From a virus (taxonomy: Duplodnaviria; Caudoviricetes): a stretch of DNA of 55,003 nt. A program made the position numbers and the translations under genes. The stretch spans positions 1-55,003 of IMG/VR virus record IMGVR_UViG_3300030328_002398; one strand, given 5' to 3'. Positions 1 to 55,003 of this stretch are shown piece after piece. The notes under the pieces were generated by a model, which worked only from the letters and a program-made list of their open reading frames with translations, had not been told where the DNA came from and did not search any database. How positions within the stretch are numbered: the first letter of the stretch is position 1; the number at the start of each line of letters is the position of its first letter.

Positions 1-21
1 CAGGGTTTCCTGATCAATTAT

Positions 22-130
22 ACTCTTCCCGTTTAACCAAGACCTATGGGAAGTAAAATACGTCTTTATCCTACCTTCAGGTCTAGGGTTCTGAAGGATC
101 TTAGTTTCGCTGTTACCCTGCAGCCCTACT
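22..130 (+). ncRNA. Structured psbA leader RNA (PhotoRC-II-like, double pseudoknot)
   Basis: Hairpin CTTCCC(25-30)/GGGAAG(48-53) has loop AAGAC(39-43) complementary to GTCTT(62-66). Hairpin CCTTCAG(74-80)/CTGAAGG(91-97) has loop TAGGG(84-88) complementary to CCCTA(124-128). Position directly upstream of phage psbA matches the known PhotoRC-II motif. Confidence 0.65.
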
Positions 131-143
131 AAAAGTTGGACTA

Positions 144-1215
144 ATGACAACTCTACAAAAAAGAGAGCAAGGCCTCCTATCTGGATGGTCTGAGTTCTGC
201 GAGTGGGTTACAAGTACTGACAACCGCATTTATGTTGGTTGGTTCGGTGTCTTGATGATCCCTTGCCTATTAGCTGCTGCTACATGCTTCATCATAGCAT
301 TCATTGCAGCACCTCCTGTCGATATCGACGGAATCAGAGAACCTGTTGCAGGTTCATTCTTATATGGAAACAACATCATTTCTGGTGCTGTAGTTCCATC
401 TTCTAACGCAATTGGATTGCACTTCTATCCCATCTGGGAAGCTGCTACTCTAGACGAGTGGTTGTATAACGGTGGTCCTTATCAGTTAGTAATTTTCCAC
501 TTCCTTATCGGAATCTCTGCTTATATGGGCAGACAGTGGGAATTATCATATCGTTTAGGTATGAGACCTTGGATCTGTGTTGCTTACTCAGCTCCTGTAT
601 CTGCTGCTTTCGCAGTATTTTTAGTATATCCTTTCGGACAAGGAAGTTTCTCAGATGGTATGCCTCTAGGAATATCAGGTACGTTTAACTTCATGTTTGT
701 GTTCCAGGCAGAACATAACATCCTAATGCACCCATTCCATATGGCTGGTGTTGCAGGTATGTTTGGTGGTGCTTTATTCAGTGCTATGCATGGATCACTT
801 GTTACCTCTTCTCTAATCAGAGAAACTACTGACAATGAGTCACAGAACTACGGTTACAAGTTCGGACAAGAAGAAGAGACATACAACATTGTTGCTGCTC
901 ATGGATACTTCGGTAGATTAATCTTCCAGTATGCATCATTCAACAACTCTCGTTCATTGCACTTCTTCCTTGCTACATTCCCAGTTGTTTGTATCTGGCT
1001 TACCTCTATGGGTATATGCACGATGGCATTTAACTTGAATGGATTCAACTTCAACCAGTCGGTTGTTGATGCATCAGGTAAGGTTGTTCCTACATGGGGT
1101 GACGTTCTTAACAGGTATGGAAGTTATGCATGAAAGAAATGCACACAACTTCCCACTTGATCTTGCTGCTGCTGAGACATCTGAAGTTGCATTGATTGCT
1201 CCTTCAATTGGTTGA
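144..1215 (+). pseudogene. psbA: Photosystem II D1 protein, frameshifted at ~1113 (apparent 11-nt deletion; may be an assembly error)
   Basis: Clear D1 sequence to ...TWGDVLN. The frame stops at 1131-1133, while the canonical C-terminus [33 protein letters not shown] continues in another frame at 1114-1215. Residues RANL are missing. Confidence 0.9.
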
Positions 1216-1237
1216 TATAATCAATACAATCTGATAT

Positions 1238-1263
1238 AATGAGGGGGCAACCCCTCATTTTTT
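1238..1263 (+). terminator. Intrinsic terminator after psbA
   Basis: AATGAGGGG-GCAA-CCCCTCATT stem-loop followed by a T run. Confidence 0.8.
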
Positions 1264-1866
1264 ATGCTTGATTATAGGGATAAAAAGGTAACTGACTTTG
1301 AAGTCAAACTAATAACCCGAAAAGATGTCAAGGATTTTGTGGAGAACTGGCACTATTCACAGAGTATTAATGGGTTAAGAATATCTTATGTGTTTGGTTT
1401 GTTTTGTGATGGTAATCTTATAGGTGCAATGATATATGGCCCTCTAGGAATGGCAAACACATGGAAGAAGTATGGTAAAGAAGAGAGTGATGTAATAGAA
1501 CTAAGGAGACTTTGTTGTATTGATAATACTCCTAAATGTACAGAGAGTTACTTCATAGGTAAGACGCAGAGATGGTTGAAAAAATATACAAAACATCAGA
1601 TTATAGTTTCCTATGCAGATGCACACTATAATCATACAGGTATAATCTATCGTGCTACTAATTTTAAGTATGAAGGATTAACTTCTAAAGGTAGAGTGAT
1701 AGAATATGATGGAAGAACCTATCATGATAAGGCAATTAGAACTAAGTATAAAGGTAAGTTGAAACCTTTTGCACAGAGATTGAAAGATGCTTTGGATATT
1801 GGAGAAGCAAAGTATATTCAAACTCCAGGCAAACACATCTATACCTTTAGGTTGATTAGAAAATAA
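1264..1866 (+). CDS. Mom-family (GNAT-fold) DNA adenine modification protein
   Basis: Motifs WHYS, IELRRLCC, ESYFIG, IVSYAD..YNHTGIIYRATNF.YEG are typical of phage Mu Mom-like proteins. Confidence 0.7.
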   Translation: MLDYRDKKVTDFEVKLITRKDVKDFVENWHYSQSINGLRISYVFGLFCDGNLIGAMIYGPLGMANTWKKYGKEESDVIELRRLCCIDNTPKCTESYFIGKTQRWLKKYTKHQIIVSYADAHYNHTGIIYRATNFKYEGLTSKGRVIEYDGRTYHDKAIRTKYKGKLKPFAQRLKDALDIGEAKYIQTPGKHIYTFRLIRK

Positions 1867-1901
1867 CATTATGTTATAATAACAAAAGAGAGAAACACTT
1901 T

Positions 1902-2669
1902 ATGTCTGGAGATACTGGTAGTACAGAACAACCTAAGATTTTTTATACAAAAGTGCCTCAGACTGAAGCACATGATACCTTATTACTTGAAGGTAAGGTA
2001 AAGTCTGTTTATCAGATTGCAGATGAATCTGATAAGGTTTATATACATTTTCATGATAAAGTAACAGCAGGTAATGGTAGGAGAGTAGATTTTCCTGAAG
2101 GTAAGGGTAAGACTTGTTGTCTTATATCTGCATTACTCTTTGAGTTGATGGAGAGGAGAGGAATTAAGACACATTATATTGATTGTCCTTCTTTGGATAC
2201 ATTACTTTGTAAAAAATTGACAATCATACCAGTAGAAGTTATAGTAAGGAACATTGCTGCTGGTAGCATAGTTAAAAACACTACCATCACTGAAGGAATC
2301 AATATCTCACCACCTATAGTAGAATACTTCTTAAAGGATGATGAGAAAGATGATCCATTACTTACACATGACCGTGTTAGATTGATGGGTATTGATCCTG
2401 AACCCATGAAAGAGGTAGCAATTGAAGTAAATACACATCTTCAAATGTTATTCACTCTCATGGGTATAGACCTTGTAGATTTTAAATTGGAGTTTGGTTA
2501 CGATGCTCACGGCGATTTATTCTTGGCTGATGAATTATCACCTGACAACATGCGACTCTGGAAGAAGGGTACGAAAGAGAGATTCGATAAGGATCTTTTT
2601 AGAAAAGATCAAGGTGATATAGTGGAAGCATACCAATATATACTACAACAATTACGACAATTCGCATGA
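1902..2669 (+). CDS. purC: SAICAR synthetase
   Basis: EGKVK, PVEVIVRNIAAGS, LVDFKLEFG, LADELSPDNMRLW, DKDLFR motifs. Confidence 0.95.
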   Translation: MSGDTGSTEQPKIFYTKVPQTEAHDTLLLEGKVKSVYQIADESDKVYIHFHDKVTAGNGRRVDFPEGKGKTCCLISALLFELMERRGIKTHYIDCPSLDTLLCKKLTIIPVEVIVRNIAAGSIVKNTTITEGINISPPIVEYFLKDDEKDDPLLTHDRVRLMGIDPEPMKEVAIEVNTHLQMLFTLMGIDLVDFKLEFGYDAHGDLFLADELSPDNMRLWKKGTKERFDKDLFRKDQGDIVEAYQYILQQLRQFA

Positions 2670-2950
2670 ATTTCTTAATAGCAATAATGTCATTTGCAAA
2701 TTTTGTATTTTATCCTTTAGTGGTAGGTACAATTGTTGCAGTCATTATAGAACAGATTTTAAGAGCAAGAGGGGATGAAGATAATCCTAAAGATGTGAAG
2801 AATGTTTTTGTTGCTATGGGTGTAAGAAAGTATCTCTGGAGACAAGCATGGTTGTTTAATATCATCTGGTTTGTTGGGTATTTTATTCTTATGCTGACAA
2901 TTGGCAGACAACAACCTGCATCTATGCCTGATATGATATGGCAAGGCTAA
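2666..2950 (+). CDS. Small membrane protein (2 TM)
   Basis: ATGA overlap with purC; two hydrophobic segments. Confidence 0.75.
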   Translation: MNFLIAIMSFANFVFYPLVVGTIVAVIIEQILRARGDEDNPKDVKNVFVAMGVRKYLWRQAWLFNIIWFVGYFILMLTIGRQQPASMPDMIWQG

Positions 2951-2953
2951 ATA
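2947..2953 (+). promoter_or_regulatory. T4-like late promoter
   Basis: CTAAATA about 20 nt upstream of an ATG. The same element recurs before genes at 6783, 7324, 8111, 18356, 24201, 25001, 41755 and 52911. Confidence 0.6.
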
Positions 2954-2972
2954 GTTTTTTTCTACTACAATT

Positions 2973-3128
2973 ATGTGGAATTTAAATATTAAAGAAACAT
3001 TTCATAATCTCAAGGAGTGGGATAAGAAATGGGCAAGGAGGATACAAGATAAATTTAATCTAACTGATTATCAGATGTTATGTCTCGCTTTTGGTAAGGG
3101 ATTCATAATTGGAGCTATCCTTCTATGA
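2973..3128 (+). CDS. 51-aa hypothetical protein with C-terminal hydrophobic segment (not in ORF track)
   Basis: MWNLNIKETF...AFGKGFIIGAILL; fills the gap; ATGA overlap with the next gene. Confidence 0.7.
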   Translation: MWNLNIKETFHNLKEWDKKWARRIQDKFNLTDYQMLCLAFGKGFIIGAILL

Positions 3129-3361
3129 ATTTTACCGTATATTCTAAGGAAGGCTGTCCTTATTGCGAAAAGGTAGTTTCTGTGTTACAATTGGCTGAGT
3201 TGAAGTATGTACGGTACGAATTAGATAGAGATTTCACTAGTGAGGCCTTTTATGGTCAGTTTGGTGATGATTCTACTTTCCCACAAGTTGTTTGTGACGT
3301 AACTAACATCGGTGGGTGTTCTGATACTGTTAAATACCTTCAAGAACAAAATCTTGTTTAA
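3125..3361 (+). CDS. Glutaredoxin (NrdC-like)
   Basis: CPYC active site, TFPQV, IGG. Confidence 0.9.
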   Translation: MNFTVYSKEGCPYCEKVVSVLQLAELKYVRYELDRDFTSEAFYGQFGDDSTFPQVVCDVTNIGGCSDTVKYLQEQNLV

Positions 3362-3363
3362 AT

Positions 3364-3579
3364 ATGTTACACATGAGAGATCAATTACTGAGAGCAGTCC
3401 AAGCACATGCCAAAGGTGAGATCGCAAAACACCAAGCAAATGTAGAAGTATATCTTGAGCATCCAATGGGTATTGGAGAACACTCAGATATAACTGAAGC
3501 GATTCAAGTTGAACTTGACAAGATCGCACGATATCATGATCAATTAGAAGTTATAGAACATTACTTTAAAAAGAGATAG
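3364..3579 (+). CDS. Hypothetical protein
   Basis: Compact ORF in operon; P.GIGEH motif. Confidence 0.75.
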   Translation: MLHMRDQLLRAVQAHAKGEIAKHQANVEVYLEHPMGIGEHSDITEAIQVELDKIARYHDQLEVIEHYFKKR

Positions 3580-3580
3580 T

Positions 3581-3757
3581 ATGGAACCCGAAGAAAATCC
3601 ATTCTGGGGGGAGCCTACTCCCACTGATTTGTGGGATGATATGAAAAAACTAGATGCTCTTTATGAGGAACTGGATTGGGATCATAGAGATTATCTTGAA
3701 TTTACTATTGAAGATAATCATATAACTATTAGAAACAAATCACGAGAAGGACGTTAA
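3581..3757 (+). CDS. 58-aa hypothetical protein, possibly AbrB-like (not in ORF track)
   Basis: MEPEENPFWG...LDWDHRDYLEFTIEDNHITIRN; fills the gap exactly. Confidence 0.65.
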   Translation: MEPEENPFWGEPTPTDLWDDMKKLDALYEELDWDHRDYLEFTIEDNHITIRNKSREGR

Positions 3758-3758
3758 A

Positions 3759-4046
3759 ATGGAAGAAAAAATTGATTTACTCCTTATTGAAGTTAAAAGA
3801 ATGAGAAAGGAACTTAAAGAAGTTTCTGATTTGTTAGAACTTCATAGATCAGAGCATTCCATTGGTGGCCAAGGAGGATCTACTTCAGGATCTGGACAAT
3901 ATCAAGGTGGTCACATGCAACAACCTCAACAGGGTATGGGGCCAGGTATGGGAGGACAATTCCCAGGCGGTCAAGGTATGGGCCCAGGCATGGGTGGAAT
4001 GCCAGGTATGGGAGGTACTCCAGACTTTGCTGGTCCTGGCATGTAA
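3759..4046 (+). CDS. Coiled-coil protein with Gly/Met/Pro/Gln low-complexity tail
   Basis: Repeated QGMGPGMGG and GGMPGMGG. Confidence 0.75.
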   Translation: MEEKIDLLLIEVKRMRKELKEVSDLLELHRSEHSIGGQGGSTSGSGQYQGGHMQQPQQGMGPGMGGQFPGGQGMGPGMGGMPGMGGTPDFAGPGM

Positions 4047-4113
4047 AATCAGCTTTTAATTCCAAAAAAGCTCGGAAAAAAACTCAGGCTATTTTTTAAG
4101 CCACAAGGTCGTT

Positions 4114-5616
4114 ATGAAATTATTGGCACTTCGTTTATGTGCTCACGACTCAAATATTACATATTTTGATGGTGATCGAATAAAATACAAATCATTTGAA
4201 AGGGACTTTCAAGTCAAACACTTTGGCTTTGAAGGTCTTTATGGTTGGACACGTATATTGCAAGAATGGGATATTACACCACAGGACGTTGGTGCTGTAG
4301 GTATCGTTATGGACACTCATGCCCATAATGAGGTATATTGCGAACCAGAGAAAATTGAAGAAGATGTGGAAATTGCCCCTTTTCGTGATTTGGGGTTTAA
4401 TTGTCCAATTCATAGAATTGACCATCATTACGCTCATTCTCTAAGTTTTTGGCCTTTGGGAATTGAACCAAATCTCCATTTTGTGTTTGATGGGTTTGGT
4501 GATGATTGGATGTATAGAAGTGTTTGGAGAGATGGAAAGCTAATTGACAGTTCTAAGTCAAATGGTCAAATGATGCATTATTCCCCAAGTTTGGGGTTTA
4601 TAATGACCAGATTGGGTGCTTTGCTTGATATGCAAGGTCATTATTTGGATCAGGCAGGTAAAATAATGGCTTTGAAAGCATTTGGTCCTACTGATTGTCC
4701 AGATGTTCCAGATGTTGATAATATTGATAAATTAAATGATCTATGGGATTTTAATATACTTGAAAGATCTGTACATGATCAAAATTATACTTTAGGTTTT
4801 ATTGCAACTGCTCATGAGAAAACAGAGCAGTTATTCTTAAAACATTTTCAAGAATTTGCTCAGGATGGTGATGTTATAGGTTATTCTGGTGGTATTGCAC
4901 AGAATACTATTATTAATAAGGTACTAAAAGATAGATTCCCTAATCTTGTTATACCACCACATGCCAATGATCAGGGATTGAGTTTAGGTGTTATTGAATA
5001 TTTAAGAAAGAGATATAATTTGGATCCATTTGACAGAAGTGGATTTCCTTTTTGGCAAGATGATGAAACAGTACCACCACCATCCGATAAGACTATTAAA
5101 GATACAGCTGAACTATTAGCACAAGGAAAGATAGTTGGATGGCATCAGGGACATGGAGAAGTGGGTCCTAGAGCATTAGGTAATAGGAGTATATTGATGA
5201 GACCTGATGAACCAGAAGGAAAGGAATGGATTAATGGTAAAGTTAAGAAGAGGGAACCATATAGGCCATTTGGTGCTTCTGTATTAGAGGATAAGGTATC
5301 TCAACATTTTTATTGGAATGGACCTTCTCCTCATATGTTATATGTTACAGATGTATTGGAACCAGAGAAATACCCTGCAATTACTCATAATGATGGAACA
5401 TGTAGAATTAATACAGTATCTAAAGAACAGGAGTATTATTATGAATTAATTCTTAAATTTGAGAAGCTTACTGGGTTACCCGTACTTTTGAATACTTCTT
5501 TAAACGTAAATGGAAAACCAATTGCAGGCAGGGTTATTGATAGTTTAGAGACTTTTTATAAGAGTGATTTAGATGTTTTGGTATATGGTGATACACTAAG
5601 ACAAAAGGATATATAA
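4114..5616 (+). CDS. O-carbamoyltransferase (NodU/CmcH family), copy 1
   Basis: AHD, HHYAH, DGFG, AGKIMAL, GGIAQN, EVGPRALGNRS, KREPYRPFG, LNTSLN. Confidence 0.92.
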   Translation: MKLLALRLCAHDSNITYFDGDRIKYKSFERDFQVKHFGFEGLYGWTRILQEWDITPQDVGAVGIVMDTHAHNEVYCEPEKIEEDVEIAPFRDLGFNCPIHRIDHHYAHSLSFWPLGIEPNLHFVFDGFGDDWMYRSVWRDGKLIDSSKSNGQMMHYSPSLGFIMTRLGALLDMQGHYLDQAGKIMALKAFGPTDCPDVPDVDNIDKLNDLWDFNILERSVHDQNYTLGFIATAHEKTEQLFLKHFQEFAQDGDVIGYSGGIAQNTIINKVLKDRFPNLVIPPHANDQGLSLGVIEYLRKRYNLDPFDRSGFPFWQDDETVPPPSDKTIKDTAELLAQGKIVGWHQGHGEVGPRALGNRSILMRPDEPEGKEWINGKVKKREPYRPFGASVLEDKVSQHFYWNGPSPHMLYVTDVLEPEKYPAITHNDGTCRINTVSKEQEYYYELILKFEKLTGLPVLLNTSLNVNGKPIAGRVIDSLETFYKSDLDVLVYGDTLRQKDI

Positions 5617-5640
5617 TTTTATAGTTGCTAGATTTGCCTT

Positions 5641-6042
5641 TTGCAAGTTTTTAGTTCCCCTGACGATTATTTGTTTAATCTTCACACATGTTCACCTGCT
5701 GAAGCTAAGAAAATATGGAAATTATCCATTAAGGAAGAATTTAATCACAAATGCGCTTATTGTGGATCAAGAGAGAATTTAACTCTCGACCATTTAATAC
5801 CAAGATATTCTGGGGGTACTAACGAGAATACCAATCTCGTGTGTGCCTGTTTTTTATGCAATAGTGATAAATCCCATGAACCTTGGCAAGAATGGTATCG
5901 GAAACAGGATTTCTACGATCCATATAAAGAACAACGCATATTAAAGTGGCAACAACAGAATAAGAAGAAAGAGTATGAGGATAGAGCTGGGGTAATCCTG
6001 ACTCGCAACAACTTCATATACAAAAGATTAAAAAATTCTTAA
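5641..6042 (+). CDS. HNH endonuclease
   Basis: CAYCG, LTLDHLIP, GGTN...NLVCAC..CN..K; TTG start. Confidence 0.88.
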   Translation: MQVFSSPDDYLFNLHTCSPAEAKKIWKLSIKEEFNHKCAYCGSRENLTLDHLIPRYSGGTNENTNLVCACFLCNSDKSHEPWQEWYRKQDFYDPYKEQRILKWQQQNKKKEYEDRAGVILTRNNFIYKRLKNS

Positions 6043-6067
6043 ACTGTATCAAAACGAACACCATTAC

Positions 6068-6096
6068 TTGCATATATAATAAAAGTGTGTTATTAT
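6068..6096 (+). promoter_or_regulatory. Sigma70-type promoter for the riboswitch/DUF4278 transcript
   Basis: TTGCAT-17 nt-TATTAT immediately upstream of the first aptamer. Confidence 0.6.
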
Positions 6097-6104
6097 TAAC
6101 ACAT

Positions 6105-6153
6105 ATCGTTCAACCTGATACATTCAGGTCGCAAGTAAGCCGACTCGGAACGG
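6105..6153 (+). ncRNA. Glutamine riboswitch-like aptamer 1 (glnA / Downstream-peptide family)
   Basis: P1 CGTTC(6107-6111)/GAACG(6148-6152); P2 ACCTGA/TCAGGT; core CGCAAGTAAGCCGAC; lies upstream of a DUF4278 gene. Confidence 0.75.
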
Positions 6154-6154
6154 A

Positions 6155-6339
6155 ATCGTTCATCCCATGTTTCATCTAGCAGTTATTGCAACCGCCTTTA
6201 CTTGTATCGAAGCTCAGACTCTTTTAGATAAGATGGATGAGTTTAAGATAGATGAAGAGACACGAGCTGAGATGATCAGCGTAGTGATAGAAGAAACACC
6301 TCATTGTGAGTGGGACGCAAAAGCCGACTAAAGGAACGG
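6155..6339 (+). ncRNA. Glutamine riboswitch-like aptamer 2 with a ~143-nt ORF-bearing P2 loop
   Basis: CGTTC(6157-6161)/GAACG(6334-6338); TCCCA(6163-6167)/TGGGA(6311-6315); core CGCAAAAGCCGAC mirrors aptamer 1. Confidence 0.65.
6167..6331 (+). CDS. 54-aa protein nested in aptamer 2 (not in ORF track)
   Basis: MFHLAVIATAFTCIEAQTLLDKMDEFKIDEETRAEMISVVIEETPHCEWDAKAD*; hydrophobic N-terminus, two Cys. Confidence 0.65.
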   Translation: MFHLAVIATAFTCIEAQTLLDKMDEFKIDEETRAEMISVVIEETPHCEWDAKAD

Positions 6340-6374
6340 ACTTAAAAAACCCAACTACTTTAGGAGTTAATCCA

Positions 6375-6518
6375 ATGGCAAAAGTCACATACAGAGGTGT
6401 CGAGTATGACACCGCAGAGTACAACAAAAAGGTACTCGATGAAGCAGCTCAATTAAGAAATCACGATCTAATGTATCGTGGTATCAGACACGAACATAAG
6501 TTCGCATCTAAGAGCTAG
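6375..6518 (+). CDS. DUF4278-family small protein
   Basis: RBS AGGAG at 6362; MAKVTYRGVEY...LMYRGIRH with duplicated YRG motif. Confidence 0.85.
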   Translation: MAKVTYRGVEYDTAEYNKKVLDEAAQLRNHDLMYRGIRHEHKFASKS

Positions 6519-6540
6519 ATTCGCTTGCACTCAAGACACT

Positions 6541-6566
6541 AAAGAGACCCTAGGGTCTCTTTTTTT
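6541..6566 (+). terminator. Intrinsic terminator
   Basis: AAAGAGACCC-TA-GGGTCTCTTT followed by a T run. Confidence 0.85.
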
Positions 6567-6600
6567 GTGTTATAATATATAAAAAGACTGCTATTCTCAG

Positions 6601-6783
6601 ATGAAAACAGATGAAGTGATGGGACATCCATTGTGGATGTTACCAGTCATGTTACTATCAGTTCTCTTATTGATAGAAGGTCTTCATACTTCTGCTCATT
6701 TACATCAAGAGATTGATGTTCATGGTATTTGCAGACAAAATAAAGAATTTATTCAAAGTTTAGAAGAAGGTGACGATTACTAA
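6601..6783 (+). CDS. Small membrane-anchored hypothetical protein
   Basis: One hydrophobic helix, His-containing tail. Confidence 0.7.
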   Translation: MKTDEVMGHPLWMLPVMLLSVLLLIEGLHTSAHLHQEIDVHGICRQNKEFIQSLEEGDDY

Positions 6784-6812
6784 TAAATATGATATAATAC
6801 AAGGAACAAATA

Positions 6813-6950
6813 ATGGCTGATACCCCTAAACCAGCTACCGAATATGACTCATCAAAAGATGACAGGATTTCTCGTCCTACGAGTAAATCAGTTGTTAAAG
6901 GAGCATATGACCCAAAAGCTGACGATAGAATTACTAGACCAACAAAATAA
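6813..6950 (+). CDS. 45-aa peptide with internal duplication (not in ORF track)
   Basis: RBS AAGGA; YDSSKDDRISRPT and YDPKADDRITRPT. Confidence 0.7.
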   Translation: MADTPKPATEYDSSKDDRISRPTSKSVVKGAYDPKADDRITRPTK

Positions 6951-6958
6951 GAAAAACT

Positions 6959-7267
6959 ATGACAACTTCATATAACTATGATGGCACCGAACATATTGGT
7001 GCTGGAAGTACTGCTTCCTATGATGCTACTATTCACAATATATCCATTGATGATTATGCAGCTACTGTTGATTTTAATGTAGATACTATGAATACAGGTA
7101 CTACATATCCAGTTCCAACCGCAACTGTCGATCTTTCGGAAGTTCTTGCTAAACTAGACGATCTTAGTCGTAAAGTAGAACATTTACTTGAACATGCTCA
7201 TCAACCACTTCATGGTACGGTTAATTTAGAACCACCAGCTAAGGTAGGAGCAGGTTATACTACCTAA
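6959..7267 (+). CDS. Hypothetical protein
   Basis: Thr/Asp-rich N-terminus with a short coiled coil. Confidence 0.7.
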   Translation: MTTSYNYDGTEHIGAGSTASYDATIHNISIDDYAATVDFNVDTMNTGTTYPVPTATVDLSEVLAKLDDLSRKVEHLLEHAHQPLHGTVNLEPPAKVGAGYTT

Positions 7268-7411
7268 GTAAAATTACGCCTTTAAGAATTGTTTAGATAT
7301 CGCTAAATTTGAGGATATCCTGACTAAATAGTGGTAGAATCGAAGGAAACAAGATGCACTGAAAACTCATCTAAATTATGGTTTCAATTGTTCTTTATGG
7401 AGGGCCCCAGT

Positions 7412-7591
7412 ATGCGTAACCTAATGTCACATAATCAAATGGCAGAATGGATACACCACGAAGATAGTCTGGACTCATTAACTTTTAGTGATTCCGATCA
7501 ACGTATGGATGAATATTTTGACTGTCTCATAGATTGTGATGACAATGCAAACCAATCGTGTCGAAGAGTGTGTAGCGATATCTTACGATAA
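7412..7591 (+). CDS. Small Cys-containing hypothetical protein
   Basis: RBS GGAGG at ~7399; EYFDCLIDC...CRRVC. Confidence 0.75.
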   Translation: MRNLMSHNQMAEWIHHEDSLDSLTFSDSDQRMDEYFDCLIDCDDNANQSCRRVCSDILR

Positions 7592-7624
7592 AAACTTAAT
7601 AGTAAACCCGTCTGTTTAAAAATA

Positions 7625-7651
7625 GAACCCCGACCAAAAATCGGGGTTTTT
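7625..7651 (+). terminator. Intrinsic terminator
   Basis: AACCCCGA-CCAAAAA-TCGGGGTT followed by TTT. Confidence 0.75.
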
Positions 7652-7659
7652 CAATTCAT

Positions 7660-7815
7660 ATGAGTATTATCATTTACCAAGAACACTGTGAGTTTTTAGA
7701 AAAAGAAAATGAACGGTTGAAAGAGGAGAATCTTTTTTTAAAAACACTACTAGAGTATAAGACTTTAGGACTTCCCTTGACAGAACAGTCAAAGGAAGGT
7801 ATAATCGAGCCGTAA
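7660..7815 (+). CDS. 51-aa coiled-coil hypothetical protein (not in ORF track)
   Basis: MSIIIYQEHCEFLEKENERLKEEN... Confidence 0.6.
   Translation: MSIIIYQEHCEFLEKENERLKEENLFLKTLLEYKTLGLPLTEQSKEGIIEP
7777..7805 (+). promoter_or_regulatory. Consensus sigma70 (early) promoter
   Basis: TTGACA-17 nt-TATAAT, perfect match. Confidence 0.8.
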
Positions 7816-7912
7816 TTAACAGGATCATGCCTTTTCTAATAATACCTGCTGCTCTTGCAGTCTATTCTGCATGGGTTATAATTAAATATGACCCCAATTC
7901 TCGTTTTAACCT

Positions 7913-8101
7913 ATGACGGAAGACGAAAAAGCTCAGATGTTCTTGGATGAAGTTCAAGAACAGGCAGGACTACCAAAGATTAAGTTGAGTCCTACTGGAA
8001 GTTGTTACAACTATAATAGACTTAAAAAAGAAGGTTTAGTTGATCAGTCCGAAGATGATGATGAAACTCAAGCCTATGATAAGATTCCTCATAGATATTG
8101 A
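7913..8101 (+). CDS. Hypothetical protein
   Basis: ORF track; acidic. Confidence 0.6.
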   Translation: MTEDEKAQMFLDEVQEQAGLPKIKLSPTGSCYNYNRLKKEGLVDQSEDDDETQAYDKIPHRY

Positions 8102-8123
8102 GTAATCTAACTAAATATAGATT

Positions 8124-8450
8124 ATGAGCCCAGATAGACATGACATACCATTTATAGGAGACTTCTATACCAAAGATGAAGTTGATGGTATGATTTCTGC
8201 TGCTCTTGCTGAAGCAAAAGCAATAGATGAAGCATCGATGCGTAAGCATAATAGAGATGCAACAATAATTAGTATGATTTTGGGATTTACTTGCTTAGCT
8301 CTCTTTCTCGACGGAACTTTAAGATTGTTAGGTATCATCCCACCTTTCATGGATATTGACATAAGTATCATTGATAAGGTTGCTGATAAAGTTGAAAATG
8401 AAATCATGCCATTAGTAAATCAAGCAAAAGGATACATACCAAGAATATGA
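8124..8450 (+). CDS. Hypothetical membrane protein
   Basis: Late promoter at 8111; one TM segment. Confidence 0.75.
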   Translation: MSPDRHDIPFIGDFYTKDEVDGMISAALAEAKAIDEASMRKHNRDATIISMILGFTCLALFLDGTLRLLGIIPPFMDIDISIIDKVADKVENEIMPLVNQAKGYIPRI

Positions 8451-8707
8451 TTTTTCTAGCAAAACCATCAGTTTATACATTGCCTGGAACATGGGAGAAA
8501 CAACCTTTGATTGAGCCAGGTCTTGCTATTCCAATTTTCATAGGAGCGATTGTTATTGGATTATTGGGTTATGGTATATACATGACCTTTGGTGCAGGTA
8601 AGGAAGGACTTAGGGATGAGATCGATGAACATGCTAAGATGCATGAACTAGGAATTGCTCATGGACATGAAGGTAGGAAAGCATCCATAAAACATAGTCA
8701 TGATTGA
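8447..8707 (+). CDS. PsbN-like protein with His-rich tail
   Basis: TM helix followed by GYGIYMTFG....LRD.IDEH, matching the PsbN pattern GY.LY..FG....LRDPFEEH. Confidence 0.6.
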   Translation: MIFLAKPSVYTLPGTWEKQPLIEPGLAIPIFIGAIVIGLLGYGIYMTFGAGKEGLRDEIDEHAKMHELGIAHGHEGRKASIKHSHD

Positions 8708-8804
8708 CACTTCATGGGAATCAATACGATTGTTTCTTATTATAGTGTTGGGTGTTGTTTGGTTTTATCTTTTGAATGTAGAACTTAGGAGTGGAGACGA
8801 TTAA
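8700..8804 (+). CDS. 34-aa single-TM peptide (not in ORF track)
   Basis: MIDTSWESIRLFLIIVLGVVWFYLLNVELRSGDD; overlaps both neighbours. Confidence 0.55.
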   Translation: MIDTSWESIRLFLIIVLGVVWFYLLNVELRSGDD

Positions 8805-9127
8805 TGGCAATATTTTTTATAATTACTTGGTTTGTTTTATTGTTCTATGCTGTTAGACTAATATCACAAGGATGGTCTGCTGCAGCTGATTTATCTAAAC
8901 CAATTATAGAGGAAAAGAAGAGGACTGTTCAAAGACCAATGCATCCAGAAATGGCAGAAGTTAAGACTGGTGATGAACTTTTAGTAGTTAATTTTAATAA
9001 ACAACCTGAACCCCAAGACCCATTATATAAGTCCTTACAGGATCGTATGGATAGTGGTCAGGTAGAAGATCCTTGGGAAGATGAAGAAGAAGATGATGAT
9101 GGGGATATAGTAATAGGAAGAAAATGA
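8804..9127 (+). CDS. DUF2973-like membrane protein
   Basis: N-terminal TM; HPEM....G.ELLVV.F motif; acidic tail. Confidence 0.65.
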   Translation: MAIFFIITWFVLLFYAVRLISQGWSAAADLSKPIIEEKKRTVQRPMHPEMAEVKTGDELLVVNFNKQPEPQDPLYKSLQDRMDSGQVEDPWEDEEEDDDGDIVIGRK

Positions 9128-9570
9128 TTAGAACAATAGGAGATGATGTCCTTAGAGTAGTATCTACTGAGATCGATGTAATAGACGATACTATCGAGGA
9201 ATTATATGATAAAATGTCCGATGCAATGTATAAATATGAGGGCATTGGTTTAGCCGCACCACAGATAGGTATTAACAAACGTGTTATTACTATTGACGAG
9301 GACGGAAAAGCCTATATGATGATAAATCCAAGGATAACTTGGAAGAGTAAGGAGGAGTGTCTATTTGATGAAGCTTGTTTAAGTGTTCCTGATGAACATG
9401 GAGAAGTTTCAAGACCCAAAGAGATCAAAGTTAAATTTCAAGATAAATCAGGAAAGTATAAAGCATGGAAACTTACTGATTTACCTGCAAGGGTTGTTCA
9501 ACATGAGATTGATCATTTAGATGGTATCCTATTTGTAGATTATTTGGAGGAAAATGAACACAGTAACTAA
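9124..9570 (+). CDS. def: Peptide deformylase (short phage type)
   Basis: GIGLAAPQIG, EACLS, QHEIDHLDG. Confidence 0.95.
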   Translation: MIRTIGDDVLRVVSTEIDVIDDTIEELYDKMSDAMYKYEGIGLAAPQIGINKRVITIDEDGKAYMMINPRITWKSKEECLFDEACLSVPDEHGEVSRPKEIKVKFQDKSGKYKAWKLTDLPARVVQHEIDHLDGILFVDYLEENEHSN

Positions 9571-9796
9571 GTTTCATCTTGATGAAGCACAAAAACATTT
9601 AAGAAAAGCATTGGGTTATTCATCTGAGGATGAAAACACAGAAGAATTACAGAAGATGACAGACATCCTTAGTACCTTGGATGGGTGGAAGGGTGACAAA
9701 CCTGTTAAACATGTATTAAACAATTCAGGATTGAGATGGGATAATGAATATGCATTTTTTCCCTCTTTACAAGAAGAAGATTCTGATGTACAATAA
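9554..9796 (+). CDS. Hypothetical protein
   Basis: RBS GGAGG; ORF track. Confidence 0.7.
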   Translation: MNTVTKFHLDEAQKHLRKALGYSSEDENTEELQKMTDILSTLDGWKGDKPVKHVLNNSGLRWDNEYAFFPSLQEEDSDVQ

Positions 9797-9816
9797 TAAT
9801 ATTACTCCTTAAGGAT

Positions 9817-10539
9817 ATGGCAGTAGTTGATTTTGCAAAACAATTAAAAGAGGGTACTAAAACTTCACATACAGCGGCCGAAAACACTAAATTTGTTAAG
9901 GGTTTTCTTAAAGGTTGTGTTGATAAGGATAGTTACGGTCAATTAATTGCTAACTTCTATTTCATATATCATGCTTTAGAATCTGAAGTAGATAGATTAA
10001 AAGAAGAAGACCAAGTAATAGGACAGATTGCATTTGACGATCTGAAACGTCATGATGCACTTGCAGAAGACTGTAAGTATTACTGGGGCGAGACTTGGCA
10101 AGATAAGATACGTCCGACTATAGAAACACAGAAGTATGTTGATCGTATTAGAGAAGTAGCTCATAAAGATCCATACCTTCTTGTAGGACACCATTATACT
10201 CGATATCTTGGTGATCTATCTGGAGGACAGATTCTTAAGGGAATTGCAGAAAGAGCTTTGAATATTCAAGTTGGTGATGGTGGATTGGATTTCTATGAAT
10301 TCCCAACCATTTCTGATAAGAAAGCATTTAAAACAAAATATCGTGCAACCTTAGATGCTTTGCCTATTGATGAATCACAGGCAAATGCTATTGTTACTGA
10401 GGCAAACTATGCATTTCGTTTGAACATGTTTATGTTTGATGAGATACAAGGCAATGCAGGTAAATCATTCTTACAATTACTGAATAGTTATTTTCAGGAT
10501 TTTGTTAGGGAGATGACAGTTTCGGCTAGATATAGATGA
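9817..10539 (+). CDS. ho1: Heme oxygenase
   Basis: LKEGTKTSHTAAEN, HHYTRYLGDLSGGQIL, EANYAFRLNM. Confidence 0.95.
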   Translation: MAVVDFAKQLKEGTKTSHTAAENTKFVKGFLKGCVDKDSYGQLIANFYFIYHALESEVDRLKEEDQVIGQIAFDDLKRHDALAEDCKYYWGETWQDKIRPTIETQKYVDRIREVAHKDPYLLVGHHYTRYLGDLSGGQILKGIAERALNIQVGDGGLDFYEFPTISDKKAFKTKYRATLDALPIDESQANAIVTEANYAFRLNMFMFDEIQGNAGKSFLQLLNSYFQDFVREMTVSARYR

Positions 10540-10805
10540 CTTTTTTATTGATTCTAATTAGTAACTTGATACTATATGCAGTATTGAGAATACATCTAGT
10601 TAAGAAGTTTCGTAATACTTATTCAATCTATCTTAAGGATAGTGATGGTAATAGACAAACCCTATCAGATACTATTGCATACATACTGGAACAGAGAGAT
10701 ATTCTTGATCAGAAAGTAATGTATGTTGCTGGTGAGATGGAAAAGCAGTGGCTTGAAATCGAAAAGGTCAAGATGGTAACTGGTACAGACAAATACGATA
10801 CTTAA
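10536..10805 (+). CDS. Hypothetical protein with N-terminal TM
   Basis: ATGA overlap; hydrophobic N-terminus. Confidence 0.7.
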   Translation: MTFLLILISNLILYAVLRIHLVKKFRNTYSIYLKDSDGNRQTLSDTIAYILEQRDILDQKVMYVAGEMEKQWLEIEKVKMVTGTDKYDT

Positions 10806-10806
10806 T

Positions 10807-10998
10807 ATGAACGATAGATTATCCCTAGATGATAACGAGTCATTTGAAGAGAAAAGAGATCGTGCAAAATCTCTATTCTTAGAATCCCTCTATAAAGCAG
10901 ATCATCAACTTAGAGGATGTGCTCATAATCAAAAGTGTTTTCATGAACTGATGCAGATCAGGGAAGAAATCATTGAACATGTTCGGGGCATGAAATGA
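10807..10998 (+). CDS. Hypothetical protein
   Basis: ORF track; LRGCAHNQ.C motif. Confidence 0.7.
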   Translation: MNDRLSLDDNESFEEKRDRAKSLFLESLYKADHQLRGCAHNQKCFHELMQIREEIIEHVRGMK

Positions 10999-11141
10999 CC
11001 CTATTAGAGAGGCAACTCCTAGTAGTTCAGAAACTCAGATCTTCAATGCCTGATGTTGATCGTACGTATTTCTACTTAAGTGAAACGCTAAATATAAAAG
11101 CACACTTGAGGAATACGAAGGAACAATTTAATGGTAAATGA
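10995..11141 (+). CDS. 48-aa hypothetical protein (not in ORF track)
   Basis: ATGA overlap; fills the gap. Confidence 0.5.
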   Translation: MTLLERQLLVVQKLRSSMPDVDRTYFYLSETLNIKAHLRNTKEQFNGK

Positions 11142-11298
11142 GTCAGAGAGAAAGGATTTGAGGAAAACCGCAAAAAGGTTAATTAAGATTGCAAAAAAAC
11201 ACCCAGAATGGTACAATGATTCTGAGGTTAGATACGCTAAGATGATAAAGCGTGCAAACAAAAAAATTAAGAATAAAAACGATGAAAATCTTCCTTGA
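11131..11298 (+). CDS. 55-aa basic hypothetical protein (not in ORF track)
   Basis: RBS AAGGA; AKRLIKIAKKHPEWY..SEVRYAKMIK. Confidence 0.65.
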   Translation: MVNESERKDLRKTAKRLIKIAKKHPEWYNDSEVRYAKMIKRANKKIKNKNDENLP

Positions 11299-11932
11299 TA
11301 CTGCCGACTTTGACCTGATTAATGAAAGGGTTCAGACAGGTCTTATAGACGGTGTGACAACAAACCCATCACTTATACTTAAAAGTGGCGGAGACCCAGT
11401 AGAGACGATTAAGAAGATCTCTGGAGAGTTTCCTTATTTCGAGTCCATTTCTGCTGAGGTAGTTGCAGATAATGCTCCAGAGATGATGGAACAGGCACAG
11501 GCATTTAAAGATCTTAAGAATGTTACTATTAAGGTTCCATTGACAACTGAAGGATTGAAGGCATGTAAGATGCTTGCATCCGATGGTTTTACTGTAAATG
11601 TAACTCTATGTTTTTCAGTTGCACAGGCAGTTCTTGCAGCAAAAGCTGATGCCACATATGTTTCACCATTTGTAGGTAGGGTTGATGATAACTCTTTTGA
11701 TGGTGTAGGATTGGTTAATGATATTTCCTCTCTATATAAAGAGCACCTATCAAGGACACAAGTTCTTGCAGCATCTCTCAGGAATGTAGCTGATGTTGCT
11801 AAGTGTTTCTCTGTGGGAGCAGATGTAGTAACAATGCCTCCTACAATTTTCGATAAGATGTATAATCACATCTTAACTGACAAGGGACTTGAATTGTTCC
11901 AAAATGATTGGAATTCTATTAATACAAAATAA
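11282..11932 (+). CDS. talC: Transaldolase (TalC type)
   Basis: MKIFLDTAD, GVTTNPSL, IKVP, VNVTLCFS, YVSPFVGR. Confidence 0.95.
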   Translation: MKIFLDTADFDLINERVQTGLIDGVTTNPSLILKSGGDPVETIKKISGEFPYFESISAEVVADNAPEMMEQAQAFKDLKNVTIKVPLTTEGLKACKMLASDGFTVNVTLCFSVAQAVLAAKADATYVSPFVGRVDDNSFDGVGLVNDISSLYKEHLSRTQVLAASLRNVADVAKCFSVGADVVTMPPTIFDKMYNHILTDKGLELFQNDWNSINTK

Positions 11933-12144
11933 TGGCATTATCGACACAAGTAGAAGAGGGATTACGAGCTGCTGAAAAGGAACTTCGTGAGACTCTCGCT
12001 TTTGCTGCTAGAGCAGAAAAACCTTATATTGTTAGAGAGATTGGAGGTATGATTTCTCATATCGATAATTTACTCTCAACAGACAATCTGTTTGATAGAA
12101 TGGATAAGGTCATCGGTGATCTGGAAAAGGAGAGAGATGACTGA
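11932..12144 (+). CDS. Hypothetical protein
   Basis: Coupled to talC stop; LR..LAFAAR.E.P motif. Confidence 0.75.
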   Translation: MALSTQVEEGLRAAEKELRETLAFAARAEKPYIVREIGGMISHIDNLLSTDNLFDRMDKVIGDLEKERDD

Positions 12145-12334
12145 CTGGAGGTACAATGATGAACGTATGAAAATACGTCAAGAATCTTTTTTAGCCCTTA
12201 AAAATTACAATGATTTAGATCATGTCAGGTTCCTCTATGAATTTTGCCACCTCTGGGTATCGCAGGGGAGAAAGGACACAATCGGAATCGAAGACAGTTT
12301 TCTTAGATTCTACGAAGACTCGAAAAGTACGTGA
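12137..12334 (+). CDS. Hypothetical protein
   Basis: RBS AGGAG; MTDWRYNDERM...YEFCHLWV. Confidence 0.75.
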   Translation: MTDWRYNDERMKIRQESFLALKNYNDLDHVRFLYEFCHLWVSQGRKDTIGIEDSFLRFYEDSKST

Positions 12335-12543
12335 AGATTCCATAGTACGAGTTCCTGATGCTCTAAGTTGCGGTAAAGCACTAGAAGGTCGGGTTCTTTT
12401 TATAGGTGATCGTTCAAGTCGTTCTTTAAATGGAACAAAACATGCGGTATATCTTACTGTCTGTATAAACGAAAAATCCCTTACAGGACTTTTAGTATTT
12501 GAACACGAGTGGCCCACTTTAGAAGTCGTTAAGTATTAAATTT

Positions 12544-12777
12544 ATGTTTACAATATACGGAAAAGAAGGATGTGGTGTCTGTAACAAGCTTATAATGGTT
12601 ATGGATATGATTGGGAAGGATTATGAGTATAAACTTCTTGGTGTGGATTACACTGAAGAAGATTTTGAAACTAAATTTCCCAATAAAAATATGTTCCCCC
12701 AAGTAGAATTGGACGGTGAATATATTGGAGATTGTAAAAAGACTATTAATTATTTAAAAGAACATAGGGTCATTTGA
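12544..12777 (+). CDS. Glutaredoxin-like protein
   Basis: CGVC, MFPQV, YIG. Confidence 0.85.
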   Translation: MFTIYGKEGCGVCNKLIMVMDMIGKDYEYKLLGVDYTEEDFETKFPNKNMFPQVELDGEYIGDCKKTINYLKEHRVI

Positions 12778-12778
12778 T

Positions 12779-12931
12779 ATGGCACTTGGAGACATCGACA
12801 TAAATAAGGGCGTTGAACTTTTACTAAAAGGAGAACCTAAAAAACCAGAACCCAAAAAGACTTTTGAGTTAAGATTTGAAGTCCTGAACAGGGAAGTCAA
12901 TCTTTCTCTAGACATTAAAAAGAAGACATAA
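12779..12931 (+). CDS. 50-aa hypothetical protein (not in ORF track)
   Basis: INKGVELLLKG...; fills the gap. Confidence 0.6.
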   Translation: MALGDIDINKGVELLLKGEPKKPEPKKTFELRFEVLNREVNLSLDIKKKT

Positions 12932-12946
12932 CCACGGAGAGGAGCT

Positions 12947-13189
12947 ATGGAAGCTACAGCACTTGTTATAATGACTTTATTGTGCGTGACATTTCTGATG
13001 ATTGGTGGTATAATAGGCTGGTTAGCACAACAAAATAAATTACTCTATCCTCATCAATACGAGCAGGTTGCATATGCACATCCAGAAATGTTTGATGAAC
13101 ATGGTAATTTGATCCCAGATGAGATTTTAGCACTTCGATTTGAAAACAACTATGACGACAGCGAAGAAGACACCGACGAAGAGGAGTAA
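12947..13189 (+). CDS. Membrane-anchored hypothetical protein
   Basis: RBS GGAG; TM; HPEMFDEHGNLIPDEILALRFEN. Confidence 0.8.
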   Translation: MEATALVIMTLLCVTFLMIGGIIGWLAQQNKLLYPHQYEQVAYAHPEMFDEHGNLIPDEILALRFENNYDDSEEDTDEEE

Positions 13190-13739
13190 AACTACAGCGA
13201 CTCGTAAAAGGGCTACTACAAAGAAGCCCACAGCTACACGAAAACCAAGAACAGTGGCAGTTAAAAAACGGGAACTGCCACCCAACCCCTTGGTTCATGA
13301 GATTCTAGAAGCAGTTGATTCTGAAAAGGTTCATACTAAAAAGGTAGATCTAATTAAGACTCATTGTAACAATGATGGCATGAAGATGCTTTTCATTTGG
13401 AATTTTGACGAAAGTGTCATATCCATGCTTCCTGATGGACCTGTTCCTTACCAACCAGTTGATGGTGATCAACAGGCAGATCCAGAAAAGGGAATGCCTC
13501 AGAGAACTACTATTCGTAATGGTGGAAGACAATTCTATCGTTTTGTCAAAGGTGGTGATGATGCTTTGAATAAGATAAAGAGAGAAAGTATGTTTATTAA
13601 TTTACTTGAAACTCTTCATCAAGAAGAAGCAGAGATTCTTATATTGGTTAAGGATAAACAACTGGGTTCAAAGTTTGGTATTACTAAAGAACTAGTTTCA
13701 GAAGCTTTTCCAGAGATTACTTGGGGGAACAGAAGTTGA
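13152..13739 (+). CDS. Hypothetical protein with basic K/T/R-rich N-terminus
   Basis: WNFD, LPDG.VPY, KRESMFINLLETLH..EAE motifs. Confidence 0.8.
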   Translation: MTTAKKTPTKRSKTTATRKRATTKKPTATRKPRTVAVKKRELPPNPLVHEILEAVDSEKVHTKKVDLIKTHCNNDGMKMLFIWNFDESVISMLPDGPVPYQPVDGDQQADPEKGMPQRTTIRNGGRQFYRFVKGGDDALNKIKRESMFINLLETLHQEEAEILILVKDKQLGSKFGITKELVSEAFPEITWGNRS

Positions 13740-14038
13740 AGATAATTCACGAAAACTGTGATCCTAAATTAGCACAGGATAAGAAACTTCCCTATACAGC
13801 ATATCTTGTCGAATATCGTAATGAGGAAAAAACTTGTTACGATATTGCTTTAGGCGATAGTACAGTTGAGATGTTTGACTATTACTATGATAAGTACAAG
13901 AATGTCGTAGCATGGAAACAGTCTGATGGTCAGGTCAATCCCAAATTGTGGAGAGAGAATATGATCAAGAAGTCTGAACCTAAAGCACCTGAGAGGAAGA
14001 CTAGAAAAAGAAAACCAAAAGATGGTGAGGAGAAATAA
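13736..14038 (+). CDS. Hypothetical protein
   Basis: TTG start overlapping the upstream stop; LPYTAYLV.Y, FDYYYD. Confidence 0.75.
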   Translation: MKIIHENCDPKLAQDKKLPYTAYLVEYRNEEKTCYDIALGDSTVEMFDYYYDKYKNVVAWKQSDGQVNPKLWRENMIKKSEPKAPERKTRKRKPKDGEEK

Positions 14039-14244
14039 TGGGACAAAAAACTATTGTATATCGTATCCGTCAGGATGGTATTGTTGAAGAAAGGGTCGAA
14101 GGAGTTTTCGGTGCAGAATGTGAAGAACTCACTAAGAATATCGAAAATAAACTAGGAGATGTTTCTTTCAGACAACATCAACCACAGTATTATCAAAAAG
14201 CTACTACAGAAGAAAATGTCACACTTAAGCACCATCAGGACTAA
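14038..14244 (+). CDS. DUF2997-family protein
   Basis: YRIRQDG.VEERVEGV.G..C..LT..IE..LG. Confidence 0.8.
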   Translation: MGQKTIVYRIRQDGIVEERVEGVFGAECEELTKNIENKLGDVSFRQHQPQYYQKATTEENVTLKHHQD

Positions 14245-14599
14245 AATTAAAGATAAGGATGCCCTGTTGGAAGCTCTTCAAGTACTCAATTATGAGGTTG
14301 AAGTTGATAAGACTATGGTAAATCCAGCCAATCACCAGCATGAAGAATTGACTGTTCATGTTTCAGCTGGAAAGGATATTGGATTTAGGTTGAATCCAAC
14401 AACAGAGACATATGAGTTAGTAACAGATCTTCAGACATGGAATCAACCTATTCCTGTTGAAAGGTTCCTTGATAAATTGTCACAACAATATGCAAGGACT
14501 ATATTACATGCAGCTGTTAAAGAGGAAGGATTCCAAATTGCAGAAGAATGGGAGATGGATGATAATTCCATAGAACTTACAGTTACGAGGTGGGATTAA
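14216..14599 (+). CDS. DUF1257 (Ycf35-like) protein
   Basis: MSHLSTIRT, DIGFR, YELVTDLQTW, FLDKLSQQYA. Confidence 0.85.
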   Translation: MSHLSTIRTKIKDKDALLEALQVLNYEVEVDKTMVNPANHQHEELTVHVSAGKDIGFRLNPTTETYELVTDLQTWNQPIPVERFLDKLSQQYARTILHAAVKEEGFQIAEEWEMDDNSIELTVTRWD

Positions 14600-14802
14600 T
14601 GGATGAAGTAAGACAAGATCATGTTGGCCAACAAGGTAAGGTCGATATCAATGCCGAAGAATATAAGAAGGTAATGAAGAAGTATAAGAAGATTAAGAAA
14701 TATATGAAGTCCTCGATATTTGCCGTGAAAACAATGGATGAGACCGAAACCTTGGTATCTGGTCTATTGAAAGAGGCGGGTGAAATCGAAGATGAAGTAT
14801 GA
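14599..14802 (+). CDS. Hypothetical protein
   Basis: Translationally coupled ORF. Confidence 0.7.
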   Translation: MDEVRQDHVGQQGKVDINAEEYKKVMKKYKKIKKYMKSSIFAVKTMDETETLVSGLLKEAGEIEDEV

Positions 14803-15271
14803 ACTAATTGATAATTTTCTGTCAGAAGAACAATTCCGACCAATCTACGATGCCTTTATGGGTATGGAGATATTTTGGCATTGTTACGATGGTGTAGTAA
14901 TGCCTGGTGATGGAAAGATTCAATTTGTTCATCCTTTATATTCTGATTTTCAACCACAGAGTCCATATTGGATGAAGTTACAACCTATATTTGATAAACT
15001 GGAACCAGTTTCATTTGTTAGGAGTAAAGCTAATCTAAATATGAAAACACCTGTTCATGATGAACATTCCTTTCACAGTGATGTTGACGATTGTATAACT
15101 TCCATTTACTATATTAATAGTAATAATGGATATACTGAATTTGAGGATGGCACTAAAATAGAGAGTGTTGAAAACCGTATGCTTGTTTTTAATTCAAATT
15201 CTAAGCATAGAGGAGTAACCTCTACTGATACCTTGAAAAGGGTGTTAATTAACTTTAACTACTTCATATAA
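14792..15271 (+). CDS. 2OG-Fe(II) oxygenase-like protein
   Basis: FHSD, IYYINSNNGYT, ENRMLVF...H, R.LINFNYF. Confidence 0.8.
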   Translation: MKYELIDNFLSEEQFRPIYDAFMGMEIFWHCYDGVVMPGDGKIQFVHPLYSDFQPQSPYWMKLQPIFDKLEPVSFVRSKANLNMKTPVHDEHSFHSDVDDCITSIYYINSNNGYTEFEDGTKIESVENRMLVFNSNSKHRGVTSTDTLKRVLINFNYFI

Positions 15272-15272
15272 T

Positions 15273-15440
15273 ATGGAAAAGGAAAAACTTAAAGCCGTTG
15301 TTAAAAACTTGAAATCTCTGGTAAATGTGTTAGAATCGGAAGTCTATTCTGATATAGATGCATACACCACTAAGATTACTGATCATTTAAAAGGACCACA
15401 TTATGGAAACAGTGAAGACGACGACGGATACACCGACTAA
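15273..15440 (+). CDS. 55-aa hypothetical protein (not in ORF track)
   Basis: KLK..VKNLKSLV..LESEVYSD...Y. Confidence 0.7.
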   Translation: MEKEKLKAVVKNLKSLVNVLESEVYSDIDAYTTKITDHLKGPHYGNSEDDDGYTD

Positions 15441-15444
15441 TTGT

Positions 15445-16104
15445 ATGGCGAAAAATGTATCTTTAGTATCAGTTACCCCTGATGCGGAAAAACTGATGGC
15501 TTATATTGCCCGAGTTTCTAATCCGTCTAATCAGGATAACGATAAGTTTGCTGGTTTGCTCAGATATTGTATCAAGCATAATCATTGGTCAGTTTTTGAA
15601 CAGTCCTCTATGACATTAGAGATTGAGACTACTCGTGCTATTGCTGCACAGATATTACGTCACAGGTCATTTACTTTCCAAGAATTCTCTCAGAGATATG
15701 CTAGTACAAGTGAGTTAAAGGAGATTGAACTACCAGAACTCAGGAGACAGGATTTAAAGAATCGTCAAAACTCGACAGACGATTTGGATCCTGACGATAT
15801 AGAGAAATTAAATAGACAGATGAATACTCTGTTTAGTTCTGCAACTAATCTGTATCAGCAGATGTTGGAATTGGGTGTTGCTAAAGAATGTGCTAGAATG
15901 GTATTACCACTCTGCACTCCTACTAAGATCTATATGACTGGATCTTGTCGTTCTTGGATACACTATATAAATTTACGTTCTGCACATGGAACACAGAAGG
16001 AACATATGCAGATTGCAGAAGCATGTAGAGATGTTTTTGTTGAAACATTCCCAATAGTGTCGGAAGCTTTGGAATGGATTACCACTGAAGAGGAACAAGA
16101 TTAA
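15445..16104 (+). CDS. thyX: Flavin-dependent thymidylate synthase
   Basis: HWSVFE, QILRHRSFTFQEFSQRY, KECARMVLP, TQKEH. Confidence 0.95.
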   Translation: MAKNVSLVSVTPDAEKLMAYIARVSNPSNQDNDKFAGLLRYCIKHNHWSVFEQSSMTLEIETTRAIAAQILRHRSFTFQEFSQRYASTSELKEIELPELRRQDLKNRQNSTDDLDPDDIEKLNRQMNTLFSSATNLYQQMLELGVAKECARMVLPLCTPTKIYMTGSCRSWIHYINLRSAHGTQKEHMQIAEACRDVFVETFPIVSEALEWITTEEEQD

Positions 16105-16379
16105 TGGCTACCTATCCTGTGAAAAATACGGAAACTGGGGAGACAAAAGAAGTTATTATGAGTATCCATGATTGGGATAAGTGGAAGGAAGACAATCCCC
16201 TTTGGATTCGTGATTTCTCTGATCCTAGTACATGTCCAGGCGTTGGAGAAGTTGGTGAGTGGAGAGATAAACTTCATAATAAGAATCCTGGCTGGTCTGA
16301 GGTCTTGAAGAAAGCAGAGAAGTCTGCTGGTATTCAAGGAAGACTTGCAGGTCGTGGTATCAATACGAGGAACGGATAG
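16104..16379 (+). CDS. FmdB-like small protein
   Basis: MATYPVKN..TGE; position before phoH as in T4-like cyanophages. Confidence 0.65.
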   Translation: MATYPVKNTETGETKEVIMSIHDWDKWKEDNPLWIRDFSDPSTCPGVGEVGEWRDKLHNKNPGWSEVLKKAEKSAGIQGRLAGRGINTRNG

Positions 16380-16380
16380 T

Positions 16381-17145
16381 ATGGCAAGAAGGAAAAGAGC
16401 ATCAAGTAACTCTGATCCTATTGGAGTGGGGATGACTGCGAAACAAATGCGTCGCAAGAAACCTATTAATGATGGTATGTTGGTTCCTGTAGAACCAATT
16501 ACTGATAATCAGAAGATTTTATTTGATCATTATGCCAAAGGTAAGAATCTTTTTGCATATGGAGCTGCTGGAACTGGTAAGACATTTATCAGTCTATATC
16601 TAGCTCTTAAGGACGTTCTAAATGAAACTACTCCTTATGAAAAAATTTATATTGTTAGGTCTCTTGTTAGTACCCGTGAAATTGGCTTTCTTCCTGGCGA
16701 TCATGAAGACAAGTCCTCACTTTATCAGATACCTTACAAAAACATGGTGAAGTACATGTTTGAGATGCCTACAGATGCAGACTTTGAGATGCTCTATGGG
16801 AATCTTAAAACACAGGAGACTATTTCCTTCTGGAGTACTTCATTTATTAGAGGAACAACACTTGATAATTGCATTGTCTTAGTTGATGAGATGCAAAACT
16901 TGAACTTTCACGAGTTAGATAGTATAATAACAAGAGTAGGAGATAATTGTAAAATAGTATTTTGCGGTGACTCTACTCAAACGGATCTTACAAAATCCAA
17001 TGAGAAGAATGGCATATTAGACTTTAAACGTATCATTGAAATCATGGAAGATGATTTTGGTGTTGTTGAATTTGGTCTTGATGATATTGTTCGATCTGGT
17101 TTAGTAAGAAACTACTTGGTTACTAAACTCGCTCTTTCTTTATGA
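16381..17145 (+). CDS. phoH: PhoH-family ATPase
   Basis: GAAGTGKT, IGFLPG, FIRGTT, VDEMQN, GDSTQ.DL, DIVRSG. Confidence 0.95.
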   Translation: MARRKRASSNSDPIGVGMTAKQMRRKKPINDGMLVPVEPITDNQKILFDHYAKGKNLFAYGAAGTGKTFISLYLALKDVLNETTPYEKIYIVRSLVSTREIGFLPGDHEDKSSLYQIPYKNMVKYMFEMPTDADFEMLYGNLKTQETISFWSTSFIRGTTLDNCIVLVDEMQNLNFHELDSIITRVGDNCKIVFCGDSTQTDLTKSNEKNGILDFKRIIEIMEDDFGVVEFGLDDIVRSGLVRNYLVTKLALSL

Positions 17146-17831
17146 CGTTTGTTCATTTAAATAAACTCGGTGATTTTGAGTTAGAAGCCAATCAGATTGA
17201 TGGAGTGAGGTATTATACCCTTCCCAGTGGGAAGAAAGCTCCATCAATAACTTCAATAACAAGTTTCTATAATCGTCAAATTTTTGTGAATTGGCGTAAG
17301 AAAGTTGGTGAAGAAGAAGCGAATAAGATCACTAAAGTATCTACGGACAGAGGAACTAGATTCCATGAGTTGGTTGAAAAATACCTCTTAAATCAGGACA
17401 TAGATACCTTAGACGATGTATTGCCATCGACCAAAGCATTGTTTCTTGCAGCTAAGGATTCCTTAGATAAAATAAACAATATTCACGCTCTAGAGAAACC
17501 ACTATATAGTGAGTACTTTGGTATTGCTGGTAGGGTCGACTGCATTGCAGAGTATGATGGCGGATTAGCCATCATTGATTTCAAGACTTCTAAAAAAATC
17601 AAACCAGAGAAGTGGATTCAACAGTACTTCGTACAAGAAACCGCTTATGCTTGCATGTATTATGAGATGACAGGCACTGTAGTTGATAAAATTGTAACTA
17701 TAATGGTCGCTGAAAATGGCGATGTGAAAGTCTATGAAAAGTCGAACAAACGTGACTATATTAAACTTCTTACAAAATATGTCGAAGAATTTGTCACAAG
17801 TAAGCTCGGGGAATATGGAGAAAGACGTTGA
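17142..17831 (+). CDS. PD-(D/E)XK exonuclease
   Basis: RGTRFH, AGRVDCIAE, IIDFKTS, Q..AY. Confidence 0.88.
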   Translation: MTFVHLNKLGDFELEANQIDGVRYYTLPSGKKAPSITSITSFYNRQIFVNWRKKVGEEEANKITKVSTDRGTRFHELVEKYLLNQDIDTLDDVLPSTKALFLAAKDSLDKINNIHALEKPLYSEYFGIAGRVDCIAEYDGGLAIIDFKTSKKIKPEKWIQQYFVQETAYACMYYEMTGTVVDKIVTIMVAENGDVKVYEKSNKRDYIKLLTKYVEEFVTSKLGEYGERR

Positions 17832-18069
17832 TGTACTGCTCAAAGAGAAATTCCTTTGTCAGAATAAGTTTACTAGTGACATAGAATCACTTGTACAACA
17901 ATCTAAACTAAATTATATTGAAGCAATAATTAGTTATTGTGAAGATAATAATATAGAATTTGAGTCAGTAGGTAAATTAATTACCAAACCCCTTAAGGAG
18001 AAACTTAAGGCACAAGCTACGGAACTGAACTATCTTAAAAGGACTTCTAGATCTAAATTACCAATATGA
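17815..18069 (+). CDS. Late transcription co-activator gp33
   Basis: YIEAI..YCE...IE, KLI.KPLKEKL...A..LN; syntenic position. Confidence 0.85.
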   Translation: MEKDVDVLLKEKFLCQNKFTSDIESLVQQSKLNYIEAIISYCEDNNIEFESVGKLITKPLKEKLKAQATELNYLKRTSRSKLPI

Positions 18070-18359
18070 TTTTTTGGATTGGGTTTATAATAATGTTCCT
18101 CAATGAGGGGTTCGTTATGATGAGACACGTATCACCATTCTTTGCAGAACAAAGAGATAAGTTGATCGAAAGATTTGGTGAAGGGTGGCAGTATTTTCAT
18201 GGATTGCTAGATTACTTATGGGTAATTGTGGTAGTTCTTGGGTTTATATTTTCACCACATAGGGTTGCTCATTTGGTTGTCTTTACTGCCTTTTGGAGTG
18301 CTGCCCTTTTCGGAATTTACGTCCCTATGTGGGTCAAAAATAACGCTAAACCCTTATAA
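18066..18359 (+). CDS. Multi-TM hypothetical protein
   Basis: Three hydrophobic segments; ATGA overlap with gp33. Confidence 0.75.
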   Translation: MIFWIGFIIMFLNEGFVMMRHVSPFFAEQRDKLIERFGEGWQYFHGLLDYLWVIVVVLGFIFSPHRVAHLVVFTAFWSAALFGIYVPMWVKNNAKPL

Positions 18360-18388
18360 ATACCTATAGTTGAAAGCTAGGTTTAACC

Positions 18389-18736
18389 ATGAGTGAATTC
18401 TTTAAATCGCCTGTTGTTAGAGCCTCAATGGCCGAAATACAGACATTACAAGAAGACTTGATGGATGTTATGGCAAAGAAGGGATTCAATCCTTATTCGC
18501 CATTTACTAGGAGTCATCTTGAGTTGATGAAGAAACTTGTTGAAAAACAAAAGAACTTCATGTTTAGATTATCACTTGAAAAAGATGATCCTGATGCTCA
18601 GAAGATGAGAGAGCAAGCTCTTGAATCTGCTAAGTTTCTAGGCCTCCAACCAGGCCAGAATGTTGATGCTTTCTTCGATCATTTGTCCCAAACACTAGAA
18701 CGATTAGAAGGTCAGATCCCCACACAAGAGGATTGA
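18389..18736 (+). CDS. DUF1825-like protein
   Basis: FF.S.VV....EI..LQE; L.EKQ....FRLSL..DP.A. Confidence 0.7.
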   Translation: MSEFFKSPVVRASMAEIQTLQEDLMDVMAKKGFNPYSPFTRSHLELMKKLVEKQKNFMFRLSLEKDDPDAQKMREQALESAKFLGLQPGQNVDAFFDHLSQTLERLEGQIPTQED

Positions 18737-18761
18737 CAATTCTAACTAATACGATTATAAT
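18733..18761 (+). promoter_or_regulatory. Consensus sigma70 promoter for gp32
   Basis: TTGACA-17 nt-TATAAT. Confidence 0.8.
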
Positions 18762-18806
18762 AATACGGACAATACAATCCAAATACCAAAATACGGAGAA
18801 TATTAA

Positions 18807-19706
18807 ATGTCATTTGCTGACTTAAAAAAACAGTCCCGCTCTGGGTCTCTCACAGAGAGATTGATGAAGAAAGTTGAGAAACTCAACGAGAAGGGTAATA
18901 ATACTGATGAACGTCTGTGGAAACCAGCTGTAGATAAGGCAGGTAACGGTTATGCCGTTGTTAGATTCCTTCCTCAACATGCTAACATGGATCTTCCTTG
19001 GGTTCAGGTTTGGAGTCATGCCTTCCAAGGACCAGGCGGTTGGTATATTGAGAACTCTTTAACCACAGTAGGTAAAGATGATCCTGTTGGAGAACTAAAT
19101 CGTAGTCTCTGGAACAGTGGTCGTGAATCAGATAAGGATATTGCACGTAAGCAGAAGCGTAAGCTTTCTTACTATGCAAATGTATATGTTGTTAAGGATG
19201 CTTCCAATCCTGAGAATGAAGGTAAAGTTTTCATTTACAAGTTTGGTAAGAAGATCTTTGATAAGATTACTGCTGCAATGCAACCAGAATTTGAGGATGA
19301 GGATCCAATCAATCCATTTGATTTCTGGAAAGGTGCAAACTTCAAGTTGAAGATCAAACAGGTTGCAGGGTTCTGGAACTATGATAGTTCAGAGTTTGGT
19401 AAGGTAGAAGCACTACTAGATGATGATAAGGCACTTGAAGGAATTTATGATAAGGTTAATGACCTAAGTGAATTCGTTGCTCCTGATCAGTTCAAGGACT
19501 ACGAGGCTCTTAAGAAGCGTCTTGATACAGTTCTTGGTGCTAAACAGAGAGTAGTGCCATTTGTAGAAGAAGAGGACAATACTCGTGAAGAGGCTGCTCC
19601 TGTTGCAACAGACGATGAACTAAGTAAAGTTCCTGTTGCTGCTACTGCAAATACAGATGAAGAAGATGATGCGCTTAAATACTTCCAGCAGTTAGCTGAG
19701 GAGTAA
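18807..19706 (+). CDS. Single-stranded DNA-binding protein gp32
   Basis: DERLWKP, GNGYAVVRFLP, WYIEN, YKFGKKIFDKI, NYD.S.F; acidic tail. Confidence 0.95.
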   Translation: MSFADLKKQSRSGSLTERLMKKVEKLNEKGNNTDERLWKPAVDKAGNGYAVVRFLPQHANMDLPWVQVWSHAFQGPGGWYIENSLTTVGKDDPVGELNRSLWNSGRESDKDIARKQKRKLSYYANVYVVKDASNPENEGKVFIYKFGKKIFDKITAAMQPEFEDEDPINPFDFWKGANFKLKIKQVAGFWNYDSSEFGKVEALLDDDKALEGIYDKVNDLSEFVAPDQFKDYEALKKRLDTVLGAKQRVVPFVEEEDNTREEAAPVATDDELSKVPVAATANTDEEDDALKYFQQLAEE

Positions 19707-19853
19707 ATGGAGCTAAAAAAACCGCTGATGCATGTTAGATTGCACCAGCTTGGTTTCTTTTGGTGGGATCCTAGGATCGACCCTAGAGAACCAGAATATT
19801 GGGGCCCCGATGGGGGCTCCTTTTTTTATGATCCGCTAAGTCTTGGATTGTGA
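19707..19853 (+). CDS. 48-aa ORF spanning the gp32 terminator (not in ORF track)
   Basis: GAGGAG RBS; ATG immediately after the gp32 stop. Confidence 0.45.
   Translation: MELKKPLMHVRLHQLGFFWWDPRIDPREPEYWGPDGGSFFYDPLSLGL
19801..19827 (+). terminator. Intrinsic terminator at convergent junction
   Basis: GGGGCCCC-GATG-GGGGCTCC followed by T7. Confidence 0.85.
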
Positions 19854-20593
19854 GCCTGTTTTAAGTAAGTTGTTTTGAATTGACTGGACTGTTTATATTT
19901 GAATATTCTCTTCATATCATTATATACAACATCTAAGTAATCTCTCTTAAGAACTTTAATTCTCCTCTTAGAATTATTAAGGTCAGTCTCATAATCCAAA
20001 TTTGTTACTTTTTTAACATTATTGTTTCTAATAACATTTCCAGAAGAATCCCTTGCAGTTCCCACTGAATCTACAGATGTTGCAGTAGGTACATTTGTAT
20101 TTGCCACACCACTACTATAACTTAATTCTTGTTGGTACTCAGCATTATATGCAATGAAATTAAAGTCAAAGTTTGAATCTACTGTTAATCCAGATGGTAT
20201 TACTATTCTTGAATAGTTATCTACCATATAGAGAGTTTCATAGTGATGTACGTCGTTTAATTTCTCATCATTACCATACTTCTCCATTAGAAAATTTCTA
20301 AAGTCATTACTTCCTAATGGCCATTCATCTCTGATATTAATTATATTATTACAAGTTAGAACAACCCAATCAAGTCTAGGATCTCCATAGAGTTCATTTG
20401 CAACTTGTGATGGTCTAAGATCTTCACCAATAACATAATCATTAAATGCAGTAAATACTGAACTTAAGTCAGAACGAAGTCTGCCTCTCTTAAATAAATT
20501 CTTTACCTGAATAAATTCATCATTAGAACTTCTATCAGTCGTTCTAGAGACGTAGTTTATATTTGGTAAGTGTGAAAAGTATCCTCTAGCCAT
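19826..20593 (-). CDS. Baseplate wedge subunit gp53
   Basis: YF..LP.I.Y, RP.QVA.ELYGD..LDWVVL..NNI, HHYET, KRRIKVLK. Confidence 0.9.
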   Translation of the reverse strand: MARGYFSHLPNINYVSRTTDRSSNDEFIQVKNLFKRGRLRSDLSSVFTAFNDYVIGEDLRPSQVANELYGDPRLDWVVLTCNNIINIRDEWPLGSNDFRNFLMEKYGNDEKLNDVHHYETLYMVDNYSRIVIPSGLTVDSNFDFNFIAYNAEYQQELSYSSGVANTNVPTATSVDSVGTARDSSGNVIRNNNVKKVTNLDYETDLNNSKRRIKVLKRDYLDVVYNDMKRIFKYKQSSQFKTTYLKQAHNPRLSGS

Positions 20594-20594
20594 T

Positions 20595-22280
20595 TTAGTA
20601 ACCTACGTCTGAACTTGATGGAACGTCTTGTTTTACAATGCTTATTGGCATTAAATCTCCAAGGGAGTTTGGATCACTAGGGTCAAATGCTCTACCTTCT
20701 TGAACGTTGTCTTGATAATCAGTATTATATATTGGTTCTAGTTCTGCAAATTGCAGATCCATAGTTACAGATATTGGTTGCCCACCATCATAGGCATTCC
20801 ATGTATTGTCTGGTGTATATACCACAGATATACCAGTTAGAGCGCATGGTTTAAACTTATTTGCTCCTAATATAGTTCTTCCACCACCAGTCATATACCT
20901 CAGTCTGAAGACGTTTGGAGTACCTAGGAAGTATGATGGAGATCCAGCTTTACCTATGGTATCTCCAGCTTGTTCTCCTGAATTTAGTTTTACTAGTTTT
21001 CTAGGAGCAGACCATTGTTTAAATGCACGAATAATCATTCTTATATTATGAGCTTCCATTTCGTCTCTTGGAGTCATTCTCCAATTAAAACCAAATGATC
21101 TTAATTTTACTCCAGAGAACATAAGTTCAGTATTAGAGTTGGCAACAACACCACCAGCTCTACTTAATATTGTTTCTGGTGTTATATCGTATCCAAGTTT
21201 TCCAGTTAATTGACTTAGTAAGTTAGCACCTATTTCTCCTCTACCTGCTTCTTTAGTACCTATAGCTGTATAGATTGCTGCTTGACCAGTTAATCTATTA
21301 AAAGCATCTGCTGTGTTGATGCCTCTCATCATATCACCAGTTATAGTACCACCGATTGCACCTGCTAATAGAGTTCCTGCTTTACTGGTAAATGTTTTAT
21401 TGACATGTTGTAAGGCTCCCATTGCCATGGTCGACATATTATCATCAACCCATTGAGTTTCATTTTTATCAGCAACCATGTTGGGCATTGGTAATATTAT
21501 TCCTGCTCCCAATCTCTTTCTATATGGTGATTGTCTTGATAATCCATATCCAAGACTAGTTTCTCCATCATCATCACCAAAACTTCTTTCCATAGAAGCT
21601 TCATATGGAGGTTGATATGAATAACAATCAATCTTCATATAGTCTTGTTGAGGTGATATATCCATAGGGTATGCTACGACCCTTTTCATAAATGAATCGT
21701 TCTCAACATCATAACTTCCACCTTGTATTCCAGATTTCTCAACAAAAGATGCTGGTCCTTCTGTTAGTAATTGCCATCCTACTTGTGCAGTTTGAACAGT
21801 ACCCTTAATAATATTAGCACCCCACCTTATAGGTGCTGGAACAAGATGGTTCCATACGAAAGAACCTAGATCGAATCCAGAAGCTTCATTCTCTGCTATA
21901 CTCTGTGCTATTTGATTATCTGTAGTTGCAACTCCAAATCCTTGTTGATCCGAATCAGCCCATTGTGGGACTTCTTGATTTGTTCTGGTGGTATGTTCCC
22001 TTACTCCTGTTTGTACTTTACCATGAATAACTTCTTGCGTACTAGTATCTAATCCTTCAAATTGAGTTGTATCCCATACTCCGTTTGTGTATATTGGTTT
22101 AGCGTCTATTAATATTTCTCCAGTTGAATCTACTGGTAATACCTGTGCAGTTCTTGTATCACCAAAATAAAATAGTTTATAGTTTTGGGTTTTATTTGTA
22201 TTACTATTAGTCGCTGTGATTCCTGGCGTACCATCAGGTCCGATATAGTTTGGATTTACTTCTTGTCTTAATGCTGACAT
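20595..22280 (-). CDS. Baseplate tail-tube cap gp48
   Basis: IILPMP, N.N.ELMF.G..LRSF.F...MTPR...EA, P.VF.L, L.F.ELEP. Confidence 0.88.
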   Translation of the reverse strand: MSALRQEVNPNYIGPDGTPGITATNSNTNKTQNYKLFYFGDTRTAQVLPVDSTGEILIDAKPIYTNGVWDTTQFEGLDTSTQEVIHGKVQTGVREHTTRTNQEVPQWADSDQQGFGVATTDNQIAQSIAENEASGFDLGSFVWNHLVPAPIRWGANIIKGTVQTAQVGWQLLTEGPASFVEKSGIQGGSYDVENDSFMKRVVAYPMDISPQQDYMKIDCYSYQPPYEASMERSFGDDDGETSLGYGLSRQSPYRKRLGAGIILPMPNMVADKNETQWVDDNMSTMAMGALQHVNKTFTSKAGTLLAGAIGGTITGDMMRGINTADAFNRLTGQAAIYTAIGTKEAGRGEIGANLLSQLTGKLGYDITPETILSRAGGVVANSNTELMFSGVKLRSFGFNWRMTPRDEMEAHNIRMIIRAFKQWSAPRKLVKLNSGEQAGDTIGKAGSPSYFLGTPNVFRLRYMTGGGRTILGANKFKPCALTGISVVYTPDNTWNAYDGGQPISVTMDLQFAELEPIYNTDYQDNVQEGRAFDPSDPNSLGDLMPISIVKQDVPSSSDVGY

Positions 22281-22774
22281 TATTTTTTCCAGTTCCAGGC
22301 TTTGTGTTTAGGATATTTCATTCCCCGTGGATCATAAAATTTCTCGGTTGGAAGAAGAGATATCTCTTCCCAATCTTCATTGTCTGGGACTTTATATAAA
22401 TTGCCTATACCTTCATAGAGGTATTTGTGTAGGCTATTTTTTGGTACAGTAGTACCTCCGCCACTATTTAGAAGACTTTTTGCAACTTGGTCTCGATATT
22501 GTGGATTTATATAGTGCAAGTTGCATCCAAGGAACCCATCTTTATAAAAACTAAGAGCAACTGCTAGTGGTTGTATATCCCAAAATTCATATCTTTCAGG
22601 GTATTTTGCACCATATGAAAAGAAGAACATATTCCCAATTTCAATTCCACCAGTATCAGTAGAACTGATGTTTCTTTCTTGTAGAGGACCTAAAGAAGTT
22701 TCTAATTCGGAGATAAACCAGTCTCCACTTCTCTTCTTTTTACCAGCCTTTTTTCGTATTTCTGCTCCAATCAT
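22280..22774 (-). CDS. DNA end protector gp2-like
   Basis: FF.Y.AKY....FWD..PL, GFLG.NLHY. Confidence 0.75.
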   Translation of the reverse strand: MIGAEIRKKAGKKKRSGDWFISELETSLGPLQERNISSTDTGGIEIGNMFFFSYGAKYPERYEFWDIQPLAVALSFYKDGFLGCNLHYINPQYRDQVAKSLLNSGGGTTVPKNSLHKYLYEGIGNLYKVPDNEDWEEISLLPTEKFYDPRGMKYPKHKAWNWKK

Positions 22775-23214
22775 ATTCCTAGATCATCCTCGGTCATGAT
22801 TTTGAATTCATACTTTCTATCATCACAGTAGTTTTTTGCTGCTTCCCACTTTGCTTGATTGATAACGTATGTTTGTACTTCATATGCCCATGATTTAGTT
22901 CTTTTCTTTGGGTTCTTTTTGGGCATTAGTAGTTGTTTCTTTGGTTTAACTTCAATTACAACAGATCTTTTTATACCTTTAGCATCCTTATATTTGATAA
23001 AGAAGTCTGGGAAGTACCTATGTGTCCTATTATCTATGGGACTCTTATATGGAATCCAGAATTCTTCTGATTGCCATTGACTTATACTTTCATTTAAGTC
23101 ACAGTATTCCATAAACTTTCTTTCCCATAATGATCTATAAACGATCTGTGTTGGGTCACCTTTATACTTTTTAGTATGTTTAGGTCTGTATTTTCCCTTA
23201 TAAGCCATATACAT
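22771..23214 (-). CDS. Head completion nuclease gp4
   Basis: YKGKY.P....KY.GD...I.YRSLWE, HRYFPDF, IEVKP, NQAKW.AA. Confidence 0.92.
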   Translation of the reverse strand: MYMAYKGKYRPKHTKKYKGDPTQIVYRSLWERKFMEYCDLNESISQWQSEEFWIPYKSPIDNRTHRYFPDFFIKYKDAKGIKRSVVIEVKPKKQLLMPKKNPKKRTKSWAYEVQTYVINQAKWEAAKNYCDDRKYEFKIMTEDDLGI

Positions 23215-23234
23215 AGTATGTGGGGATCATGCAT

Positions 23235-23241
23235 TATTTAG
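23235..23241 (-). promoter_or_regulatory. Late promoter for the minus-strand gp4-gp53 operon
   Basis: TATTTAG (CTAAATA on the minus strand) upstream of gp4. Confidence 0.6.
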
Positions 23242-24204
23242 ATGTCGGCAAACAATTTAGTAGATAGGAATTTAGAAGCTAATCCTACCGTAGCTGCGGT
23301 TGATGGTGCTGCTGCAGCTCAATCTTTTCAAAATTTCTTATCTTCTCCTGCTCTTTCCAATACTTTTAAAGTATCTTTAGGTCTTGGTCAAGCTGGAGGA
23401 GATGCAGATAGAGATTTGAGTGCTTGGCTCACTAGTGCTGGAGTATTCAGACAATCTTCCCCAGAAAGGTTTAATTTTCTATGTTCTGATGCAAGTTTGC
23501 CTGGAACTAATCTAGCTTCATTTGAAGAGACTGGTGCTAGACAAGGTGTAACAGAATTCTTTGCAAATAATAGAGCATATGTTGATCTGAATTTAAAATT
23601 TTATCTTTCATCTGATTATCAAGTTCTTAAAGTATTTCAAGAGTGGATTAACTTTATTAATCCAATATATGCTGCTAATGGTGGTATGAGAAATAGAGCT
23701 GGTAATCCTAGAGGATATGGTCATCAAGCAGAACGCAATGGATTTAAGAGGTTTAGATATCCCAATAGTTATAAGAGAAATATGATGGTTACTAAATTTG
23801 AGAGAAATTTAGATGTTAAGAGTAGAACTACTAAGGATACTTTCTATCAACATTCTTCAGGCCTGACAGGATCAAGGTCTGGAGTAGTAGCACCAATTCA
23901 ACCACCTGATAAACCAAATCCATTAACATATATTTTCACCAATGCATTTCCAGAGAGTGTTGATAGTATTCCATTATCTTATGGTGATGCTCAGATTCTT
24001 CAGGTAACTGTTAATTTTAAATATGATAGGTATGTTATATCACAACCAGAGAATGATGGAGAACCACCTCAATTTGCAAATTCAATAGCTCGGGGTAAAG
24101 ACGGATCTACGAATTTATCTGGAGCATTTTCAGATTACCCTACCCAGTACAACAGTGGTACGGATATGACAGGCTATACTTTACAAAACGAAGTTCAAAC
24201 CTAA
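23242..24204 (+). CDS. Tail-tube initiator / gp54-gp19-like protein
   Basis: LC.DASLPG, FQEWINFI, RFRYP..YK, NAFP.SV.SIPLSY, VTVNF.YDRY. Confidence 0.75.
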   Translation: MSANNLVDRNLEANPTVAAVDGAAAAQSFQNFLSSPALSNTFKVSLGLGQAGGDADRDLSAWLTSAGVFRQSSPERFNFLCSDASLPGTNLASFEETGARQGVTEFFANNRAYVDLNLKFYLSSDYQVLKVFQEWINFINPIYAANGGMRNRAGNPRGYGHQAERNGFKRFRYPNSYKRNMMVTKFERNLDVKSRTTKDTFYQHSSGLTGSRSGVVAPIQPPDKPNPLTYIFTNAFPESVDSIPLSYGDAQILQVTVNFKYDRYVISQPENDGEPPQFANSIARGKDGSTNLSGAFSDYPTQYNSGTDMTGYTLQNEVQT

Positions 24205-24238
24205 ATACAGGTGTGCCACATTACAAAGTGTCCATAAT

Positions 24239-24769
24239 ATGAAGACTTTTCCCGAATTTATGTTAGAATGTAGCTCTCTTAATGAGGGTGGAATGTCTCG
24301 TGTCGTTTCTCATTCTAAGAGTCGCAACACGGCAGTTCTAACTGCAACAAGAGGTGATAAGTCAAAAAAGGAGAATAAAAAGAGTAACAAGGAGTTACGC
24401 AAGAAGATCCGTAGTCACGGCTATGGATATAAAGAAGTCAAGGGAGAATATCCTGAGAAGGATGATAAGGGTAACACTAAAACAGTGAGCGAACCATCTG
24501 TTGTTGTTAATGCTCCTAAGAAAAAGTATAGAACTTTTAAGAAAAGGATGAAAAGACTTGGTAAAGAATATAACCAAGATTCAGTAATCACTAAGAAGGG
24601 TAAAGGCAAAGCGACTTTACATCCCACTACCAAGAGAGGTAAAAAGACCTCAACTGGAGTTTCTAATAAAGGTTCTAAACTAGGACAAGTAAGACCAGGC
24701 AAAACTGGCGAATATGGACACACTAAAGTTGGGAAGAAAACTTACACCTATGAACAAATCATACGATGA
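24239..24769 (+). CDS. Basic protein with T4 internal-protein-like N-terminus (DUF3293-like core)
   Basis: MKTFPEFMLE...LNE start; LG..YNQDSV. Confidence 0.65.
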   Translation: MKTFPEFMLECSSLNEGGMSRVVSHSKSRNTAVLTATRGDKSKKENKKSNKELRKKIRSHGYGYKEVKGEYPEKDDKGNTKTVSEPSVVVNAPKKKYRTFKKRMKRLGKEYNQDSVITKKGKGKATLHPTTKRGKKTSTGVSNKGSKLGQVRPGKTGEYGHTKVGKKTYTYEQIIR

Positions 24770-24983
24770 CTCCAATTGGAGAGAAGAGTTTAAGGGATAC
24801 GTTAATAGTCCCTATCAAGCAGAACTACTAGAGAATGGACCTAAGAGTCTGTCTCAGTCATGGATGATGGGAGCATTATATAATAAATGGAAGAAGATGA
24901 AAGGATATGTGGATCCAGAACCGCCTGATTGTCAGAGCAGTATGAAAGAGTGGGAAGAGAGTATAAAAAAGTATCAAAAGTAA
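24750..24983 (+). CDS. Hypothetical protein
   Basis: YDDSNWREE, GPKSLSQSW, EPPDCQSS. Confidence 0.75.
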   Translation: MNKSYDDSNWREEFKGYVNSPYQAELLENGPKSLSQSWMMGALYNKWKKMKGYVDPEPPDCQSSMKEWEESIKKYQK

Positions 24984-25038
24984 AAGTCCCAAAAAACCGT
25001 CTAAATAACTTTATAATGAAATGACTTGATAACTTATC

Positions 25039-25758
25039 ATGCCTTTACCAAAGATTAGTACTTCTCAACATGAGCTGACTTTACCTTCTACTGGTAAGAA
25101 GATTAAATTTAGACCTTTTTTAGTTAGGGAAGAGAAGATTCTAATTCTCGCTTTAGAATCACAAAATCAAAAACAAATATCAAACGCAGTTAAACAGGTA
25201 TTAAAGGATTGTATTTTAACTAGAGGTATCAAAGTTGATACTTTACCTAGTTTTGATATAGAGTATATCTTTTTAAATGTTCGTGGTAAATCTGTTGGAG
25301 AACAGATTGAGATTGTTGTTACCTGTGGTGATGATGGTGAGACCCAAGTTCCTGTATCAATTGGTATTGATGAAGTACAGGTTAAGACTGATCCCAACCA
25401 TACTCCAGAAATTCAATTGGGAGAAGGATATACTTTAAAAATGAAGTATCCTTCATTAAATCAATTCTTAGAAGATAATTTCTCAGAAGAAGATGAATCT
25501 GGTGTAGAGAAGTCTTTCCAGATTATAGCATCTGCTATTGATACTGTTTATAATGAAGAAAATGTGTGGGGTGCAGCTGATTGTAGTAAGAAAGAACTTG
25601 TAGAATGGCTTGAATCTCTGACATCAGAACAGTTCAAGAAGATTGAGTCTTTCTTTGAGACAATGCCTAAACTTACTCATGAAATAACAGTTACTAATCC
25701 TAAAACTGGTAAGGAAAATAAAGTAGTATTGGAGGGATTGTCGGATTTTTTCGCCTAA
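25039..25758 (+). CDS. Baseplate hub subunit gp26
   Basis: MPLPKI, FRPFLVREEKIL, FDIEYIFL..R.KSVGE, FFETMPKL, LEGL..FF. Confidence 0.92.
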   Translation: MPLPKISTSQHELTLPSTGKKIKFRPFLVREEKILILALESQNQKQISNAVKQVLKDCILTRGIKVDTLPSFDIEYIFLNVRGKSVGEQIEIVVTCGDDGETQVPVSIGIDEVQVKTDPNHTPEIQLGEGYTLKMKYPSLNQFLEDNFSEEDESGVEKSFQIIASAIDTVYNEENVWGAADCSKKELVEWLESLTSEQFKKIESFFETMPKLTHEITVTNPKTGKENKVVLEGLSDFFA

Positions 25759-25760
25759 GT

Positions 25761-25949
25761 ATGGCTCATGTAGATCTTGAGACATACTTCCGAATTAATT
25801 TTGCTTTGATGCAGTTCCATAAATATTCATTGACTGAAATAGAGAATATGGTTTCGTGGGAACGAGACATTTATGTTGGATTGCTCAGACAACATATTGA
25901 GGATGAGAATCTAAAAGCACAACAAAAAGCAGCACAACAAAGGGCTTAG
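25761..25949 (+). CDS. Baseplate hub assembly protein gp51
   Basis: NFALMQ.HKYSL.EIENM..WERDIY. Confidence 0.9.
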   Translation: MAHVDLETYFRINFALMQFHKYSLTEIENMVSWERDIYVGLLRQHIEDENLKAQQKAAQQRA

Positions 25950-27548
25950 ATGGCAGTACTATCTTCTCCAATTAAATCTACAAGTTCCCTTGCAAGAAAG
26001 CAAAAGACTGAGGGAAAAGTAAAAGGAGCGGATTCGGTACTTAAAGCTTCTTCTAAGAAGTTGCAATTACCAGAGAATGATGATACTCCAGTAACAGTAA
26101 CTAAAGTCAATAAGATTGTAGAGACTAAGGTTAAGAGGTTACAACCAAAGATAACTAAGAAGGTTCGTTCTGCAATAAAACCATTTGATCCAAGAAAGAT
26201 GTTATCTGACATCTTTAAAGGTGGTTTGGGACAATTAGAGAAATTTGCAAAGAGTTTAGCTGGTCTTAAGAAACCACTTGGAGAGATATTTAAGTTTATT
26301 AACAAGGCCAAGAATATATTCCTTAGTCTTCTTAAGAAACTTACTAAGATAAAGTTAGCTCCTAAGACTGAGCCTGGCAAGAAAGAGAAGAAAAAGAAAG
26401 GTGGTTTGATTGGAAACATACTTAAGGGTGCTGCAACTCTTGGGTTAATTGCATTGACAACTTGGGGTATTAGTAAATTATTGGACAAAGGTAAAGAAGA
26501 TAAAGGAGTTAAACCTGGCGAGAGTACAGTAAAATCAGTAGAACCATTAGAAGGAACTGAATTACTTAATAAGAAGGAAGTAAAGAAATTTAATAAAGCT
26601 CTTAAAGTTTTCCAACAAGCTCTTTGGGATTTTAAAGATCAAGTAAAGAAAGCTGCTGATTCAAAACCAAAGACAGAAGAAGAGACGACAGAAGATGAAC
26701 CCACAACTGATAATGAGAAGGTTCAAAGTTTAGCAGGTACAACACAAACTGCTTTGATTCCAGGCGACATAGCACCATCAGAACTTAATGTGTTGGTTCC
26801 TTCTGCTGGTGGAGAAACAAGTACAGATGGAAAGAAGAAGAAACTTAGTCAGCTATCGCAAGCTCATATTCCATTAAATCCACACCTACAAAAGATAATA
26901 GCTGAACAGAATAATAGTTCTGGAGGAACAACTGGTGGTGGTGGAACTCAAGGTAGTGGTGATGGAAGTACTGTAACTAAGAAATCAAAACCTCTAGGAG
27001 AAGAAAATGTAGGTGTTCAAGTAGGTAATACTAATATCAGTTATAATAAAACAGAACATGAAGATGGTAGTATAACAGAAAGCTATTCATCATTTACTAA
27101 TGACATTATTGAAACTGGTAGTATGGATGATGTGAAGATTGAAGTAGATGGCAAAATGCTTAAGAAAGGAGATCCAGGCTGGGAGGAGGCAGTAAGAGCT
27201 CAGAAGAAGAAACTATTTGAAGGAAAAGCTGGAAAAGCATTGTTAAAGGATAATCCACACCTACAGTCTAAGGTGGAAGCTAATAAAAAAGAATCTGATT
27301 TAAGAAAAGAAAATTCTCTTGGAGTTTCTAAAACAGTTGAAGGAGGATTTCAAACAAATGAGACTGTTATTAATGTTCCGCCTGGAACATCTACTGAACA
27401 GGCACTACCAAAATCTGGCAACCAAGTAGCTAGAACTCCTGATGATGCTTCTGCATCAGTAAGAGTTCCGTTTTTTATTGCTGTTGATGGCAGTAATTTT
27501 GCGTTGTTGCATAGTAAGAGTCAGTATAATATAGTGGATGCATTATGA
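25950..27548 (+). CDS. Putative baseplate/tape-measure-related structural protein
   Basis: Lys-rich helical N-terminus; hydrophobic GGLIG segment; position after gp51. Confidence 0.55.
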   Translation: MAVLSSPIKSTSSLARKQKTEGKVKGADSVLKASSKKLQLPENDDTPVTVTKVNKIVETKVKRLQPKITKKVRSAIKPFDPRKMLSDIFKGGLGQLEKFAKSLAGLKKPLGEIFKFINKAKNIFLSLLKKLTKIKLAPKTEPGKKEKKKKGGLIGNILKGAATLGLIALTTWGISKLLDKGKEDKGVKPGESTVKSVEPLEGTELLNKKEVKKFNKALKVFQQALWDFKDQVKKAADSKPKTEEETTEDEPTTDNEKVQSLAGTTQTALIPGDIAPSELNVLVPSAGGETSTDGKKKKLSQLSQAHIPLNPHLQKIIAEQNNSSGGTTGGGGTQGSGDGSTVTKKSKPLGEENVGVQVGNTNISYNKTEHEDGSITESYSSFTNDIIETGSMDDVKIEVDGKMLKKGDPGWEEAVRAQKKKLFEGKAGKALLKDNPHLQSKVEANKKESDLRKENSLGVSKTVEGGFQTNETVINVPPGTSTEQALPKSGNQVARTPDDASASVRVPFFIAVDGSNFALLHSKSQYNIVDAL

Positions 27549-29332
27549 AACCTACTGTTGCTGTTCTTAAAGTAGAAAATAAGGTAAAGAAGACGGTTAA
27601 AAGAGCTGATGATCGTATCAAATCTTTTAACAAGTTTATTGTTGGTAAGACTATTGATTTTAAGAAGATAAAGTTACCAGAACCTATTACTTTCTTTAAA
27701 GCTAAATCCTTTATTAAGAGTCTTGATAGACTTCAAGGTGCTAAAGGATTAGGTGGAGGTGGAGGTGGTAACCCTATGGATAAATTATTACCTATTGCTG
27801 CTGGTAGTGCAATAATTACTATGGGAGCATTAATTTTTTCTCCTAATACAAAGGCTGGAGAAAGTCAAACTGCAACTGATCAGGTATTGCAAGAGCAATA
27901 TGGTGGTGATAAGAATAAGATGAAGAGGGATCTTAAGAAAGAGAAGAAGGAAGCTCAAAAAGGTTCAGATGAATATAAAAAAGTTGCAGATCAAAAAAAG
28001 AATGATATAGACAAGACAGTAGATAATTTATCAAAGAGTACTAGTACTAGTGGTGTTATGGGATCTGGAGTATTACCTAAGAAAGAAGAAGAATCGGGTA
28101 TTAAAAAGAAAGAGAAGTTAGATGTTAATAAATTTAAAAATCTATCAGATCAAGTCGCAGAACTTGTTGAAAGTGGATTATTAAAGAGAGCAATGGGACC
28201 ATCATTCTGGGAATGGGCTGGAGATAGAACTAAAGATCTTGTTGAAGGTACAAAGAGAGTTGCAGGTGGTACTTTAGATGTACTTACATTTAATGTATTT
28301 GATTTTGATAAGAAGAATGAACCAGAGAGAACAGTTGATGAAGATGGATTCCCTCGTGCTGATGGAGCTCTTGATGAGGAGAGATTTGCGAAGATCAAAA
28401 TAAATTATGTCAAAGAAGAACTTCTGACTGAGCAGAAACCACAAACTAAATTTGAACCAAAGACTGAATTTGTACCTCAGAAGGAAACATTAATAGCTTC
28501 TACAAATCTTTCTGGTATGGGAATAGAACATACTAAAGAATCTACTGGATCTACATTTGGATCTACCGATGGTGGAACTGGAAGAGTAAGTAATGCTGCT
28601 GGATGGGTTCATGGACATTTCCAGACTAATACTGGTACTGTTGATGATCTAATATCGGATGTTACTCCTATAATAGAGAAGTTAATTGCACAAGATATAC
28701 CAACAGAATTGAGTGGTGGTCAGAAGTTTAAGAAAGGAATGACTAAAGCTGAGATTTTTGAATTAATAAAACTAGGTATTAGACAACATGGTCACAGTGG
28801 TGATGGTAGATCAATAGATATATTTGTACCAGAAGGTACTAAGGTTCCTGTAGATCTAAGTGATGTGAGAGCTTATGGTGGTGCAGAGGGTGTAAGTGGT
28901 ATATTGCCTGGATCTGGTCATAGTTGGGTAGGTCATTTGACTGAAGATTCCAAGTCTGGTGGTCATCAAGCAGTCCATGATCAGTTTCCTGATTTATCTT
29001 TAAGTGGAGATGAGTCTGATTCTGAGGTGATGAGAAAGTTGATAAAAGCTCGAGATCCTGATTATAAGTTTAGTTGGGATGCTGGTTCAAGAAATATGAT
29101 GGAAGGTATAGGTTCATTCGAGACTTATCCTAGTTACAATAACCCTAATTCAAATGTGGTAAATAATATAGCCTATCTTGTTCAACAACCAAGTGCTGGT
29201 AATGTTGGAGGAGATACGGTAGTTATTAATCAAGGTAGTGGTGGCCACACAACAATGATGTTACCTAGTAGTGGAGCTGGTCCTGGCGATGTCCAGCAAG
29301 TATTTACTTTACATAGATTGAGTGGAGCATAA
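27545..29332 (+). CDS. Putative structural protein with M23-peptidase-like domain
   Basis: H..DGRSIDIFVPEGTKVP...VGHL; position in hub cluster. Confidence 0.55.
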   Translation: MKPTVAVLKVENKVKKTVKRADDRIKSFNKFIVGKTIDFKKIKLPEPITFFKAKSFIKSLDRLQGAKGLGGGGGGNPMDKLLPIAAGSAIITMGALIFSPNTKAGESQTATDQVLQEQYGGDKNKMKRDLKKEKKEAQKGSDEYKKVADQKKNDIDKTVDNLSKSTSTSGVMGSGVLPKKEEESGIKKKEKLDVNKFKNLSDQVAELVESGLLKRAMGPSFWEWAGDRTKDLVEGTKRVAGGTLDVLTFNVFDFDKKNEPERTVDEDGFPRADGALDEERFAKIKINYVKEELLTEQKPQTKFEPKTEFVPQKETLIASTNLSGMGIEHTKESTGSTFGSTDGGTGRVSNAAGWVHGHFQTNTGTVDDLISDVTPIIEKLIAQDIPTELSGGQKFKKGMTKAEIFELIKLGIRQHGHSGDGRSIDIFVPEGTKVPVDLSDVRAYGGAEGVSGILPGSGHSWVGHLTEDSKSGGHQAVHDQFPDLSLSGDESDSEVMRKLIKARDPDYKFSWDAGSRNMMEGIGSFETYPSYNNPNSNVVNNIAYLVQQPSAGNVGGDTVVINQGSGGHTTMMLPSSGAGPGDVQQVFTLHRLSGA

Positions 29333-30696
29333 TGTCTACATTACAAGATATCACAATTAAAAAGGCAATTCTCACTCCATGTAAGGGTAGTGAGGAAGGT
29401 GCTAAACCAGCAGATGGTATTGGTATAGAGAGAGCTGTAGTTAAAATAGATTATTTTGAAGATATATTATCTCCCAATGTAACATGTTACCTAAAGATTA
29501 ATAGTTCATCCAATGTTTATGGCAAGACTCCATTAAGGGGATTTGAAAGACTTGATCTTAATGTAGGTACTGGTAATGGGGATCTGATTTTTGATGAAAC
29601 AGAAGAGAGACCTCCTCTTTATGTTTCTGCTGTAAAGGATTTAATACAGTCGGAAGGAAATGAATCATTCACTTTAGTCTGCAAAACTAAAGAATGTTTT
29701 GATAATGAGGTTAGTAGGTGTGGTAAGAGATATGGTAAAGTGCCTATTAGTGCTCATGTTAGAGATATATTGACAAATACATTAAAAGTAAAGGATGATA
29801 GAATAAAAGAAATTGAGGATTGTGCTACTTCATATAGTTTTATGGGTAACATGAAAAAACCTTTTCATACTTTGATTTGGTTATCACCTAAAGCATCGGT
29901 TGCAAAACAAGGTACTTCTGGTACTTCTGGACAAGGTAAAGAAGCAAAAGCAAAAGGAACCTCTGGATATTTCTTTTATGAGAATTATGATGGATTCCAT
30001 TTCAGATCTATTGAGTCTATGCTTTCTGGAAAGAAGAATGTAAAATCAGCTGATGATAAAGAGATACCTCAATATACTGCAACTAATGTAGCTGATAGAG
30101 AAAGTACAAATAAACAGATCATTCATTTCTTTGTGGATAAGAACACAGATTTACAGAAGAATCTTAGAATAGGATTGTATAATAACTTACAATATTTCTT
30201 TGATCCTATTAATTGGCAATTAGATGCTATTAGATTTCAATTGAAAGATGAAAGAAATAATCTTGAAAAGACTGCTGGTCAGTCTTCATATATACCTCTT
30301 CCAGGCGAAGGGGATGATGCTCCATTGACTAATTTTTCATCAAGAATTATGTCAAGAATTGGCGATACAGGTATGTTAGATGGTAGTGTAAGTGAGGATA
30401 CCCAATCATCAGGTAGGGATCCCTCGGATATGTGTAAATCATTTTCGAGGTATAATTTACTTCTAACACAGTCACTAAATATAGTGATACCATGTAACAC
30501 TGCATTGAGGGCTGGTGATTTAATACACATTACCCTACCCTCTTCGACTCCCACTGAAGGAAACTTAAAGGAGGCGGATAAAGCTCAAGGTGGAAACTAT
30601 CTAATAAGATCGCTTCGACATCACTTTGAGATTGCAGGTGGTACTAATACTACATCATTGAATCTCATTAGAGATTCATATGGTACTGAAAACTAA
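29332..30696 (+). CDS. Baseplate hub / tail protein (gp27/GPD-like)
   Basis: YFEDI.SP, GY.FYEN..GFHFRSI, L.AGD.I, G.YLI..LRH.F, L.LIRDS. Confidence 0.7.
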   Translation: MSTLQDITIKKAILTPCKGSEEGAKPADGIGIERAVVKIDYFEDILSPNVTCYLKINSSSNVYGKTPLRGFERLDLNVGTGNGDLIFDETEERPPLYVSAVKDLIQSEGNESFTLVCKTKECFDNEVSRCGKRYGKVPISAHVRDILTNTLKVKDDRIKEIEDCATSYSFMGNMKKPFHTLIWLSPKASVAKQGTSGTSGQGKEAKAKGTSGYFFYENYDGFHFRSIESMLSGKKNVKSADDKEIPQYTATNVADRESTNKQIIHFFVDKNTDLQKNLRIGLYNNLQYFFDPINWQLDAIRFQLKDERNNLEKTAGQSSYIPLPGEGDDAPLTNFSSRIMSRIGDTGMLDGSVSEDTQSSGRDPSDMCKSFSRYNLLLTQSLNIVIPCNTALRAGDLIHITLPSSTPTEGNLKEADKAQGGNYLIRSLRHHFEIAGGTNTTSLNLIRDSYGTEN

Positions 30697-30718
30697 ACCT
30701 ATAGACGAGGTTACTATT

Positions 30719-30946
30719 ATGGAATCTATCGAAGCACACATTAAAAAAGACCAAGAGATCTTACAAGATCCTCAAACAAATCCTCAGATGCGTCGGCATG
30801 TTGAAGGCGAATTGCACGATCTAGAAGATTATGCTTCCCATCATGCTGCAGAGATTAAAGCAGGAGATCATCACGATCCTAACACTATAGAACTATGGTG
30901 TGACCAACATCCAGACGAGCCTGAGTGCTTAGTATACGACGATTAA
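30719..30946 (+). CDS. cp12: Calvin-cycle inhibitor CP12
   Basis: C-terminal ELWCDQHPDEPECLVYDD; RBS GAGG. Confidence 0.92.
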   Translation: MESIEAHIKKDQEILQDPQTNPQMRRHVEGELHDLEDYASHHAAEIKAGDHHDPNTIELWCDQHPDEPECLVYDD

Positions 30947-33457
30947 ATGATTGACAATTCCCTATTTACTACCAATTATGTTGGTAGAGACGGTTTCGTT
31001 TGGTGGATCGGCAAAGTTGCCAATGCTATCCACTGGAAAAATAGTGCAACCGATTTAGAAAAGGGATGGGCGTATAGATGTAAGGTCAGAATTATTGGTC
31101 ATCATCCATTTGATGAGGCTGAGTTGCCAGATAAAGATCTGCCTTGGGCTCATGTGATGGTTGATGCTACCTCTGGTTCTGGCCAGTCATGTTATGGTGA
31201 GAGTTCTAGAATGGTAGGTGGAGAAACTGTATTTGGTTTCTTCATGGACGGGGAGGATGCACAACAACCCGTTGTATTTGGTGCATTAGCTAGAAGTGTT
31301 AATGACACTAATTCTCCAACTAATGTATTATCATTATCTACAGAAGGTAAGAAAGCTGAGTCTGGTGCTTTTGGTACAATATCTGGAAGACTAGCAGGTG
31401 GATATGGTGCAACTACTCAACCAATAGCTAAAAAGAAAACAGTTGCAACCCCAACAGGAAATGCAGAACAGAAAGCAGGAGAAGATGGTGATACAGGAGA
31501 GAAAGAGGGATTAAGAAGAGAAACTAAGGGTGATGTAGAATTTGGTAATATTACTGCCGATCCCCATACTGCTTCTAATGGTTGTGAAGATGATGCAATC
31601 TCTACTATAACCCACACAATAGGAAGTTTTATTAAAACTATTAACTCTCTAACTGAGTTTGCTGGAACGTATATTAATGCTGCTCAAAACTTTGTTGCTG
31701 ATTTAAATAGACTTATTGGTAAGGCTACAAGAATAATTCTCGGTGCAATTAAGAGTATCATTAGAAGACTAAGAGATAAAGTAATGAAGTATCTTGGTAA
31801 GATATTTCGTAACTTAATAGGTCTAATTGTACCAGAACCACAAAAGAACCCTATCATTCAAGCTTTCAAGAGAATCATGGATTTGATTTTCTGTCTCTTC
31901 GAGAAGGCTGGTTTTGATATTATGGGTTTCATTAAGGGTCTTTTGAAAGATTTGATTGGAAAAACTATTAACGCAAGTGTCTGTGCAATAGAACAGGCTA
32001 TCTCTTCAATACTTGGTAAGTTATTAGGTACTATTTCTAAACTCCTAAAACCAATTCTAGACGGATTAGATTGGTTATCTGGGATGCTTAATAATGTCAT
32101 GAGTCTATTCAGTAAGATAACTTCTTATATGAATATGATTTTGAGTTTCTTATCTTGTGATTCCTTAAAATGTAAGGAATATGATGATTGGACACAGAGT
32201 ATGGGATTGAATACCAAAGGTGCTGGTAAGATGTCCAATGTTCTTAAGAATCTTGATTACATAGACAATCTAACTTATGAGGCTGGAGATGGATCTTTAT
32301 CCTTCTTAAGTCTGCTTGGTGGTGATTTGGATCAATTCTTTGATTGTACTGAGAAAACTAATAATCCTAAGACTCAAGATGATATTGGAAATAGTATTCC
32401 GCCAGGATTTATATTCCCTAAATGTGTCCCACCAAAAATAGATGTATTTGGTGATTGTACTAAGAAGGCGGAATTGATACCAGTAGTATCTGCTGTTGAT
32501 GGTAGTATTTTAACTATAGTTATAGCTCAGGCTGGTCTTGGTTATGAAGATGCCCCAAGTCTTAGTATTATTGATAAAACCAATCATGGTGGTGGTGCAA
32601 TTGCTAGAACAGTTATTGATGATAAGGGAAGAGTAGTTCAAGTTTATATGCTTCGTGGTGGTAGTGGATATTGTCAGACGAATGGTATTATACCTCCTAA
32701 GTTCCCTGTTACGGAAGAACCTATAGATGATCAATCACCATATATTACCTTTACAACTCCTGCTGATAATGCAGTAGGTGTTCAGACTTCTGTATCTCTA
32801 TCTGTTACATTCAATGAACCTATTATTAGAGGAGATGGTGATTTAGTTATCGTTGAATCTGCTACTAATGCTACTCATGAGACTATACCTGTAGAAGATA
32901 GTAGAATATCTTTCTTATCTTCTACTATAATTAAGATTGATCCATCACTTGACTTAAAACATAATACAGAGTATCATCTTACTATAACCTCTGGTGCATT
33001 TGAAGATTTAACTGGTAATATATTTGCTGGAATTGCAAGGACAGATACTTATAACTTTACTACAAGAGGTGTTGCTGGTATAGGAAGTGAACCTGTTGGT
33101 ATAGTTACTGATATTAGACCTGAAAAGCCTGGAATTGGTTATACCTCTGGTGATAATGGTCAGGTTGGTAATTGTAGTTTCGATTTAGTTACTACTCCAG
33201 CTGGATCTATTGTTGGTGTTAAGAATATCAAGTGTTCAGATAAACATAAGACTATTCCTGAAGTAATAATCAATACTACAACAGGTAGAGGCGCTGAATT
33301 GTTACCAGTTATTTCATATTCACCAGACTTTGTACAAGACATTGGTGAGAAACCAAATCAATATGATGAGAATGGAAATAGAATTTATGGTCCTGACGGA
33401 AAGGCTCTTGTCATTGATGTCATTGACTGTGTTGGTAAGGAGGTAATTAGAGAATAA
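30947..33457 (+). CDS. Baseplate hub/spike gp5 (N-terminal OB domain) with Ig-like insert
   Basis: GRDGFVWWIG.V, RCKVRIIG.H, LPWAHV, GE.VFGFF.DG..AQQP. Confidence 0.85.
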   Translation: MIDNSLFTTNYVGRDGFVWWIGKVANAIHWKNSATDLEKGWAYRCKVRIIGHHPFDEAELPDKDLPWAHVMVDATSGSGQSCYGESSRMVGGETVFGFFMDGEDAQQPVVFGALARSVNDTNSPTNVLSLSTEGKKAESGAFGTISGRLAGGYGATTQPIAKKKTVATPTGNAEQKAGEDGDTGEKEGLRRETKGDVEFGNITADPHTASNGCEDDAISTITHTIGSFIKTINSLTEFAGTYINAAQNFVADLNRLIGKATRIILGAIKSIIRRLRDKVMKYLGKIFRNLIGLIVPEPQKNPIIQAFKRIMDLIFCLFEKAGFDIMGFIKGLLKDLIGKTINASVCAIEQAISSILGKLLGTISKLLKPILDGLDWLSGMLNNVMSLFSKITSYMNMILSFLSCDSLKCKEYDDWTQSMGLNTKGAGKMSNVLKNLDYIDNLTYEAGDGSLSFLSLLGGDLDQFFDCTEKTNNPKTQDDIGNSIPPGFIFPKCVPPKIDVFGDCTKKAELIPVVSAVDGSILTIVIAQAGLGYEDAPSLSIIDKTNHGGGAIARTVIDDKGRVVQVYMLRGGSGYCQTNGIIPPKFPVTEEPIDDQSPYITFTTPADNAVGVQTSVSLSVTFNEPIIRGDGDLVIVESATNATHETIPVEDSRISFLSSTIIKIDPSLDLKHNTEYHLTITSGAFEDLTGNIFAGIARTDTYNFTTRGVAGIGSEPVGIVTDIRPEKPGIGYTSGDNGQVGNCSFDLVTTPAGSIVGVKNIKCSDKHKTIPEVIINTTTGRGAELLPVISYSPDFVQDIGEKPNQYDENGNRIYGPDGKALVIDVIDCVGKEVIRE

Positions 33458-34047
33458 TGCCAGAAGAAATTCCACCACAGTCGGTACAGACTAAAGAATA
33501 TATTGCCAATTATCCTGGCTTTCGTATTCATTCAGGTATAACAGTCCCAGATGGAGACATGAAAGGTCGTGTTGTTGATCTTTCAATGTATACGGATGAG
33601 GGTCAGGGTTGGTCATTTTATAAAGATGGATATCATAAACAGGTTGTGCTGGGTACATCATATGATTTGAGTGGTGTGCGACTTGAAAATAAAGGACCTG
33701 TTAATGTATATGCAAAGATAATTACTGCTGCCCAAGGACATATATTACTAGATGCTAAGGATGGTGATGTTATTATAAAGGGACATAATGTAAGATTGGA
33801 AGCTACTGGTGGAGATGGTGAGATTACATTAAAGAGTACTAAGTTTATTCAACTTGATGGATCTGTTCTTAACTTTAGAGGTACTAATATCAATGTGCTT
33901 GCAACAAATAATATAAGTATGGGTGGAAACTTCATTGAACTATCTGGTGGTGTTGGTGTTGAAGCAGGAACACAGACTGATATATTCCAAGCACCATTCT
34001 TTGGTTCTATTATGAAATTCCTAGACAAATTTAAAGACTTCTTATAA
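33457..34047 (+). CDS. Putative spike beta-helix protein
   Basis: Repeating short beta-strand pattern (I.L.A..GD..I.G.N..L.A); coupled to gp5. Confidence 0.6.
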   Translation: MPEEIPPQSVQTKEYIANYPGFRIHSGITVPDGDMKGRVVDLSMYTDEGQGWSFYKDGYHKQVVLGTSYDLSGVRLENKGPVNVYAKIITAAQGHILLDAKDGDVIIKGHNVRLEATGGDGEITLKSTKFIQLDGSVLNFRGTNINVLATNNISMGGNFIELSGGVGVEAGTQTDIFQAPFFGSIMKFLDKFKDFL

Positions 34048-34889
34048 TGGCATTTACCGCATCCATCATAATGGCAGGTGATAAGGTAGTCATTGGCGCC
34101 TTGGATATGTCATTCCTTTCTGCTACTAGTAGATTATTTCCAGGCACGTTAGTTGCTAATGGTCCCTGTTACTTTGGTACTGCAATTTCGCCTGGCATAC
34201 CTACTGCCACAGTGATGATTGGCCCTCCTATGGGTATATCTGCACCATTATCACTTAGATGTGATGGTATTGCTAACTTTCATGGTGTAGTTAATGTCAT
34301 TGCAGTCAGTACTTTTGTGGGATTATGTACCAAACTTGGTACTACCATTAAGAATGCTTTGAGTCTCAAGAATGGTATTGAGATTAAAAATGCATTGTCT
34401 GTTGGTAATGCAATAGCACAACAGAATGGTAATTTGAATGTCTCTGGGTTTGTTACTATTCAGGGATTACTTGCAGTTGGTGGTAATATAACTTGTGCAA
34501 AGATATTTGCAGGTTTTGGTGCTTTTGCTGCTGTCGCTGCACCGTTTAAGAAATTTGATATTCCTCATCCTACTAAAGAAGGTATGAGACTTAGACATGC
34601 TTGTATTGAGGGTGCAGAGATAGGTGTATATCATAGAGGCACAGTACAAGGTAATGTAATTAATCTACCAGAATACTGGAAAGGATTGGTAGATCATGAT
34701 ACAATAACAGTTACATTAACACCTATTCAAACTTATCAAGAATTGTCTTATGAAGTTATTGATTGGGGCACTAAAATTAAGGTTTTAAATAGTGCTGGAG
34801 GTCCAGTAAATTGCAGTTTCGTTGTCTATGGAGAACGGAAAGACGTTGATAAACTAGAGATCGAATATGAAGGTGATGAAATCCGATGA
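34047..34889 (+). CDS. Putative tail/spike protein
   Basis: Gly/hydrophobic beta repeats, then K.FDIPHP.K...RLRH.C.EG.E..VY.RG, LP.YW..LV. Confidence 0.7.
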   Translation: MAFTASIIMAGDKVVIGALDMSFLSATSRLFPGTLVANGPCYFGTAISPGIPTATVMIGPPMGISAPLSLRCDGIANFHGVVNVIAVSTFVGLCTKLGTTIKNALSLKNGIEIKNALSVGNAIAQQNGNLNVSGFVTIQGLLAVGGNITCAKIFAGFGAFAAVAAPFKKFDIPHPTKEGMRLRHACIEGAEIGVYHRGTVQGNVINLPEYWKGLVDHDTITVTLTPIQTYQELSYEVIDWGTKIKVLNSAGGPVNCSFVVYGERKDVDKLEIEYEGDEIR

Positions 34890-36526
34890 CTAAACCAAGA
34901 GATATAACAAAAAGACTTAGAGAGTCTAGAGAACAGAAGAAGGATCAAGTTGATCAGATGCAAGAGCAACTGACTATAATTGATGCTGTCATTGATGAAT
35001 ATGATGAATTGATTCTTAAGATGGATGGTAAGATACCTCCATTAATTAAACCAATCAACGTTGATATTACGGCAGTAGAGACTGCTTATAAGAATAGAAT
35101 TTCTCATGGATGTAGGTCTGATCTTGCTTGGCGACAGAATTCTGTTTGGGATGACGATGATGGTAGTAGTTATCAGTCATGGACTGTAGTAAAAGATCCA
35201 AGTACTAGAGTTACTATTGGATATTATGGTGGAAAGTATTGGAGATATCCTAAGAATATGGAGTATGGATCCAATGTAGTTACTGATATAACCAGTGCAA
35301 GTGTTGGTATTATGTCAGTCACCAGTGGTGGTGTTGCTCCAATGGCGATATTTGATACAAGAGGTGCTCAATTTACTGGATTCAATACTGATGGACAACC
35401 TAGTGGATATAATGCAGTAATTAAAGTTGGTGATTATGTAACTGATGCTCTTGAGAATCCTTCCATTTATACTACTGGTAACCTTCCAACTGTTGTTGGA
35501 TTAGGAACTACATCTTGGCCTGGAATGAGATATGCTTTGAGTGGATTCTGTACATCTAGTGATAATAAGATATATGGTGATAAGAATGTTGGAATATTCA
35601 CTCATGCTAATATAGGAGATTTTGTTTATGATACTGATACTACAGGTATTACCTCATTCAGTACTGGTGGAGTTTTACCAAATGGAGCAAGGATAACAGG
35701 ATTTGGAACTGCTGTGGGAATTAAGACAGTAGTTAGTGCTGGTGGTACTAGTATTGGTGTTCCTGTGGTATATGATTTCATGACTCTTAATAAGACAGTT
35801 ACCGCAAGTATTGCTGCAACAACTGGATATACATTCAACGTTGGTATAGTATCTACATATAATGCTTTATTCTTAAGTACAACAACATCTATTGGTGCTG
35901 CACTTAGTTCTTTCTTGGTTGTTCGTGGTCCTGATAATAGTGATCTTGTTTTTGACTCTACTAAGAACCCGATAGATCCTGTTGAAATAGGTATGTTGAA
36001 TGAATATAAGGTTGGTAGAGGACATAAGTTAGAACTTATTAATAATAAGGATCCAGATATTGTTGCACAGTGGCATGAAGTACAACAGGATCCAGAACCA
36101 TTAGTTGGGGCTGGATTTGCAGAGTATTGGGTGGGTGATTTAAATTGGCCAATCTTTGACGATGATGGTACTGAATCTTATGTTTATGAAGGACAAACAA
36201 TATCTTTTGCTAGTACATCAGGTAATATTGGATACAAACAAGTTCCTCCAACTGGCAGTATTCCAGGCGATTGCGGTGATTTTGATCAGGCAATATTAGA
36301 TGCTGAAACACAACTGAGTACTAGACTTGCAACTGATCTTCCAAAGATTAGACATTATATTAATGGTGCATCTTCTCTTAGAGAGATAAGAAATGATGAT
36401 GAAACGCAAGCATGGTCAATGTTGCAGGGAATTGGTTATATAAATGAGGATAGAAAGAATTTAAAAATAAGAGCTGATCAAATTGATGACTTCGATTGGA
36501 AAGGAGTTGGTGTTGACAACGACTGA
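34886..36526 (+). CDS. Virion structural protein (putative)
   Basis: Coiled-coil ends; Thr/Gly-rich G.GT core. Confidence 0.65.
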   Translation: MTKPRDITKRLRESREQKKDQVDQMQEQLTIIDAVIDEYDELILKMDGKIPPLIKPINVDITAVETAYKNRISHGCRSDLAWRQNSVWDDDDGSSYQSWTVVKDPSTRVTIGYYGGKYWRYPKNMEYGSNVVTDITSASVGIMSVTSGGVAPMAIFDTRGAQFTGFNTDGQPSGYNAVIKVGDYVTDALENPSIYTTGNLPTVVGLGTTSWPGMRYALSGFCTSSDNKIYGDKNVGIFTHANIGDFVYDTDTTGITSFSTGGVLPNGARITGFGTAVGIKTVVSAGGTSIGVPVVYDFMTLNKTVTASIAATTGYTFNVGIVSTYNALFLSTTTSIGAALSSFLVVRGPDNSDLVFDSTKNPIDPVEIGMLNEYKVGRGHKLELINNKDPDIVAQWHEVQQDPEPLVGAGFAEYWVGDLNWPIFDDDGTESYVYEGQTISFASTSGNIGYKQVPPTGSIPGDCGDFDQAILDAETQLSTRLATDLPKIRHYINGASSLREIRNDDETQAWSMLQGIGYINEDRKNLKIRADQIDDFDWKGVGVDND

Positions 36527-36541
36527 GTTATCAATTAAAAT
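36513..36541 (+). promoter_or_regulatory. Sigma70 promoter
   Basis: TTGACA-17 nt-TAAAAT upstream of the oxygenase/RNA-gene unit. Confidence 0.7.
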
Positions 36542-36561
36542 GTAATCACTAGGGCAAAATT

Positions 36562-37164
36562 ATGGATCAAGGACCTGCACCGAATCTGAAACAGATATTC
36601 GGTATTCCCATATTTGAAGACAAAGTAGATCTAAATATATTCCAAATTCCTGATGAACCAGAAGAGGATCTCCAACCTACATGGGATTCTGGTGTCAGGA
36701 CAACTTTTAATACTAAATTAGAGTTGCCTCAACCAGTTTGGGAACATATAGGTGAAATTGTTGGTAATAATTTGGGACCTGTTGGATTAATGGGGTTGGA
36801 ACCACATATAGGACATGTGTGGAGGAATAGATATCAGGAACATGATTATCAGGATCCTCATATACATCCTAATTCTCAGTGGAGTTTTATTGTATATGAA
36901 ACTGTAGAAAATGCTAGAACATCGTTCTTTAATCCTTCTATGGGTTTGATTCAGAATCAGTTGGGTAATTGCCATGGTGCATTTCCTTTGGATTATAAAC
37001 CAAAGCTCAAAAAAGGTGATATAATTATATTCCCATCTTTCCTAATGCACAGTGTCAATTCTGGACAGGTAGGAACTACTATTTCAGGTAATATATACAT
37101 GAAATATCAAACCCCAGAAGAAGAGGGTGTGGTTCGTATGGAAAGGGAGGAACAAAATGGATAA
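36562..37164 (+). CDS. 2OG-Fe(II) oxygenase (TIGR02466-like)
   Basis: W.N.Y, QDPHIH, GDIIIFPSFLMHSV. Confidence 0.8.
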   Translation: MDQGPAPNLKQIFGIPIFEDKVDLNIFQIPDEPEEDLQPTWDSGVRTTFNTKLELPQPVWEHIGEIVGNNLGPVGLMGLEPHIGHVWRNRYQEHDYQDPHIHPNSQWSFIVYETVENARTSFFNPSMGLIQNQLGNCHGAFPLDYKPKLKKGDIIIFPSFLMHSVNSGQVGTTISGNIYMKYQTPEEEGVVRMEREEQNG

Positions 37165-37414
37165 AGAAGAGTATCAAAAAAGATGTGATGCAGTAGAAGA
37201 TACTGCATATGCTGAGAAAGGCCATCCCCAAGCCTTTGGAAATGAATTACTACTTCAGAACATAGATGCTTTTGGAGCGGCAATAGCCGATATTCATCAT
37301 CGTGTTAAGAAACTAGAGGATAAATTCCGTGAGATGGAAATAAGTCAATCTCTCTTGGATACAACTGTAAATGATCTAATTAAGGAGAAAGGTGATGGTA
37401 CTAAGAACGTTTAA
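37157..37414 (+). CDS. Hypothetical coiled-coil protein
   Basis: RBS GGAGG. Confidence 0.7.
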   Translation: MDKEEYQKRCDAVEDTAYAEKGHPQAFGNELLLQNIDAFGAAIADIHHRVKKLEDKFREMEISQSLLDTTVNDLIKEKGDGTKNV

Positions 37415-37538
37415 AAAGATCGACAAGAAAGGTCGTGAAGAAGAGTGGAGTTGGGAAGAGACACCTGAACTCGCTGAATATATCTCTAAGCAATCAGGGA
37501 AACCACATCTGAACGAACCTCCTCATAAGAAGGAGTAA
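37395..37538 (+). CDS. 47-aa hypothetical protein (not in ORF track)
   Basis: RBS AAGGAG; F.KIDKKGREEEWSWEETPEL. Confidence 0.6.
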   Translation: MVLRTFKKIDKKGREEEWSWEETPELAEYISKQSGKPHLNEPPHKKE

Positions 37539-37540
37539 TC

Positions 37541-37612
37541 GCCTCTATAGCACAGCGGTAGTGCAGGGCTTTTGTAAAGCCAAGGTCGGCGGTTCAAATC
37601 CGTCTGGAGGCA
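37541..37612 (+). tRNA. tRNA-Thr(UGU)
   Basis: Acceptor GCCTCTA/TGGAGGC; D-arm GCAC/GTGC; anticodon loop TT-TGT-AA; T-arm GGCGG-TTCAAAT-CCGTC; no encoded CCA. Confidence 0.93.
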
Positions 37613-37626
37613 TCCTCTTTTGAGGA

Positions 37627-37679
37627 TAGGTGATGTCACCTACATTCTGGACAGGAGTTCGACTCTCCTCACCTCCACC
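37627..37679 (+). ncRNA. ssrA: Permuted tmRNA, acceptor (aminoacylated) piece
   Basis: GGAC + T-arm AGGAG-TTCGACT-CTCCT + CACCTCC-A-CC, complementary to GGGGGTG at 37759 with a G3:U70 pair; 5' boundary approximate. Confidence 0.88.
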
Positions 37680-37681
37680 TT

Positions 37682-37754
37682 TGCTCCTTAGCTCAGTTGG
37701 TAGAGCGGTTGACTGTTAATCAATTTGTCGCTGGTTCGAGCCCAGCAGGAGCAG
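37682..37754 (+). tRNA. tRNA-Asn(GUU), nested between the two tmRNA pieces
   Basis: Acceptor TGCTCCT/AGGAGCA; D-arm GCTC/GAGC; anticodon GTTGA-CT-GTT-AA-TCAAT; T-arm GCTGG-TTCGAGC-CCAGC. Confidence 0.95.
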
Positions 37755-37758
37755 TCAT

Positions 37759-37968
37759 GGGGGTGCCAAGGTTTCGACAGGGTATAAGGAACATGACTGA
37801 AGACCTGCTTGGATAAGCAAACACAGATGCTAAAGACATCGACACCGCTGCGAATAACATCGTAGCATTCTCTCGTGTTCTCACAAGAGAATTCTCCCGC
37901 ACTAGCGAACTCGCTACTGCCTAAGGGGAGATGGGGGTTTAGATCAACCTTCTTAACCAACTGATCCT
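37759..37968 (+). ncRNA. ssrA: Permuted tmRNA, coding piece (tag ANNIVAFSRVLTREFSRTSELATA* at 37850-37924)
   Basis: 5' GGGGGTGCCAAGGTTTCGAC matches the cyanobacterial tmRNA 5' end; tag begins ANNIV.F like cyanobacterial tags; 3' boundary approximate. Confidence 0.9.
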
Positions 37969-37992
37969 TGGGGGTGCAATGCCCCCTCTATT
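37969..37992 (+). terminator. Terminator-like hairpin after tmRNA
   Basis: GGGGGTG-CAA-TGCCCCC followed by a T-rich tail. Confidence 0.65.
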
Positions 37993-38008
37993 ACTATGTT
38001 TTTAGGTA

Positions 38009-39676
38009 ATGAGAGTAGTTGGTATTAGTCCTAGTCATGATGCTTCCGTTTGTGTATTAAACGATGGAGTTATAGAAGGTTTTTATAAAGAAGAGAGATA
38101 TTGGCGTGAGAAGAAAGCGGATAGACCATACCTTTCATTAATTGAAGCAAAGAATAACTTAAAGGGTCCAGTAGATAAGGTAGTAATTGCATCACCAGAT
38201 CCCCCAGATTCATATAGTATAGATGAGATCGCAAGGAGATTATTTGGTTGTGAAGTTCTTGATATGTCTCAGGTGCATCACCTACAACATGCTGCACTTG
38301 GATTTGAGAATAGTAAGTTTGATCAGGCTTTAATATTTGTGTTAGATAGACAGGGATCTCTTATAGGTGATTGTTTAACTGAATCCGAGACTGTTCTTGT
38401 AGGAGAGAGGGATCCATATTCAATTATGGAGATCTATAAAAACTATTGGGCTCCTGTATCTGGTTTTGAACATTCTTTAAAGATTAATAAGGTATTAGAA
38501 GAACTTAATAATAGTGGAACTACTAAACATATTTGTAGAAGTCAGTTTTGTTTAACTAAAGTTTATGAGTCTGCAACTACTTTAATAGGACAACACCCAT
38601 TAGAGAATGGTAAGACTATGGGATTGACTGCTTATGGTAATCCTGACGGATTTCCAGATCTATTTGTTAAGGCATTGGATCCAGACATCCAAATGATTCC
38701 AAACGATTCCTATTTTAATAAGATAGAACCCATAACTCATACACCAGAACCCGTATGTTTTAGGGATTTTACTCATATGATTGTTAAGAATGTCCCTCAA
38801 GATTATTATCAAGTATATGCTGATTATGCAAAGCATGTTCAGAATCAAACTCAAGAGGCAGTATCAGAATGTATTGCATACTATTCTAATAAGACAGGTA
38901 TTAAGAATATAGTGGTGACAGGTGGTTTTGGTATGAATGTAGTTGCAAATTCATATTATGTTCAGACTAATCCAGATCTAAATTTCTTCTTTGAACCACT
39001 TGCAGATGATACTGGTAATAGTATTGGTGGTGCCATGCTTGTATATAAACAAACATCAAAAGATATTAGAAATTATGCTTTATGTGATACCTTCTATCAT
39101 GGAACTCCTACTTCTGCTGGAGATCTAGGACAGGATGTTGATTTATCTGAGGTTGTAGAGTTACTCTTACAGCAGAAGTCTATTGGAGTATTTCAAGGAT
39201 ATGCAGAGGCAGGACAACGTGCATTAGGTAATAGATCTATACTATTTGATGCTACTAATCCAGAGTGCAAGAATATTCTTAATCGTATTAAGAAGAGGGA
39301 ATGGTATCGTCCTTTTGCTGCAATGGTACTTGAAGAAGACGCTGATATATATTTTGATATGTTAGGATCATCTCGTAGTGAGTTTATGACTCAATCATAT
39401 CAGGTTAGGAGTGAATATAGAGAATTACTAAAGGGTATTGTACATGTGGATGGTTCTTGTCGATTACAGACAATAAATAAAGGACATTCATTATATGATT
39501 TCCTTAAGGAATTGAAGAGTAATGACCATATTGGTGTTATTGCCAATACATCATTTAACCTTGCTGGAGAACCACTTGTAGAAACAGTGGATCAGGCTCT
39601 TAAAACACTAAATGAATCAGAGTTGGATTATCTCTGGTTTCCTGAACATTCTAGGATTATTAAAGACAATGTTTGA
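38009..39676 (+). CDS. O-carbamoyltransferase (NodU/CmcH family), copy 2
   Basis: SHDAS, KEER, HHLQHA, GKTMGL, EAGQRALGNRS, KKREWYRPFAA, HVDGSCR, NTSFN. Confidence 0.92.
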   Translation: MRVVGISPSHDASVCVLNDGVIEGFYKEERYWREKKADRPYLSLIEAKNNLKGPVDKVVIASPDPPDSYSIDEIARRLFGCEVLDMSQVHHLQHAALGFENSKFDQALIFVLDRQGSLIGDCLTESETVLVGERDPYSIMEIYKNYWAPVSGFEHSLKINKVLEELNNSGTTKHICRSQFCLTKVYESATTLIGQHPLENGKTMGLTAYGNPDGFPDLFVKALDPDIQMIPNDSYFNKIEPITHTPEPVCFRDFTHMIVKNVPQDYYQVYADYAKHVQNQTQEAVSECIAYYSNKTGIKNIVVTGGFGMNVVANSYYVQTNPDLNFFFEPLADDTGNSIGGAMLVYKQTSKDIRNYALCDTFYHGTPTSAGDLGQDVDLSEVVELLLQQKSIGVFQGYAEAGQRALGNRSILFDATNPECKNILNRIKKREWYRPFAAMVLEEDADIYFDMLGSSRSEFMTQSYQVRSEYRELLKGIVHVDGSCRLQTINKGHSLYDFLKELKSNDHIGVIANTSFNLAGEPLVETVDQALKTLNESELDYLWFPEHSRIIKDNV

Positions 39677-40388
39677 ATTAAGTGAAGAGATTGACATTAT
39701 AGGGGTTACAGAGATAGGCCCTGATAATAATAGTTGTGTTATTTTTGACAACTTCTATAAAGATCCAGAACCAATTCGTAGATTGGCATTACATAAGATG
39801 GAGAGTGAGTGGAAGGTTAAGAAACCTCCTGTAAAGAATCCTGAACATTCAAAAGAACTTCAAAGATATTTGAAACCATTATTTGATCAGATATGTTTTG
39901 CAAAAGAACAGTGGAGTGGGATAGAGACAGATTATTCCGTTTATGAACATCATTGGAAAAACTGTGATTTTATGTGTGACTATGTTCTTGAGCAGGATTT
40001 TATGAAAGAACCATTGAGGATAGTGCCGACTCAGGATAGTTATCCAATGATGCCTACTATGTTTCAGTTTAATCTTGAGGTATTTTTAAATAAACCATCG
40101 GATTATTTGACTCATGATAATAAAGTTATGGGCGGTACATGTTTGTATAGTTATTTGGGTTCTATGACGGTAAAAGATCCTAGTCATTTAAAATCATTTA
40201 AAGATATGACTAATTTTGATGATATGAATATGTCATTGAAGACTTCTATTGCTTATAAGGTAGAACATTCTATTCCTATGAAATATAATAGAGCAATATT
40301 ATATAAATCTCAGATATTAAGTGCTCCAGAACTTCAGAAGCATTGGTATGCGGAGAATCCTCGTGTATCTCAAGTAATGTTTATGTGA
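39669..40388 (+). CDS. DUF6445-like oxygenase-fold protein with degenerate metal ligands
   Basis: DNFYKDP..IR, GGT, MKYNRA; PTQD and ILSA where the paralog has PHQD and ILHS. Confidence 0.7.
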   Translation: MFELSEEIDIIGVTEIGPDNNSCVIFDNFYKDPEPIRRLALHKMESEWKVKKPPVKNPEHSKELQRYLKPLFDQICFAKEQWSGIETDYSVYEHHWKNCDFMCDYVLEQDFMKEPLRIVPTQDSYPMMPTMFQFNLEVFLNKPSDYLTHDNKVMGGTCLYSYLGSMTVKDPSHLKSFKDMTNFDDMNMSLKTSIAYKVEHSIPMKYNRAILYKSQILSAPELQKHWYAENPRVSQVMFM

Positions 40389-41068
40389 TGTCATATAATG
40401 TGAATTGTCCATTTGGACCTTTGATTTATACAACAGATATATCAGGACAGTTTCATCAATTCCTTCTTGATGGTTTGGATAAATGTAGGAATACGCAAGA
40501 TGCTAGGGAATATTTGCTTGGTAATATAGAGAAACAGAGATATGCTCCATATGATCCAACGAAGTTTATTGATTTTATCAATCCACATGTAATGAATTAT
40601 ATGAAGGAAAAGAATGAACGTAGCAATAAAACAAAAGAAACTTGTAATTGGGATACAACGGTAGGATCACCTGTTATTAAAGAATCAGATATTAGGTATA
40701 ATTTGGGTGCAGGACCTTGGGTTAATTTTCAACAGAAAGGAGAATTTAATCCATTACATAATCATGGTGGAATAGTAAGTGCTGTTGTTTTTATAAAAAT
40801 ACCTGAAGAACTCAAACAAGAAAGACTGGAGAGTACGTTTAGTGCTAAGGCTGCTGGATGTCTTGAATTTGTTTATATGGATCAACATATTGTTGTTAGA
40901 CCAAAGGAAGCAATGATGTATTTGTTTCCAGCATATCTTAAACATACTGTATATCCATATCAAAGTGATGTTGAAAGAATTTCTATGTCTTTTAATCTTT
41001 ATGAGGTAATGGTTGATAATGTTCCAGTACGTCCAGCTGATGATATAGTTTGTTATAGTGATGTTTGA
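40388..41068 (+). CDS. 2OG-Fe(II) oxygenase (TIGR02466-like)
   Basis: WVNFQ..GEFNPLHNH, FPAYLKHTVYP, RISMSFN. Confidence 0.85.
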   Translation: MSYNVNCPFGPLIYTTDISGQFHQFLLDGLDKCRNTQDAREYLLGNIEKQRYAPYDPTKFIDFINPHVMNYMKEKNERSNKTKETCNWDTTVGSPVIKESDIRYNLGAGPWVNFQQKGEFNPLHNHGGIVSAVVFIKIPEELKQERLESTFSAKAAGCLEFVYMDQHIVVRPKEAMMYLFPAYLKHTVYPYQSDVERISMSFNLYEVMVDNVPVRPADDIVCYSDV

Positions 41069-41750
41069 ATTAAGTGATGAGTTAGATATTACTGTTGTAA
41101 GTGATATTGGAATAGATAAGAGATCTGCTGTTATTATTGATAATTTCTATAAGAACCCAGATGAGATTCGTTCTATTCGTGGTCAAGATGGTGGTATGAG
41201 GGGTGGTATGCCTGGAGATAGGGTGTGCTTTCCTACTAATGAAATAAGGAATATTAAACCAATATTTGATGAACTATGTTTGGATGAGGAGATATGGGGT
41301 AGGCCTATTGATAGAGATAAGTATGAATCATCATGGGGTAGAGCATCATATATGTGCAATTTCATTACTTCCAAATCAATAGTTGAAATGCCTGGAGGAC
41401 TTATACCACATCAAGATACATATGAACTGAGTCCTCATCCTAATCAATTTGGTGTGGTGATATATTTGAATACACCAGAGGAATGTAATGGTGGTACAAG
41501 TATGTGGAGTTATCAGGGTAAGATGACTGTTAAAGATAGATTACATGGAATTTTATCTACACTTGAGAAGGAAAGGGCAACATATGAAAGAGTACAGGGT
41601 GTATTGAATAGTGATTTTAATAAAGAATATGTACTTGAAATGAAATATAATCGTGCAGTAGTTTATCCTACTGATATATTACACTCTGCTGAACTTAAAT
41701 CGGAATGGTTTAAAGAGTATCCTAGGATTGCACAGGTTCTCTTTCTTTGA
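41061..41750 (+). CDS. DUF6445-like 2OG-Fe(II) oxygenase
   Basis: IDNFYKNP..IR, PHQD, VIYLN....C.GGT, MKYNRAVVY....LHS. Confidence 0.8.
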   Translation: MFELSDELDITVVSDIGIDKRSAVIIDNFYKNPDEIRSIRGQDGGMRGGMPGDRVCFPTNEIRNIKPIFDELCLDEEIWGRPIDRDKYESSWGRASYMCNFITSKSIVEMPGGLIPHQDTYELSPHPNQFGVVIYLNTPEECNGGTSMWSYQGKMTVKDRLHGILSTLEKERATYERVQGVLNSDFNKEYVLEMKYNRAVVYPTDILHSAELKSEWFKEYPRIAQVLFL

Positions 41751-41754
41751 GTGT

Positions 41755-41761
41755 CTAAATA
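41755..41761 (+). promoter_or_regulatory. Late promoter for tail fibre
   Basis: CTAAATA 33 nt upstream of the ATG. Confidence 0.65.
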
Positions 41762-41793
41762 GGTAAAGAAGAAATCCTATAGGTTGAAGGTCA

Positions 41794-44700
41794 ATGCCTC
41801 TATCAAGATTAGAAAACTTTCTGAAGAATGCTGAAGGTAACATTCTATATGTTAATCCCAGTGATTTTGATGCTACTGATAGTATCGAGAACAGAGGTAA
41901 TTCACAAACTCGTCCTTTTAAAACTATACAGAGGGCACTGATTGAAGCGGCAAGATTTTCATATCAGAGTGGTCAGAATAACGATAAGATAGACAGAACA
42001 ACTATACTTGCATATCCAGGCGTACATTATATTGATAACAGGCCTGGGCTTACTGTAACAAATAATAATGGAACGGCAGAATATAAAGTAAGAAAGAACG
42101 CAGCATGGCAGGCATCAACACTTAGTCAATTCACAAATGAAACTAACTTTGATGTATTAGATCCTAATAACGAATTATATAAGTATAACTCTACTGAAGG
42201 TGGTGCTATCCTACCTAGGGGTACATCTATTATTGGTTTTGACCTTCGTAAAACAAAACTAAGACCATTATATGTACCAGATCCAGAAGATGATAACATG
42301 CAGTACTCTGGAGTACTTCGTGTAACTGGTACTTGTTACTTTACTGCTTTCACTATCTTTGATGCTGATATTAGTAAGGTTGCATACTATGACTATGATA
42401 GTAATACTAAGACACCTACATTCTCACACCATAAACTAGCGACATTTACGTTTGCTGATGGTATGAATAATGTGCTTATTAATGGCACAGACAGTCAGCT
42501 TACTGACCTTGATATGTATTACTTCAAGGTTGCAAAAGCCTATGGAGATTCATCTGGTCGTCCTCTTGGTGATTACCCAACATTTACTGACTTTGAACCT
42601 AATGTAGATGAGTTTAGAATTGTTGGTGACCTTGCTGCTGACCCTGTTGGTATCACTTCTATTAAGGCTGGTGACGGTAATACACCTACAAGTATCATTA
42701 CTGTTGATACTGATAGAAAGCATGGATTATTCAAGGATACTCCTGTCTTAATTGCTGGTATTACTACTGCTATTAATTCATATAATGGTTCTTTCTTAGT
42801 TGATGAGGTACTTAGTGATACTGAGTTTAGGTTTGTTACTCCTGCTATACCTGGCAATGCACTACCTACTGCACAAGAAATTCAGAACTCATCTGTTATA
42901 GTTGAACCTGATACTGTAGGATCTGCATCACCATATGTCTTTAACTGTTCATTGAGATCAGTTTATGGTATGAATGGTTTGGATTGTGATGGTGATAAGG
43001 CGACTGGTTTCAAATCTATGGTTTGTGCCCAGTTCACTGGTATATCAATTCAGAAGGATGATAATGCTTTCGTATTATATAATCCTACAACTGCAATCTT
43101 TAATGATACCAGTACAGTATCAGAAGCAGAGAAACCATTGCACTCTAACTCTCGTGCAATTTATAAACCAAATTATGAAACCTCCCACATGAGGGTAAGG
43201 AACAACGCTGTTGTTCAGTTGGTTTCTGTGTTCGCTATTGCATATGCTCGTCACTTCCATGCAGAGAGAGGTGGTGACGCATCTATTACTAACTCTAACA
43301 GTAACTTTGGTCAGACTGCTCTTGAAGCATCAGGATTTAGACCAAGTGCATTTGATAGAGACGATGTTGGTTATATTACACATATTATTCCACCAAGAGA
43401 ACTCCAGAATGAAGAGAGTACATCATCTTGGTTGACTCTTGATGTTGCAAAAACTATTGGTGTTGGTGTAACAGATAGATTATATCTTAATAGTTACAAT
43501 AGTATTGATATTGTACCACCAGCAGAGGTGGATTCATTCAGTATTGGTGCAAGAAAAGGAGAGACATTATATCTAAGTTTGGTCAATACTTTATCTGGTC
43601 AGGCAGTACAGGAAACATATGAGACTCCAATTCTCATGCAGGTTCCTAGTGGTATTGGTACATCATATAAGAAGGAGTATCAAGTTATTAGAAACTCTGG
43701 TGTTAATGCCATTATTTCTAACGTACTTCAATTTACTGCTAATCATCAGTTAGTTAATGGTGAGAAAATTAGAGTCTTTAGTAACACTGGTGAGACTCCA
43801 AATGGTATTGTAAATGATAAGGTATATTATGCCATTGCTGGTGGTAACCTTGCTGCTGATAGAATCCAGTTGGCATCTACATTCAATGATGCTGCTTCTA
43901 GACGACCTATAACTGGACTTGCAAATAATGGTGGTAAATTAACAGTTACATCTACAGTTAGTGATAAGAATCCAGGCGATCCAGGCCATCCAATACAATG
44001 GGACTCTGGTAATAACAACTGGTATATACTTGCTCACCCAAGTACAACGTATAATACTATATTCCCTGCAATCAATACTATTGGTTTAGGTGTTATTGGT
44101 TCAGAGACAGGTACAACATATATCAAACGTAGAGTTGATAATAGATCCTTGCTGGATAGACTCTATAGAATGAGATATGTTCTACCTAAAGAACATACAA
44201 ATGCTCGTGCTCCTAAGCCTGGTTTCATTCTACAGGAATCTAAGACTGTTGGTGTAAGTAGTGCATCTTTCTTGACTGCTGATTTGAGTAACCCAACTCA
44301 ACTTAAGAACGTTAAGATTGTTAAAAATGCTACATTTGGATCACAGACACTTACATTTACAACTGAACAACAACATAGATTACAGAAGGGTGACCTAGTA
44401 ACTCTTAGAAATATTGATAGTGTTAATAATAGTACAGGCGTATTTAATGTTGGATATAATGGAGAACATTTAATTGATACTATACCAACTGCAAAGTCAT
44501 TTACTGTTGCTGGTATATCAACTGATCCTGGCGCTTTCTTAAATCAGATCAACCAGAGAACTACTCAACAACAGATTGATGCACTACCTACAGTGCAGAG
44601 ATCTAAGTCTGCTGATACCTTCTCTGTGTATAGGGTACAAGAGTCTAGACCACACGTTCCAGGCACATCTGGACAAGACGGTGTATATAACCTAACTGTT

Positions 44701-47700
44701 GTTTGTGGATCAATTCCACTGGACAAAGACCTTGGATTTGGTGTATCCATGAAGTCGTTCGCTCAGGACGTAAGGAACCTATATCCACAACAGGATAGAG
44801 ATAACTATCTGTCTGATCCAGAACCTTCAATTACTTATTCTAGTGCTGCTGTTGTTGGTGAAGTTGTCACTAATGATAAGAAGAGATCTATTACTCGTGA
44901 AGCATTATCCTACTTCATGCAGGGTCAACAAGTAGGTTTCGCTGTTACTGGTGCTGTGATAACTGGTACTGGTAATACTACTATCACACTTTATACTGAT
45001 GTAGAACATAAACTCAATCAGGTTCAATCTCTTTCTTTAATTAATCCAGGCTCTGGATATAATAATGGATCTGGTATTGCTACAGTATTATATGCTGCAG
45101 ACCTTGAGAATAACCAGTTATCTGGTAAGAACGCTGCTGCAGAGGTTACTGTTTCTGCTGCTGGTACTGTCACTAACGTAGAACTTATTGATGGTGGTTG
45201 TACTTATGGTATAGGAAATACCATGACGATTTCTGCTTTCCCAGCAGGATCTCCTACTACAAATGCAGTAGTTAGAGTTGATTCTATCTTCCAAAATGCA
45301 GGTGATGGACTAACATTATCTGGATTTGAGACTTCAGAACTCAATGGTACATTTAAGATTGTAGATATTCCAACTGCAAGGACTGTTTCTGTTGAGATAG
45401 GAACATCAAGAACTCTAGCGCCTTACTTCGTTGGGAGGGATGACAGGAGACAGGCGACATATACTCTTGCAAACGTAGGTGCTGGTATTACTTGGATTGA
45501 TGTAGATCGTTCATCTGGTATTGCAACTATAAGAACGGATACTAATCATACTCTAGTTTCTGGTAACGTATTTACAATCTGGGGATCGAAGAACCCATTA
45601 TTTGAAGATAGACTATTAGTTGTTGATGATGTTGAGAGTAATATTCCTTTAAGGAGTATTGTATGTAATGTTGGTATTATTACTGCTGGTATTGATACTT
45701 CATACTCAATTAGTGATGCAACTCTATTTGGAACAGGTATTAGTGCAAATGCTAAGACATTAGGTTTAGGTGAGAATAATCTTGCAGGCAGGGCAACATA
45801 CTTCTATGCAGGTATATCAACCTCAATAGATGCACCATTAACATCTACTGATACTTCAATCACACTAACATCCACTGAAGGATTCAAACGTGGTGATTAC
45901 TGCATGATTAATGGTGAGGTTGTCAGATTTGTTAATAGTAACATTAACAAGATCCTTCGTGGTCAGTTTGGTACTCTTGCTTCTACTGCTATTGTAGGAA
46001 CTACTATCAAGAAGATAGATGTTCTACCAATGGAACTACGCAGACCATCTATCCTTCGTGCTTCTGGTCATACATTTGAATACCTTGGATATGGTTCTGG
46101 TAACTATTCAACTTCATTACCACAGAAACAAGATAGAGTTCTATCCGATCAGGAAACACTTGCTGCTCAGAAGAAAGAACTAGACGGTGGTACTGTTGTT
46201 TATACTGGTATGAACGACTCTGGTGACTTCTTCACAGGATATAAGAAGTTATCATCTATTACTGGTGAGGAAGAAGTTCTTGAGGCACCTGTATTCACAT
46301 ATACTGGTGATGATGCAGAGGCAGAATCTACTAAGAGAGTATCTGGTGTATTTGATGAAGTTCTAGTTAGAGAATCACTAACTGTTGAAGGTGGAGATAA
46401 TAACAACAGAACATCACAGTTCTATGGTCCTGTTAATTTCACTGAGAAACTAACAAGTAACTCCAATGAGGGTATTGAGACTATCAATATGTACCTCAGA
46501 GGTGATGCACCACAGGGTAAATTAATAACAGTTGGTATTTCTACTCCTGTTGGAGTTAAGAGATCTGGAGACTTATCATTTGTTGGTATTCCTGATGCTG
46601 GTGGTTACTTAGGACACATATATGCTGAAGGTGAGTGGAGAAGGTTTGGTGTAATATCTCAGGAAAGAGATAGGAACTTCCTTAAGGTAGATCAGATTGG
46701 TATTGGTCAGTCTAATGTTGGTGTATTCAACTTTAAAGATTCACTAGAAGTTAATGGTGTTGTTAAAGTTAAAGACCTATTTGTATCAGGTATTGTTACC
46801 TTTGCATCTAACCAGTCATTCGCTGGTGTGTCTTATGACACCTTAGTTGTTAAGAAGGTAGTTAATCTCTGGGGATATAATACTACTGGTGGTATTTCAC
46901 CACAGGGTATTCCTTGGGAGACATATGGATATTATACTATTGTAGATGAAGGTGGAACATCAAGACTTAATAATGTAGAAGTTGTTGGTACTTATGTATC
47001 CTTCAAACCTTCTGCACACATTAAGAATGAGTCTTCATGGCATTCTACATGGTCAGGTATCAGTACATTTAATGGACAACTTAATGTTGGAGATCTTAGT
47101 TGTGGTGTTGGTTCTATTACTGTTAATAAGTTTGAAGCAAGAACTGCATATGCTGAGACACTTACAGTACCTAAGAATCTATATGCAACTAATGGTATTG
47201 TTACTGACTTCAAGGCAACTGACGCATCCATCACTAGAAATTACAGTGATGTAGGTATTACTACATTGTCCCATGTTGGTACTTCTTATGTAAATGAGAC
47301 CAATATCTACACAGGTATTGCAACTCAGATAAGAATATCTAATCATATTATTTCACCTCAGTTATATGCTCTTGCTGGTGTTGTTACTAACCTGAACTCT
47401 ACCAATATTTGGTCTGCTAACGTATCGGGTGCTGCTGTTACTGCAACTGATTTACACTTTACAGATGACCTTTATGGTCCTGACATGTATGTCAATACTG
47501 GTGTTGTTACTGCTATCAAGTCACAGTACATTGGTGGTCTAGGTAATGCAGGTTCAGGACAACCTGAAATAAGTGTCAATCTTAACTCTGGTATTGTTAC
47601 CTCTCTGACTGGTTACGCCATGACGATGGAGAGGATCAACATGAAGACTGGTGGAGACGGTGTTTGTTCTCCTAAGATCTACGCTGACGTTGGTATTGTT

Positions 47701-48768
47701 ACCAACCTATCTGCTGGATCTAACAAGTCTATGGTTATTGAGGCGGGTTCTACTGGTATGATCAAGTCTTATAGATTTGAGTCTACTGCATCCGCTGGTA
47801 GTAATGTATCTCCATTCGTTGTTGCTTCAAATACTAAGGTTGCTAACCTTAACGCTGATTTCCTCGATGGAATGAACGCAGAAGCAAATACTCAAAACGC
47901 AGCAAGTATTGTTTCAAGAGACTCTGCTGGTAGTTTCAAGGCAAATACTATTGTTGCGAACTCCTTTAATGGTGGTGCATTGAGTGGTAATGGCGGATTA
48001 ACTATCAGTAACGCTGGTACTGGTGATGCCATTGATTGTAATGGTACAATGAATGTATCAACTACATTGACAGTTGGTACTAAGGTAATTTGCCCAGACT
48101 TTGAAGGTAAGGCAGATGCTGCTGGTCTTGCAGATGACTGTAAGGGTGCTGCAGGTCAGGTTCTTTACAACTCTAGTCAGAATAATACTACTACAAGTAG
48201 TAACATGCAGTTTAATGGTACTAAACTGAGTGTTAAAGACTTTGAGTGTAATGGTACATTTACTGCTTCTGGTACTGCACAGGTTAATGCTGCTACTGCA
48301 CAGAAGGCAACAAACCTTGCTGGTGGTTCTTCATGGGCAATTCCATACTGGTCTTCAGCAAACGTAACGGATTACAATAGTTCCTTTAAGATCACCAGCG
48401 GACAGAATCTTTCAGTTCCAGGCGATATTACTGCATTTGCTTCTGATATTAGACTTAAGACAAGTATCCAACAGATTGACAACGCAGTTGCTAAGGTATG
48501 TTCCTTGAGTGGATTCACTTATACTCATAATGAGATAGGTAAGAAATTATTAGGTGGATCTGGTAACAGAAGATTTGCTGGTGTATCTGCACAGGCAGTA
48601 CAGGATGTTCTACCAGAGGCAGTTAGACCTGCTCCTACTGATGAGAACTATCTAACAGTACAGTATGAGAAACTTGTTCCTCTATTAATTGAGGCGATCA
48701 AGGAACTCAAAGATGAGATAGATGATCTAAAATCTAATAAGGTTGAGAGGATCTACAAACCCCAATAA
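41794..48768 (+). CDS. Large tail fibre protein with C-terminal intramolecular chaperone (peptidase S74)
   Basis: N-terminal PFKTIQRAL.EAARF; beta-rich body; C-terminal SDIRLK...GVSAQ.V..VLPEAV...V.YEKLVPLLIEAIKEL. Confidence 0.88.
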   Translation: MPLSRLENFLKNAEGNILYVNPSDFDATDSIENRGNSQTRPFKTIQRALIEAARFSYQSGQNNDKIDRTTILAYPGVHYIDNRPGLTVTNNNGTAEYKVRKNAAWQASTLSQFTNETNFDVLDPNNELYKYNSTEGGAILPRGTSIIGFDLRKTKLRPLYVPDPEDDNMQYSGVLRVTGTCYFTAFTIFDADISKVAYYDYDSNTKTPTFSHHKLATFTFADGMNNVLINGTDSQLTDLDMYYFKVAKAYGDSSGRPLGDYPTFTDFEPNVDEFRIVGDLAADPVGITSIKAGDGNTPTSIITVDTDRKHGLFKDTPVLIAGITTAINSYNGSFLVDEVLSDTEFRFVTPAIPGNALPTAQEIQNSSVIVEPDTVGSASPYVFNCSLRSVYGMNGLDCDGDKATGFKSMVCAQFTGISIQKDDNAFVLYNPTTAIFNDTSTVSEAEKPLHSNSRAIYKPNYETSHMRVRNNAVVQLVSVFAIAYARHFHAERGGDASITNSNSNFGQTALEASGFRPSAFDRDDVGYITHIIPPRELQNEESTSSWLTLDVAKTIGVGVTDRLYLNSYNSIDIVPPAEVDSFSIGARKGETLYLSLVNTLSGQAVQETYETPILMQVPSGIGTSYKKEYQVIRNSGVNAIISNVLQFTANHQLVNGEKIRVFSNTGETPNGIVNDKVYYAIAGGNLAADRIQLASTFNDAASRRPITGLANNGGKLTVTSTVSDKNPGDPGHPIQWDSGNNNWYILAHPSTTYNTIFPAINTIGLGVIGSETGTTYIKRRVDNRSLLDRLYRMRYVLPKEHTNARAPKPGFILQESKTVGVSSASFLTADLSNPTQLKNVKIVKNATFGSQTLTFTTEQQHRLQKGDLVTLRNIDSVNNSTGVFNVGYNGEHLIDTIPTAKSFTVAGISTDPGAFLNQINQRTTQQQIDALPTVQRSKSADTFSVYRVQESRPHVPGTSGQDGVYNLTVVCGSIPLDKDLGFGVSMKSFAQDVRNLYPQQDRDNYLSDPEPSITYSSAAVVGEVVTNDKKRSITREALSYFMQGQQVGFAVTGAVITGTGNTTITLYTDVEHKLNQVQSLSLINPGSGYNNGSGIATVLYAADLENNQLSGKNAAAEVTVSAAGTVTNVELIDGGCTYGIGNTMTISAFPAGSPTTNAVVRVDSIFQNAGDGLTLSGFETSELNGTFKIVDIPTARTVSVEIGTSRTLAPYFVGRDDRRQATYTLANVGAGITWIDVDRSSGIATIRTDTNHTLVSGNVFTIWGSKNPLFEDRLLVVDDVESNIPLRSIVCNVGIITAGIDTSYSISDATLFGTGISANAKTLGLGENNLAGRATYFYAGISTSIDAPLTSTDTSITLTSTEGFKRGDYCMINGEVVRFVNSNINKILRGQFGTLASTAIVGTTIKKIDVLPMELRRPSILRASGHTFEYLGYGSGNYSTSLPQKQDRVLSDQETLAAQKKELDGGTVVYTGMNDSGDFFTGYKKLSSITGEEEVLEAPVFTYTGDDAEAESTKRVSGVFDEVLVRESLTVEGGDNNNRTSQFYGPVNFTEKLTSNSNEGIETINMYLRGDAPQGKLITVGISTPVGVKRSGDLSFVGIPDAGGYLGHIYAEGEWRRFGVISQERDRNFLKVDQIGIGQSNVGVFNFKDSLEVNGVVKVKDLFVSGIVTFASNQSFAGVSYDTLVVKKVVNLWGYNTTGGISPQGIPWETYGYYTIVDEGGTSRLNNVEVVGTYVSFKPSAHIKNESSWHSTWSGISTFNGQLNVGDLSCGVGSITVNKFEARTAYAETLTVPKNLYATNGIVTDFKATDASITRNYSDVGITTLSHVGTSYVNETNIYTGIATQIRISNHIISPQLYALAGVVTNLNSTNIWSANVSGAAVTATDLHFTDDLYGPDMYVNTGVVTAIKSQYIGGLGNAGSGQPEISVNLNSGIVTSLTGYAMTMERINMKTGGDGVCSPKIYADVGIVTNLSAGSNKSMVIEAGSTGMIKSYRFESTASAGSNVSPFVVASNTKVANLNADFLDGMNAEANTQNAASIVSRDSAGSFKANTIVANSFNGGALSGNGGLTISNAGTGDAIDCNGTMNVSTTLTVGTKVICPDFEGKADAAGLADDCKGAAGQVLYNSSQNNTTTSSNMQFNGTKLSVKDFECNGTFTASGTAQVNAATAQKATNLAGGSSWAIPYWSSANVTDYNSSFKITSGQNLSVPGDITAFASDIRLKTSIQQIDNAVAKVCSLSGFTYTHNEIGKKLLGGSGNRRFAGVSAQAVQDVLPEAVRPAPTDENYLTVQYEKLVPLLIEAIKELKDEIDDLKSNKVERIYKPQ
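47190..47720 (+). repeat. Degenerate G[IV][VIA]T peptide repeats in the fibre shaft
   Basis: NGIVT, VGITT, TGIAT, AGVVT, TGVVT, SGIVT, VGIVT at intervals of about 15-35 aa. Confidence 0.55.
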
Positions 48769-48791
48769 ATATTAAAAAATGGGATTATTGA

Positions 48792-49589
48792 ATGAATTAC
48801 ATTGATGAATCGTGGATTAAAGTATCGGACAATATCAAATATCAAAACCGTAGGATTGGTGAAAGGGACAATCACCCTATTGTTGTAGTTGATAATGTCC
48901 TTGATAATCCCGACCTATTTGTAGAGAATATAATAAAAAAGACTCCTCTTGAGAAGGTAATTCACGAGACGATAGTATTTCCAGGCAATCAAGGTGCATG
49001 TTCCATATTATTACAGGAATTGCACACCTTGGTTGCTTGGTTTATTAATAATTTTAGTGATTTTAAAGGTGTAGTAGGTAATTCAAATGATCTTGATATA
49101 ACAGATCAAGTTAATGTAGTTCGTGGTGGGATGAAATGTCCTAGAGTTAGTGCTCAACCACATATTGATAATGCAATGTTTGCTTATGTTCTTTATTTGA
49201 ATAAAGAGGAAGATTGTGTTGGTGGTACTTCATTCTTTAAACATGAATCTACTGGTGAAACTAATATGGAATATGTTGATAATTCATATAAGAGAACAGA
49301 AGAGTATTGGAATCTTAAAGAATGGAGATATGAATTTGATAGGAAGAAGAGACTAGAAGAGGTTACATTAGACTCTGGATTTATTGAAGATGCTTATGAA
49401 GAGTATCATCATGTACCTATGAAGTACAATAGAATGATATTATATCCTGCTTATCTTTGGCATCACCCTATCATTAAAAATGATATGTTTAATGAACCAA
49501 AAGAACCAAGATTTAGCATTTCTGGTTTTGTGAATCAGGAGTATTTTATTAACCCACCAGATGATGAAGTCTTCACGCCAGTTAACTGA
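48792..49589 (+). CDS. DUF6445-like 2OG-Fe(II) oxygenase
   Basis: VVVDNVL.NPD, PHID, VLYLN....C.GGTSFF.H, MKYNRMILY....WH. Confidence 0.82.
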   Translation: MNYIDESWIKVSDNIKYQNRRIGERDNHPIVVVDNVLDNPDLFVENIIKKTPLEKVIHETIVFPGNQGACSILLQELHTLVAWFINNFSDFKGVVGNSNDLDITDQVNVVRGGMKCPRVSAQPHIDNAMFAYVLYLNKEEDCVGGTSFFKHESTGETNMEYVDNSYKRTEEYWNLKEWRYEFDRKKRLEEVTLDSGFIEDAYEEYHHVPMKYNRMILYPAYLWHHPIIKNDMFNEPKEPRFSISGFVNQEYFINPPDDEVFTPVN

Positions 49590-50142
49590 TTATATATTTA
49601 ATTATCAGGATGTCTTACCCCAAGAGAGTCATAAAAAGTTGTTAGACTTATGCGACTCATATGAGTGGCCTGAGTATGATAATTGTAGAGAGGATAATTT
49701 ATATAATTTGCATGGATATAGGTCACATAAGTTATTATCAGAGGATGATGGTGAGATATATGGTCTAATTCATAGAGCAATGATGAGAGTTATGCCTAAG
49801 ATATATAAAGACTATTCTGTGATTAATCCACCAGATTCTCCAGAGTATGATAAATACTCAGGATACTGGTTATGTAAATATCCTGAGAATGGATACCTAT
49901 CTATTCATACGGATGCTGATGGTGATGCTGGTTCTGTAACTGCATCATATAATATTAATGATAACTATGAAGGTGGTGAGATTTGCTTCTGGGGTGATAC
50001 TAACTTAGATAAACATAGTAACTCTATACATGTATATCCAAGTAACTTATTATATCCACATGAAGTGAAACCAGTAACTAAGGGTACAAGATACTCTGTT
50101 ATTGTATGGTTATCATATCAAAAAGGACAACCTTGGATCTAA
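49561..50142 (+). CDS. Prolyl-4-hydroxylase-like 2OG-Fe(II) oxygenase
   Basis: KY..., HTD, NDNYEGGE, PSN..YPHEVKPVTKGTRYS. Confidence 0.88.
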   Translation: MMKSSRQLTDYIFNYQDVLPQESHKKLLDLCDSYEWPEYDNCREDNLYNLHGYRSHKLLSEDDGEIYGLIHRAMMRVMPKIYKDYSVINPPDSPEYDKYSGYWLCKYPENGYLSIHTDADGDAGSVTASYNINDNYEGGEICFWGDTNLDKHSNSIHVYPSNLLYPHEVKPVTKGTRYSVIVWLSYQKGQPWI

Positions 50143-50146
50143 AGAA

Positions 50147-51211
50147 ATGACAGTAGATTTTGACAGTATATCAAAAGCAGTTAATAATCAACCCAAGTTG
50201 TTGAATGATACTGATGTGACAAATATCAGGAAGATTGTTGATGCTAACCCATCATTATTTGAATCTTCATGGGATCAACCTAAGACTAAACGTAGGGATG
50301 CTGGTGTATATTTTAAGAAAACAATAAAGGATGGAGTTGAAGTAGATAGTCCTAAGTATGCTTTTCTATTCTATTGTCCAACAGCAATAGATCAGTACCA
50401 ATTACAAGATGGAACTATATTAAATTGTCCCCTCTTTAAATATAATGATGGCACTAAAGGATTGTGGTTTGATGCTGATGGTAATATTGAGTGGGAGTTA
50501 TTACATTTATCAGATGAACCTCCAGTATTATCAGTAACTATTGATGCAATATGCCAACTTGCTTCTGATATTACTGGTAATCAAGATACACAGTCATTGA
50601 GAGAATATTTTAATACAGTAGATAACATAGAGACAGATAGACATGACTGGAGTTTTAATACTTTATGGATAAGTACTAAACATAAGTCTATAAAAATAGG
50701 TTTGAGTAAGACTGATGCTGCGTGGATTCCTGAAGATGTATATGGAATACTTGATAAAGTATGTGGATCTAAGAATAGTAATGCTTATAAGAATACTGAA
50801 CAGATGTTCAATACATTGGGTATAATGCAAGTAGAAACAACTCATACAATATTGACAACTAATGTTGAGTTTGATTCAACAGGATTAAAGAAAGAGATTG
50901 GATTTGAAATGGGTACATCATATAGTTTGGATGCACCACATGGTACTAATCCAATGGATAATTTTGGTGCCTTTAATAGCAAACAATCTTCATATAAGGA
51001 AGGTGTTCGTTTAATTATGGCAGATAGTAAAGATTATAATTGGATTAGTGATGAGTGGAGAGAACAGTTAGAAGTATGGGATACAAATACACACGTTGAT
51101 GCAGTCTTTGGCGATGTAATGGTTACATCATCCAAAGAAGGATGGAAAACTGATTTATTCTACGGGTTGTCTGGTTCCAAGACGGGACAACAACCTACTA
51201 ATTTAATATAA
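50147..51211 (+). CDS. Hypothetical protein
   Basis: Long ORF; no recognised motif. Confidence 0.75.
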   Translation: MTVDFDSISKAVNNQPKLLNDTDVTNIRKIVDANPSLFESSWDQPKTKRRDAGVYFKKTIKDGVEVDSPKYAFLFYCPTAIDQYQLQDGTILNCPLFKYNDGTKGLWFDADGNIEWELLHLSDEPPVLSVTIDAICQLASDITGNQDTQSLREYFNTVDNIETDRHDWSFNTLWISTKHKSIKIGLSKTDAAWIPEDVYGILDKVCGSKNSNAYKNTEQMFNTLGIMQVETTHTILTTNVEFDSTGLKKEIGFEMGTSYSLDAPHGTNPMDNFGAFNSKQSSYKEGVRLIMADSKDYNWISDEWREQLEVWDTNTHVDAVFGDVMVTSSKEGWKTDLFYGLSGSKTGQQPTNLI

Positions 51212-52873
51212 GTATCCGTTTCCACTTGTAGTATATTTGGTAGCACCACTACCACCTGATGTACCGCCTTGTCCTTGAGCACCAGTTTGACCGCAAGGGA
51301 ATCCACATCCATCATAGTCACCACCGCCACCTACTCCAGTTTGTCCTTGCTGACCACTCTGACCACTTGCTGAGTAACTTCCACCACCTCCACCAGTACC
51401 GCCTGTTCCTCCCTGACCTGCGTTGGTTCCACCTGCTGCTCCTGCTGCACCGCCACCTGCTCCTGTCAAATGAGTTCCAGAAATATTAACCCACCAACCT
51501 GCGGATGGATCCCAAGAGTATCCTAGACCCCACGCACCTCTTCCTCCTTGTCCGCCTTCTCCACCTGCTCCACCATCATTGTTACAATGTCTCTTTCTTC
51601 TCCAACAGAAAGTGCTGTTGCATCTACGACCACCGCCATGACCACCGCAACCACCTTGACCGCCTTTTCCTCCTTTTCCTCCTCCACCACCGCCACCTTC
51701 AGCGGAACTTAATGCACCTGCACCTTGACATGGAGTTGCAACGTGCATAGAAACTCCACCAGGCCCCCCACTACTGAGAGTACCACTACCATCTACGGGT
51801 CCTTGACTTAAGTTATATCCTGCTGGTGATCCTGCCCAACCATACGCACGACCTCCACTTGTTATTTGGAATACTATAGTATTTCCCTGTGCTCCTGAAC
51901 TAATGGTAACTGCTGGACTTCCCTGACTTCTTGAACCTGCATGACCACTCAATGTAATAGTCTTATTGATTTTTGCTCCCCATTCACCACCAAATATACT
52001 TGATGTACTCAACTGGTTCCAGTTACCAGAACAGTTTGCTTCAATCTTATTGCAAGAATTACGGAAACTACTGAAACTTATTTGACCACTTGTAGGAACA
52101 CCATTATTCTGAGATATATTTGCTATCTCACCGCCTCTATAGTAACTTGATATATTGTTTCTATTAGAACCAAAGGCACTCTTCAAAGCACTAACAGAGA
52201 TAGAACCACTACCAAATACTGTATTATAACTTTTACTTGTACTTCCAAAGGTTTGAACTGGTTCTCCTAATACATTATTACCCCACGCCTTTATAGGAGC
52301 ATCATCAGGTATTGTATTAGGATATGTTTGTTCTAATGTTAGTGGTGCAGATGAATCAGAACATGCCATTGACAGATCATTTTCATCATATACCATAGTA
52401 TATGTTGCCTCGTTATTATCCCTATCTACAAGTTTGATCTCATCCTTCCTACCATTGTACTTACCAATACATGATGAAAGGAACTTAACACAGTCCTTGA
52501 GATCCCTGTTGGCATAAGGTAAGTCAGTTAATTCTCTTCTGAATTTTGCATTGACAAATACTGTACCATTTTCATTGAAATATCTACTAAGTAATAAACT
52601 ATCATCTATAAATGGGTCATCATCATTTGTACCCACTAATATGACATTTCTTACACCAATATCTCTATCCTCATCAAACTCTTCCTTTCTAAACCATATC
52701 TTACAATAGAAATCACCAACAGTTGATAGACTTTTGTACAGATGTACATCATTCTCTGTAGTGTATTGGGAGTATTTAAACCCATCCACCTCAAGGTATG
52801 CTTCTGGATTCTTTGAGATCTCTAGATCTCTAAGCATACCTTCTTCTGAATAATTAGTAGGGAGTGATGTCAT
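51203..52873 (-). CDS. Glycine-rich putative adhesin / fibre-tip protein
   Basis: YYRGG and N..VPTSG.ISFS.F motifs followed by poly-Gly repeats. Confidence 0.7.
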   Translation of the reverse strand: MTSLPTNYSEEGMLRDLEISKNPEAYLEVDGFKYSQYTTENDVHLYKSLSTVGDFYCKIWFRKEEFDEDRDIGVRNVILVGTNDDDPFIDDSLLLSRYFNENGTVFVNAKFRRELTDLPYANRDLKDCVKFLSSCIGKYNGRKDEIKLVDRDNNEATYTMVYDENDLSMACSDSSAPLTLEQTYPNTIPDDAPIKAWGNNVLGEPVQTFGSTSKSYNTVFGSGSISVSALKSAFGSNRNNISSYYRGGEIANISQNNGVPTSGQISFSSFRNSCNKIEANCSGNWNQLSTSSIFGGEWGAKINKTITLSGHAGSRSQGSPAVTISSGAQGNTIVFQITSGGRAYGWAGSPAGYNLSQGPVDGSGTLSSGGPGGVSMHVATPCQGAGALSSAEGGGGGGGKGGKGGQGGCGGHGGGRRCNSTFCWRRKRHCNNDGGAGGEGGQGGRGAWGLGYSWDPSAGWWVNISGTHLTGAGGGAAGAAGGTNAGQGGTGGTGGGGGSYSASGQSGQQGQTGVGGGGDYDGCGFPCGQTGAQGQGGTSGGSGATKYTTSGNGYLY

Positions 52874-52899
52874 GTACGGAAGATACTATTTCACATCTT

Positions 52900-52917
52900 T
52901 ATTTAGTTCTCTAAATA
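52900..52917. promoter_or_regulatory. Back-to-back divergent late promoters
   Basis: TATTTAG-TTCT-CTAAATA inverted repeat between divergent genes. Confidence 0.65.
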
Positions 52918-52949
52918 TGGTATAATAGATATTATGTTGCATCAATTCA

Positions 52950-53129
52950 ATGGCAAATCATCAAGAGTCTCTCGCACAAAGAGCAGAAGTCCTTCAAAAA
53001 GAGATTGTGGAATTACAAAAGCAGTTTGAATTAAAGAAGGAAGAGTTCCTTAAGGTACAAGGTGCTTTGGAAATGTTACAAGTATTAGAGAATGAAAAGA
53101 ACAATGAAGGATCTAGTGAAGGAGATTGA
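52950..53129 (+). CDS. 59-aa coiled-coil protein (not in ORF track)
   Basis: L..R...LQKEI.ELQ.Q...K.EE.LKVQGALE.L. Confidence 0.7.
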   Translation: MANHQESLAQRAEVLQKEIVELQKQFELKKEEFLKVQGALEMLQVLENEKNNEGSSEGD

Positions 53130-53280
53130 TAATATTATCTTGAACCTAGACAATAAACCAGATCAGAATTATTTAAAGCATCGTGATAAAGAAGAAATTC
53201 AAATAGATGCCATTACAGATATTCCTTCTGGAATGAAAGATGCTCTTGATGTTATTGACATTAAGAACAGACAGAGATAG
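53104..53280 (+). CDS. Hypothetical protein
   Basis: ORF track, second ATG. Confidence 0.55.
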   Translation: MKDLVKEIDNIILNLDNKPDQNYLKHRDKEEIQIDAITDIPSGMKDALDVIDIKNRQR

Positions 53281-53283
53281 ACT
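53255..53283 (+). promoter_or_regulatory. Sigma70 promoter
   Basis: TTGACA-17 nt-TAGACT just before the oxygenase pair. Confidence 0.6.
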
Positions 53284-53289
53284 ATTGTT

Positions 53290-53895
53290 ATGAATGTATT
53301 TCCAACTCTGGTGGAAGAGTATGATTTATCTACTCATCCAAATCTAAAAGATTTTACAGAACATATAAAGAATAATGGTAAGAATAACTCACACTCATTA
53401 GCAGTTAATGGTGTGAGTTCTCATGGTGGATGGGATCCATTACAGGATGAAGTTGCTCACCCCATGTTATTTGCATTTCAACAATGTATTGATGACTATG
53501 GTGATAAGACAGGGTACTGGCCTTCAATGTTAAGTGGTTCGTGGTATAATATACTTCCTAAAGGTGGATTTACTCACAGACATAGACATGAAGGTAGTGT
53601 AATTAGTGGAGCATTCTATTGGGATTTGCCTGAAGGAGATCATGGTAACCTGTATATGATCTCACCATTAATTCCTTATAAAATGTGTGAAACACATTTG
53701 AAGCAAACTCCCTACACATTGTATGAGTTTGATGTACCTATTAAGAGTAATCATCTTTATATCTTTCCATCATGGTTAGAACATGGTAGCAGAGTTAATA
53801 ATACAAATCAAGATAGATTTACTGTTAGTTTTAATACTATTCCATTTCCTATGGAACACATGGATGAGAAAAGATTGGAAAAGGTTAAGAACTGA
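53290..53895 (+). CDS. 2OG-Fe(II) oxygenase (TIGR02466-like)
   Basis: FPT, SWYNI...G....HRH..S.ISG, IFPSWLEH, RFTVSFN. Confidence 0.88.
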   Translation: MNVFPTLVEEYDLSTHPNLKDFTEHIKNNGKNNSHSLAVNGVSSHGGWDPLQDEVAHPMLFAFQQCIDDYGDKTGYWPSMLSGSWYNILPKGGFTHRHRHEGSVISGAFYWDLPEGDHGNLYMISPLIPYKMCETHLKQTPYTLYEFDVPIKSNHLYIFPSWLEHGSRVNNTNQDRFTVSFNTIPFPMEHMDEKRLEKVKN

Positions 53896-54614
53896 TGGAT
53901 GTATTTCCTATTTTACCCACACCTTTGGGTGTAGTTTCATGTCCTTTTCATAAAGACATAAAATCGCTAGTTTTAAAAGAAATCGCTATGAAGTCTGGGT
54001 CATCCCATACAAATCAAAGTGGCGATTTTTTGTACCATTTAGACTACTATTCATTATTACATGAAGAGAAGTTTGAAAGATTGAAATATTGGATAGAAGA
54101 ACAGGGTGAAATCTTTGTAAAAGATGTAATGGGACATTATTTACAAGATACAATGATTGCTACAGATAGTTGGGTGAATATTTGTGAGAGAGGTGGAAAC
54201 CAACATGCACATAATCATGTTAATTCTTTAATCTCTGGAGTATATTATGTAAGTAAAAGTGATGCTCACTCTTCAACATATTTTGTAAGGAAAGAATCAA
54301 TGGGAGCAATTAACAGTGCTACTGCTACTTCTCCTACAATATCAATTCCATTTGAACAGAAAACAGAATTTAATCAGGAAGGCGAAATGCAAGTAAATGA
54401 AGGTGATCTAGTATTGTTCCCTTCAACCGTACTTCATGGATATAAGACAAATCGTGAAGATGATCGGGTTACTATTGCCATGAACCTCATGCCTAATGTA
54501 GTATGTGGATGGGATTATGGGTGGAGAGTCGATACTCTTACCAATAATCAAAGAATGAAAATGCACAAGAAGAGAAATCAAGGAGATCTCTTCTTATATC
54601 CAGATCTGGAGTAA
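53895..54614 (+). CDS. 2OG-Fe(II) oxygenase (TIGR02466-like)
   Basis: SWVN....G.Q..HNH.NS.ISGVYY, EGDLVLFPS..LHG, RVTIAMN. Confidence 0.88.
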   Translation: MDVFPILPTPLGVVSCPFHKDIKSLVLKEIAMKSGSSHTNQSGDFLYHLDYYSLLHEEKFERLKYWIEEQGEIFVKDVMGHYLQDTMIATDSWVNICERGGNQHAHNHVNSLISGVYYVSKSDAHSSTYFVRKESMGAINSATATSPTISIPFEQKTEFNQEGEMQVNEGDLVLFPSTVLHGYKTNREDDRVTIAMNLMPNVVCGWDYGWRVDTLTNNQRMKMHKKRNQGDLFLYPDLE

Positions 54615-54617
54615 ATT

Positions 54618-54932
54618 ATGCTTTGGGAATTATTTCACACAACTAAGTCAGGAACTAGAATATCCACTCTCTTTGAAAGTTTAACTGATAAGAGAACTGA
54701 TGCACTATCAGAAGCAAGTGCTAGATATGGTACTTCTAATTTACATGTAGTTCCTAAGTTAAAAGATAGTAGATCCACTCTTGGTTCCACTATTATTCAG
54801 GGTGTTGGTGGTTCTGAACCAGTATGGACAGTATTGGGTATAATTATGGTAATGACATTATATTACTGGTGGGGTTTGATAGTACCATTAGTAGCATGGT
54901 GGGGATTCAAGAAGTGGATAGGTGTCGATTGA
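54618..54932 (+). CDS. Hypothetical membrane protein
   Basis: C-terminal Trp-rich TM segment. Confidence 0.7.
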   Translation: MLWELFHTTKSGTRISTLFESLTDKRTDALSEASARYGTSNLHVVPKLKDSRSTLGSTIIQGVGGSEPVWTVLGIIMVMTLYYWWGLIVPLVAWWGFKKWIGVD

Positions 54933-54949
54933 TGAAGTGGCACATGGTA

Positions 54950-54979
54950 TTGTCACAACCCTAGAATATGGGTTATACT
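54950..54979 (+). promoter_or_regulatory. Probable early promoter for the next gene
   Basis: TTGTCA-18 nt-TATACT, followed by AAGGA at the window end. Confidence 0.5.
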
Positions 54980-55003
54980 AATAAAGTAATCAAGAAAAGG
55001 ACT

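Follow-up and report, generated by a model that had tools for sequence, protein, structure and literature searches.

In the window (the whole stretch of 55,003 nucleotides analysed here), which comes from a marine, T4-like cyanomyovirus of the S-SSM7 group and carries a Prochlorococcus-like psbA, CCWGG is kept only where G precedes it or C follows it. Counting the window and its relatives together, this flank requirement is shared by at least six site types, all starting with C-Y. The pattern is seen directly in the site statistics, in the recoding of codons, in its spread over site types and in its presence or absence among relatives. The probable explanation is that the phage avoids restriction sites and also shields its DNA by modifying the C in 5'-GCY-3'.

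Site counts and codon recoding in the window

By exact count, CCWGG occurs 48 times in the window (26 CCAGG and 22 CCTGG, the first at 704 and the last at 51759), and every one of the 48 has G at −1, C at +1 or both. By flank pair they divide into T..C (23), G..A (9), A..C (6), G..T (5), C..C (2), G..C (2) and G..G (1); relative to the A strand, 13 sites have only the 5' G, 33 only the 3' C and 2 both, so that the rule is strand-symmetric. The original prediction of about 48 sites without exception is thus borne out, and its cited examples (sites 43972, 43981, 27381, 32402 and 3942) are all correct.

704..51763, no strand: CCWGG sites, all GCCWGG or CCWGGC (exact list, n = 48), at
704, 1825, 3942, 3963, 3984, 4002, 4035, 8483, 8516, 14903, 16236, 16287,
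16693, 18650, 19032, 22222, 22295, 23500, 24695, 26373, 26514, 26760, 27174, 27381,
28907, 29282, 30301, 32402, 33128, 33514, 34140, 34191, 35519, 36263, 41211, 41391,
42016, 42043, 42850, 43972, 43981, 44218, 44527, 44659, 45046, 48418, 48981, 51759

Against 300 synonymous-codon shuffles of the window, HCCWGGD is absent where 42.7±4.2 are expected (shuffle minimum 33), and CCGG, which had been thought absent, is indeed missing (0 vs. 32.1±5.2; minimum 20), as is CGCG (0 vs. 8.7±2.7). Unflanked CCWGG stands at 0/42.6 (observed/shuffle mean) and flanked CCWGG at 48/15.3. By chance roughly 0.26-0.30 of CCWGG in the window would be flanked, close to the third assumed in the prediction; among 92 related loci outside the rule the proportion is 16%. 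CpG is depleted overall in the window (O/E 0.39), and CCAG/CTGG is slightly over-represented (415 vs. 357.6 expected).

In-frame Pro-Gly codon pairs account for 46 of the 48 sites, a 3- to 4-fold excess of flanked CCWGG in this frame (10.9 expected). The Gly codon GGC is rare outside the sites (71/1297, 5.5%); after Pro it is used in 27 of 27 cases if the preceding base is other than G and in 2 of 19 if it is G, a split that excludes plain codon-pair bias, the alternative cause named beforehand. The same recoding separates S-SSM7 from its sister phage Sf-FS3, which does not follow the rule (270 of 334 CCWGG unflanked): of 93 Pro-Gly positions conserved between the two, 79 have the flank in S-SSM7 but lack it in Sf-FS3, the reverse never occurs, and these differences are synonymous changes of the flank only. 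Such changes also bear on the second of the two explanations originally offered, in which HCCWGGD and CCGG are the targets of a methyltransferase, and methylcytosine deamination erodes the sites but spares those with a G flank. The CpG depletion and the slight CCAG/CTGG excess would agree with it, yet C-to-T loss would change Pro-Gly and the proteins keep Pro-Gly; only the neighbouring synonymous bases have shifted to G or C, an excess that deamination cannot create, and the rule extends to sites without a known link to such a methyltransferase. We reject this explanation.

The CCGG avoidance is a separate pressure. G-flanked CCGG is missing as well, both in the window (0 vs. 9.6-10.2 expected) and in S-SSM7 (0/61.5, observed/expected), and relatives avoid CCGG without the CCWGG rule; because of this avoidance and the lack of rescue by G, a single CCNGG-type enzyme, as first supposed, is not needed, and the G flank does not protect CCGG. 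Since CCGG is also forbidden, Pro-Gly must be written CCW GGN.

Other site types and related genomes

Further C-Y-starting palindromes in the window, whose contexts were inspected, obey the same requirement (observed/shuffle mean in brackets):

118..48154, no strand: CTGCAG, 7 sites, all with 5' G or 3' C, at 118, 8880, 23312, 30846, 45095, 45137 and 48149 (unflanked 0/8.7, flanked 7/8.7)
15509..37926, no strand: other C-Y-starting palindromes, all G/C-flanked, as follows
CYCGRG, 4/4 flanked, at 15509, 17805, 24089 and 29049 (unflanked 0/3.5, flanked 4/1.4)
CCATGG, 2/2 flanked, at 21425 and 36972 (unflanked 0/6.7, flanked 2/2.5)
CCTNAGG, 1/1 flanked, at 37920 (unflanked 0/5.2, flanked 1/2.0)

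The requirement is also seen for CCTAGG and CCGCGG in relatives, and the control words CATG, CTAG, CATATG, CTTAAG and CTATAG are unconstrained. The genomes that follow the rule comprise the window, the complete isolate S-SSM7 and three IMG/VR relatives, G001, G002 (99% complete) and G003; the sister phage Sf-FS3 departs from it. Pooled over S-SSM7 and the three relatives, the flanked fractions are 607/629 for CCWGG, 91/91 for CTGCAG, 54/57 for CCATGG, 35/38 for CCTAGG, 21/21 for CYCGRG and 43/44 for CCTNAGG. The exceptions are not random: 28 of 29 overlap GGWCC (baseline overlap 11%), an overlap that is common to four site types and again gives the C at the start of the site a particular context. 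Unexplained CCWGG exceptions amount to 1/677 in the window and the four genomes. In these genomes the flanked forms lie near neutral expectation (in S-SSM7, for instance, CTGCAG 27/38.5 and CCTNAGG 18/12.3). S-SSM7 has a mild shortage of flanked CCWGG in those reading frames where the site could be avoided (11 vs. 28.5±5.5), which indicates that protection may be imperfect.

The protected context is narrower than any GpC. The CA-starting CAATTG is absent from S-SSM7 without rescue (flanked 0/35.5), and ATGCAT and GTGCAC, both containing GCA, are fully avoided too, which together point to GCY. The first explanation in the original prediction, a GpC-context mark that blocks restriction, has the best support, though indirect, and applies to more site types than CCWGG, but its context has to be restricted to GCY. 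Against it, besides the unrescued CCGG, GGGCC/GGCCC is fully avoided in S-SSM7 (0 vs. 50.6) despite containing GCC.

What we infer is the mark itself, its place on the outer C and its origin in the phage, not in the host. In this reading, selection by several host restriction endonucleases has purged many short palindromes from the phage genome, and for sites starting with C-C or C-T the purge halts exactly where either strand has a G just before the site. Most likely the phage DNA carries a sequence-specific mark on the C of 5'-GCY-3', or else on the base pair to which that C belongs; a restriction site that begins with the marked cytosine would escape cutting even if only one strand is marked. 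Sites essential to the protein have been recoded, through the synonymous positions on their two sides, to overlap the protected motif, chiefly in Pro-Gly by NNG before the Pro codon or by GGC for Gly.

Alternatively, there might be no mark, each host restriction enzyme intrinsically failing or cutting poorly after a G:C pair, in which case the real target of the CCWGG enzyme would be the 7-bp palindrome HCCWGGD. Such enzymes would resemble Cfr10I, BsaWI, AgeI, NgoMIV and PfoI of the CCGG family, which read an outer base. That one flank suffices and that the rule is strand-symmetric would be expected of a dimer in which each subunit reads a half-site; searches of the rule genomes gave no modifying enzyme; and even in Sf-FS3, otherwise without sign of the rule, residual CCGG is flanked in 12 of 12 cases. 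However, the same "not G" discrimination would be needed for CCWGG, CTGCAG, CCATGG, CCTAGG, CYCGRG and CCTNAGG, and one flank rule across at least six unrelated C-Y site types makes such a cause unlikely. It also leaves the GGWCC-overlap exceptions unexplained, and other phages avoid these sites without G-rescue: CTGCAG in AG-345-D19 (flanked 1/8.6) and CYCGRG in P-SSM7 (flanked 0/4.8) and AG-345-L05 (flanked 0/3.7), so that rescue is not inherent to the sites.

On the gp32 tree the rule has at least 3-4 origins, and in the intermediate genome L011 9 of 27 CCWGG are unflanked, the sites being interspersed. In comparisons of rule with non-rule loci, which are phylogenetically non-independent, GGCC and AGCT, both with an internal GCY, are less avoided under the rule (O/E 0.70 vs. 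0.25 and 0.43 vs. 0.25, respectively), and GCGC shows no relief (0.19 vs. 0.21). It is also conceivable, though very improbable, that the phage has no methyltransferase and avoids the targets of the nuclease, or nucleases, with which it degrades host DNA. T4-like cyanophages lack hydroxymethylcytosine and yet degrade host DNA; podovirus Syn5, which was obtained on the laboratory host also used for S-SSM7, shows no avoidance of any of these sites; and the rule was not found in any of 80 T7-like cyanopodovirus loci (835 kb), a result that counts against the GCY mark as well. Against such self-avoidance, the avoided set holds a dozen different palindromes and varies between close relatives, intermediate genomes such as L011 would be lethal under self-cleavage, and at the equivalent place S-SSM7 lacks a counterpart to the HNH gene of the window.

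Candidate modification genes and host systems

Six-frame searches of the five rule genomes found no C5 (PF00145), N4/N6 (PF01555) or D12/Dam (PF02086) methyltransferase, no TGT/DpdA (PF01702) and no TET/JBP (PF12851, for which the control genomes gave no match either), and a regular expression for the C5-methyltransferase motif order had no match. The prediction that the window has no visible cytosine methyltransferase therefore holds, and so does its inventory of one Mom homologue, two carbamoyltransferases and nine oxygenase-fold proteins (one of the nine matches falling below the Pfam cut-off):

1264..1863, plus strand: Mom-family protein, 200 aa (PF25680, E 9.4e-36)
4114..5613, plus strand: carbamoyltransferase, NodU/CmcH type (Carbam_trans_C E 3.1e-54; Carbam_trans_N E 9.9e-08)
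38009..39673, plus strand: second carbamoyltransferase (Carbam_trans_C E 3.3e-50; Carbam_trans_N E 2.1e-14)
24239..24766, plus strand: S-adenosylmethionine (SAM) lyase family protein, T3 SAMase-type anti-restriction (PF23780, E 3.1e-16, 59.9 bits)
36562..54611, plus strand: 2OG-Fe(II)-oxygenase/DUF6445 cluster, eight proteins by family matches (36562-37161, 39612-40385, 40343-41065, 41058-41747, 48792-49586, 49561-50139, 53290-53892 and 53895-54611)
14780-15268: ninth 2OG-Fe(II)-oxygenase/DUF6445 protein, outside the cluster

Judging from family matches, the window has no recognisable DNA-modification gene other than that of the Mom-family protein, which is a candidate modifier, still unproven. 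Its gene is present in all five broad-rule genomes and absent from Sf-FS3, P-SSM7, P-TIM68 and AG-345-L05. It tracks the effect imperfectly, because partial rescue is seen in Mom-less phages, namely in Sf-FS3 and, for CCATGG, in AG-345-L05 (flanked 3/3.8, unflanked 0/12.7) and AG-345-E15 (flanked 3/3.0, unflanked 0/3.5). The carbamoyltransferase at 4114..5613 and the 2OG-Fe(II)-oxygenase/DUF6445 proteins are possible tailoring enzymes. The SAM-lyase-family gene, found only in the window among the five rule genomes searched, would work against SAM-dependent methylation and is relevant to the question of a SAM requirement for the protective mark.

The mark could instead be made by a host enzyme and acquired by replicating phage DNA without any phage gene, which we consider improbable. 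No methyltransferase was found in complete phage genomes, and the hosts do carry restriction systems, which also favours the main reading, with C5-methyltransferases whose nuclease neighbours are SinI-, EcoO109I-, BglI- and IceA-like; the SinI type (GGWCC) could explain the GGWCC-overlap exceptions. But only 45 of the 401 picocyanobacterial genomes searched have C5-methyltransferase genes, the five named strains searched have none, and a near-absolute rule is hard to maintain if protection depends on the previous host. Moreover, the same site is rescued in some phage lineages and not in others, and the SAM-lyase-family gene also speaks against a host-made mark.

Relation to known modification systems

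The flank rule adds a condition to palindrome avoidance as known from phages. The strong codon-independent loss of short palindromes is the same, as is the difference in avoided words between close relatives, expected from differing host ranges; here, however, avoidance depends on the neighbouring base, only the unflanked C-Y form being removed and the G-flanked form neutral or enriched. No report of flank-conditional avoidance in cyanophages was found in a literature search.

Phage Mu Mom makes the anti-restriction mark N6-carbamoylmethyl-adenine, and a clear Mom-family gene is present in the window and the broad-rule genomes. However, a site-symmetric rule cannot come from an adenine mark set in a single strand context, and both orientations are used here. 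The Mu consensus needs a pyrimidine at a place where 8 of the 48 window sites, by inspection of the list, have A. The Mom-bearing cyanophage S-SCSM2R is off the CCWGG rule (60 of 64 unflanked); its mom homologue has been proposed as counter-defence (PMC12801897).

The 5-hydroxymethylcytosine carbamoyltransferase (5cmdC) shares Carbam_trans_N/C domains with the two proteins of the window. That system is described as acting on every cytosine, whatever its context (Yang et al. 2021, PMC8670742), whereas here no 5hmC source was found, and most restriction sites must still be avoided, so that the DNA cannot be globally modified.

The inferred protected context matches the post-replicative hypermodification begun by phage C5-methyltransferases paired with TET (5mYOX), in some cases with glycosyltransferases, which according to Burke et al. 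(2021, PMC8256090) mainly methylate GpC[C/T], that is, with C or T but not A after the C. S-SSM7-group genomes are likewise rich in annotated glycosyltransferases, heptose-pathway genes, carbamoyltransferases and 2OG oxygenases, but no C5-methyltransferase or TET/JBP homologue was found. GpC-limited marks have been called unlikely to protect genome-wide (bioRxiv 10.1101/2023.12.21.572611); the present genomes would show that such protection is achievable, the sites having been recoded to overlap the mark.

Flanking bases at CCWGG in the window and in related cyanophages

All 48 CCWGG sites in the window have G directly before or C directly after them (flanked sites), as originally predicted, and CCGG, whose absence had also been proposed, does not occur; CGCG is likewise absent. 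Across 300 synonymous shuffles that keep the protein sequences and the overall codon usage, the expectations are 42.7±4.2 for the unflanked form (HCCWGGD), 32.1±5.2 for CCGG and 8.7±2.7 for CGCG. In-frame Pro-Gly accounts for 46 of the 48 sites. Because CCC or CCG ahead of GGN creates CCGG, proline before glycine is always encoded by CCA (24) or CCT (22) and never by CCC or CCG, and each Pro-Gly in the window therefore yields a CCWGG. Flanked sites in this frame number 46 versus 10.9 expected and unflanked sites 0 versus 30.9; the remaining frames hold 2 flanked sites versus 4.3 and no unflanked ones versus 11.8. GGC, which makes up 71 of 1297 glycine codons (5.5%) elsewhere in the window, follows proline in 27 of 27 cases where the base preceding the proline codon is not G, and in 2 of 19 where it is G. 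The choice of glycine codon follows the third base of the codon ahead of proline, which rules out codon-pair or translational bias. Selection acts on the DNA, via the two synonymous positions adjoining CCWGG.

The window is the entire 55,003-bp record of the virus, with a G+C content of 36.6% and a CpG observed/expected ratio of 0.39. It encodes psbA, a Mom-family protein, a SAICAR-synthetase-like protein, carbamoyltransferases, an HNH nuclease, psbN, peptide deformylase, heme oxygenase, transaldolase, ThyX, PhoH, a PD-(D/E)XK nuclease, gp32, and T4-type baseplate and tail genes. Two genes are located as follows.

144-1130, + strand: psbA
24239-24766, + strand: SAM-lyase-family (T3 SAMase-like) protein, between a tail-tube-like gene and gp26

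The closest cultured relatives are the Synechococcus phages S-SSM7 and S-SSM6a (79% gp32 identity). The PsbA protein shows 94% identity to high-light Prochlorococcus strains and 88-89% to Synechococcus RCC307, so Prochlorococcus may be the natural host; this Prochlorococcus-like psbA contrasts with the nearest cultured phages, which were isolated on Synechococcus. CpG is extremely scarce in some cyanomyoviruses, with a whole-genome ratio of 0.11 in P-TIM68 (L366, L384-L391; 0.06 in one 50-kb stretch), and ratios of 0.12-0.22 at five loci of one gp32 clade (L040, L019, L077, L034 and L058) versus 0.39 in the window.

We surveyed the CCWGG rule in 152 loci from IMG/VR, taking either gp32 or the Mom gene as anchor. 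The rule is obeyed by 38 loci (404 kb; 347 CCWGG, 1 exception) and not by 92 (993 kb; 908 of 1085 CCWGG unflanked), the other 22, with fewer than four sites or intermediate fractions, being set aside, which biases the survey slightly against loci with exceptions. The comparison with related cyanophages indicates an on/off trait. It is present in the cultured S-SSM7, whose host is Synechococcus WH8109, across all 232,878 bp (196/206 CCWGG flanked) and in three IMG/VR relatives, G002 (208/215), G001 (112/115) and G003 (91/93), and absent in the sister isolate Sf-FS3, where 270 of 334 sites are unflanked. The rule is also absent from P-SSM7, P-TIM68, S-SCSM2R and four AG-345 single-cell viruses, and in a cross-family test none of 80 cyanopodovirus loci obeys it; the podovirus Syn5 avoids only TTCGAA and GGGCCC. 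On a gp32 tree from a quick IQ-TREE search, in which 10 of 86 rows had too few sites to be assigned a state, the trait must have changed 3-4 times or more, versus a mean of 14.7 with shuffled labels. An IMG/VR locus sister to the window/S-SSM7 clade (L011, 20.9 kb) is intermediate, with 18 of 27 CCWGG flanked and 9 unflanked; because the two kinds are interspersed rather than in blocks, it suggests that the trait is being gained or lost there rather than recombined.

S-SSM7 and Sf-FS3 share 93 conserved Pro-Gly positions. Of these, 79 carry the flank in S-SSM7 only, none in Sf-FS3 only, 12 in both and 2 in neither. Mutational loss driven by a methyltransferase, one of the two explanations first offered, is rejected by these data: Pro-Gly is kept and its flanks are recoded, both between the two phages and in the window (46 versus 10.9).

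The same flank dependence at other sites

We scanned all 4-, 5- and 6-base palindromes for dependence on the flanking base, and the G-flank requirement extends beyond CCWGG. In the window, unflanked CTGCAG, CCATGG, CYCGRG and CCTNAGG are missing, and their flanked forms are near expectation. In the 92 loci without the rule, only 22-43% of CCATGG, CCTNAGG, CYCGRG and CCTAGG sites are flanked.

Flanked sites by site type. Columns: site; flanked/all in window; unflanked in window, observed/shuffle mean; flanked in window, observed/shuffle mean; flanked/all in S-SSM7 and G001-G003 pooled; flanked/all in the 38 rule loci. Dash, no entry.
CTGCAG; 7/7; 0/8.7; 7/8.7; 91/91; –
CCATGG; 2/2; 0/6.7; 2/2.5; 54/57; 22/22
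CYCGRG; 4/4; 0/3.5; 4/1.4; 21/21; 6/6
CCTNAGG; 1/1; 0/5.2; 1/2.0; 43/44; 25/25
CCTAGG; –; –; –; 35/38; 13/14
CCGCGG; –; –; –; 3/3; –
CCGG; –; –; –; 7/7; –

Every site rescued in this way, that is, tolerated when flanked although avoided when unflanked, begins CC or CT, and the control words CATG, CTAG, CATATG, CTTAAG and CTATAG show no flank effect. S-SSM7 contains no CAATTG, at which a G flank would produce GCA, and flanked copies are not rescued (0 versus 35.5); ATGCAT, GTGCAC and GCATGC, which contain GCA, stay fully avoided. A blanket GpC modification was dropped on these grounds in favor of GCY, 5'-G-C-(C/T)-3'.

By REBASE names we take the rescued sites to be PstI-, NcoI-, AvrII-, MstII/Bsu36I-, AvaI- and EcoRII/BstNI-like. 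The flank effect could in principle be intrinsic to each restriction enzyme, but the targets of at least six unrelated specificities would then need an identical flank rule, which is very unlikely to be enzyme-intrinsic each time. Moreover, other phages avoid the same words without rescue: CTGCAG in AG-345-D19 (L269; unflanked 0/8.5, flanked 1/8.6), and CYCGRG in P-SSM7 (flanked 0/4.8) and AG-345-L05 (0/3.7). For both reasons an intrinsic effect is improbable, and we infer a modification of the DNA. The CTGCAG behavior of AG-345-D19, opposite to that of the window, is a useful natural negative control. A modification in GCY context, made by phage or host, probably shields the DNA from many enzymes, the common element being, in this proposal, the base pair of the site's first C, after G and before C or T.

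The other explanation first offered, a GpC-context cytosine modification that blocks host restriction, is the best reading as far as the mark is concerned, once generalized to GCY, the same flank rule being found at six or more site types, and fails in its single CCNGG-type enzyme. That enzyme is ruled out because CCGG avoidance and the CCWGG rule are uncoupled in relatives, and because one locus (L092) retains seven CCGG, all with a G flank. It speaks against a modification that the G flank gives no CCGG rescue in the window or in S-SSM7, yet the residual CCGG in G002, G001, Sf-FS3, L092 and S-SCSM2R are all G-flanked (29/29).

It is also evident that the exceptions to the rule are not random. 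Of 29 exceptions in S-SSM7 (L081-L085) and G001-G003, 28 overlap GGWCC (21 of 22 at CCWGG and 7 of 7 at CCATGG, CCTAGG and CCTNAGG), against a baseline of 11%, and sites so overlapped are near neutral frequency (10 versus 15.7 and 6 versus 9.7). The first C of GGWCC, presumably the one methylated in SinI-type systems, coincides with the outer C of the site that GGWCC overlaps, so the exceptions converge on the same cytosine. On these site counts, GGWCC overlap is a second permissive context for CC-starting sites in these four genomes. The window has no such exceptions (0 versus 5.0 expected; 0 was reached in none of 100 shuffles). S-SSM7 lacks GGGCC/GGCCC (0 versus 50.6) though GGCC occurs 97 times, yet it keeps GGWCC near expectation (150 versus 180), a pattern that fits protection of GGWCC from a GGNCC-type enzyme.

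Candidate modifying enzymes

A C5 or N4 methyltransferase, which the original prediction left to be found beyond the window, was not detected in six frames of S-SSM7 and G001-G003. Over these four genomes and the window, PF00145 (C5-methyltransferase) matched in 0 of 5, and six-frame searches found no N4/N6 or D12 methyltransferase and no TGT; a motif regular expression gave no C5-methyltransferase-like frame. PF12851 (TET/JBP) also matched in 0 of 5, and it matched no control genome either; nine window proteins belong to other 2OG-oxygenase families. These negative searches speak against the proposed mark, as does the lack of the rule in the 80 cyanopodovirus loci.

The only visible DNA-modification gene is the Mom-family gene (PF25680, E 9.4e-36, 123.8 bits in the window), present in 5 of 5 broad-rule genomes and absent from Sf-FS3, with the independent rule lineages represented by contigs 3-17% complete. 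Carrying Mom is not enough for a phage to follow the CCWGG rule, since it occurs without the rule at four Mom-anchored loci (L089, L093, L094 and L152) and in phage S-SCSM2R; partial rescue at CCATGG or CCGG is seen in some phages that lack Mom. Action of Mom on the central adenine is ruled out as well: relative to the A strand, 13 CCWGG sites have only the 5' G, 33 only the 3' C and 2 both, and CTGCAG, CCATGG and CYCGRG have only the G:C flank in common. Among other candidates, S-SSM7 gene 129 (MTS domain, NPPH motif) has no equivalent in any of G001-G003 and Sf-FS3, S-SSM7 gene 257 has a G002 counterpart whose only resemblance is a weak one to small-molecule O-methyltransferases (E 0.18-0.25), and ten more lineage-specific S-SSM7 proteins match no DNA-modification family. 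The SAM-lyase-family protein of the window has homologs (38-41% identity) in P-SSM7, P-TIM68 and AG-345-L05, and none was found in S-SSM7, G001-G003 or Sf-FS3; should it be active, a methyl-derived mark in the window phage would be less likely. In S-SSM7, the 145-aa product of SSSM7_239 (L084:45003-45437), annotated 'NAD synthetase', is a nuclease domain of the GIY-YIG SegE type (E 2.3e-56), and the 'putative cytoplasmic protein' SSSM7_173 (L083:47240-48379) has a Druantia DruA-like region (E 1.4e-11).

One report describes phage C5-methyltransferases that are paired with TET enzymes and methylate mainly GpC[C/T] (PMC8256090). The site counts of the window and its relatives would fit a mark in that context, since sites beginning CC or CT are rescued and CAATTG, ATGCAT and GTGCAC are not, but no C5-methyltransferase or TET/JBP was detected in the window, S-SSM7 or G001-G003, the TET controls being silent too. 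The window shares a Mom-family protein with phage Mu, whereas adenine in a single-strand context does not explain which sites are protected. Similarly, its carbamoyltransferases have the N and C domains of the 5hmC carbamoyltransferase pathway, but no 5hmC route is apparent, as neither C5-methyltransferase nor TET was found and ThyX is the sole thymidylate synthase seen in the window.

Restriction pressure and a putative mark at GCY

The target words are depleted relative to shuffles in which protein sequence and codon usage are fixed, as expected of restriction-site avoidance, and the avoided set differs among related phages, consistent with host-specific pressure. TTCGAA is absent from the window (0/12.6), and ATGCAT and CAATTG are avoided in S-SSM7 and not in the window or Sf-FS3. 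GTNNAC has 18 sites in the window (5690, 7602, 12546 through to 49581) versus about 120 expected, which looks like a separate, lineage-specific restriction pressure. This depletion spans all NN classes except GTCGAC, and the closest relatives do not avoid GTNNAC (about 2.5 per kb in L001-L009; 701 in S-SSM7), with none in 8 kb of L044. The whole S-SSM7 genome holds no ATGCAT, CAATTG, GACGTC, GGTACC, GTCGAC, GTGCAC, TACGTA, TTCGAA, GACGCC or CACGTA. TTCGAA is missing almost everywhere (S-SSM7 0/31, Sf-FS3 0, Syn5 [L170] 0/8, AG-345 viruses 0), P-SSM7 being the only checked whole genome with some (4 in 50 kb).

Restriction is usually regarded as minor in Prochlorococcus and Synechococcus. Of 401 genomes in the Prochlorococcus/marine Synechococcus family, 45 carry C5-methyltransferase genes. 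Vsr, a Z1/HATPase module and nucleases resembling SinI, EcoO109I, BglI and IceA are among the neighbors of these genes, which makes restriction pressure from hosts plausible. EcoRII-C matched none of the 401 genomes, nor did it match the control genomes. C5-methyltransferase islands lie in the low-GC genomes G194 (L264), G262 (L263) and G068 (L261), one of them combining Vsr, C5-methyltransferase, HATPase_c_3 and a Z1-domain protein; a SinI-like nuclease accompanies a C5-methyltransferase in one low-GC genome, and several 1.7-Mb genomes have, at a similar place in the chromosome, a recurrent ~690-aa C5-methyltransferase adjoining DUF6339. That the host makes the mark on phage DNA is unlikely, and minor rivals, even taken jointly, are very improbable; the remainder falls to unlisted causes.

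More tentatively, it is possible that abundant marine T4-like cyanophages carry a novel GCY mark, made by a non-canonical and possibly SAM-independent enzyme, with the Mom family as leading candidate, and that their genomes are recoded to overlap GCY. The mark would be a previously undetected sequence-specific modification of cytosine (or of the G:C pair) at 5'-GCY-3'. The leading candidate would be a GNAT protein of the Mom family whose target has shifted from adenine N6 to the cytosine amino group, with carbamoyltransferases and 2OG oxygenases perhaps tailoring the product. The genomes would have co-evolved with the mark, each unavoidable restriction site being recoded to overlap GCY, and this recoding would turn the mark of a three-base context into a genome-wide shield. 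In the main-text literature searched, no earlier description of the G-flanked site pattern was found.

Should this reading be right, sequence statistics would have been enough to uncover a DNA modification in S-SSM7 and relatives, a cultured and ecologically important phage group, along with the motif it targets (GCY) and the use to which it is put. A new enzyme activity may lie among about 70 lineage-specific genes, which S-SSM7 and G002 share and Sf-FS3 lacks, since no known modifying enzyme was found. How a one-context mark defends against enzymes of other specificities is a question left open in work on GpC-specific hypermodification (bioRxiv 10.1101/2023.12.21.572611); the site counts suggest an answer, namely that by editing its own genome the phage brings vulnerable sites into line with the mark. 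Comparing G-flanked with unflanked C-starting palindromes is a simple test for any phage genome. Furthermore, the pattern would show which restriction pressures operate in wild populations of Prochlorococcus and Synechococcus; these appear to be PstI-, NcoI-, AvrII-, MstII-, AvaI-, EcoRII- and HpaII-like, together with those at TTCGAA, GTNNAC and others.

Follow-up and report, generated by a model that had tools for sequence, protein, structure and literature searches.

A small-protein gene lies inside the second aptamer of a glutamine-riboswitch-type leader in marine cyanophages

The 55-kb window (the whole stretch of 55,003 nt analysed here) is a fragment of a virus record that bears the marks of a T4-like cyanomyovirus, namely a PhotoRC-II RNA at 12-111 and a permuted tmRNA of cyanobacterial type, and 141 cyanophage records match the DNA of the region discussed below. 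The unit in question (Table 1) comprises a probable promoter, a leader with two glutamine-riboswitch-type cores, a 54-codon ORF housed within the second of these cores, a gene for a 47-aa DUF4278 protein, and a terminator. Its upstream neighbours are a carbamoyltransferase gene and an HNH endonuclease gene.

Table 1. Elements of the two-core unit and their positions in the window
Feature	Position	Strand	Remarks
NtcA-type box, imperfect	6046-6059	+	GTA-N8-AAC, read in the sequence upstream of the promoter; function putative
Probable promoter	6068-6096	+	-35 TTGCAT 6068-6073, 17-nt spacer, -10 TATTAT 6091-6096; assigned from its position in relatives
Sensor core 1	6105-6156	+	CGUUCA 6107-6112; 17-nt hairpin 6113-6129; CGCAAGUAAG... 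6130-6146; GGAACG 6147-6152; P1 strands CGUUC 6107-6111 and GAACG 6148-6152; linker GAAU 6153-6156; RF01739 34.2 bits, RF01704 29.1 bits, own model R1 27.2 bits
Sensor core 2, 5' half	6157-6167	+	CGUUCA 6157-6162; stem arm UCCCA 6163-6167; enclosed 143 nt follow at 6168-6310
Nested ORF, 54 codons	6167-6331	+	stop UAA 6329-6331; small helical protein, invariant C13 and C47; phrog_504
Sensor core 2, 3' half	6311-6339	+	stem arm UGGGA 6311-6315; CGCAAAAGCCGAC, UAA, AG, GAACG 6334-6338; the stretch after the arm, 6316-6339, reads CGCAAAAGCCGACUAAAGGAACGG
RBS-masking helix	6328-6363	+	CUAAAG 6328-6333 with CUUUAG 6358-6363; covariation
Downstream gene, 47-aa DUF4278 / IF17-like	6375-6518	+	PF14105, phrog_5049, YRG motif
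Intrinsic terminator closing the unit	6541-6572	+	stem-loop 6541-6562 (9 pairs, 4-nt loop) and T run

Both cores open with CGUUCA, followed by a hairpin, and a linker of only 4 nt separates them. The hairpin of core 1 has a 6-bp stem. In core 2 the two arms of the hairpin are instead separated by 143 nt, the last base of the 5' arm (A6167) being also the first base of the nested start codon, while the nested stop lies inside the conserved core of this second copy. The 3' half of core 2 therefore overlaps the last seven codons of the ORF, stop included, and the encoded protein ends in ...CEWDAKAD. The original prediction had described precisely this layout (two copies 4 nt apart, the second enclosing about 143 nt and an ORF that starts in one half and stops in the other), and on direct reading every element is found where it had been placed.

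The assignment of these cores to the glutamine riboswitches, made in the same prediction together with the proposal that they precede a DUF4278 gene, is supported, with some qualification as to the scores. The downstream ORF obtains 24.4 bits with PF14105 (E 3.7e-5), just under the cut-off of 25.3. Copy 1 scores 34.2 bits with RF01739 (Glutamine; E 1.3e-5), just under the cut-off of 35, and 29.1 bits with RF01704 (Glutamine-II), below the cut-off of 33, its relatives obtaining 22.7-29.4 bits with the latter model. Copy 2 is not reported by a cmscan of the window against Rfam, and neither window copy reaches an Rfam gathering threshold. The Infernal check that had been suggested thus gives a mixed answer for the native sequence, but the copy 1 of phage P-SSM2, which is identical to the window copy 1, obtains 35.1 bits with RF01739, and the short second copy of phage P-TIM68, a natural counterpart of the proposed loop-deleted sequence, passes this model with 35.4 bits. 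A covariance model of our own, built from 30 natural short-hairpin second aptamers, finds just the 3' half of copy 2 (6298-6341, 25.7 bits, E 3e-5); with filters off it did not span the 143-nt insert and joined the true 3' half to a spurious local 5' part. We attribute the failure of both cmscan and our own model to detect the long form to the limit on hit length: the sensor hairpin spans a whole gene, and standard covariance-model scans therefore miss it. A third match of our model, at 45506-45540, is devoid of the core and lies in coding-looking sequence, and was taken as a chance match. The minimum-energy fold of 6100-6400 contains neither the long-range stem nor the aptamer.

To see how widespread this layout is, we read six loci individually, from five named cyanophages and one single-cell virus contig. 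In S-SSM4, S-SSM7, S-SSM5 and P-SSM2 the second core is likewise split around an ORF of 49-54 codons (annotated as a hypothetical protein, "T4-LIKE GC 430", in S-SSM7 and S-SSM5), P-TIM68 has a short 12-nt hairpin where the others hold the nested ORF, and the single-cell contig AG-341-P01 has ORFs in both cores. A scan of IMG/VR anchored on the end of core 1 and the start of core 2, an anchor that avoids the stem, gave at least 120 loci, and 98 second aptamers, 93 of them unique, were recognised among the matches listed, the six loci read individually and the window. Among these matches, 63 of the 93 unique second aptamers are long (insert of 138-195 nt) and 30 are short hairpins (11-27 nt), the core-2 halves of the long forms matching the short, functional-looking forms base for base. 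In each of the 63 listed long forms an ORF of 49-69 codons opens with an AUG that lies no more than 11 nt into the 5' arm, and 59 of these ORFs stop at the core URA (GAC-URA-AGG); in the four others the stop is a UAG in the 3' arm (L010 and L105), falls 15 nt earlier (L076) or is reached after a read-through of 52 nt (L090). The split layout is more than chance, because it recurs in 63 of the 93 listed unique second aptamers found with a stem-independent anchor and because the stem covaries (see below). By comparison, a tblastn search of named phages with the single 54-aa protein returned three records and is too insensitive to estimate prevalence, and a pattern scan of genome contigs gave real tandem units in 0 of the 120 matches listed (chance matches, three regex matches being spurious), which is uninformative as regards hosts.

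The long-range stem was examined in the 63 long forms among the matches listed, with the arms anchored on the hairpin ends. Positions 1 to 5 are paired in 63, 63, 63, 63 and 59 of these forms, that is in 311 of 315 cells. With shuffled 3' arms 265 +/- 4.9 cells are paired (maximum 283), none of 2000 shuffles reaching 311, and only 91-192 cells pair when the partner is slid by 1-3. Double changes are present at positions 1, 3, 4 and 5, being U-A to C-G (1 sequence), C-G to U-A (8), C-G to A-U or U-A (8 and 7), and A-U to U-A or C-G (10 and 2); these come from related sequences with 13 arm combinations, so that the number of independent changes is small. In a MAFFT alignment (A3) of P1 and the five stem pairs, 97.3% of 620 cells are paired and 16 cells show double changes, versus 3.9 +/- 1.7 in shuffles (0 of 500). 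P1 contributes no information here, since its five pairs are invariant. The corresponding hairpin of the short forms is paired in 149 of 150 cells over five positions. Positions 1-4 of the 5' arm precede the AUG, and their covariation with C-terminal codons is therefore not a protein effect. Such compensatory changes show, as far as a comparison of relatives can, that a 5-bp stem is kept over a 143-nt ORF, as the pairing UCCCA/UGGGA had led to expect. It had also been proposed that aptamer folding and translation of the nested ORF exclude each other; with the AUG inside the stem they must do so on physical grounds, and we retain this proposal as a physical argument. The P1 helix (CGUUC/GAACG) is a different case: both strands are present in both copies and are invariant in all 63 long forms among the matches listed, and covariation therefore speaks neither for nor against it.

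Is the nested ORF a gene? An alignment of 59 of the ORFs (the four with other stop positions being excluded) reveals a shared pattern of a hydrophobic N-terminus, a Cys, a helix-turn-helix and a second Cys, with indels of whole codons, and C13 and C47 are invariant in 54 sequences. Using the method of Nei and Gojobori on interior columns (59 of 79), we obtained a dN of 0.12 and a dS of 0.50 (ratio 0.24) between the window and its nearest relative, and a median dN/dS of 0.56 over the 434 of 1711 pairs with a dS of 0.05-1.5, 88% of these pairs being below 1. Among disjoint pairs, dN/dS is below 1 in 22 of 28 and above 1 in six. The differences by codon position (9337 / 6028 / 9864) are only weakly coding-like. 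The dN/dS check advocated in the original prediction thus points to moderate purifying selection, and the substitution pattern, to the extent that such comparisons allow, shows the nested ORF to be a real, selected coding sequence. The family is phrog_504 (E 2.6e-11), annotated as of unknown function, and in metagenomes the relatives of the ORF fall into 105 protein clusters, of which none bears an informative name. The AlphaFold model has three short helices (pLDDT 77.9), for which no PDB match was found at E <= 0.001, and the ESM Atlas returned only clusters of viral "hypothetical proteins". In each of four complete phage genomes a profile of the family detects a single strong copy, which always occupies the nested place, whereas it detects none in P-TIM68; a weak second match in S-SSM4 lies inside another gene and was discarded. 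The family was not found in a sample of 401 genomes of the cyanobacterial phylum, apart from two marginal matches (E ~0.009, in frames of 200-348 aa).

As regards a ribosome-binding site for the nested ORF, in lineages of the short core-2 type (type A) a GGAG stands 10-11 nt ahead of the nested AUG in 34 of 35 long forms and in none of the six short ones (Fisher p 1.6e-6). In type B, to which the window belongs, GGAG is found in 1 of 28 long and 0 of 24 short forms; the nested AUG of the window has no GGAG or Shine-Dalgarno sequence ahead of it, and the same holds for 27 of the 28 long type-B forms.

The first core can also house a gene. Its 5' half was resolved in 72 of the 93 listed loci (of the remainder, nine, L006 among them, have no stem by our criterion, and 12 with a CGGAAG-type core were missed by the pattern), and in at least 11 loci (11 of the 72 resolved) the core-1 hairpin measures 190-223 nt and contains an ORF of 61-68 codons, whose start codon lies in the 5' arm and whose stop codon is either in the 3' arm or the UAA of CGCAAGUAAG. 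This ORF family is phrog_6471, and it is homologous to that of core 2 (hhalign probability 95.8%, E 7e-9, Cys aligned with Cys). As homologous ORFs are found in one or the other core, the aptamer-plus-ORF arrangement would have propagated as a unit.

The relationship between the two cores deserves some attention, since "tandem", the term used in the original prediction, is correct in that two cores are present and is probably too simple otherwise. At 119 unique sites, the distance from the GAACG of core 1 to the CGUUC of core 2 is 3 nt (70 sites), 4 nt (43), 5 nt (4) or 6 nt (2), and it is never below 3 or above 6, even though the search pattern allowed linkers of up to about 20 nt. A linker of 3-6 nt fits a small hairpin in which GAACG would pair with CGUUC, and at all 119 sites such a hairpin would sit 6-20 nt ahead of the nested AUG. 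The core segments of cores 1 and 2 (AGCCGACU) are complementary as well: AGUCG of core 1 can pair with CGACU of core 2 in 56 units, three units have a compensated GUCA/UGAC across the cores and one a G-U variant, and in the window's type (33 units) the segments form an 8-nt quasi-palindrome with two C-A mismatches. The junction consensus of RF01739 (AAGUA...P3 hairpin...GAAG before GAACG) does not occur entire within any single copy: AAGUA is present in core 1 only and RAAG before GAACG in core 2 only, and the cmscan alignments show a deletion or a local end in place of P3. We take AAGUA and RAAG to be the two elements of the glutamine-I E-loop. On our reading, the glutamine-I junction consensus is complete only when both cores are taken together as a single composite. 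With hairpins enforced, an interlocked fold, in which the core-1 5' strand and the core-2 3' strand form an outer helix around the GAACG-CGUUC hairpin, is lower in energy than the tandem fold at 72 of 72 loci (median -2.8 kcal/mol), and when the isolated segment is folded without constraints this same fold is the minimum in the window and in S-SSM4, although not in L037. The helix strands never vary, and covariation therefore cannot decide between the two arrangements; from the spacing, the complementary segments and the modelled energies we consider that the cores are probably interlocked rather than simply tandem.

The downstream gene matches phrog_5049 (E 3.7e-23), and RefSeq lists its S-SSM5 homologue as DUF4278. 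Each of the 81 unique tails is followed by an ORF of 38-62 aa with a YRG motif, two such motifs being present in 79 of them. In an alignment of 75 of the 81 tails (L005, L019, L035, L085, L096 and L114 were dropped for an extra tail hairpin), a helix CURAAG:CUUYAG pairs in 88.1% of 444 cells, compared with 35-68% for slid partners, and shows double changes in 24 cells (A-U to G-C in 18, U-A to C-G in 6) versus 1.9 +/- 1.1 in shuffles (0 of 500). RNAalifold predicted no consensus structure for these tails. The 5' strand of this helix contains the nested stop and abuts GAACG, and the 3' strand overlaps the AGGAG at 6362-6366. The covariation thus shows, by comparison of the tails, a helix that pairs the core CURAAG, with the nested stop in it, to the ribosome-binding site of the DUF4278 gene. 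In a minority lineage, CUCUUU directly after GGAACG pairs with AAGGAG instead. The helix invites comparison with P2 of RF01704, but its covarying 3' strand lies at least 24 nt downstream and overlaps the ribosome-binding site. It may be an OFF-state helix rather than P2; it could instead be a constitutive P2 of the glutamine-II type.

As for transcription, relatives have TTGACT-N17-TATAAT at the place equivalent to the probable promoter, which a simple consensus scan did not call in the window; if the promoter is genuine, the transcript would start at about 6103-6105. A perfect GTA-N8-TAC occurs 53-62 nt ahead of the first CGUUCA in 36 of the 69 relatives' loci with full upstream sequence, compared with an occurrence anywhere in 168 of 3600 random 110-nt windows, which suggests that transcription may be nitrogen-controlled too. 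Four marine RNA libraries contain contigs over about 6116-6490, some of which extend across the long form (6140-6325 with 4 differences; 6130-6347); short-form relatives are also present in these libraries. We consider this weak evidence of expression, as these are contigs for which DNA carry-over is possible, and the gap at 5900-6088 is uninformative.

Glutamine-I and glutamine-II riboswitches are ON switches, in which formation of the CGUUC:GAACG helix, stabilised by the ligand, is proposed to expose the ribosome-binding site (PMC6212724, PMC6698751). By analogy, glutamine would stabilise the CGUUC:GAACG helices and the core of the phage leader, with the result that CURAAG and GAACG would leave the masking helix and DUF4278 would be translated. 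The sensor could close only on an mRNA whose nested ORF holds no ribosome, and closure would bury the nested AUG in the stem. High glutamine would then favour the DUF4278 protein and disfavour the nested one, and active translation of the nested ORF would disable sensing. We therefore propose a translation-gated nitrogen switch, a two-core leader whose hairpin surrounds a 54-aa Cys-pair gene and which would set the ratio of two small phage proteins; we give this reading a probability of about one half. Reciprocal, translation-gated control of both proteins, which had been raised as a possibility from the start, appears plausible on this basis.

The position of the nested stop argues for coupling, i.e. 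co-expression, over reciprocity: a ribosome that terminates within the masking helix could switch the downstream gene on, not off. One can thus imagine that core 1 and the small hairpin gate initiation on the nested ORF, that ribosomes terminating at the URA open the DUF4278 ribosome-binding site so that the two proteins are made together, and that a closed core 2 matters only on untranslated mRNAs. In 59 of the 63 listed long forms the 5' strand of the masking helix does contain the nested stop, the constant presence of the small hairpin before the nested AUG (119 of 119 sites) is in line with such gating, and the GGAG of type-A nested ORFs falls in this hairpin. Yet the distance of about 43 nt from the nested stop to the DUF4278 AUG is long for re-initiation, the AUG is paired in a conserved stem, and the 30 listed short forms keep both the masking helix and the URA without having a nested ORF, so that the helix is not there for coupling. 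We consider co-expression of this kind unlikely, if worth keeping in mind.

The short forms also matter for another explanation, in which the gene is a passenger: an insertion-tolerant loop would serve as a parking place, as intron loops do for homing-endonuclease ORFs, the switch would work whenever it can fold, and the overlap would have no regulatory meaning. Aptamers without the ORF are indeed common (30 of 93 among the matches listed) and pass Rfam, long and short forms occur in the same marine RNA libraries, and phage genomes are generally compact. Such a view accounts poorly for an ORF that fills the loop exactly, with its start in the stem and its stop in the core in 59 of 63 listed forms, for a homologous ORF at the same position in the other aptamer, for a family never seen outside the aptamer in four complete phage genomes, and for a stem kept by compensatory changes across the ORF; we would call it quite improbable. 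It could finally be argued that the insertion destroyed core 2, that core 1 and the masking helix still work, and that the flanking halves are relics kept for coding or promoter-proximal reasons, given that the long forms yield no complete second aptamer with either cmscan or our own model. This failure is accounted for, however, by the limit on hit length, the halves agree at every base with their short, functional-looking counterparts, and positions 1-4 of the 5' arm are non-coding and yet covary with C-terminal codons. We regard a dead second core as very improbable indeed.

Among known systems, the glycine riboswitch is a tandem arrangement, and the phage leader resembles tandem riboswitches in having two ligand-sensing cores. 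It differs in its fixed linker of 3-6 nt, in the complementarity of its core segments and in its energetically favoured interlocked fold, which make independent units unlikely. In leader-ORF translational attenuation, translation of an upstream ORF remodels the mRNA structure that controls a downstream start, and intron loops that house ORFs illustrate that a gene can be accommodated in a peripheral loop of a structured RNA. The phage "leader ORF" differs from both in encoding a conserved protein family of 50-68 aa and in interrupting a metabolite sensor. With glutamine-I, as described for the Synechocystis gifB/IF17 leader (RF01739; PMC6212724), the phage leader has in common the CGUUC/GAACG helix, a variable hairpin right after CGUUCA, the AAGUA junction (phage core 1), AAGGAACG (phage core 2) and a DUF4278 gene downstream, as well as the proposal, in the same account, of an ON switch that melts an RBS-blocking helix. 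On the other hand, each phage core holds only part of the junction consensus, without a clear P3 hairpin, the cores are closely joined and look interlocked, one hairpin encloses a gene, and the window scores just under the cut-off. With glutamine-II (the Downstream-peptide motif, RF01704; structure in PMC6698751) it has in common a CGCA after the first hairpin, a GGAACGG between the strands of a flanking helix, as in the phage CURAAG:CUUYAG, marine picocyanobacterial hosts, short DUF4278 "downstream peptides" and the character of an ON switch; besides the score and the distant, RBS-overlapping closure of the flanking helix noted above, the two cores and the nested ORF set the phage leader apart. 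Tandem glnA RNAs are noted in PMC2864571. In the passages covered of PMC2864571, PMC6212724, PMC6698751, PMC12379486, PMC9964418 and PMC9004378, we found no description of a gene inside a glutamine aptamer, and a literature search for riboswitches with ORFs nested in them gave no papers.

Routine scans are built on the view of a riboswitch aptamer as compact and non-coding, whereas the sensor hairpin described above takes in an entire gene. Should the coupling prove real, ribosome occupancy and a metabolite would be acting on one fold in a natural system, which would amount to a regulatory logic of a new kind and could guide the design of synthetic switches. One may go further, although we hold this extension to be tentative and rather doubtful, and suppose that the gene is an integral, selected part of an interlocked double sensor, that glutamine and ribosome traffic toggle between the Cys-pair protein (low glutamine) and the IF17-like protein (high glutamine), retuning the nitrogen assimilation of the host, and that the aptamer-plus-ORF is a duplicating module. 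The leader would also link two uncharacterised small-protein families, phrog_504/6471 and the IF17-like DUF4278 proteins, to the sensing of nitrogen while the phages infect the dominant phototrophs of the ocean. Both families are abundant in marine viromes, the nested ORF alone accounting for 105 protein clusters.

In some metagenome gene calls (protein entries P0101-P0105) the ORF nested in the core-2 hairpin is joined to the downstream DUF4278 ORF, and these calls take the UGA of the core as Trp (...DAxAD-W-RNG...M-AQVTYRG). The two ORFs share a frame in the contigs of P0101-P0105 and lie in different frames in the window; we think that the fusion is probably a genetic-code artefact of the gene caller. 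Some contigs from marine RNA libraries skip 145-156 nt of window 6154-6313, with 8-9 different letters in their place. These contigs are short-hairpin relatives, present in the same marine RNA libraries as the long form, whose hairpin encloses the ORF.

The gene on the 5' side of the riboswitch unit is a different one in each phage compared; in the window an HNH endonuclease ORF directly precedes the probable riboswitch promoter. Just 5' of the -35 element, this promoter carries an NtcA-type box, GTA-N8-TAC, in the related loci L001, L002, L003 and L006 and in many IMG/VR loci. Among the matches listed, 36 of 69 loci have the box 53-62 nt 5' of core 1, the background being 4.7% of random 110-nt windows; its centre is at about -51, versus the canonical -41.5.

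Features in the window and in a related locus
Feature	Position	Basis
PhotoRC-II RNA	window 12-111	RF01717, 50.1 bits (above cut-off of 39)
HNH endonuclease ORF	window 5641-6042	PF14279 / PF01844
NtcA-type box, GTA-N8-AAC	window 6046-6059	read from sequence
Permuted (two-piece) tmRNA, cyanobacterial-type	within window 37541-38015	RF01851, 113 bits
tRNA-Thr(TGT)	window 37541-37612	
tRNA-Asn(GTT)	window 37681-37756	complete
manA RNA	L006 1273-1472	RF01745, 164 bits

Among the other structured RNAs, the permuted tmRNA contains the whole tRNA-Asn in its intervening segment and is overlapped at its 5' end by tRNA-Thr, and the manA RNA of Marine virus AG-341-P01 (L006) lies directly 3' of the DUF4278 gene.

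Core 2 terminates in GGAACGC in one sub-lineage (L021, L025, L032, L041, L052, L056, L062, L077 and L095). There the CUCUUU immediately 3' of GGAACGC pairs with AAGGAG, masking the ribosome-binding site, and this replaces the CURAAG helix (CURAAG:CUUYAG); judged from the sequences, such masking would be a second type of expression platform.

What the first reader, a model, noticed from the sequence alone, without database searches (positions are those of the whole stretch)
37541..37990. Circularly permuted two-piece tmRNA whose intervening segment is a complete tRNA-Asn
Seen: the order is tRNA-Thr (37541-37612), tmRNA 3'/acceptor piece (T-arm + CACCTCC-A-CC, ends 37679), 2 nt, tRNA-Asn(GUU) (37682-37754), 4 nt, tmRNA 5'/coding piece (GGGGGTG at 37759), then tag ORF and hairpin. 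The acceptor strands pair 7/7 with the alanine determinant G3:U70. AGGGTATAAGG after TTTCGAC pairs with CCTACATTCT upstream of GGAC (helix 2). Established: marine Prochlorococcus/Synechococcus tmRNA is permuted and its short intervening loop is removed by tRNA-processing nucleases. Inference: here the normally discarded spacer is itself a functional tRNA, so one precursor yields a tRNA from inside a tRNA mimic. tRNA-Asn maturation would nearly define both tmRNA ends, and tRNA-Thr processing would free the acceptor piece. I know of no description of this nested arrangement. No smpB is in the window, so host SmpB is implied.
Basis: partly seen in the sequence, partly recalled or inferred. Interest (0 to 1): 0.92.

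Follow-up and report, generated by a model that had tools for sequence, protein, structure and literature searches.

The report
tRNA gene nested inside phage tmRNA
A marine cyanobacterial virus carries a split ribosome-rescue RNA (tmRNA) gene whose normally discarded spacer is an intact tRNA-Asn gene, and related uncultured viruses carry tRNA-Tyr or tRNA-Asp at the same spot.

Summary
ARAGORN and Rfam find four features:
- tRNA-Thr at 37541-37612.
- A circularly permuted cyano-type tmRNA at 37596-37985 (113 bits, cut-off 70).
- An intact tRNA-Asn(GUU) at 37682-37754 (68.7 bits), lying exactly in the loop that closes the tmRNA acceptor stem.
- Spacers of 2 nt and 4 nt on either side of that tRNA.

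It is not an assembly artefact. The same nesting occurs in 27 further viral and metagenome loci. With the window, the nested tRNA is Asn in 14 loci, Tyr in 12 and Asp in 2.

In viral contigs the loop is either 4-9 nt (72 loci) or tRNA-sized (13 loci), with nothing in between.

Across 20 distinct nested tmRNAs, the acceptor stem, G3:U70 and T arm pair in every sequence. The nested tRNAs show compensatory changes. No held locus has a second copy of the nested anticodon.

Most likely one precursor is cut by host RNase P and 3'-end enzymes into tRNA-Thr, tRNA-Asn and a two-piece tmRNA. This processing is inferred, not shown.

One precedent is in print: a single tRNA-Ala case that its authors called "unique" (PMC11915505). 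I rate this a new variant of a known kind.

The parts
37541..37612 (+). tRNA-Thr(UGU), directly upstream of the tmRNA acceptor piece
   Evidence: ARAGORN; Rfam RF00005 64.4 bits
37613..37626 (+). Small leader hairpin at the 5' end of the acceptor piece (5 pairs). It is weakly conserved.
   Evidence: Rfam cyano_tmRNA alignment. Only 57.6% of cells pair across the nested set.
37627..37679 (+). tmRNA acceptor (3') piece. Helix 2 5' strands are 37629-37649, T arm 37653-37669, acceptor 3' strand 37670-37676, discriminator A 37677 and CC 37678-79.
37680..37681 (+). 2-nt spacer (TT) between the tmRNA ACC end and the tRNA-Asn 5' end. Relatives have AA here, which gives an encoded CCA.
37682..37754 (+). 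Nested tRNA-Asn(GUU). The acceptor stem pairs 7 of 7, the discriminator is G and no CCA is encoded.
   Evidence: Rfam RF00005 68.7 bits, E 2.5e-15; ARAGORN. The sequence is identical in 14 of 14 Asn-nested loci.
37755..37758 (+). 4-nt spacer (TCAT) between the tRNA-Asn discriminator and tmRNA G1
37759..37985 (+). tmRNA coding (5') piece. Acceptor 5' strand is 37759-65, helix 2 3' strands 37778-37798, then the hairpin, tag frame and 3' helices.
   Evidence: Rfam RF01851 113 bits; ARAGORN; pair map
37829..37924 (+). Tag reading frame AKDIDTAANNIVAFSRVLTREFSRTSELATA plus the TAA stop. The resume codon is ARAGORN's call.
   Evidence: sequence
37970..37986 (+). Terminal G+C-rich hairpin of the coding piece
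   Evidence: Rfam alignment; sequence

Best explanation
The locus is one tRNA-type transcription and processing unit of a marine Synechococcus myovirus. Its order is tRNA-Thr, tmRNA acceptor piece, tRNA-Asn, tmRNA coding piece.

The tmRNA gene is circularly permuted, like that of the picocyanobacterial hosts, so the loop that closes its acceptor stem must be cut out to give a two-piece tmRNA. Here that loop is a complete, working tRNA-Asn gene.

The likely maturation steps are as follows (inferred):
- Host RNase P cuts at the 5' ends of tRNA-Thr, tRNA-Asn (37682) and tmRNA G1 (37759).
- Host 3'-end enzymes (RNase Z or exonucleases, plus the CCA-adding enzyme) finish the three 3' ends. These lie after 37612, after the tmRNA discriminator A at 37677, and after the tRNA-Asn discriminator G at 37754.
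- The cut that releases tRNA-Asn leaves only a 2-nt trailer on the tmRNA ACC end.
- In relatives the same cut leaves a 1-nt trailer after an encoded CCA (Asn, AA-spacer variant) or the exact CCA end (Asp-nested loci).

The products would be tRNA-Thr, tRNA-Asn and an alanine-accepting two-piece tmRNA that works with host SmpB.

In evolutionary terms, the excised loop is the one place in the tmRNA gene that tolerates an insertion. In these phages, tRNA genes of the surrounding tRNA cluster have repeatedly moved in and out of it.
For: Shown by tools:
- Both genes score far above their cut-offs at the stated places.
- With the window there are 28 nested loci: Asn in 14, Tyr in 12 and Asp in 2. Two metagenome loci are the same contigs as two viral loci, so there are 26 distinct contigs.
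- In the viral collection the loop length is bimodal. There are 72 loci at 1-30 nt (observed 4-9 nt), 0 at 31-59, 13 at 60-90 (all 13 hold a tRNA), and 0 at 91-120, 121-150 and 151-180.
- Across 20 distinct nested tmRNAs, the acceptor stem, T arm and outer helix 2 pair in 100% of cells and G3:U70 is present in 20 of 20. Fifteen of 39 pairs change on both sides. The covariation score is 0.242 against a shuffled mean of 0.136, reached in 0 of 500 shuffles.
- ARAGORN reads an intact tag frame in 25 of 28 nested loci. The other three are cut by contig ends.
- Nested and free tRNA-Tyr sequences keep the cloverleaf, with 6 of 24 pairs changed on both sides.
- The nearest free-standing relative of the nested tRNA-Asn in isolates, phage S-CAM8 (92.4% identical), differs from it at pairs 2:71 and 49:65 on both sides.
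- In 28 of 28 nested loci no second gene with the same anticodon lies in the held DNA.
- The commonest nested tRNA-Tyr, found in 8 loci, is identical to the free-standing tRNA-Tyr of L052 and L126. Those loci read Tyr-Ser-Val-Pro-Asn-Leu-Ala-tmRNA. Their relatives L008 and L123 lack Tyr before Ser and carry a nested one instead: L123 that same sequence, L008 a variant of it.
- The tree and AU tests reject a single origin for Tyr-nested (p 3.6e-170), Asn-nested (p 4.4e-06) and all nested forms together (p 1.5e-10).
- The stretch is held by runs of 15 studies.
- RNA-library contigs bridge the junctions. X16 record 11 covers 37682-37857 with 0 differences. X15 record 3 covers 37613-37830.

Against: - No RNA ends, aminoacylation or tagging were observed. 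The RNA-library data are assembled contigs, which cannot show ends or strand, and DNA carry-over is not excluded.
- The 14 nested tRNA-Asn copies are identical. Selection on that tRNA is therefore inferred only from comparison with free-standing homologues.
- The fold energy is not better than that of shuffled sequence (z -0.68).
- No sigma-70-like promoter stands upstream of tRNA-Thr, so the transcription unit is unknown.
- No phage SmpB was found in the window or in 4 complete isolate genomes that carry this tmRNA.
- None of 50,697 cultured or deposited phage records has the nested form, so nothing has been tested at the bench.
- Most loci are fragments of 1-15 kb, so the finding of no second copy covers only the held DNA.
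Confidence: 0.8

Rival explanations
1. The tRNA-like insert serves only as a cis processing module, not as a decoding tRNA. It supplies RNase P and RNase Z sites that cut the tmRNA precursor in two.
For: Its position means that its own maturation trims both tmRNA ends. In the Asp-nested loci the tRNA starts directly after an encoded CCA.
Against: - Relatives with 4-9 nt loops need no tRNA there (72 viral loci).
- Anticodons and discriminators are intact in all 28 loci.
- The nested tRNA is the sole copy of its anticodon in 28 of 28 held loci.
- The nested tRNA-Tyr replaces the free-standing copy in L008 and L123.
Confidence: 0.1
2. The tRNA insertion has inactivated the tmRNA gene. The tmRNA is a decaying pseudogene and only the tRNA matters.
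For: The tRNA lies between the two strands of the acceptor stem. No RNA data show a mature two-piece tmRNA.
Against: - Twenty distinct nested tmRNAs keep 100% pairing in the acceptor stem, T arm and outer helix 2, with changes on both sides of pairs, and G3:U70 is present in 20 of 20.
- The tag frame is intact in 25 of 28 loci, and the other three are truncated by contig ends.
- The Rfam score of 113 bits lies within the range of un-nested isolate tmRNAs, 109-143 bits.
Confidence: 0.05
3. The arrangement is an assembly chimera that joins a tRNA cluster to a tmRNA gene.
For: tRNA sequences are shared among phages and break assembly graphs. Contigs often end at tRNA borders.
Against: - Twenty-six distinct contigs from many samples carry the nesting, with three different tRNAs at the same spot.
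- Contigs of independent runs bridge the junctions.
- Runs of 15 studies hold the stretch.
Confidence: 0.01

Closest known systems
Circularly permuted (two-piece) tmRNA of picocyanobacteria, Rfam RF01851 cyano_tmRNA
   Same: It has the same gene order (acceptor piece, loop, coding piece), the same tRNA-like domain and helix 2, and the ANNIV.FSR core in the tag. It matches the full model at 113 bits.
   Different: It is phage-borne, and no SmpB is nearby. The tag has about 7 extra N-terminal residues and a different C-terminus. The loop is a tRNA gene. The 10 bacterial genomes with 64-68 nt loops hold no tRNA there.
Two-piece tmRNA genes of marine phages (Melnitz and others; PMC9004378, passages read)
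   Same: These are phage-encoded permuted ssrA genes in marine myoviruses. That paper counts 53 two-piece tmRNAs among 402 tmRNA-bearing phage genomes, 50 of them marine or aquatic.
   Different: The passages I read describe no tRNA inside the intervening segment. The isolate cyanophages S-SSM7, S-SSM6a, Sf-FS3, S-CAM1 and S-CAM3 have a related tmRNA with a 5-nt loop, judged for representative records and from BLAST coverage for the other hits.
Permuted tmRNA with tRNA-Ala in its intervening sequence, from a nominally archaeal MAG (PMC11915505, 2025; passages read)
   Same: [quoted passage not shown]
   Different: It is a single case that the authors call unique, with a different tRNA (Ala) and in a MAG that the authors suspect is misbinned. 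I could not fetch it, and my cyano-type pattern did not find it in the genome collection. Here the nesting is recurrent, phage-borne and involves Asn, Tyr and Asp.
Tightly packed, co-transcribed tRNA clusters of T4-like phages, and tRNA punctuation of mitochondrial transcripts (recalled knowledge, not read here)
   Same: tRNAs are separated by 0-6 nt and released by RNase P and 3'-end processing. In both systems the tRNA cuts define the ends of neighbouring RNAs.
   Different: Here the tRNA sits inside a helix of another structured RNA, so its removal also separates that RNA into its two functional pieces.
tmRNA genes interrupted by group I introns in the T loop (PMC11915505)
   Same: This is another natural interruption of a tmRNA gene that is removed at the RNA level.
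   Different: The intron splices itself out and the exons are rejoined. Here nothing is rejoined, and the removed segment is itself a useful RNA.

Membership tests
Permuted tmRNA, cyano type (RF01851 / RF04321) | Covariance-model score above the curated cut-off over the full model | tested here: met
   RF01851 scores 113 bits against 70, over model positions 1-288. RF04321 scores 80 bits against 47.
Permuted tmRNA, cyano type (RF01851 / RF04321) | Permuted order: the T arm and 3' acceptor strand lie upstream of the 5' acceptor strand and the tag frame | tested here: met
   ARAGORN calls it tmRNA*. Pair map.
Permuted tmRNA, cyano type (RF01851 / RF04321) | Alanine identity: a G3:U70 pair and discriminator A | tested here: met
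   The 37761:37674 pair is G:U and position 37677 is A. G:U is present in 20 of 20 nested relatives.
Permuted tmRNA, cyano type (RF01851 / RF04321) | A tag reading frame that starts with Ala and ends at a stop codon | tested here: met
   A 31-residue tag at 37829-37924. The choice of resume codon is ARAGORN's heuristic.
Permuted tmRNA, cyano type (RF01851 / RF04321) | A mature two-piece RNA that is alanylated, binds SmpB and tags proteins | not testable with these tools
   Only assembled contigs of RNA libraries were available. No SmpB gene is in the window or in 4 isolate genomes.
tRNA (RF00005), for the nested element | A cloverleaf that scores above the cut-off, with an intact anticodon loop | tested here: met
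   68.7 bits against 29, no non-standard pair, anticodon GUU.
tRNA (RF00005), for the nested element | Evidence of selection on structure, as opposed to a decaying copy | tested here: met
   Pairs 2:71 and 49:65 change on both sides relative to the S-CAM8 tRNA-Asn. For tRNA-Tyr, 6 of 24 pairs are compensatory. The 14 nested Asn copies are themselves invariant.
tRNA (RF00005), for the nested element | Aminoacylation and use in decoding | not testable with these tools
   The only indirect support is that it is the sole copy of its anticodon in 28 of 28 held loci.
Permuted tmRNA with a tRNA in the intervening sequence (single published case) | [quoted passage not shown] | tested here: met
   tRNA-Asn at 37682-37754 lies between 37679 and 37759.

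The most novel reading that the evidence does not exclude
The excised loop of the cyanophage permuted tmRNA gene may be a recurrent landing site for tRNA genes. At least three tRNA species (Asn, Tyr, Asp) occupy it, with repeated gain, loss and relocation. The nested tRNA would then not be a mere passenger. Its RNase P cut would make or nearly make the tmRNA CCA end, most exactly in the Asp-nested loci. tmRNA activation would thus be mechanistically coupled to tRNA maturation, and part of the usual 3'-end pathway would be bypassed.
Probability: 0.35. Interest if true: 0.75.

Novelty: new variant of a known kind. Interest (0 to 1): 0.62.

Why it matters
Two functional structured RNAs share one helix-loop, so a tRNA must be cut out before a tRNA mimic can work. 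That is a compact natural test case for three questions: how RNase P and the 3'-end enzymes choose among nested tRNA-like substrates, in what order they act, and whether that order gates ribosome rescue during infection.

It also shows that tRNA genes in phage clusters move on short evolutionary time scales and can settle inside another gene without breaking it.

There are practical consequences too:
- tmRNA finders that discard calls overlapping a tRNA can miss these genes.
- The isolate records carry hypothetical-protein CDS features, or no feature, over this tmRNA.
- A 2025 census of 97,179 tmRNAs reported only one such nesting.

Tried and rejected
- **Excising the tRNA and rescoring.** I did not rescore the tmRNA with the Rfam model after removing the tRNA, because that needs a joined sequence the RNA tools do not take. 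I relied instead on cmscan's local 76-nt insertion and on un-nested relatives that score 109-143 bits.
- **Fold energy.** The z-score is -0.68, which is not informative.
- **Promoter and terminator scan.** Nothing useful lies upstream of tRNA-Thr.
- **RNA evidence.** Only Logan contigs were on offer. One contig starts at 37682 and another at 37613, which are the predicted cleavage sites. Contig ends also fall wherever shared tRNA words break the assembly graph, so I do not count these as processing evidence. Parts of the stretch without RNA-contig cover mean nothing.
- **Looser, lineage-independent pattern.** Of the 119 new loci, 111 are permuted tmRNAs of other lineages with 60-90 nt loops, and 0 of those 111 hold a tRNA in the loop. 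Five had no call, two are plain tRNA arrays and one is a tRNA next to a standard tmRNA. This is a partial sample only.
- **Loops that could hold two tRNAs** (121-180 nt): none found.
- **Deletion-scar idea.** The short-loop sisters of the Asn-nested forms have loops CCTTTGCAA, CTTTTGCAA, CCTTGCAA or CCTTGCAG. These share CCTT plus TGC with the start of the nested loop. That could be a remnant of tRNA loss or a microhomology used for insertion. However, TTGCA also occurs in an unrelated clade, so it stays unresolved.
[quoted passage not shown] What I say about them is recalled or taken from citing papers.
- **Supplements.** The supplementary tables of PMC11915505 and PMC9004378 were not seen. 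They may list phage tmRNAs that bear on the novelty claim.
Full report
**What is there**

Reading 37300-38300 and running ARAGORN on the whole window gives three genes on the + strand:
- tRNA-Thr(UGU) at 37541-37612.
- A permuted tmRNA (tmRNA*) at 37588-38015 with tag AKDIDTAANNIVAFSRVLTREFSRTSELATA*.
- tRNA-Asn(GUU) inside the tmRNA.

Rfam at gathering thresholds finds cyano_tmRNA RF01851 at 37596-37985. It scores 113 bits against a cut-off of 70, E 7.1e-30, over the full model, and shows a single 76-nt insertion in the loop that closes the acceptor stem. The general model RF04321 scores 80 bits.

Searched without the overlapping tmRNA call, the insert is a full tRNA at 37682-37754. It scores 68.7 bits against a cut-off of 29 and has no non-standard pair. 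tRNA-Thr scores 64.4 bits.

The pair map gives:
- Acceptor stem 37670-76 with 37759-65, 7 of 7 pairs including G3:U70.
- Discriminator A at 37677 and CC at 37678-79.
- T arm, 5 of 5 pairs.
- Helix 2, 16 of 17 pairs.

The spacers are TT (37680-81) and TCAT (37755-58).

An energy fold of 37627-37800 reproduces the cloverleaf nested inside the tmRNA acceptor stem. The energy is no better than that of shuffled sequence (z -0.68), so I give it no weight.

**Whose it is**

The window is a 55-kb viral record that CheckV estimates to be 24% complete. Several lines point to a marine Synechococcus myovirus of the S-SSM7 / Sf-FS3 kind:
- A PhotoRC-II RNA lies at 12-111.
- The neighbouring genes are 2OG-Fe(II) oxygenases and a carbamoyltransferase.
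- The best DNA matches are Synechococcus phages.

Five isolate phages carry a related permuted tmRNA with only a 5-nt loop: Sf-FS3, S-SSM7, S-SSM6a, S-CAM1 and S-CAM3. I checked one record each of Sf-FS3, S-SSM7, S-CAM1 and S-CAM3 with ARAGORN, Rfam and the loop scan, and the other hits only by BLAST coverage. Their Rfam scores are 109-143 bits. The alignment shows the tRNA-Asn of the window as a clean insertion. In those records the region carries hypothetical-protein CDS features, or no feature in two S-CAM1 records.

**Not an artefact, and not a one-off**

I scanned the viral collection with one pattern that spans the T arm, the 3' acceptor strand, a variable gap and the tmRNA 5' end. The results by gap length were:

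| Gap (nt) | Loci |
|---|---|
| 1-30 (observed loops 4-9 nt) | 72 |
| 31-59 | 0 |
| 60-90 | 13 |
| 91-120 | 0 |
| 121-150 | 0 |
| 151-180 | 0 |

All 13 long-loop loci hold a tRNA in the loop, Asn in 6 and Tyr in 7.

The metagenome scan gave 33 loci:
- 14 are phage-type with a nested tRNA: Asn in 7, Tyr in 5 and Asp in 2.
- 19 have 64-70 nt loops with no tRNA. Where ARAGORN reads a tag, it is the tag of the freshwater picocyanobacterial genomes.
- Two of the 14 are the same contigs as viral loci.

The genome scan gave 10 loci, all freshwater Cyanobium, Vulcanococcus or Synechococcus. Their loops are 64-68 nt and 0 of 10 hold a tRNA.

With the window this makes 28 nested loci on 26 distinct contigs: 14 Asn, 12 Tyr and 2 Asp.

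The window's stretch is held by runs of 15 studies, and contigs of independent runs bridge the junctions.

No record among 50,697 deposited phage genomes has the nested form for the Asn, Tyr or Asp versions.

A looser pattern sampled 111 permuted tmRNAs of other lineages with 60-90 nt loops.

**Are both genes alive?**

*The tmRNA.* In an alignment of 20 distinct nested tmRNAs, with the structure taken from the Rfam alignment of the window, the counts are:
- Acceptor stem, T arm and outer helix 2 pair in 100% of cells.
- G3:U70 is present in 20 of 20.
- 15 of 39 pairs change on both sides.
- The covariation score is 0.242 against a shuffled mean of 0.136 (0 of 500 shuffles reach it), and it exceeds every slid control.

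The structure was derived from one of the sequences, which favours it somewhat. The weaker helices, the leader hairpin and the first hairpin after helix 2, pair in only 58% and 69% of cells.

ARAGORN reads a tag frame in 25 of 28 nested loci. The other three are cut by contig ends.

*The nested tRNAs.*
- Five distinct nested and three free tRNA-Tyr sequences keep a long-arm cloverleaf, with 6 of 24 pairs changed on both sides.
- The nested tRNA-Asn is identical in all 14 loci.
- Its nearest free-standing relative in isolates is the S-CAM8 tRNA-Asn, which sits next to tRNA-Thr (92.4% identity). It differs at 2:71 and 49:65 on both sides of the pair.
- In 28 of 28 nested loci no second gene with that anticodon lies in the held DNA. 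Most loci are fragments, so this covers only part of each genome.

*The most telling comparison.* L052 and L126 read Tyr-Ser-Val-Pro-Asn-Leu-Ala-tmRNA. Their relatives L008 and L123 lack Tyr before Ser and carry a tRNA-Tyr inside the tmRNA loop. The free-standing copy of L052 and L126 is identical to the commonest nested tRNA-Tyr, which L123 carries; L008 carries a variant of it. The gene appears to have moved, not degenerated.

**History**

I built a tree of 83 unique tmRNAs with the loop removed.
- 107 of 133 pattern-bearing loci were long enough to use; the 26 truncated ones were dropped.
- The nested states are scattered among short-loop relatives.
- The tree needs at least 13 state changes. 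The well-supported branches alone still force several changes (at least 3 for Asn and 2 for Tyr).
- AU tests reject a single clade for Tyr-nested (p 3.6e-170), Asn-nested (p 4.4e-06) and all nested forms together (p 1.5e-10), but not for the two Asp rows (p 0.38).

Phage recombination could mimic some of these changes. Even so, three different tRNAs at one site require at least three events.

The window's nearest short-loop relatives (L025, L028, L037, L062) have the tmRNA alone, without tRNA-Thr or tRNA-Asn in the held DNA.

**Junctions and the likely mechanism**

The junction sequences are:

| Nested tRNA | After the tmRNA discriminator A | After the tRNA discriminator, before G1 |
|---|---|---|
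| Asn | CC + TT (7 loci, including the window) or CC + AA (7 loci) | TCAT, TCAC or CCAT |
| Tyr | TC or TT | CTCT, CTCCT or CTCTT |
| Asp | CCA | TTTTT or TTTTTG |

It is established that permuted tmRNA precursors are cut by tRNA-processing enzymes (PMC11915505, passage read). I infer the following:
- RNase P cuts at the 5' ends of tRNA-Thr, the nested tRNA and tmRNA G1.
- 3'-end enzymes and the CCA-adding enzyme finish the ends.
- The cut that frees the nested tRNA leaves the tmRNA 3' end with a trailer of 2 nt in the window, 1 nt after a complete CCA in the AA variants, and none in the Asp loci. There RNase P alone would produce the mature CCA end.
- The nested tRNA is therefore compatible with tmRNA maturation and may help it.
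- No SmpB gene is in the window or in four complete isolate genomes that carry this tmRNA, so host SmpB is implied.

None of these processing steps has been observed.

**RNA data**

Three RNA-library runs from two studies contain contigs on the locus:
- X16 record 11: 176 nt, 37682-37857, no differences. It bridges tRNA-Asn and the coding piece.
- X15 record 3: 217 nt, 37613-37830, 11 differences. It comes from a relative and bridges both junctions.
- X15 record 1: an un-nested relative that skips 37678-37754.

These fit co-transcription as one precursor. They cannot show strand, ends or RNA origin.

**Literature**

- Permuted tmRNAs in marine phages are known (PMC9004378, passages read).
- PMC11915505 (2025, passages read) curated 97,179 tmRNAs, of which 79 are from phages. 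It notes as a "unique feature" one permuted tmRNA of a nominally archaeal MAG with an intact tRNA-Ala in its intervening sequence.
- That paper's pipeline rejected tmRNA calls overlapped by a strong tRNA unless the call was permuted and strong.
- Full-text searches found no description of the cyanophage nesting or of Asn, Tyr or Asp cases.
- Supplementary tables were closed and may hold relevant entries.

**Verdict**

The feature is a new, recurrent variant of a known kind: a permuted phage tmRNA, with a single published precedent for the nesting itself. I set interest at 0.62. It is a striking gene-within-gene architecture for two structured RNAs and offers a clear experimental programme. However, the parts and the enzymes are familiar, and one example is already in print.

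Noticed in passing
window 12-111 (+): PhotoRC-II RNA motif at 50.1 bits against a cut-off of 39. It is a cyanophage photosynthesis-gene leader and supports a cyanomyovirus origin.
   Followed up: no
L001 1836-2045; L002 1504-1722; L003 1443-1568; L004 1428-1568: The isolate records of Sf-FS3, S-SSM7, S-CAM1 and S-CAM3 annotate hypothetical-protein CDSs over the permuted tmRNA gene, and no tmRNA feature is listed in the fetched stretches. These CDSs are probably spurious.
   Followed up: partly
window 37829-37924 and the tags: Phage tags read A(K/N)xxDxA followed by ANNIVAFSR..., whereas the host-type tag is ANNIVRFSRQAAPVAA. The start looks like a partial duplication of the resume region, so the true resume codon is uncertain. 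The phage tags end in ATA, VTA or VAA rather than the host PVAA.
   Followed up: no
L025, L027, L028, L037, L048, L062 and L020 loops: Short-loop sisters of the Asn-nested tmRNAs have 8-9 nt loops (CCTTTGCAA and similar) that share CCTT plus TGC with the start of the nested loop. This may be a scar of tRNA loss or a microhomology used for insertion.
   Followed up: partly
L090-L099 and 19 metagenome loci (L100-L130 subset): Freshwater Cyanobium, Vulcanococcus and Synechococcus tmRNA genes have a 64-70 nt intervening segment with no tRNA and the tag ANNIVRFSRQAAPVAA. I did not examine what that segment folds into.
   Followed up: no
L008 / L123 compared with L052 / L126: The same tRNA-Tyr gene is free-standing (before tRNA-Ser) in L052 and L126 and nested in the tmRNA loop in the relative L123; L008 carries a nested variant of it. 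Neither L008 nor L123 has the free copy. This points to recent relocation within a tRNA cluster.
   Followed up: yes
L253 322-470 (S-CAM8) and one search hits H19-H40: Many cyanomyoviruses without a tmRNA have tRNA-Thr and tRNA-Asn directly adjacent. The window looks like that pair with the tmRNA acceptor piece lying between them.
   Followed up: partly
L001 1218-1635; L095 224-627: ARAGORN also calls non-permuted tmRNAs that overlap tRNA clusters or the true permuted gene. Rfam does not support these calls, so they are probably false positives.
   Followed up: no
L005 6694-6778; L013 1637-1721: Some free-standing phage tRNA-Tyr genes encode CCA, while nested tRNAs never do. Conversely, the tmRNA acceptor end encodes CC or CCA mainly when a tRNA is nested.
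   Followed up: no
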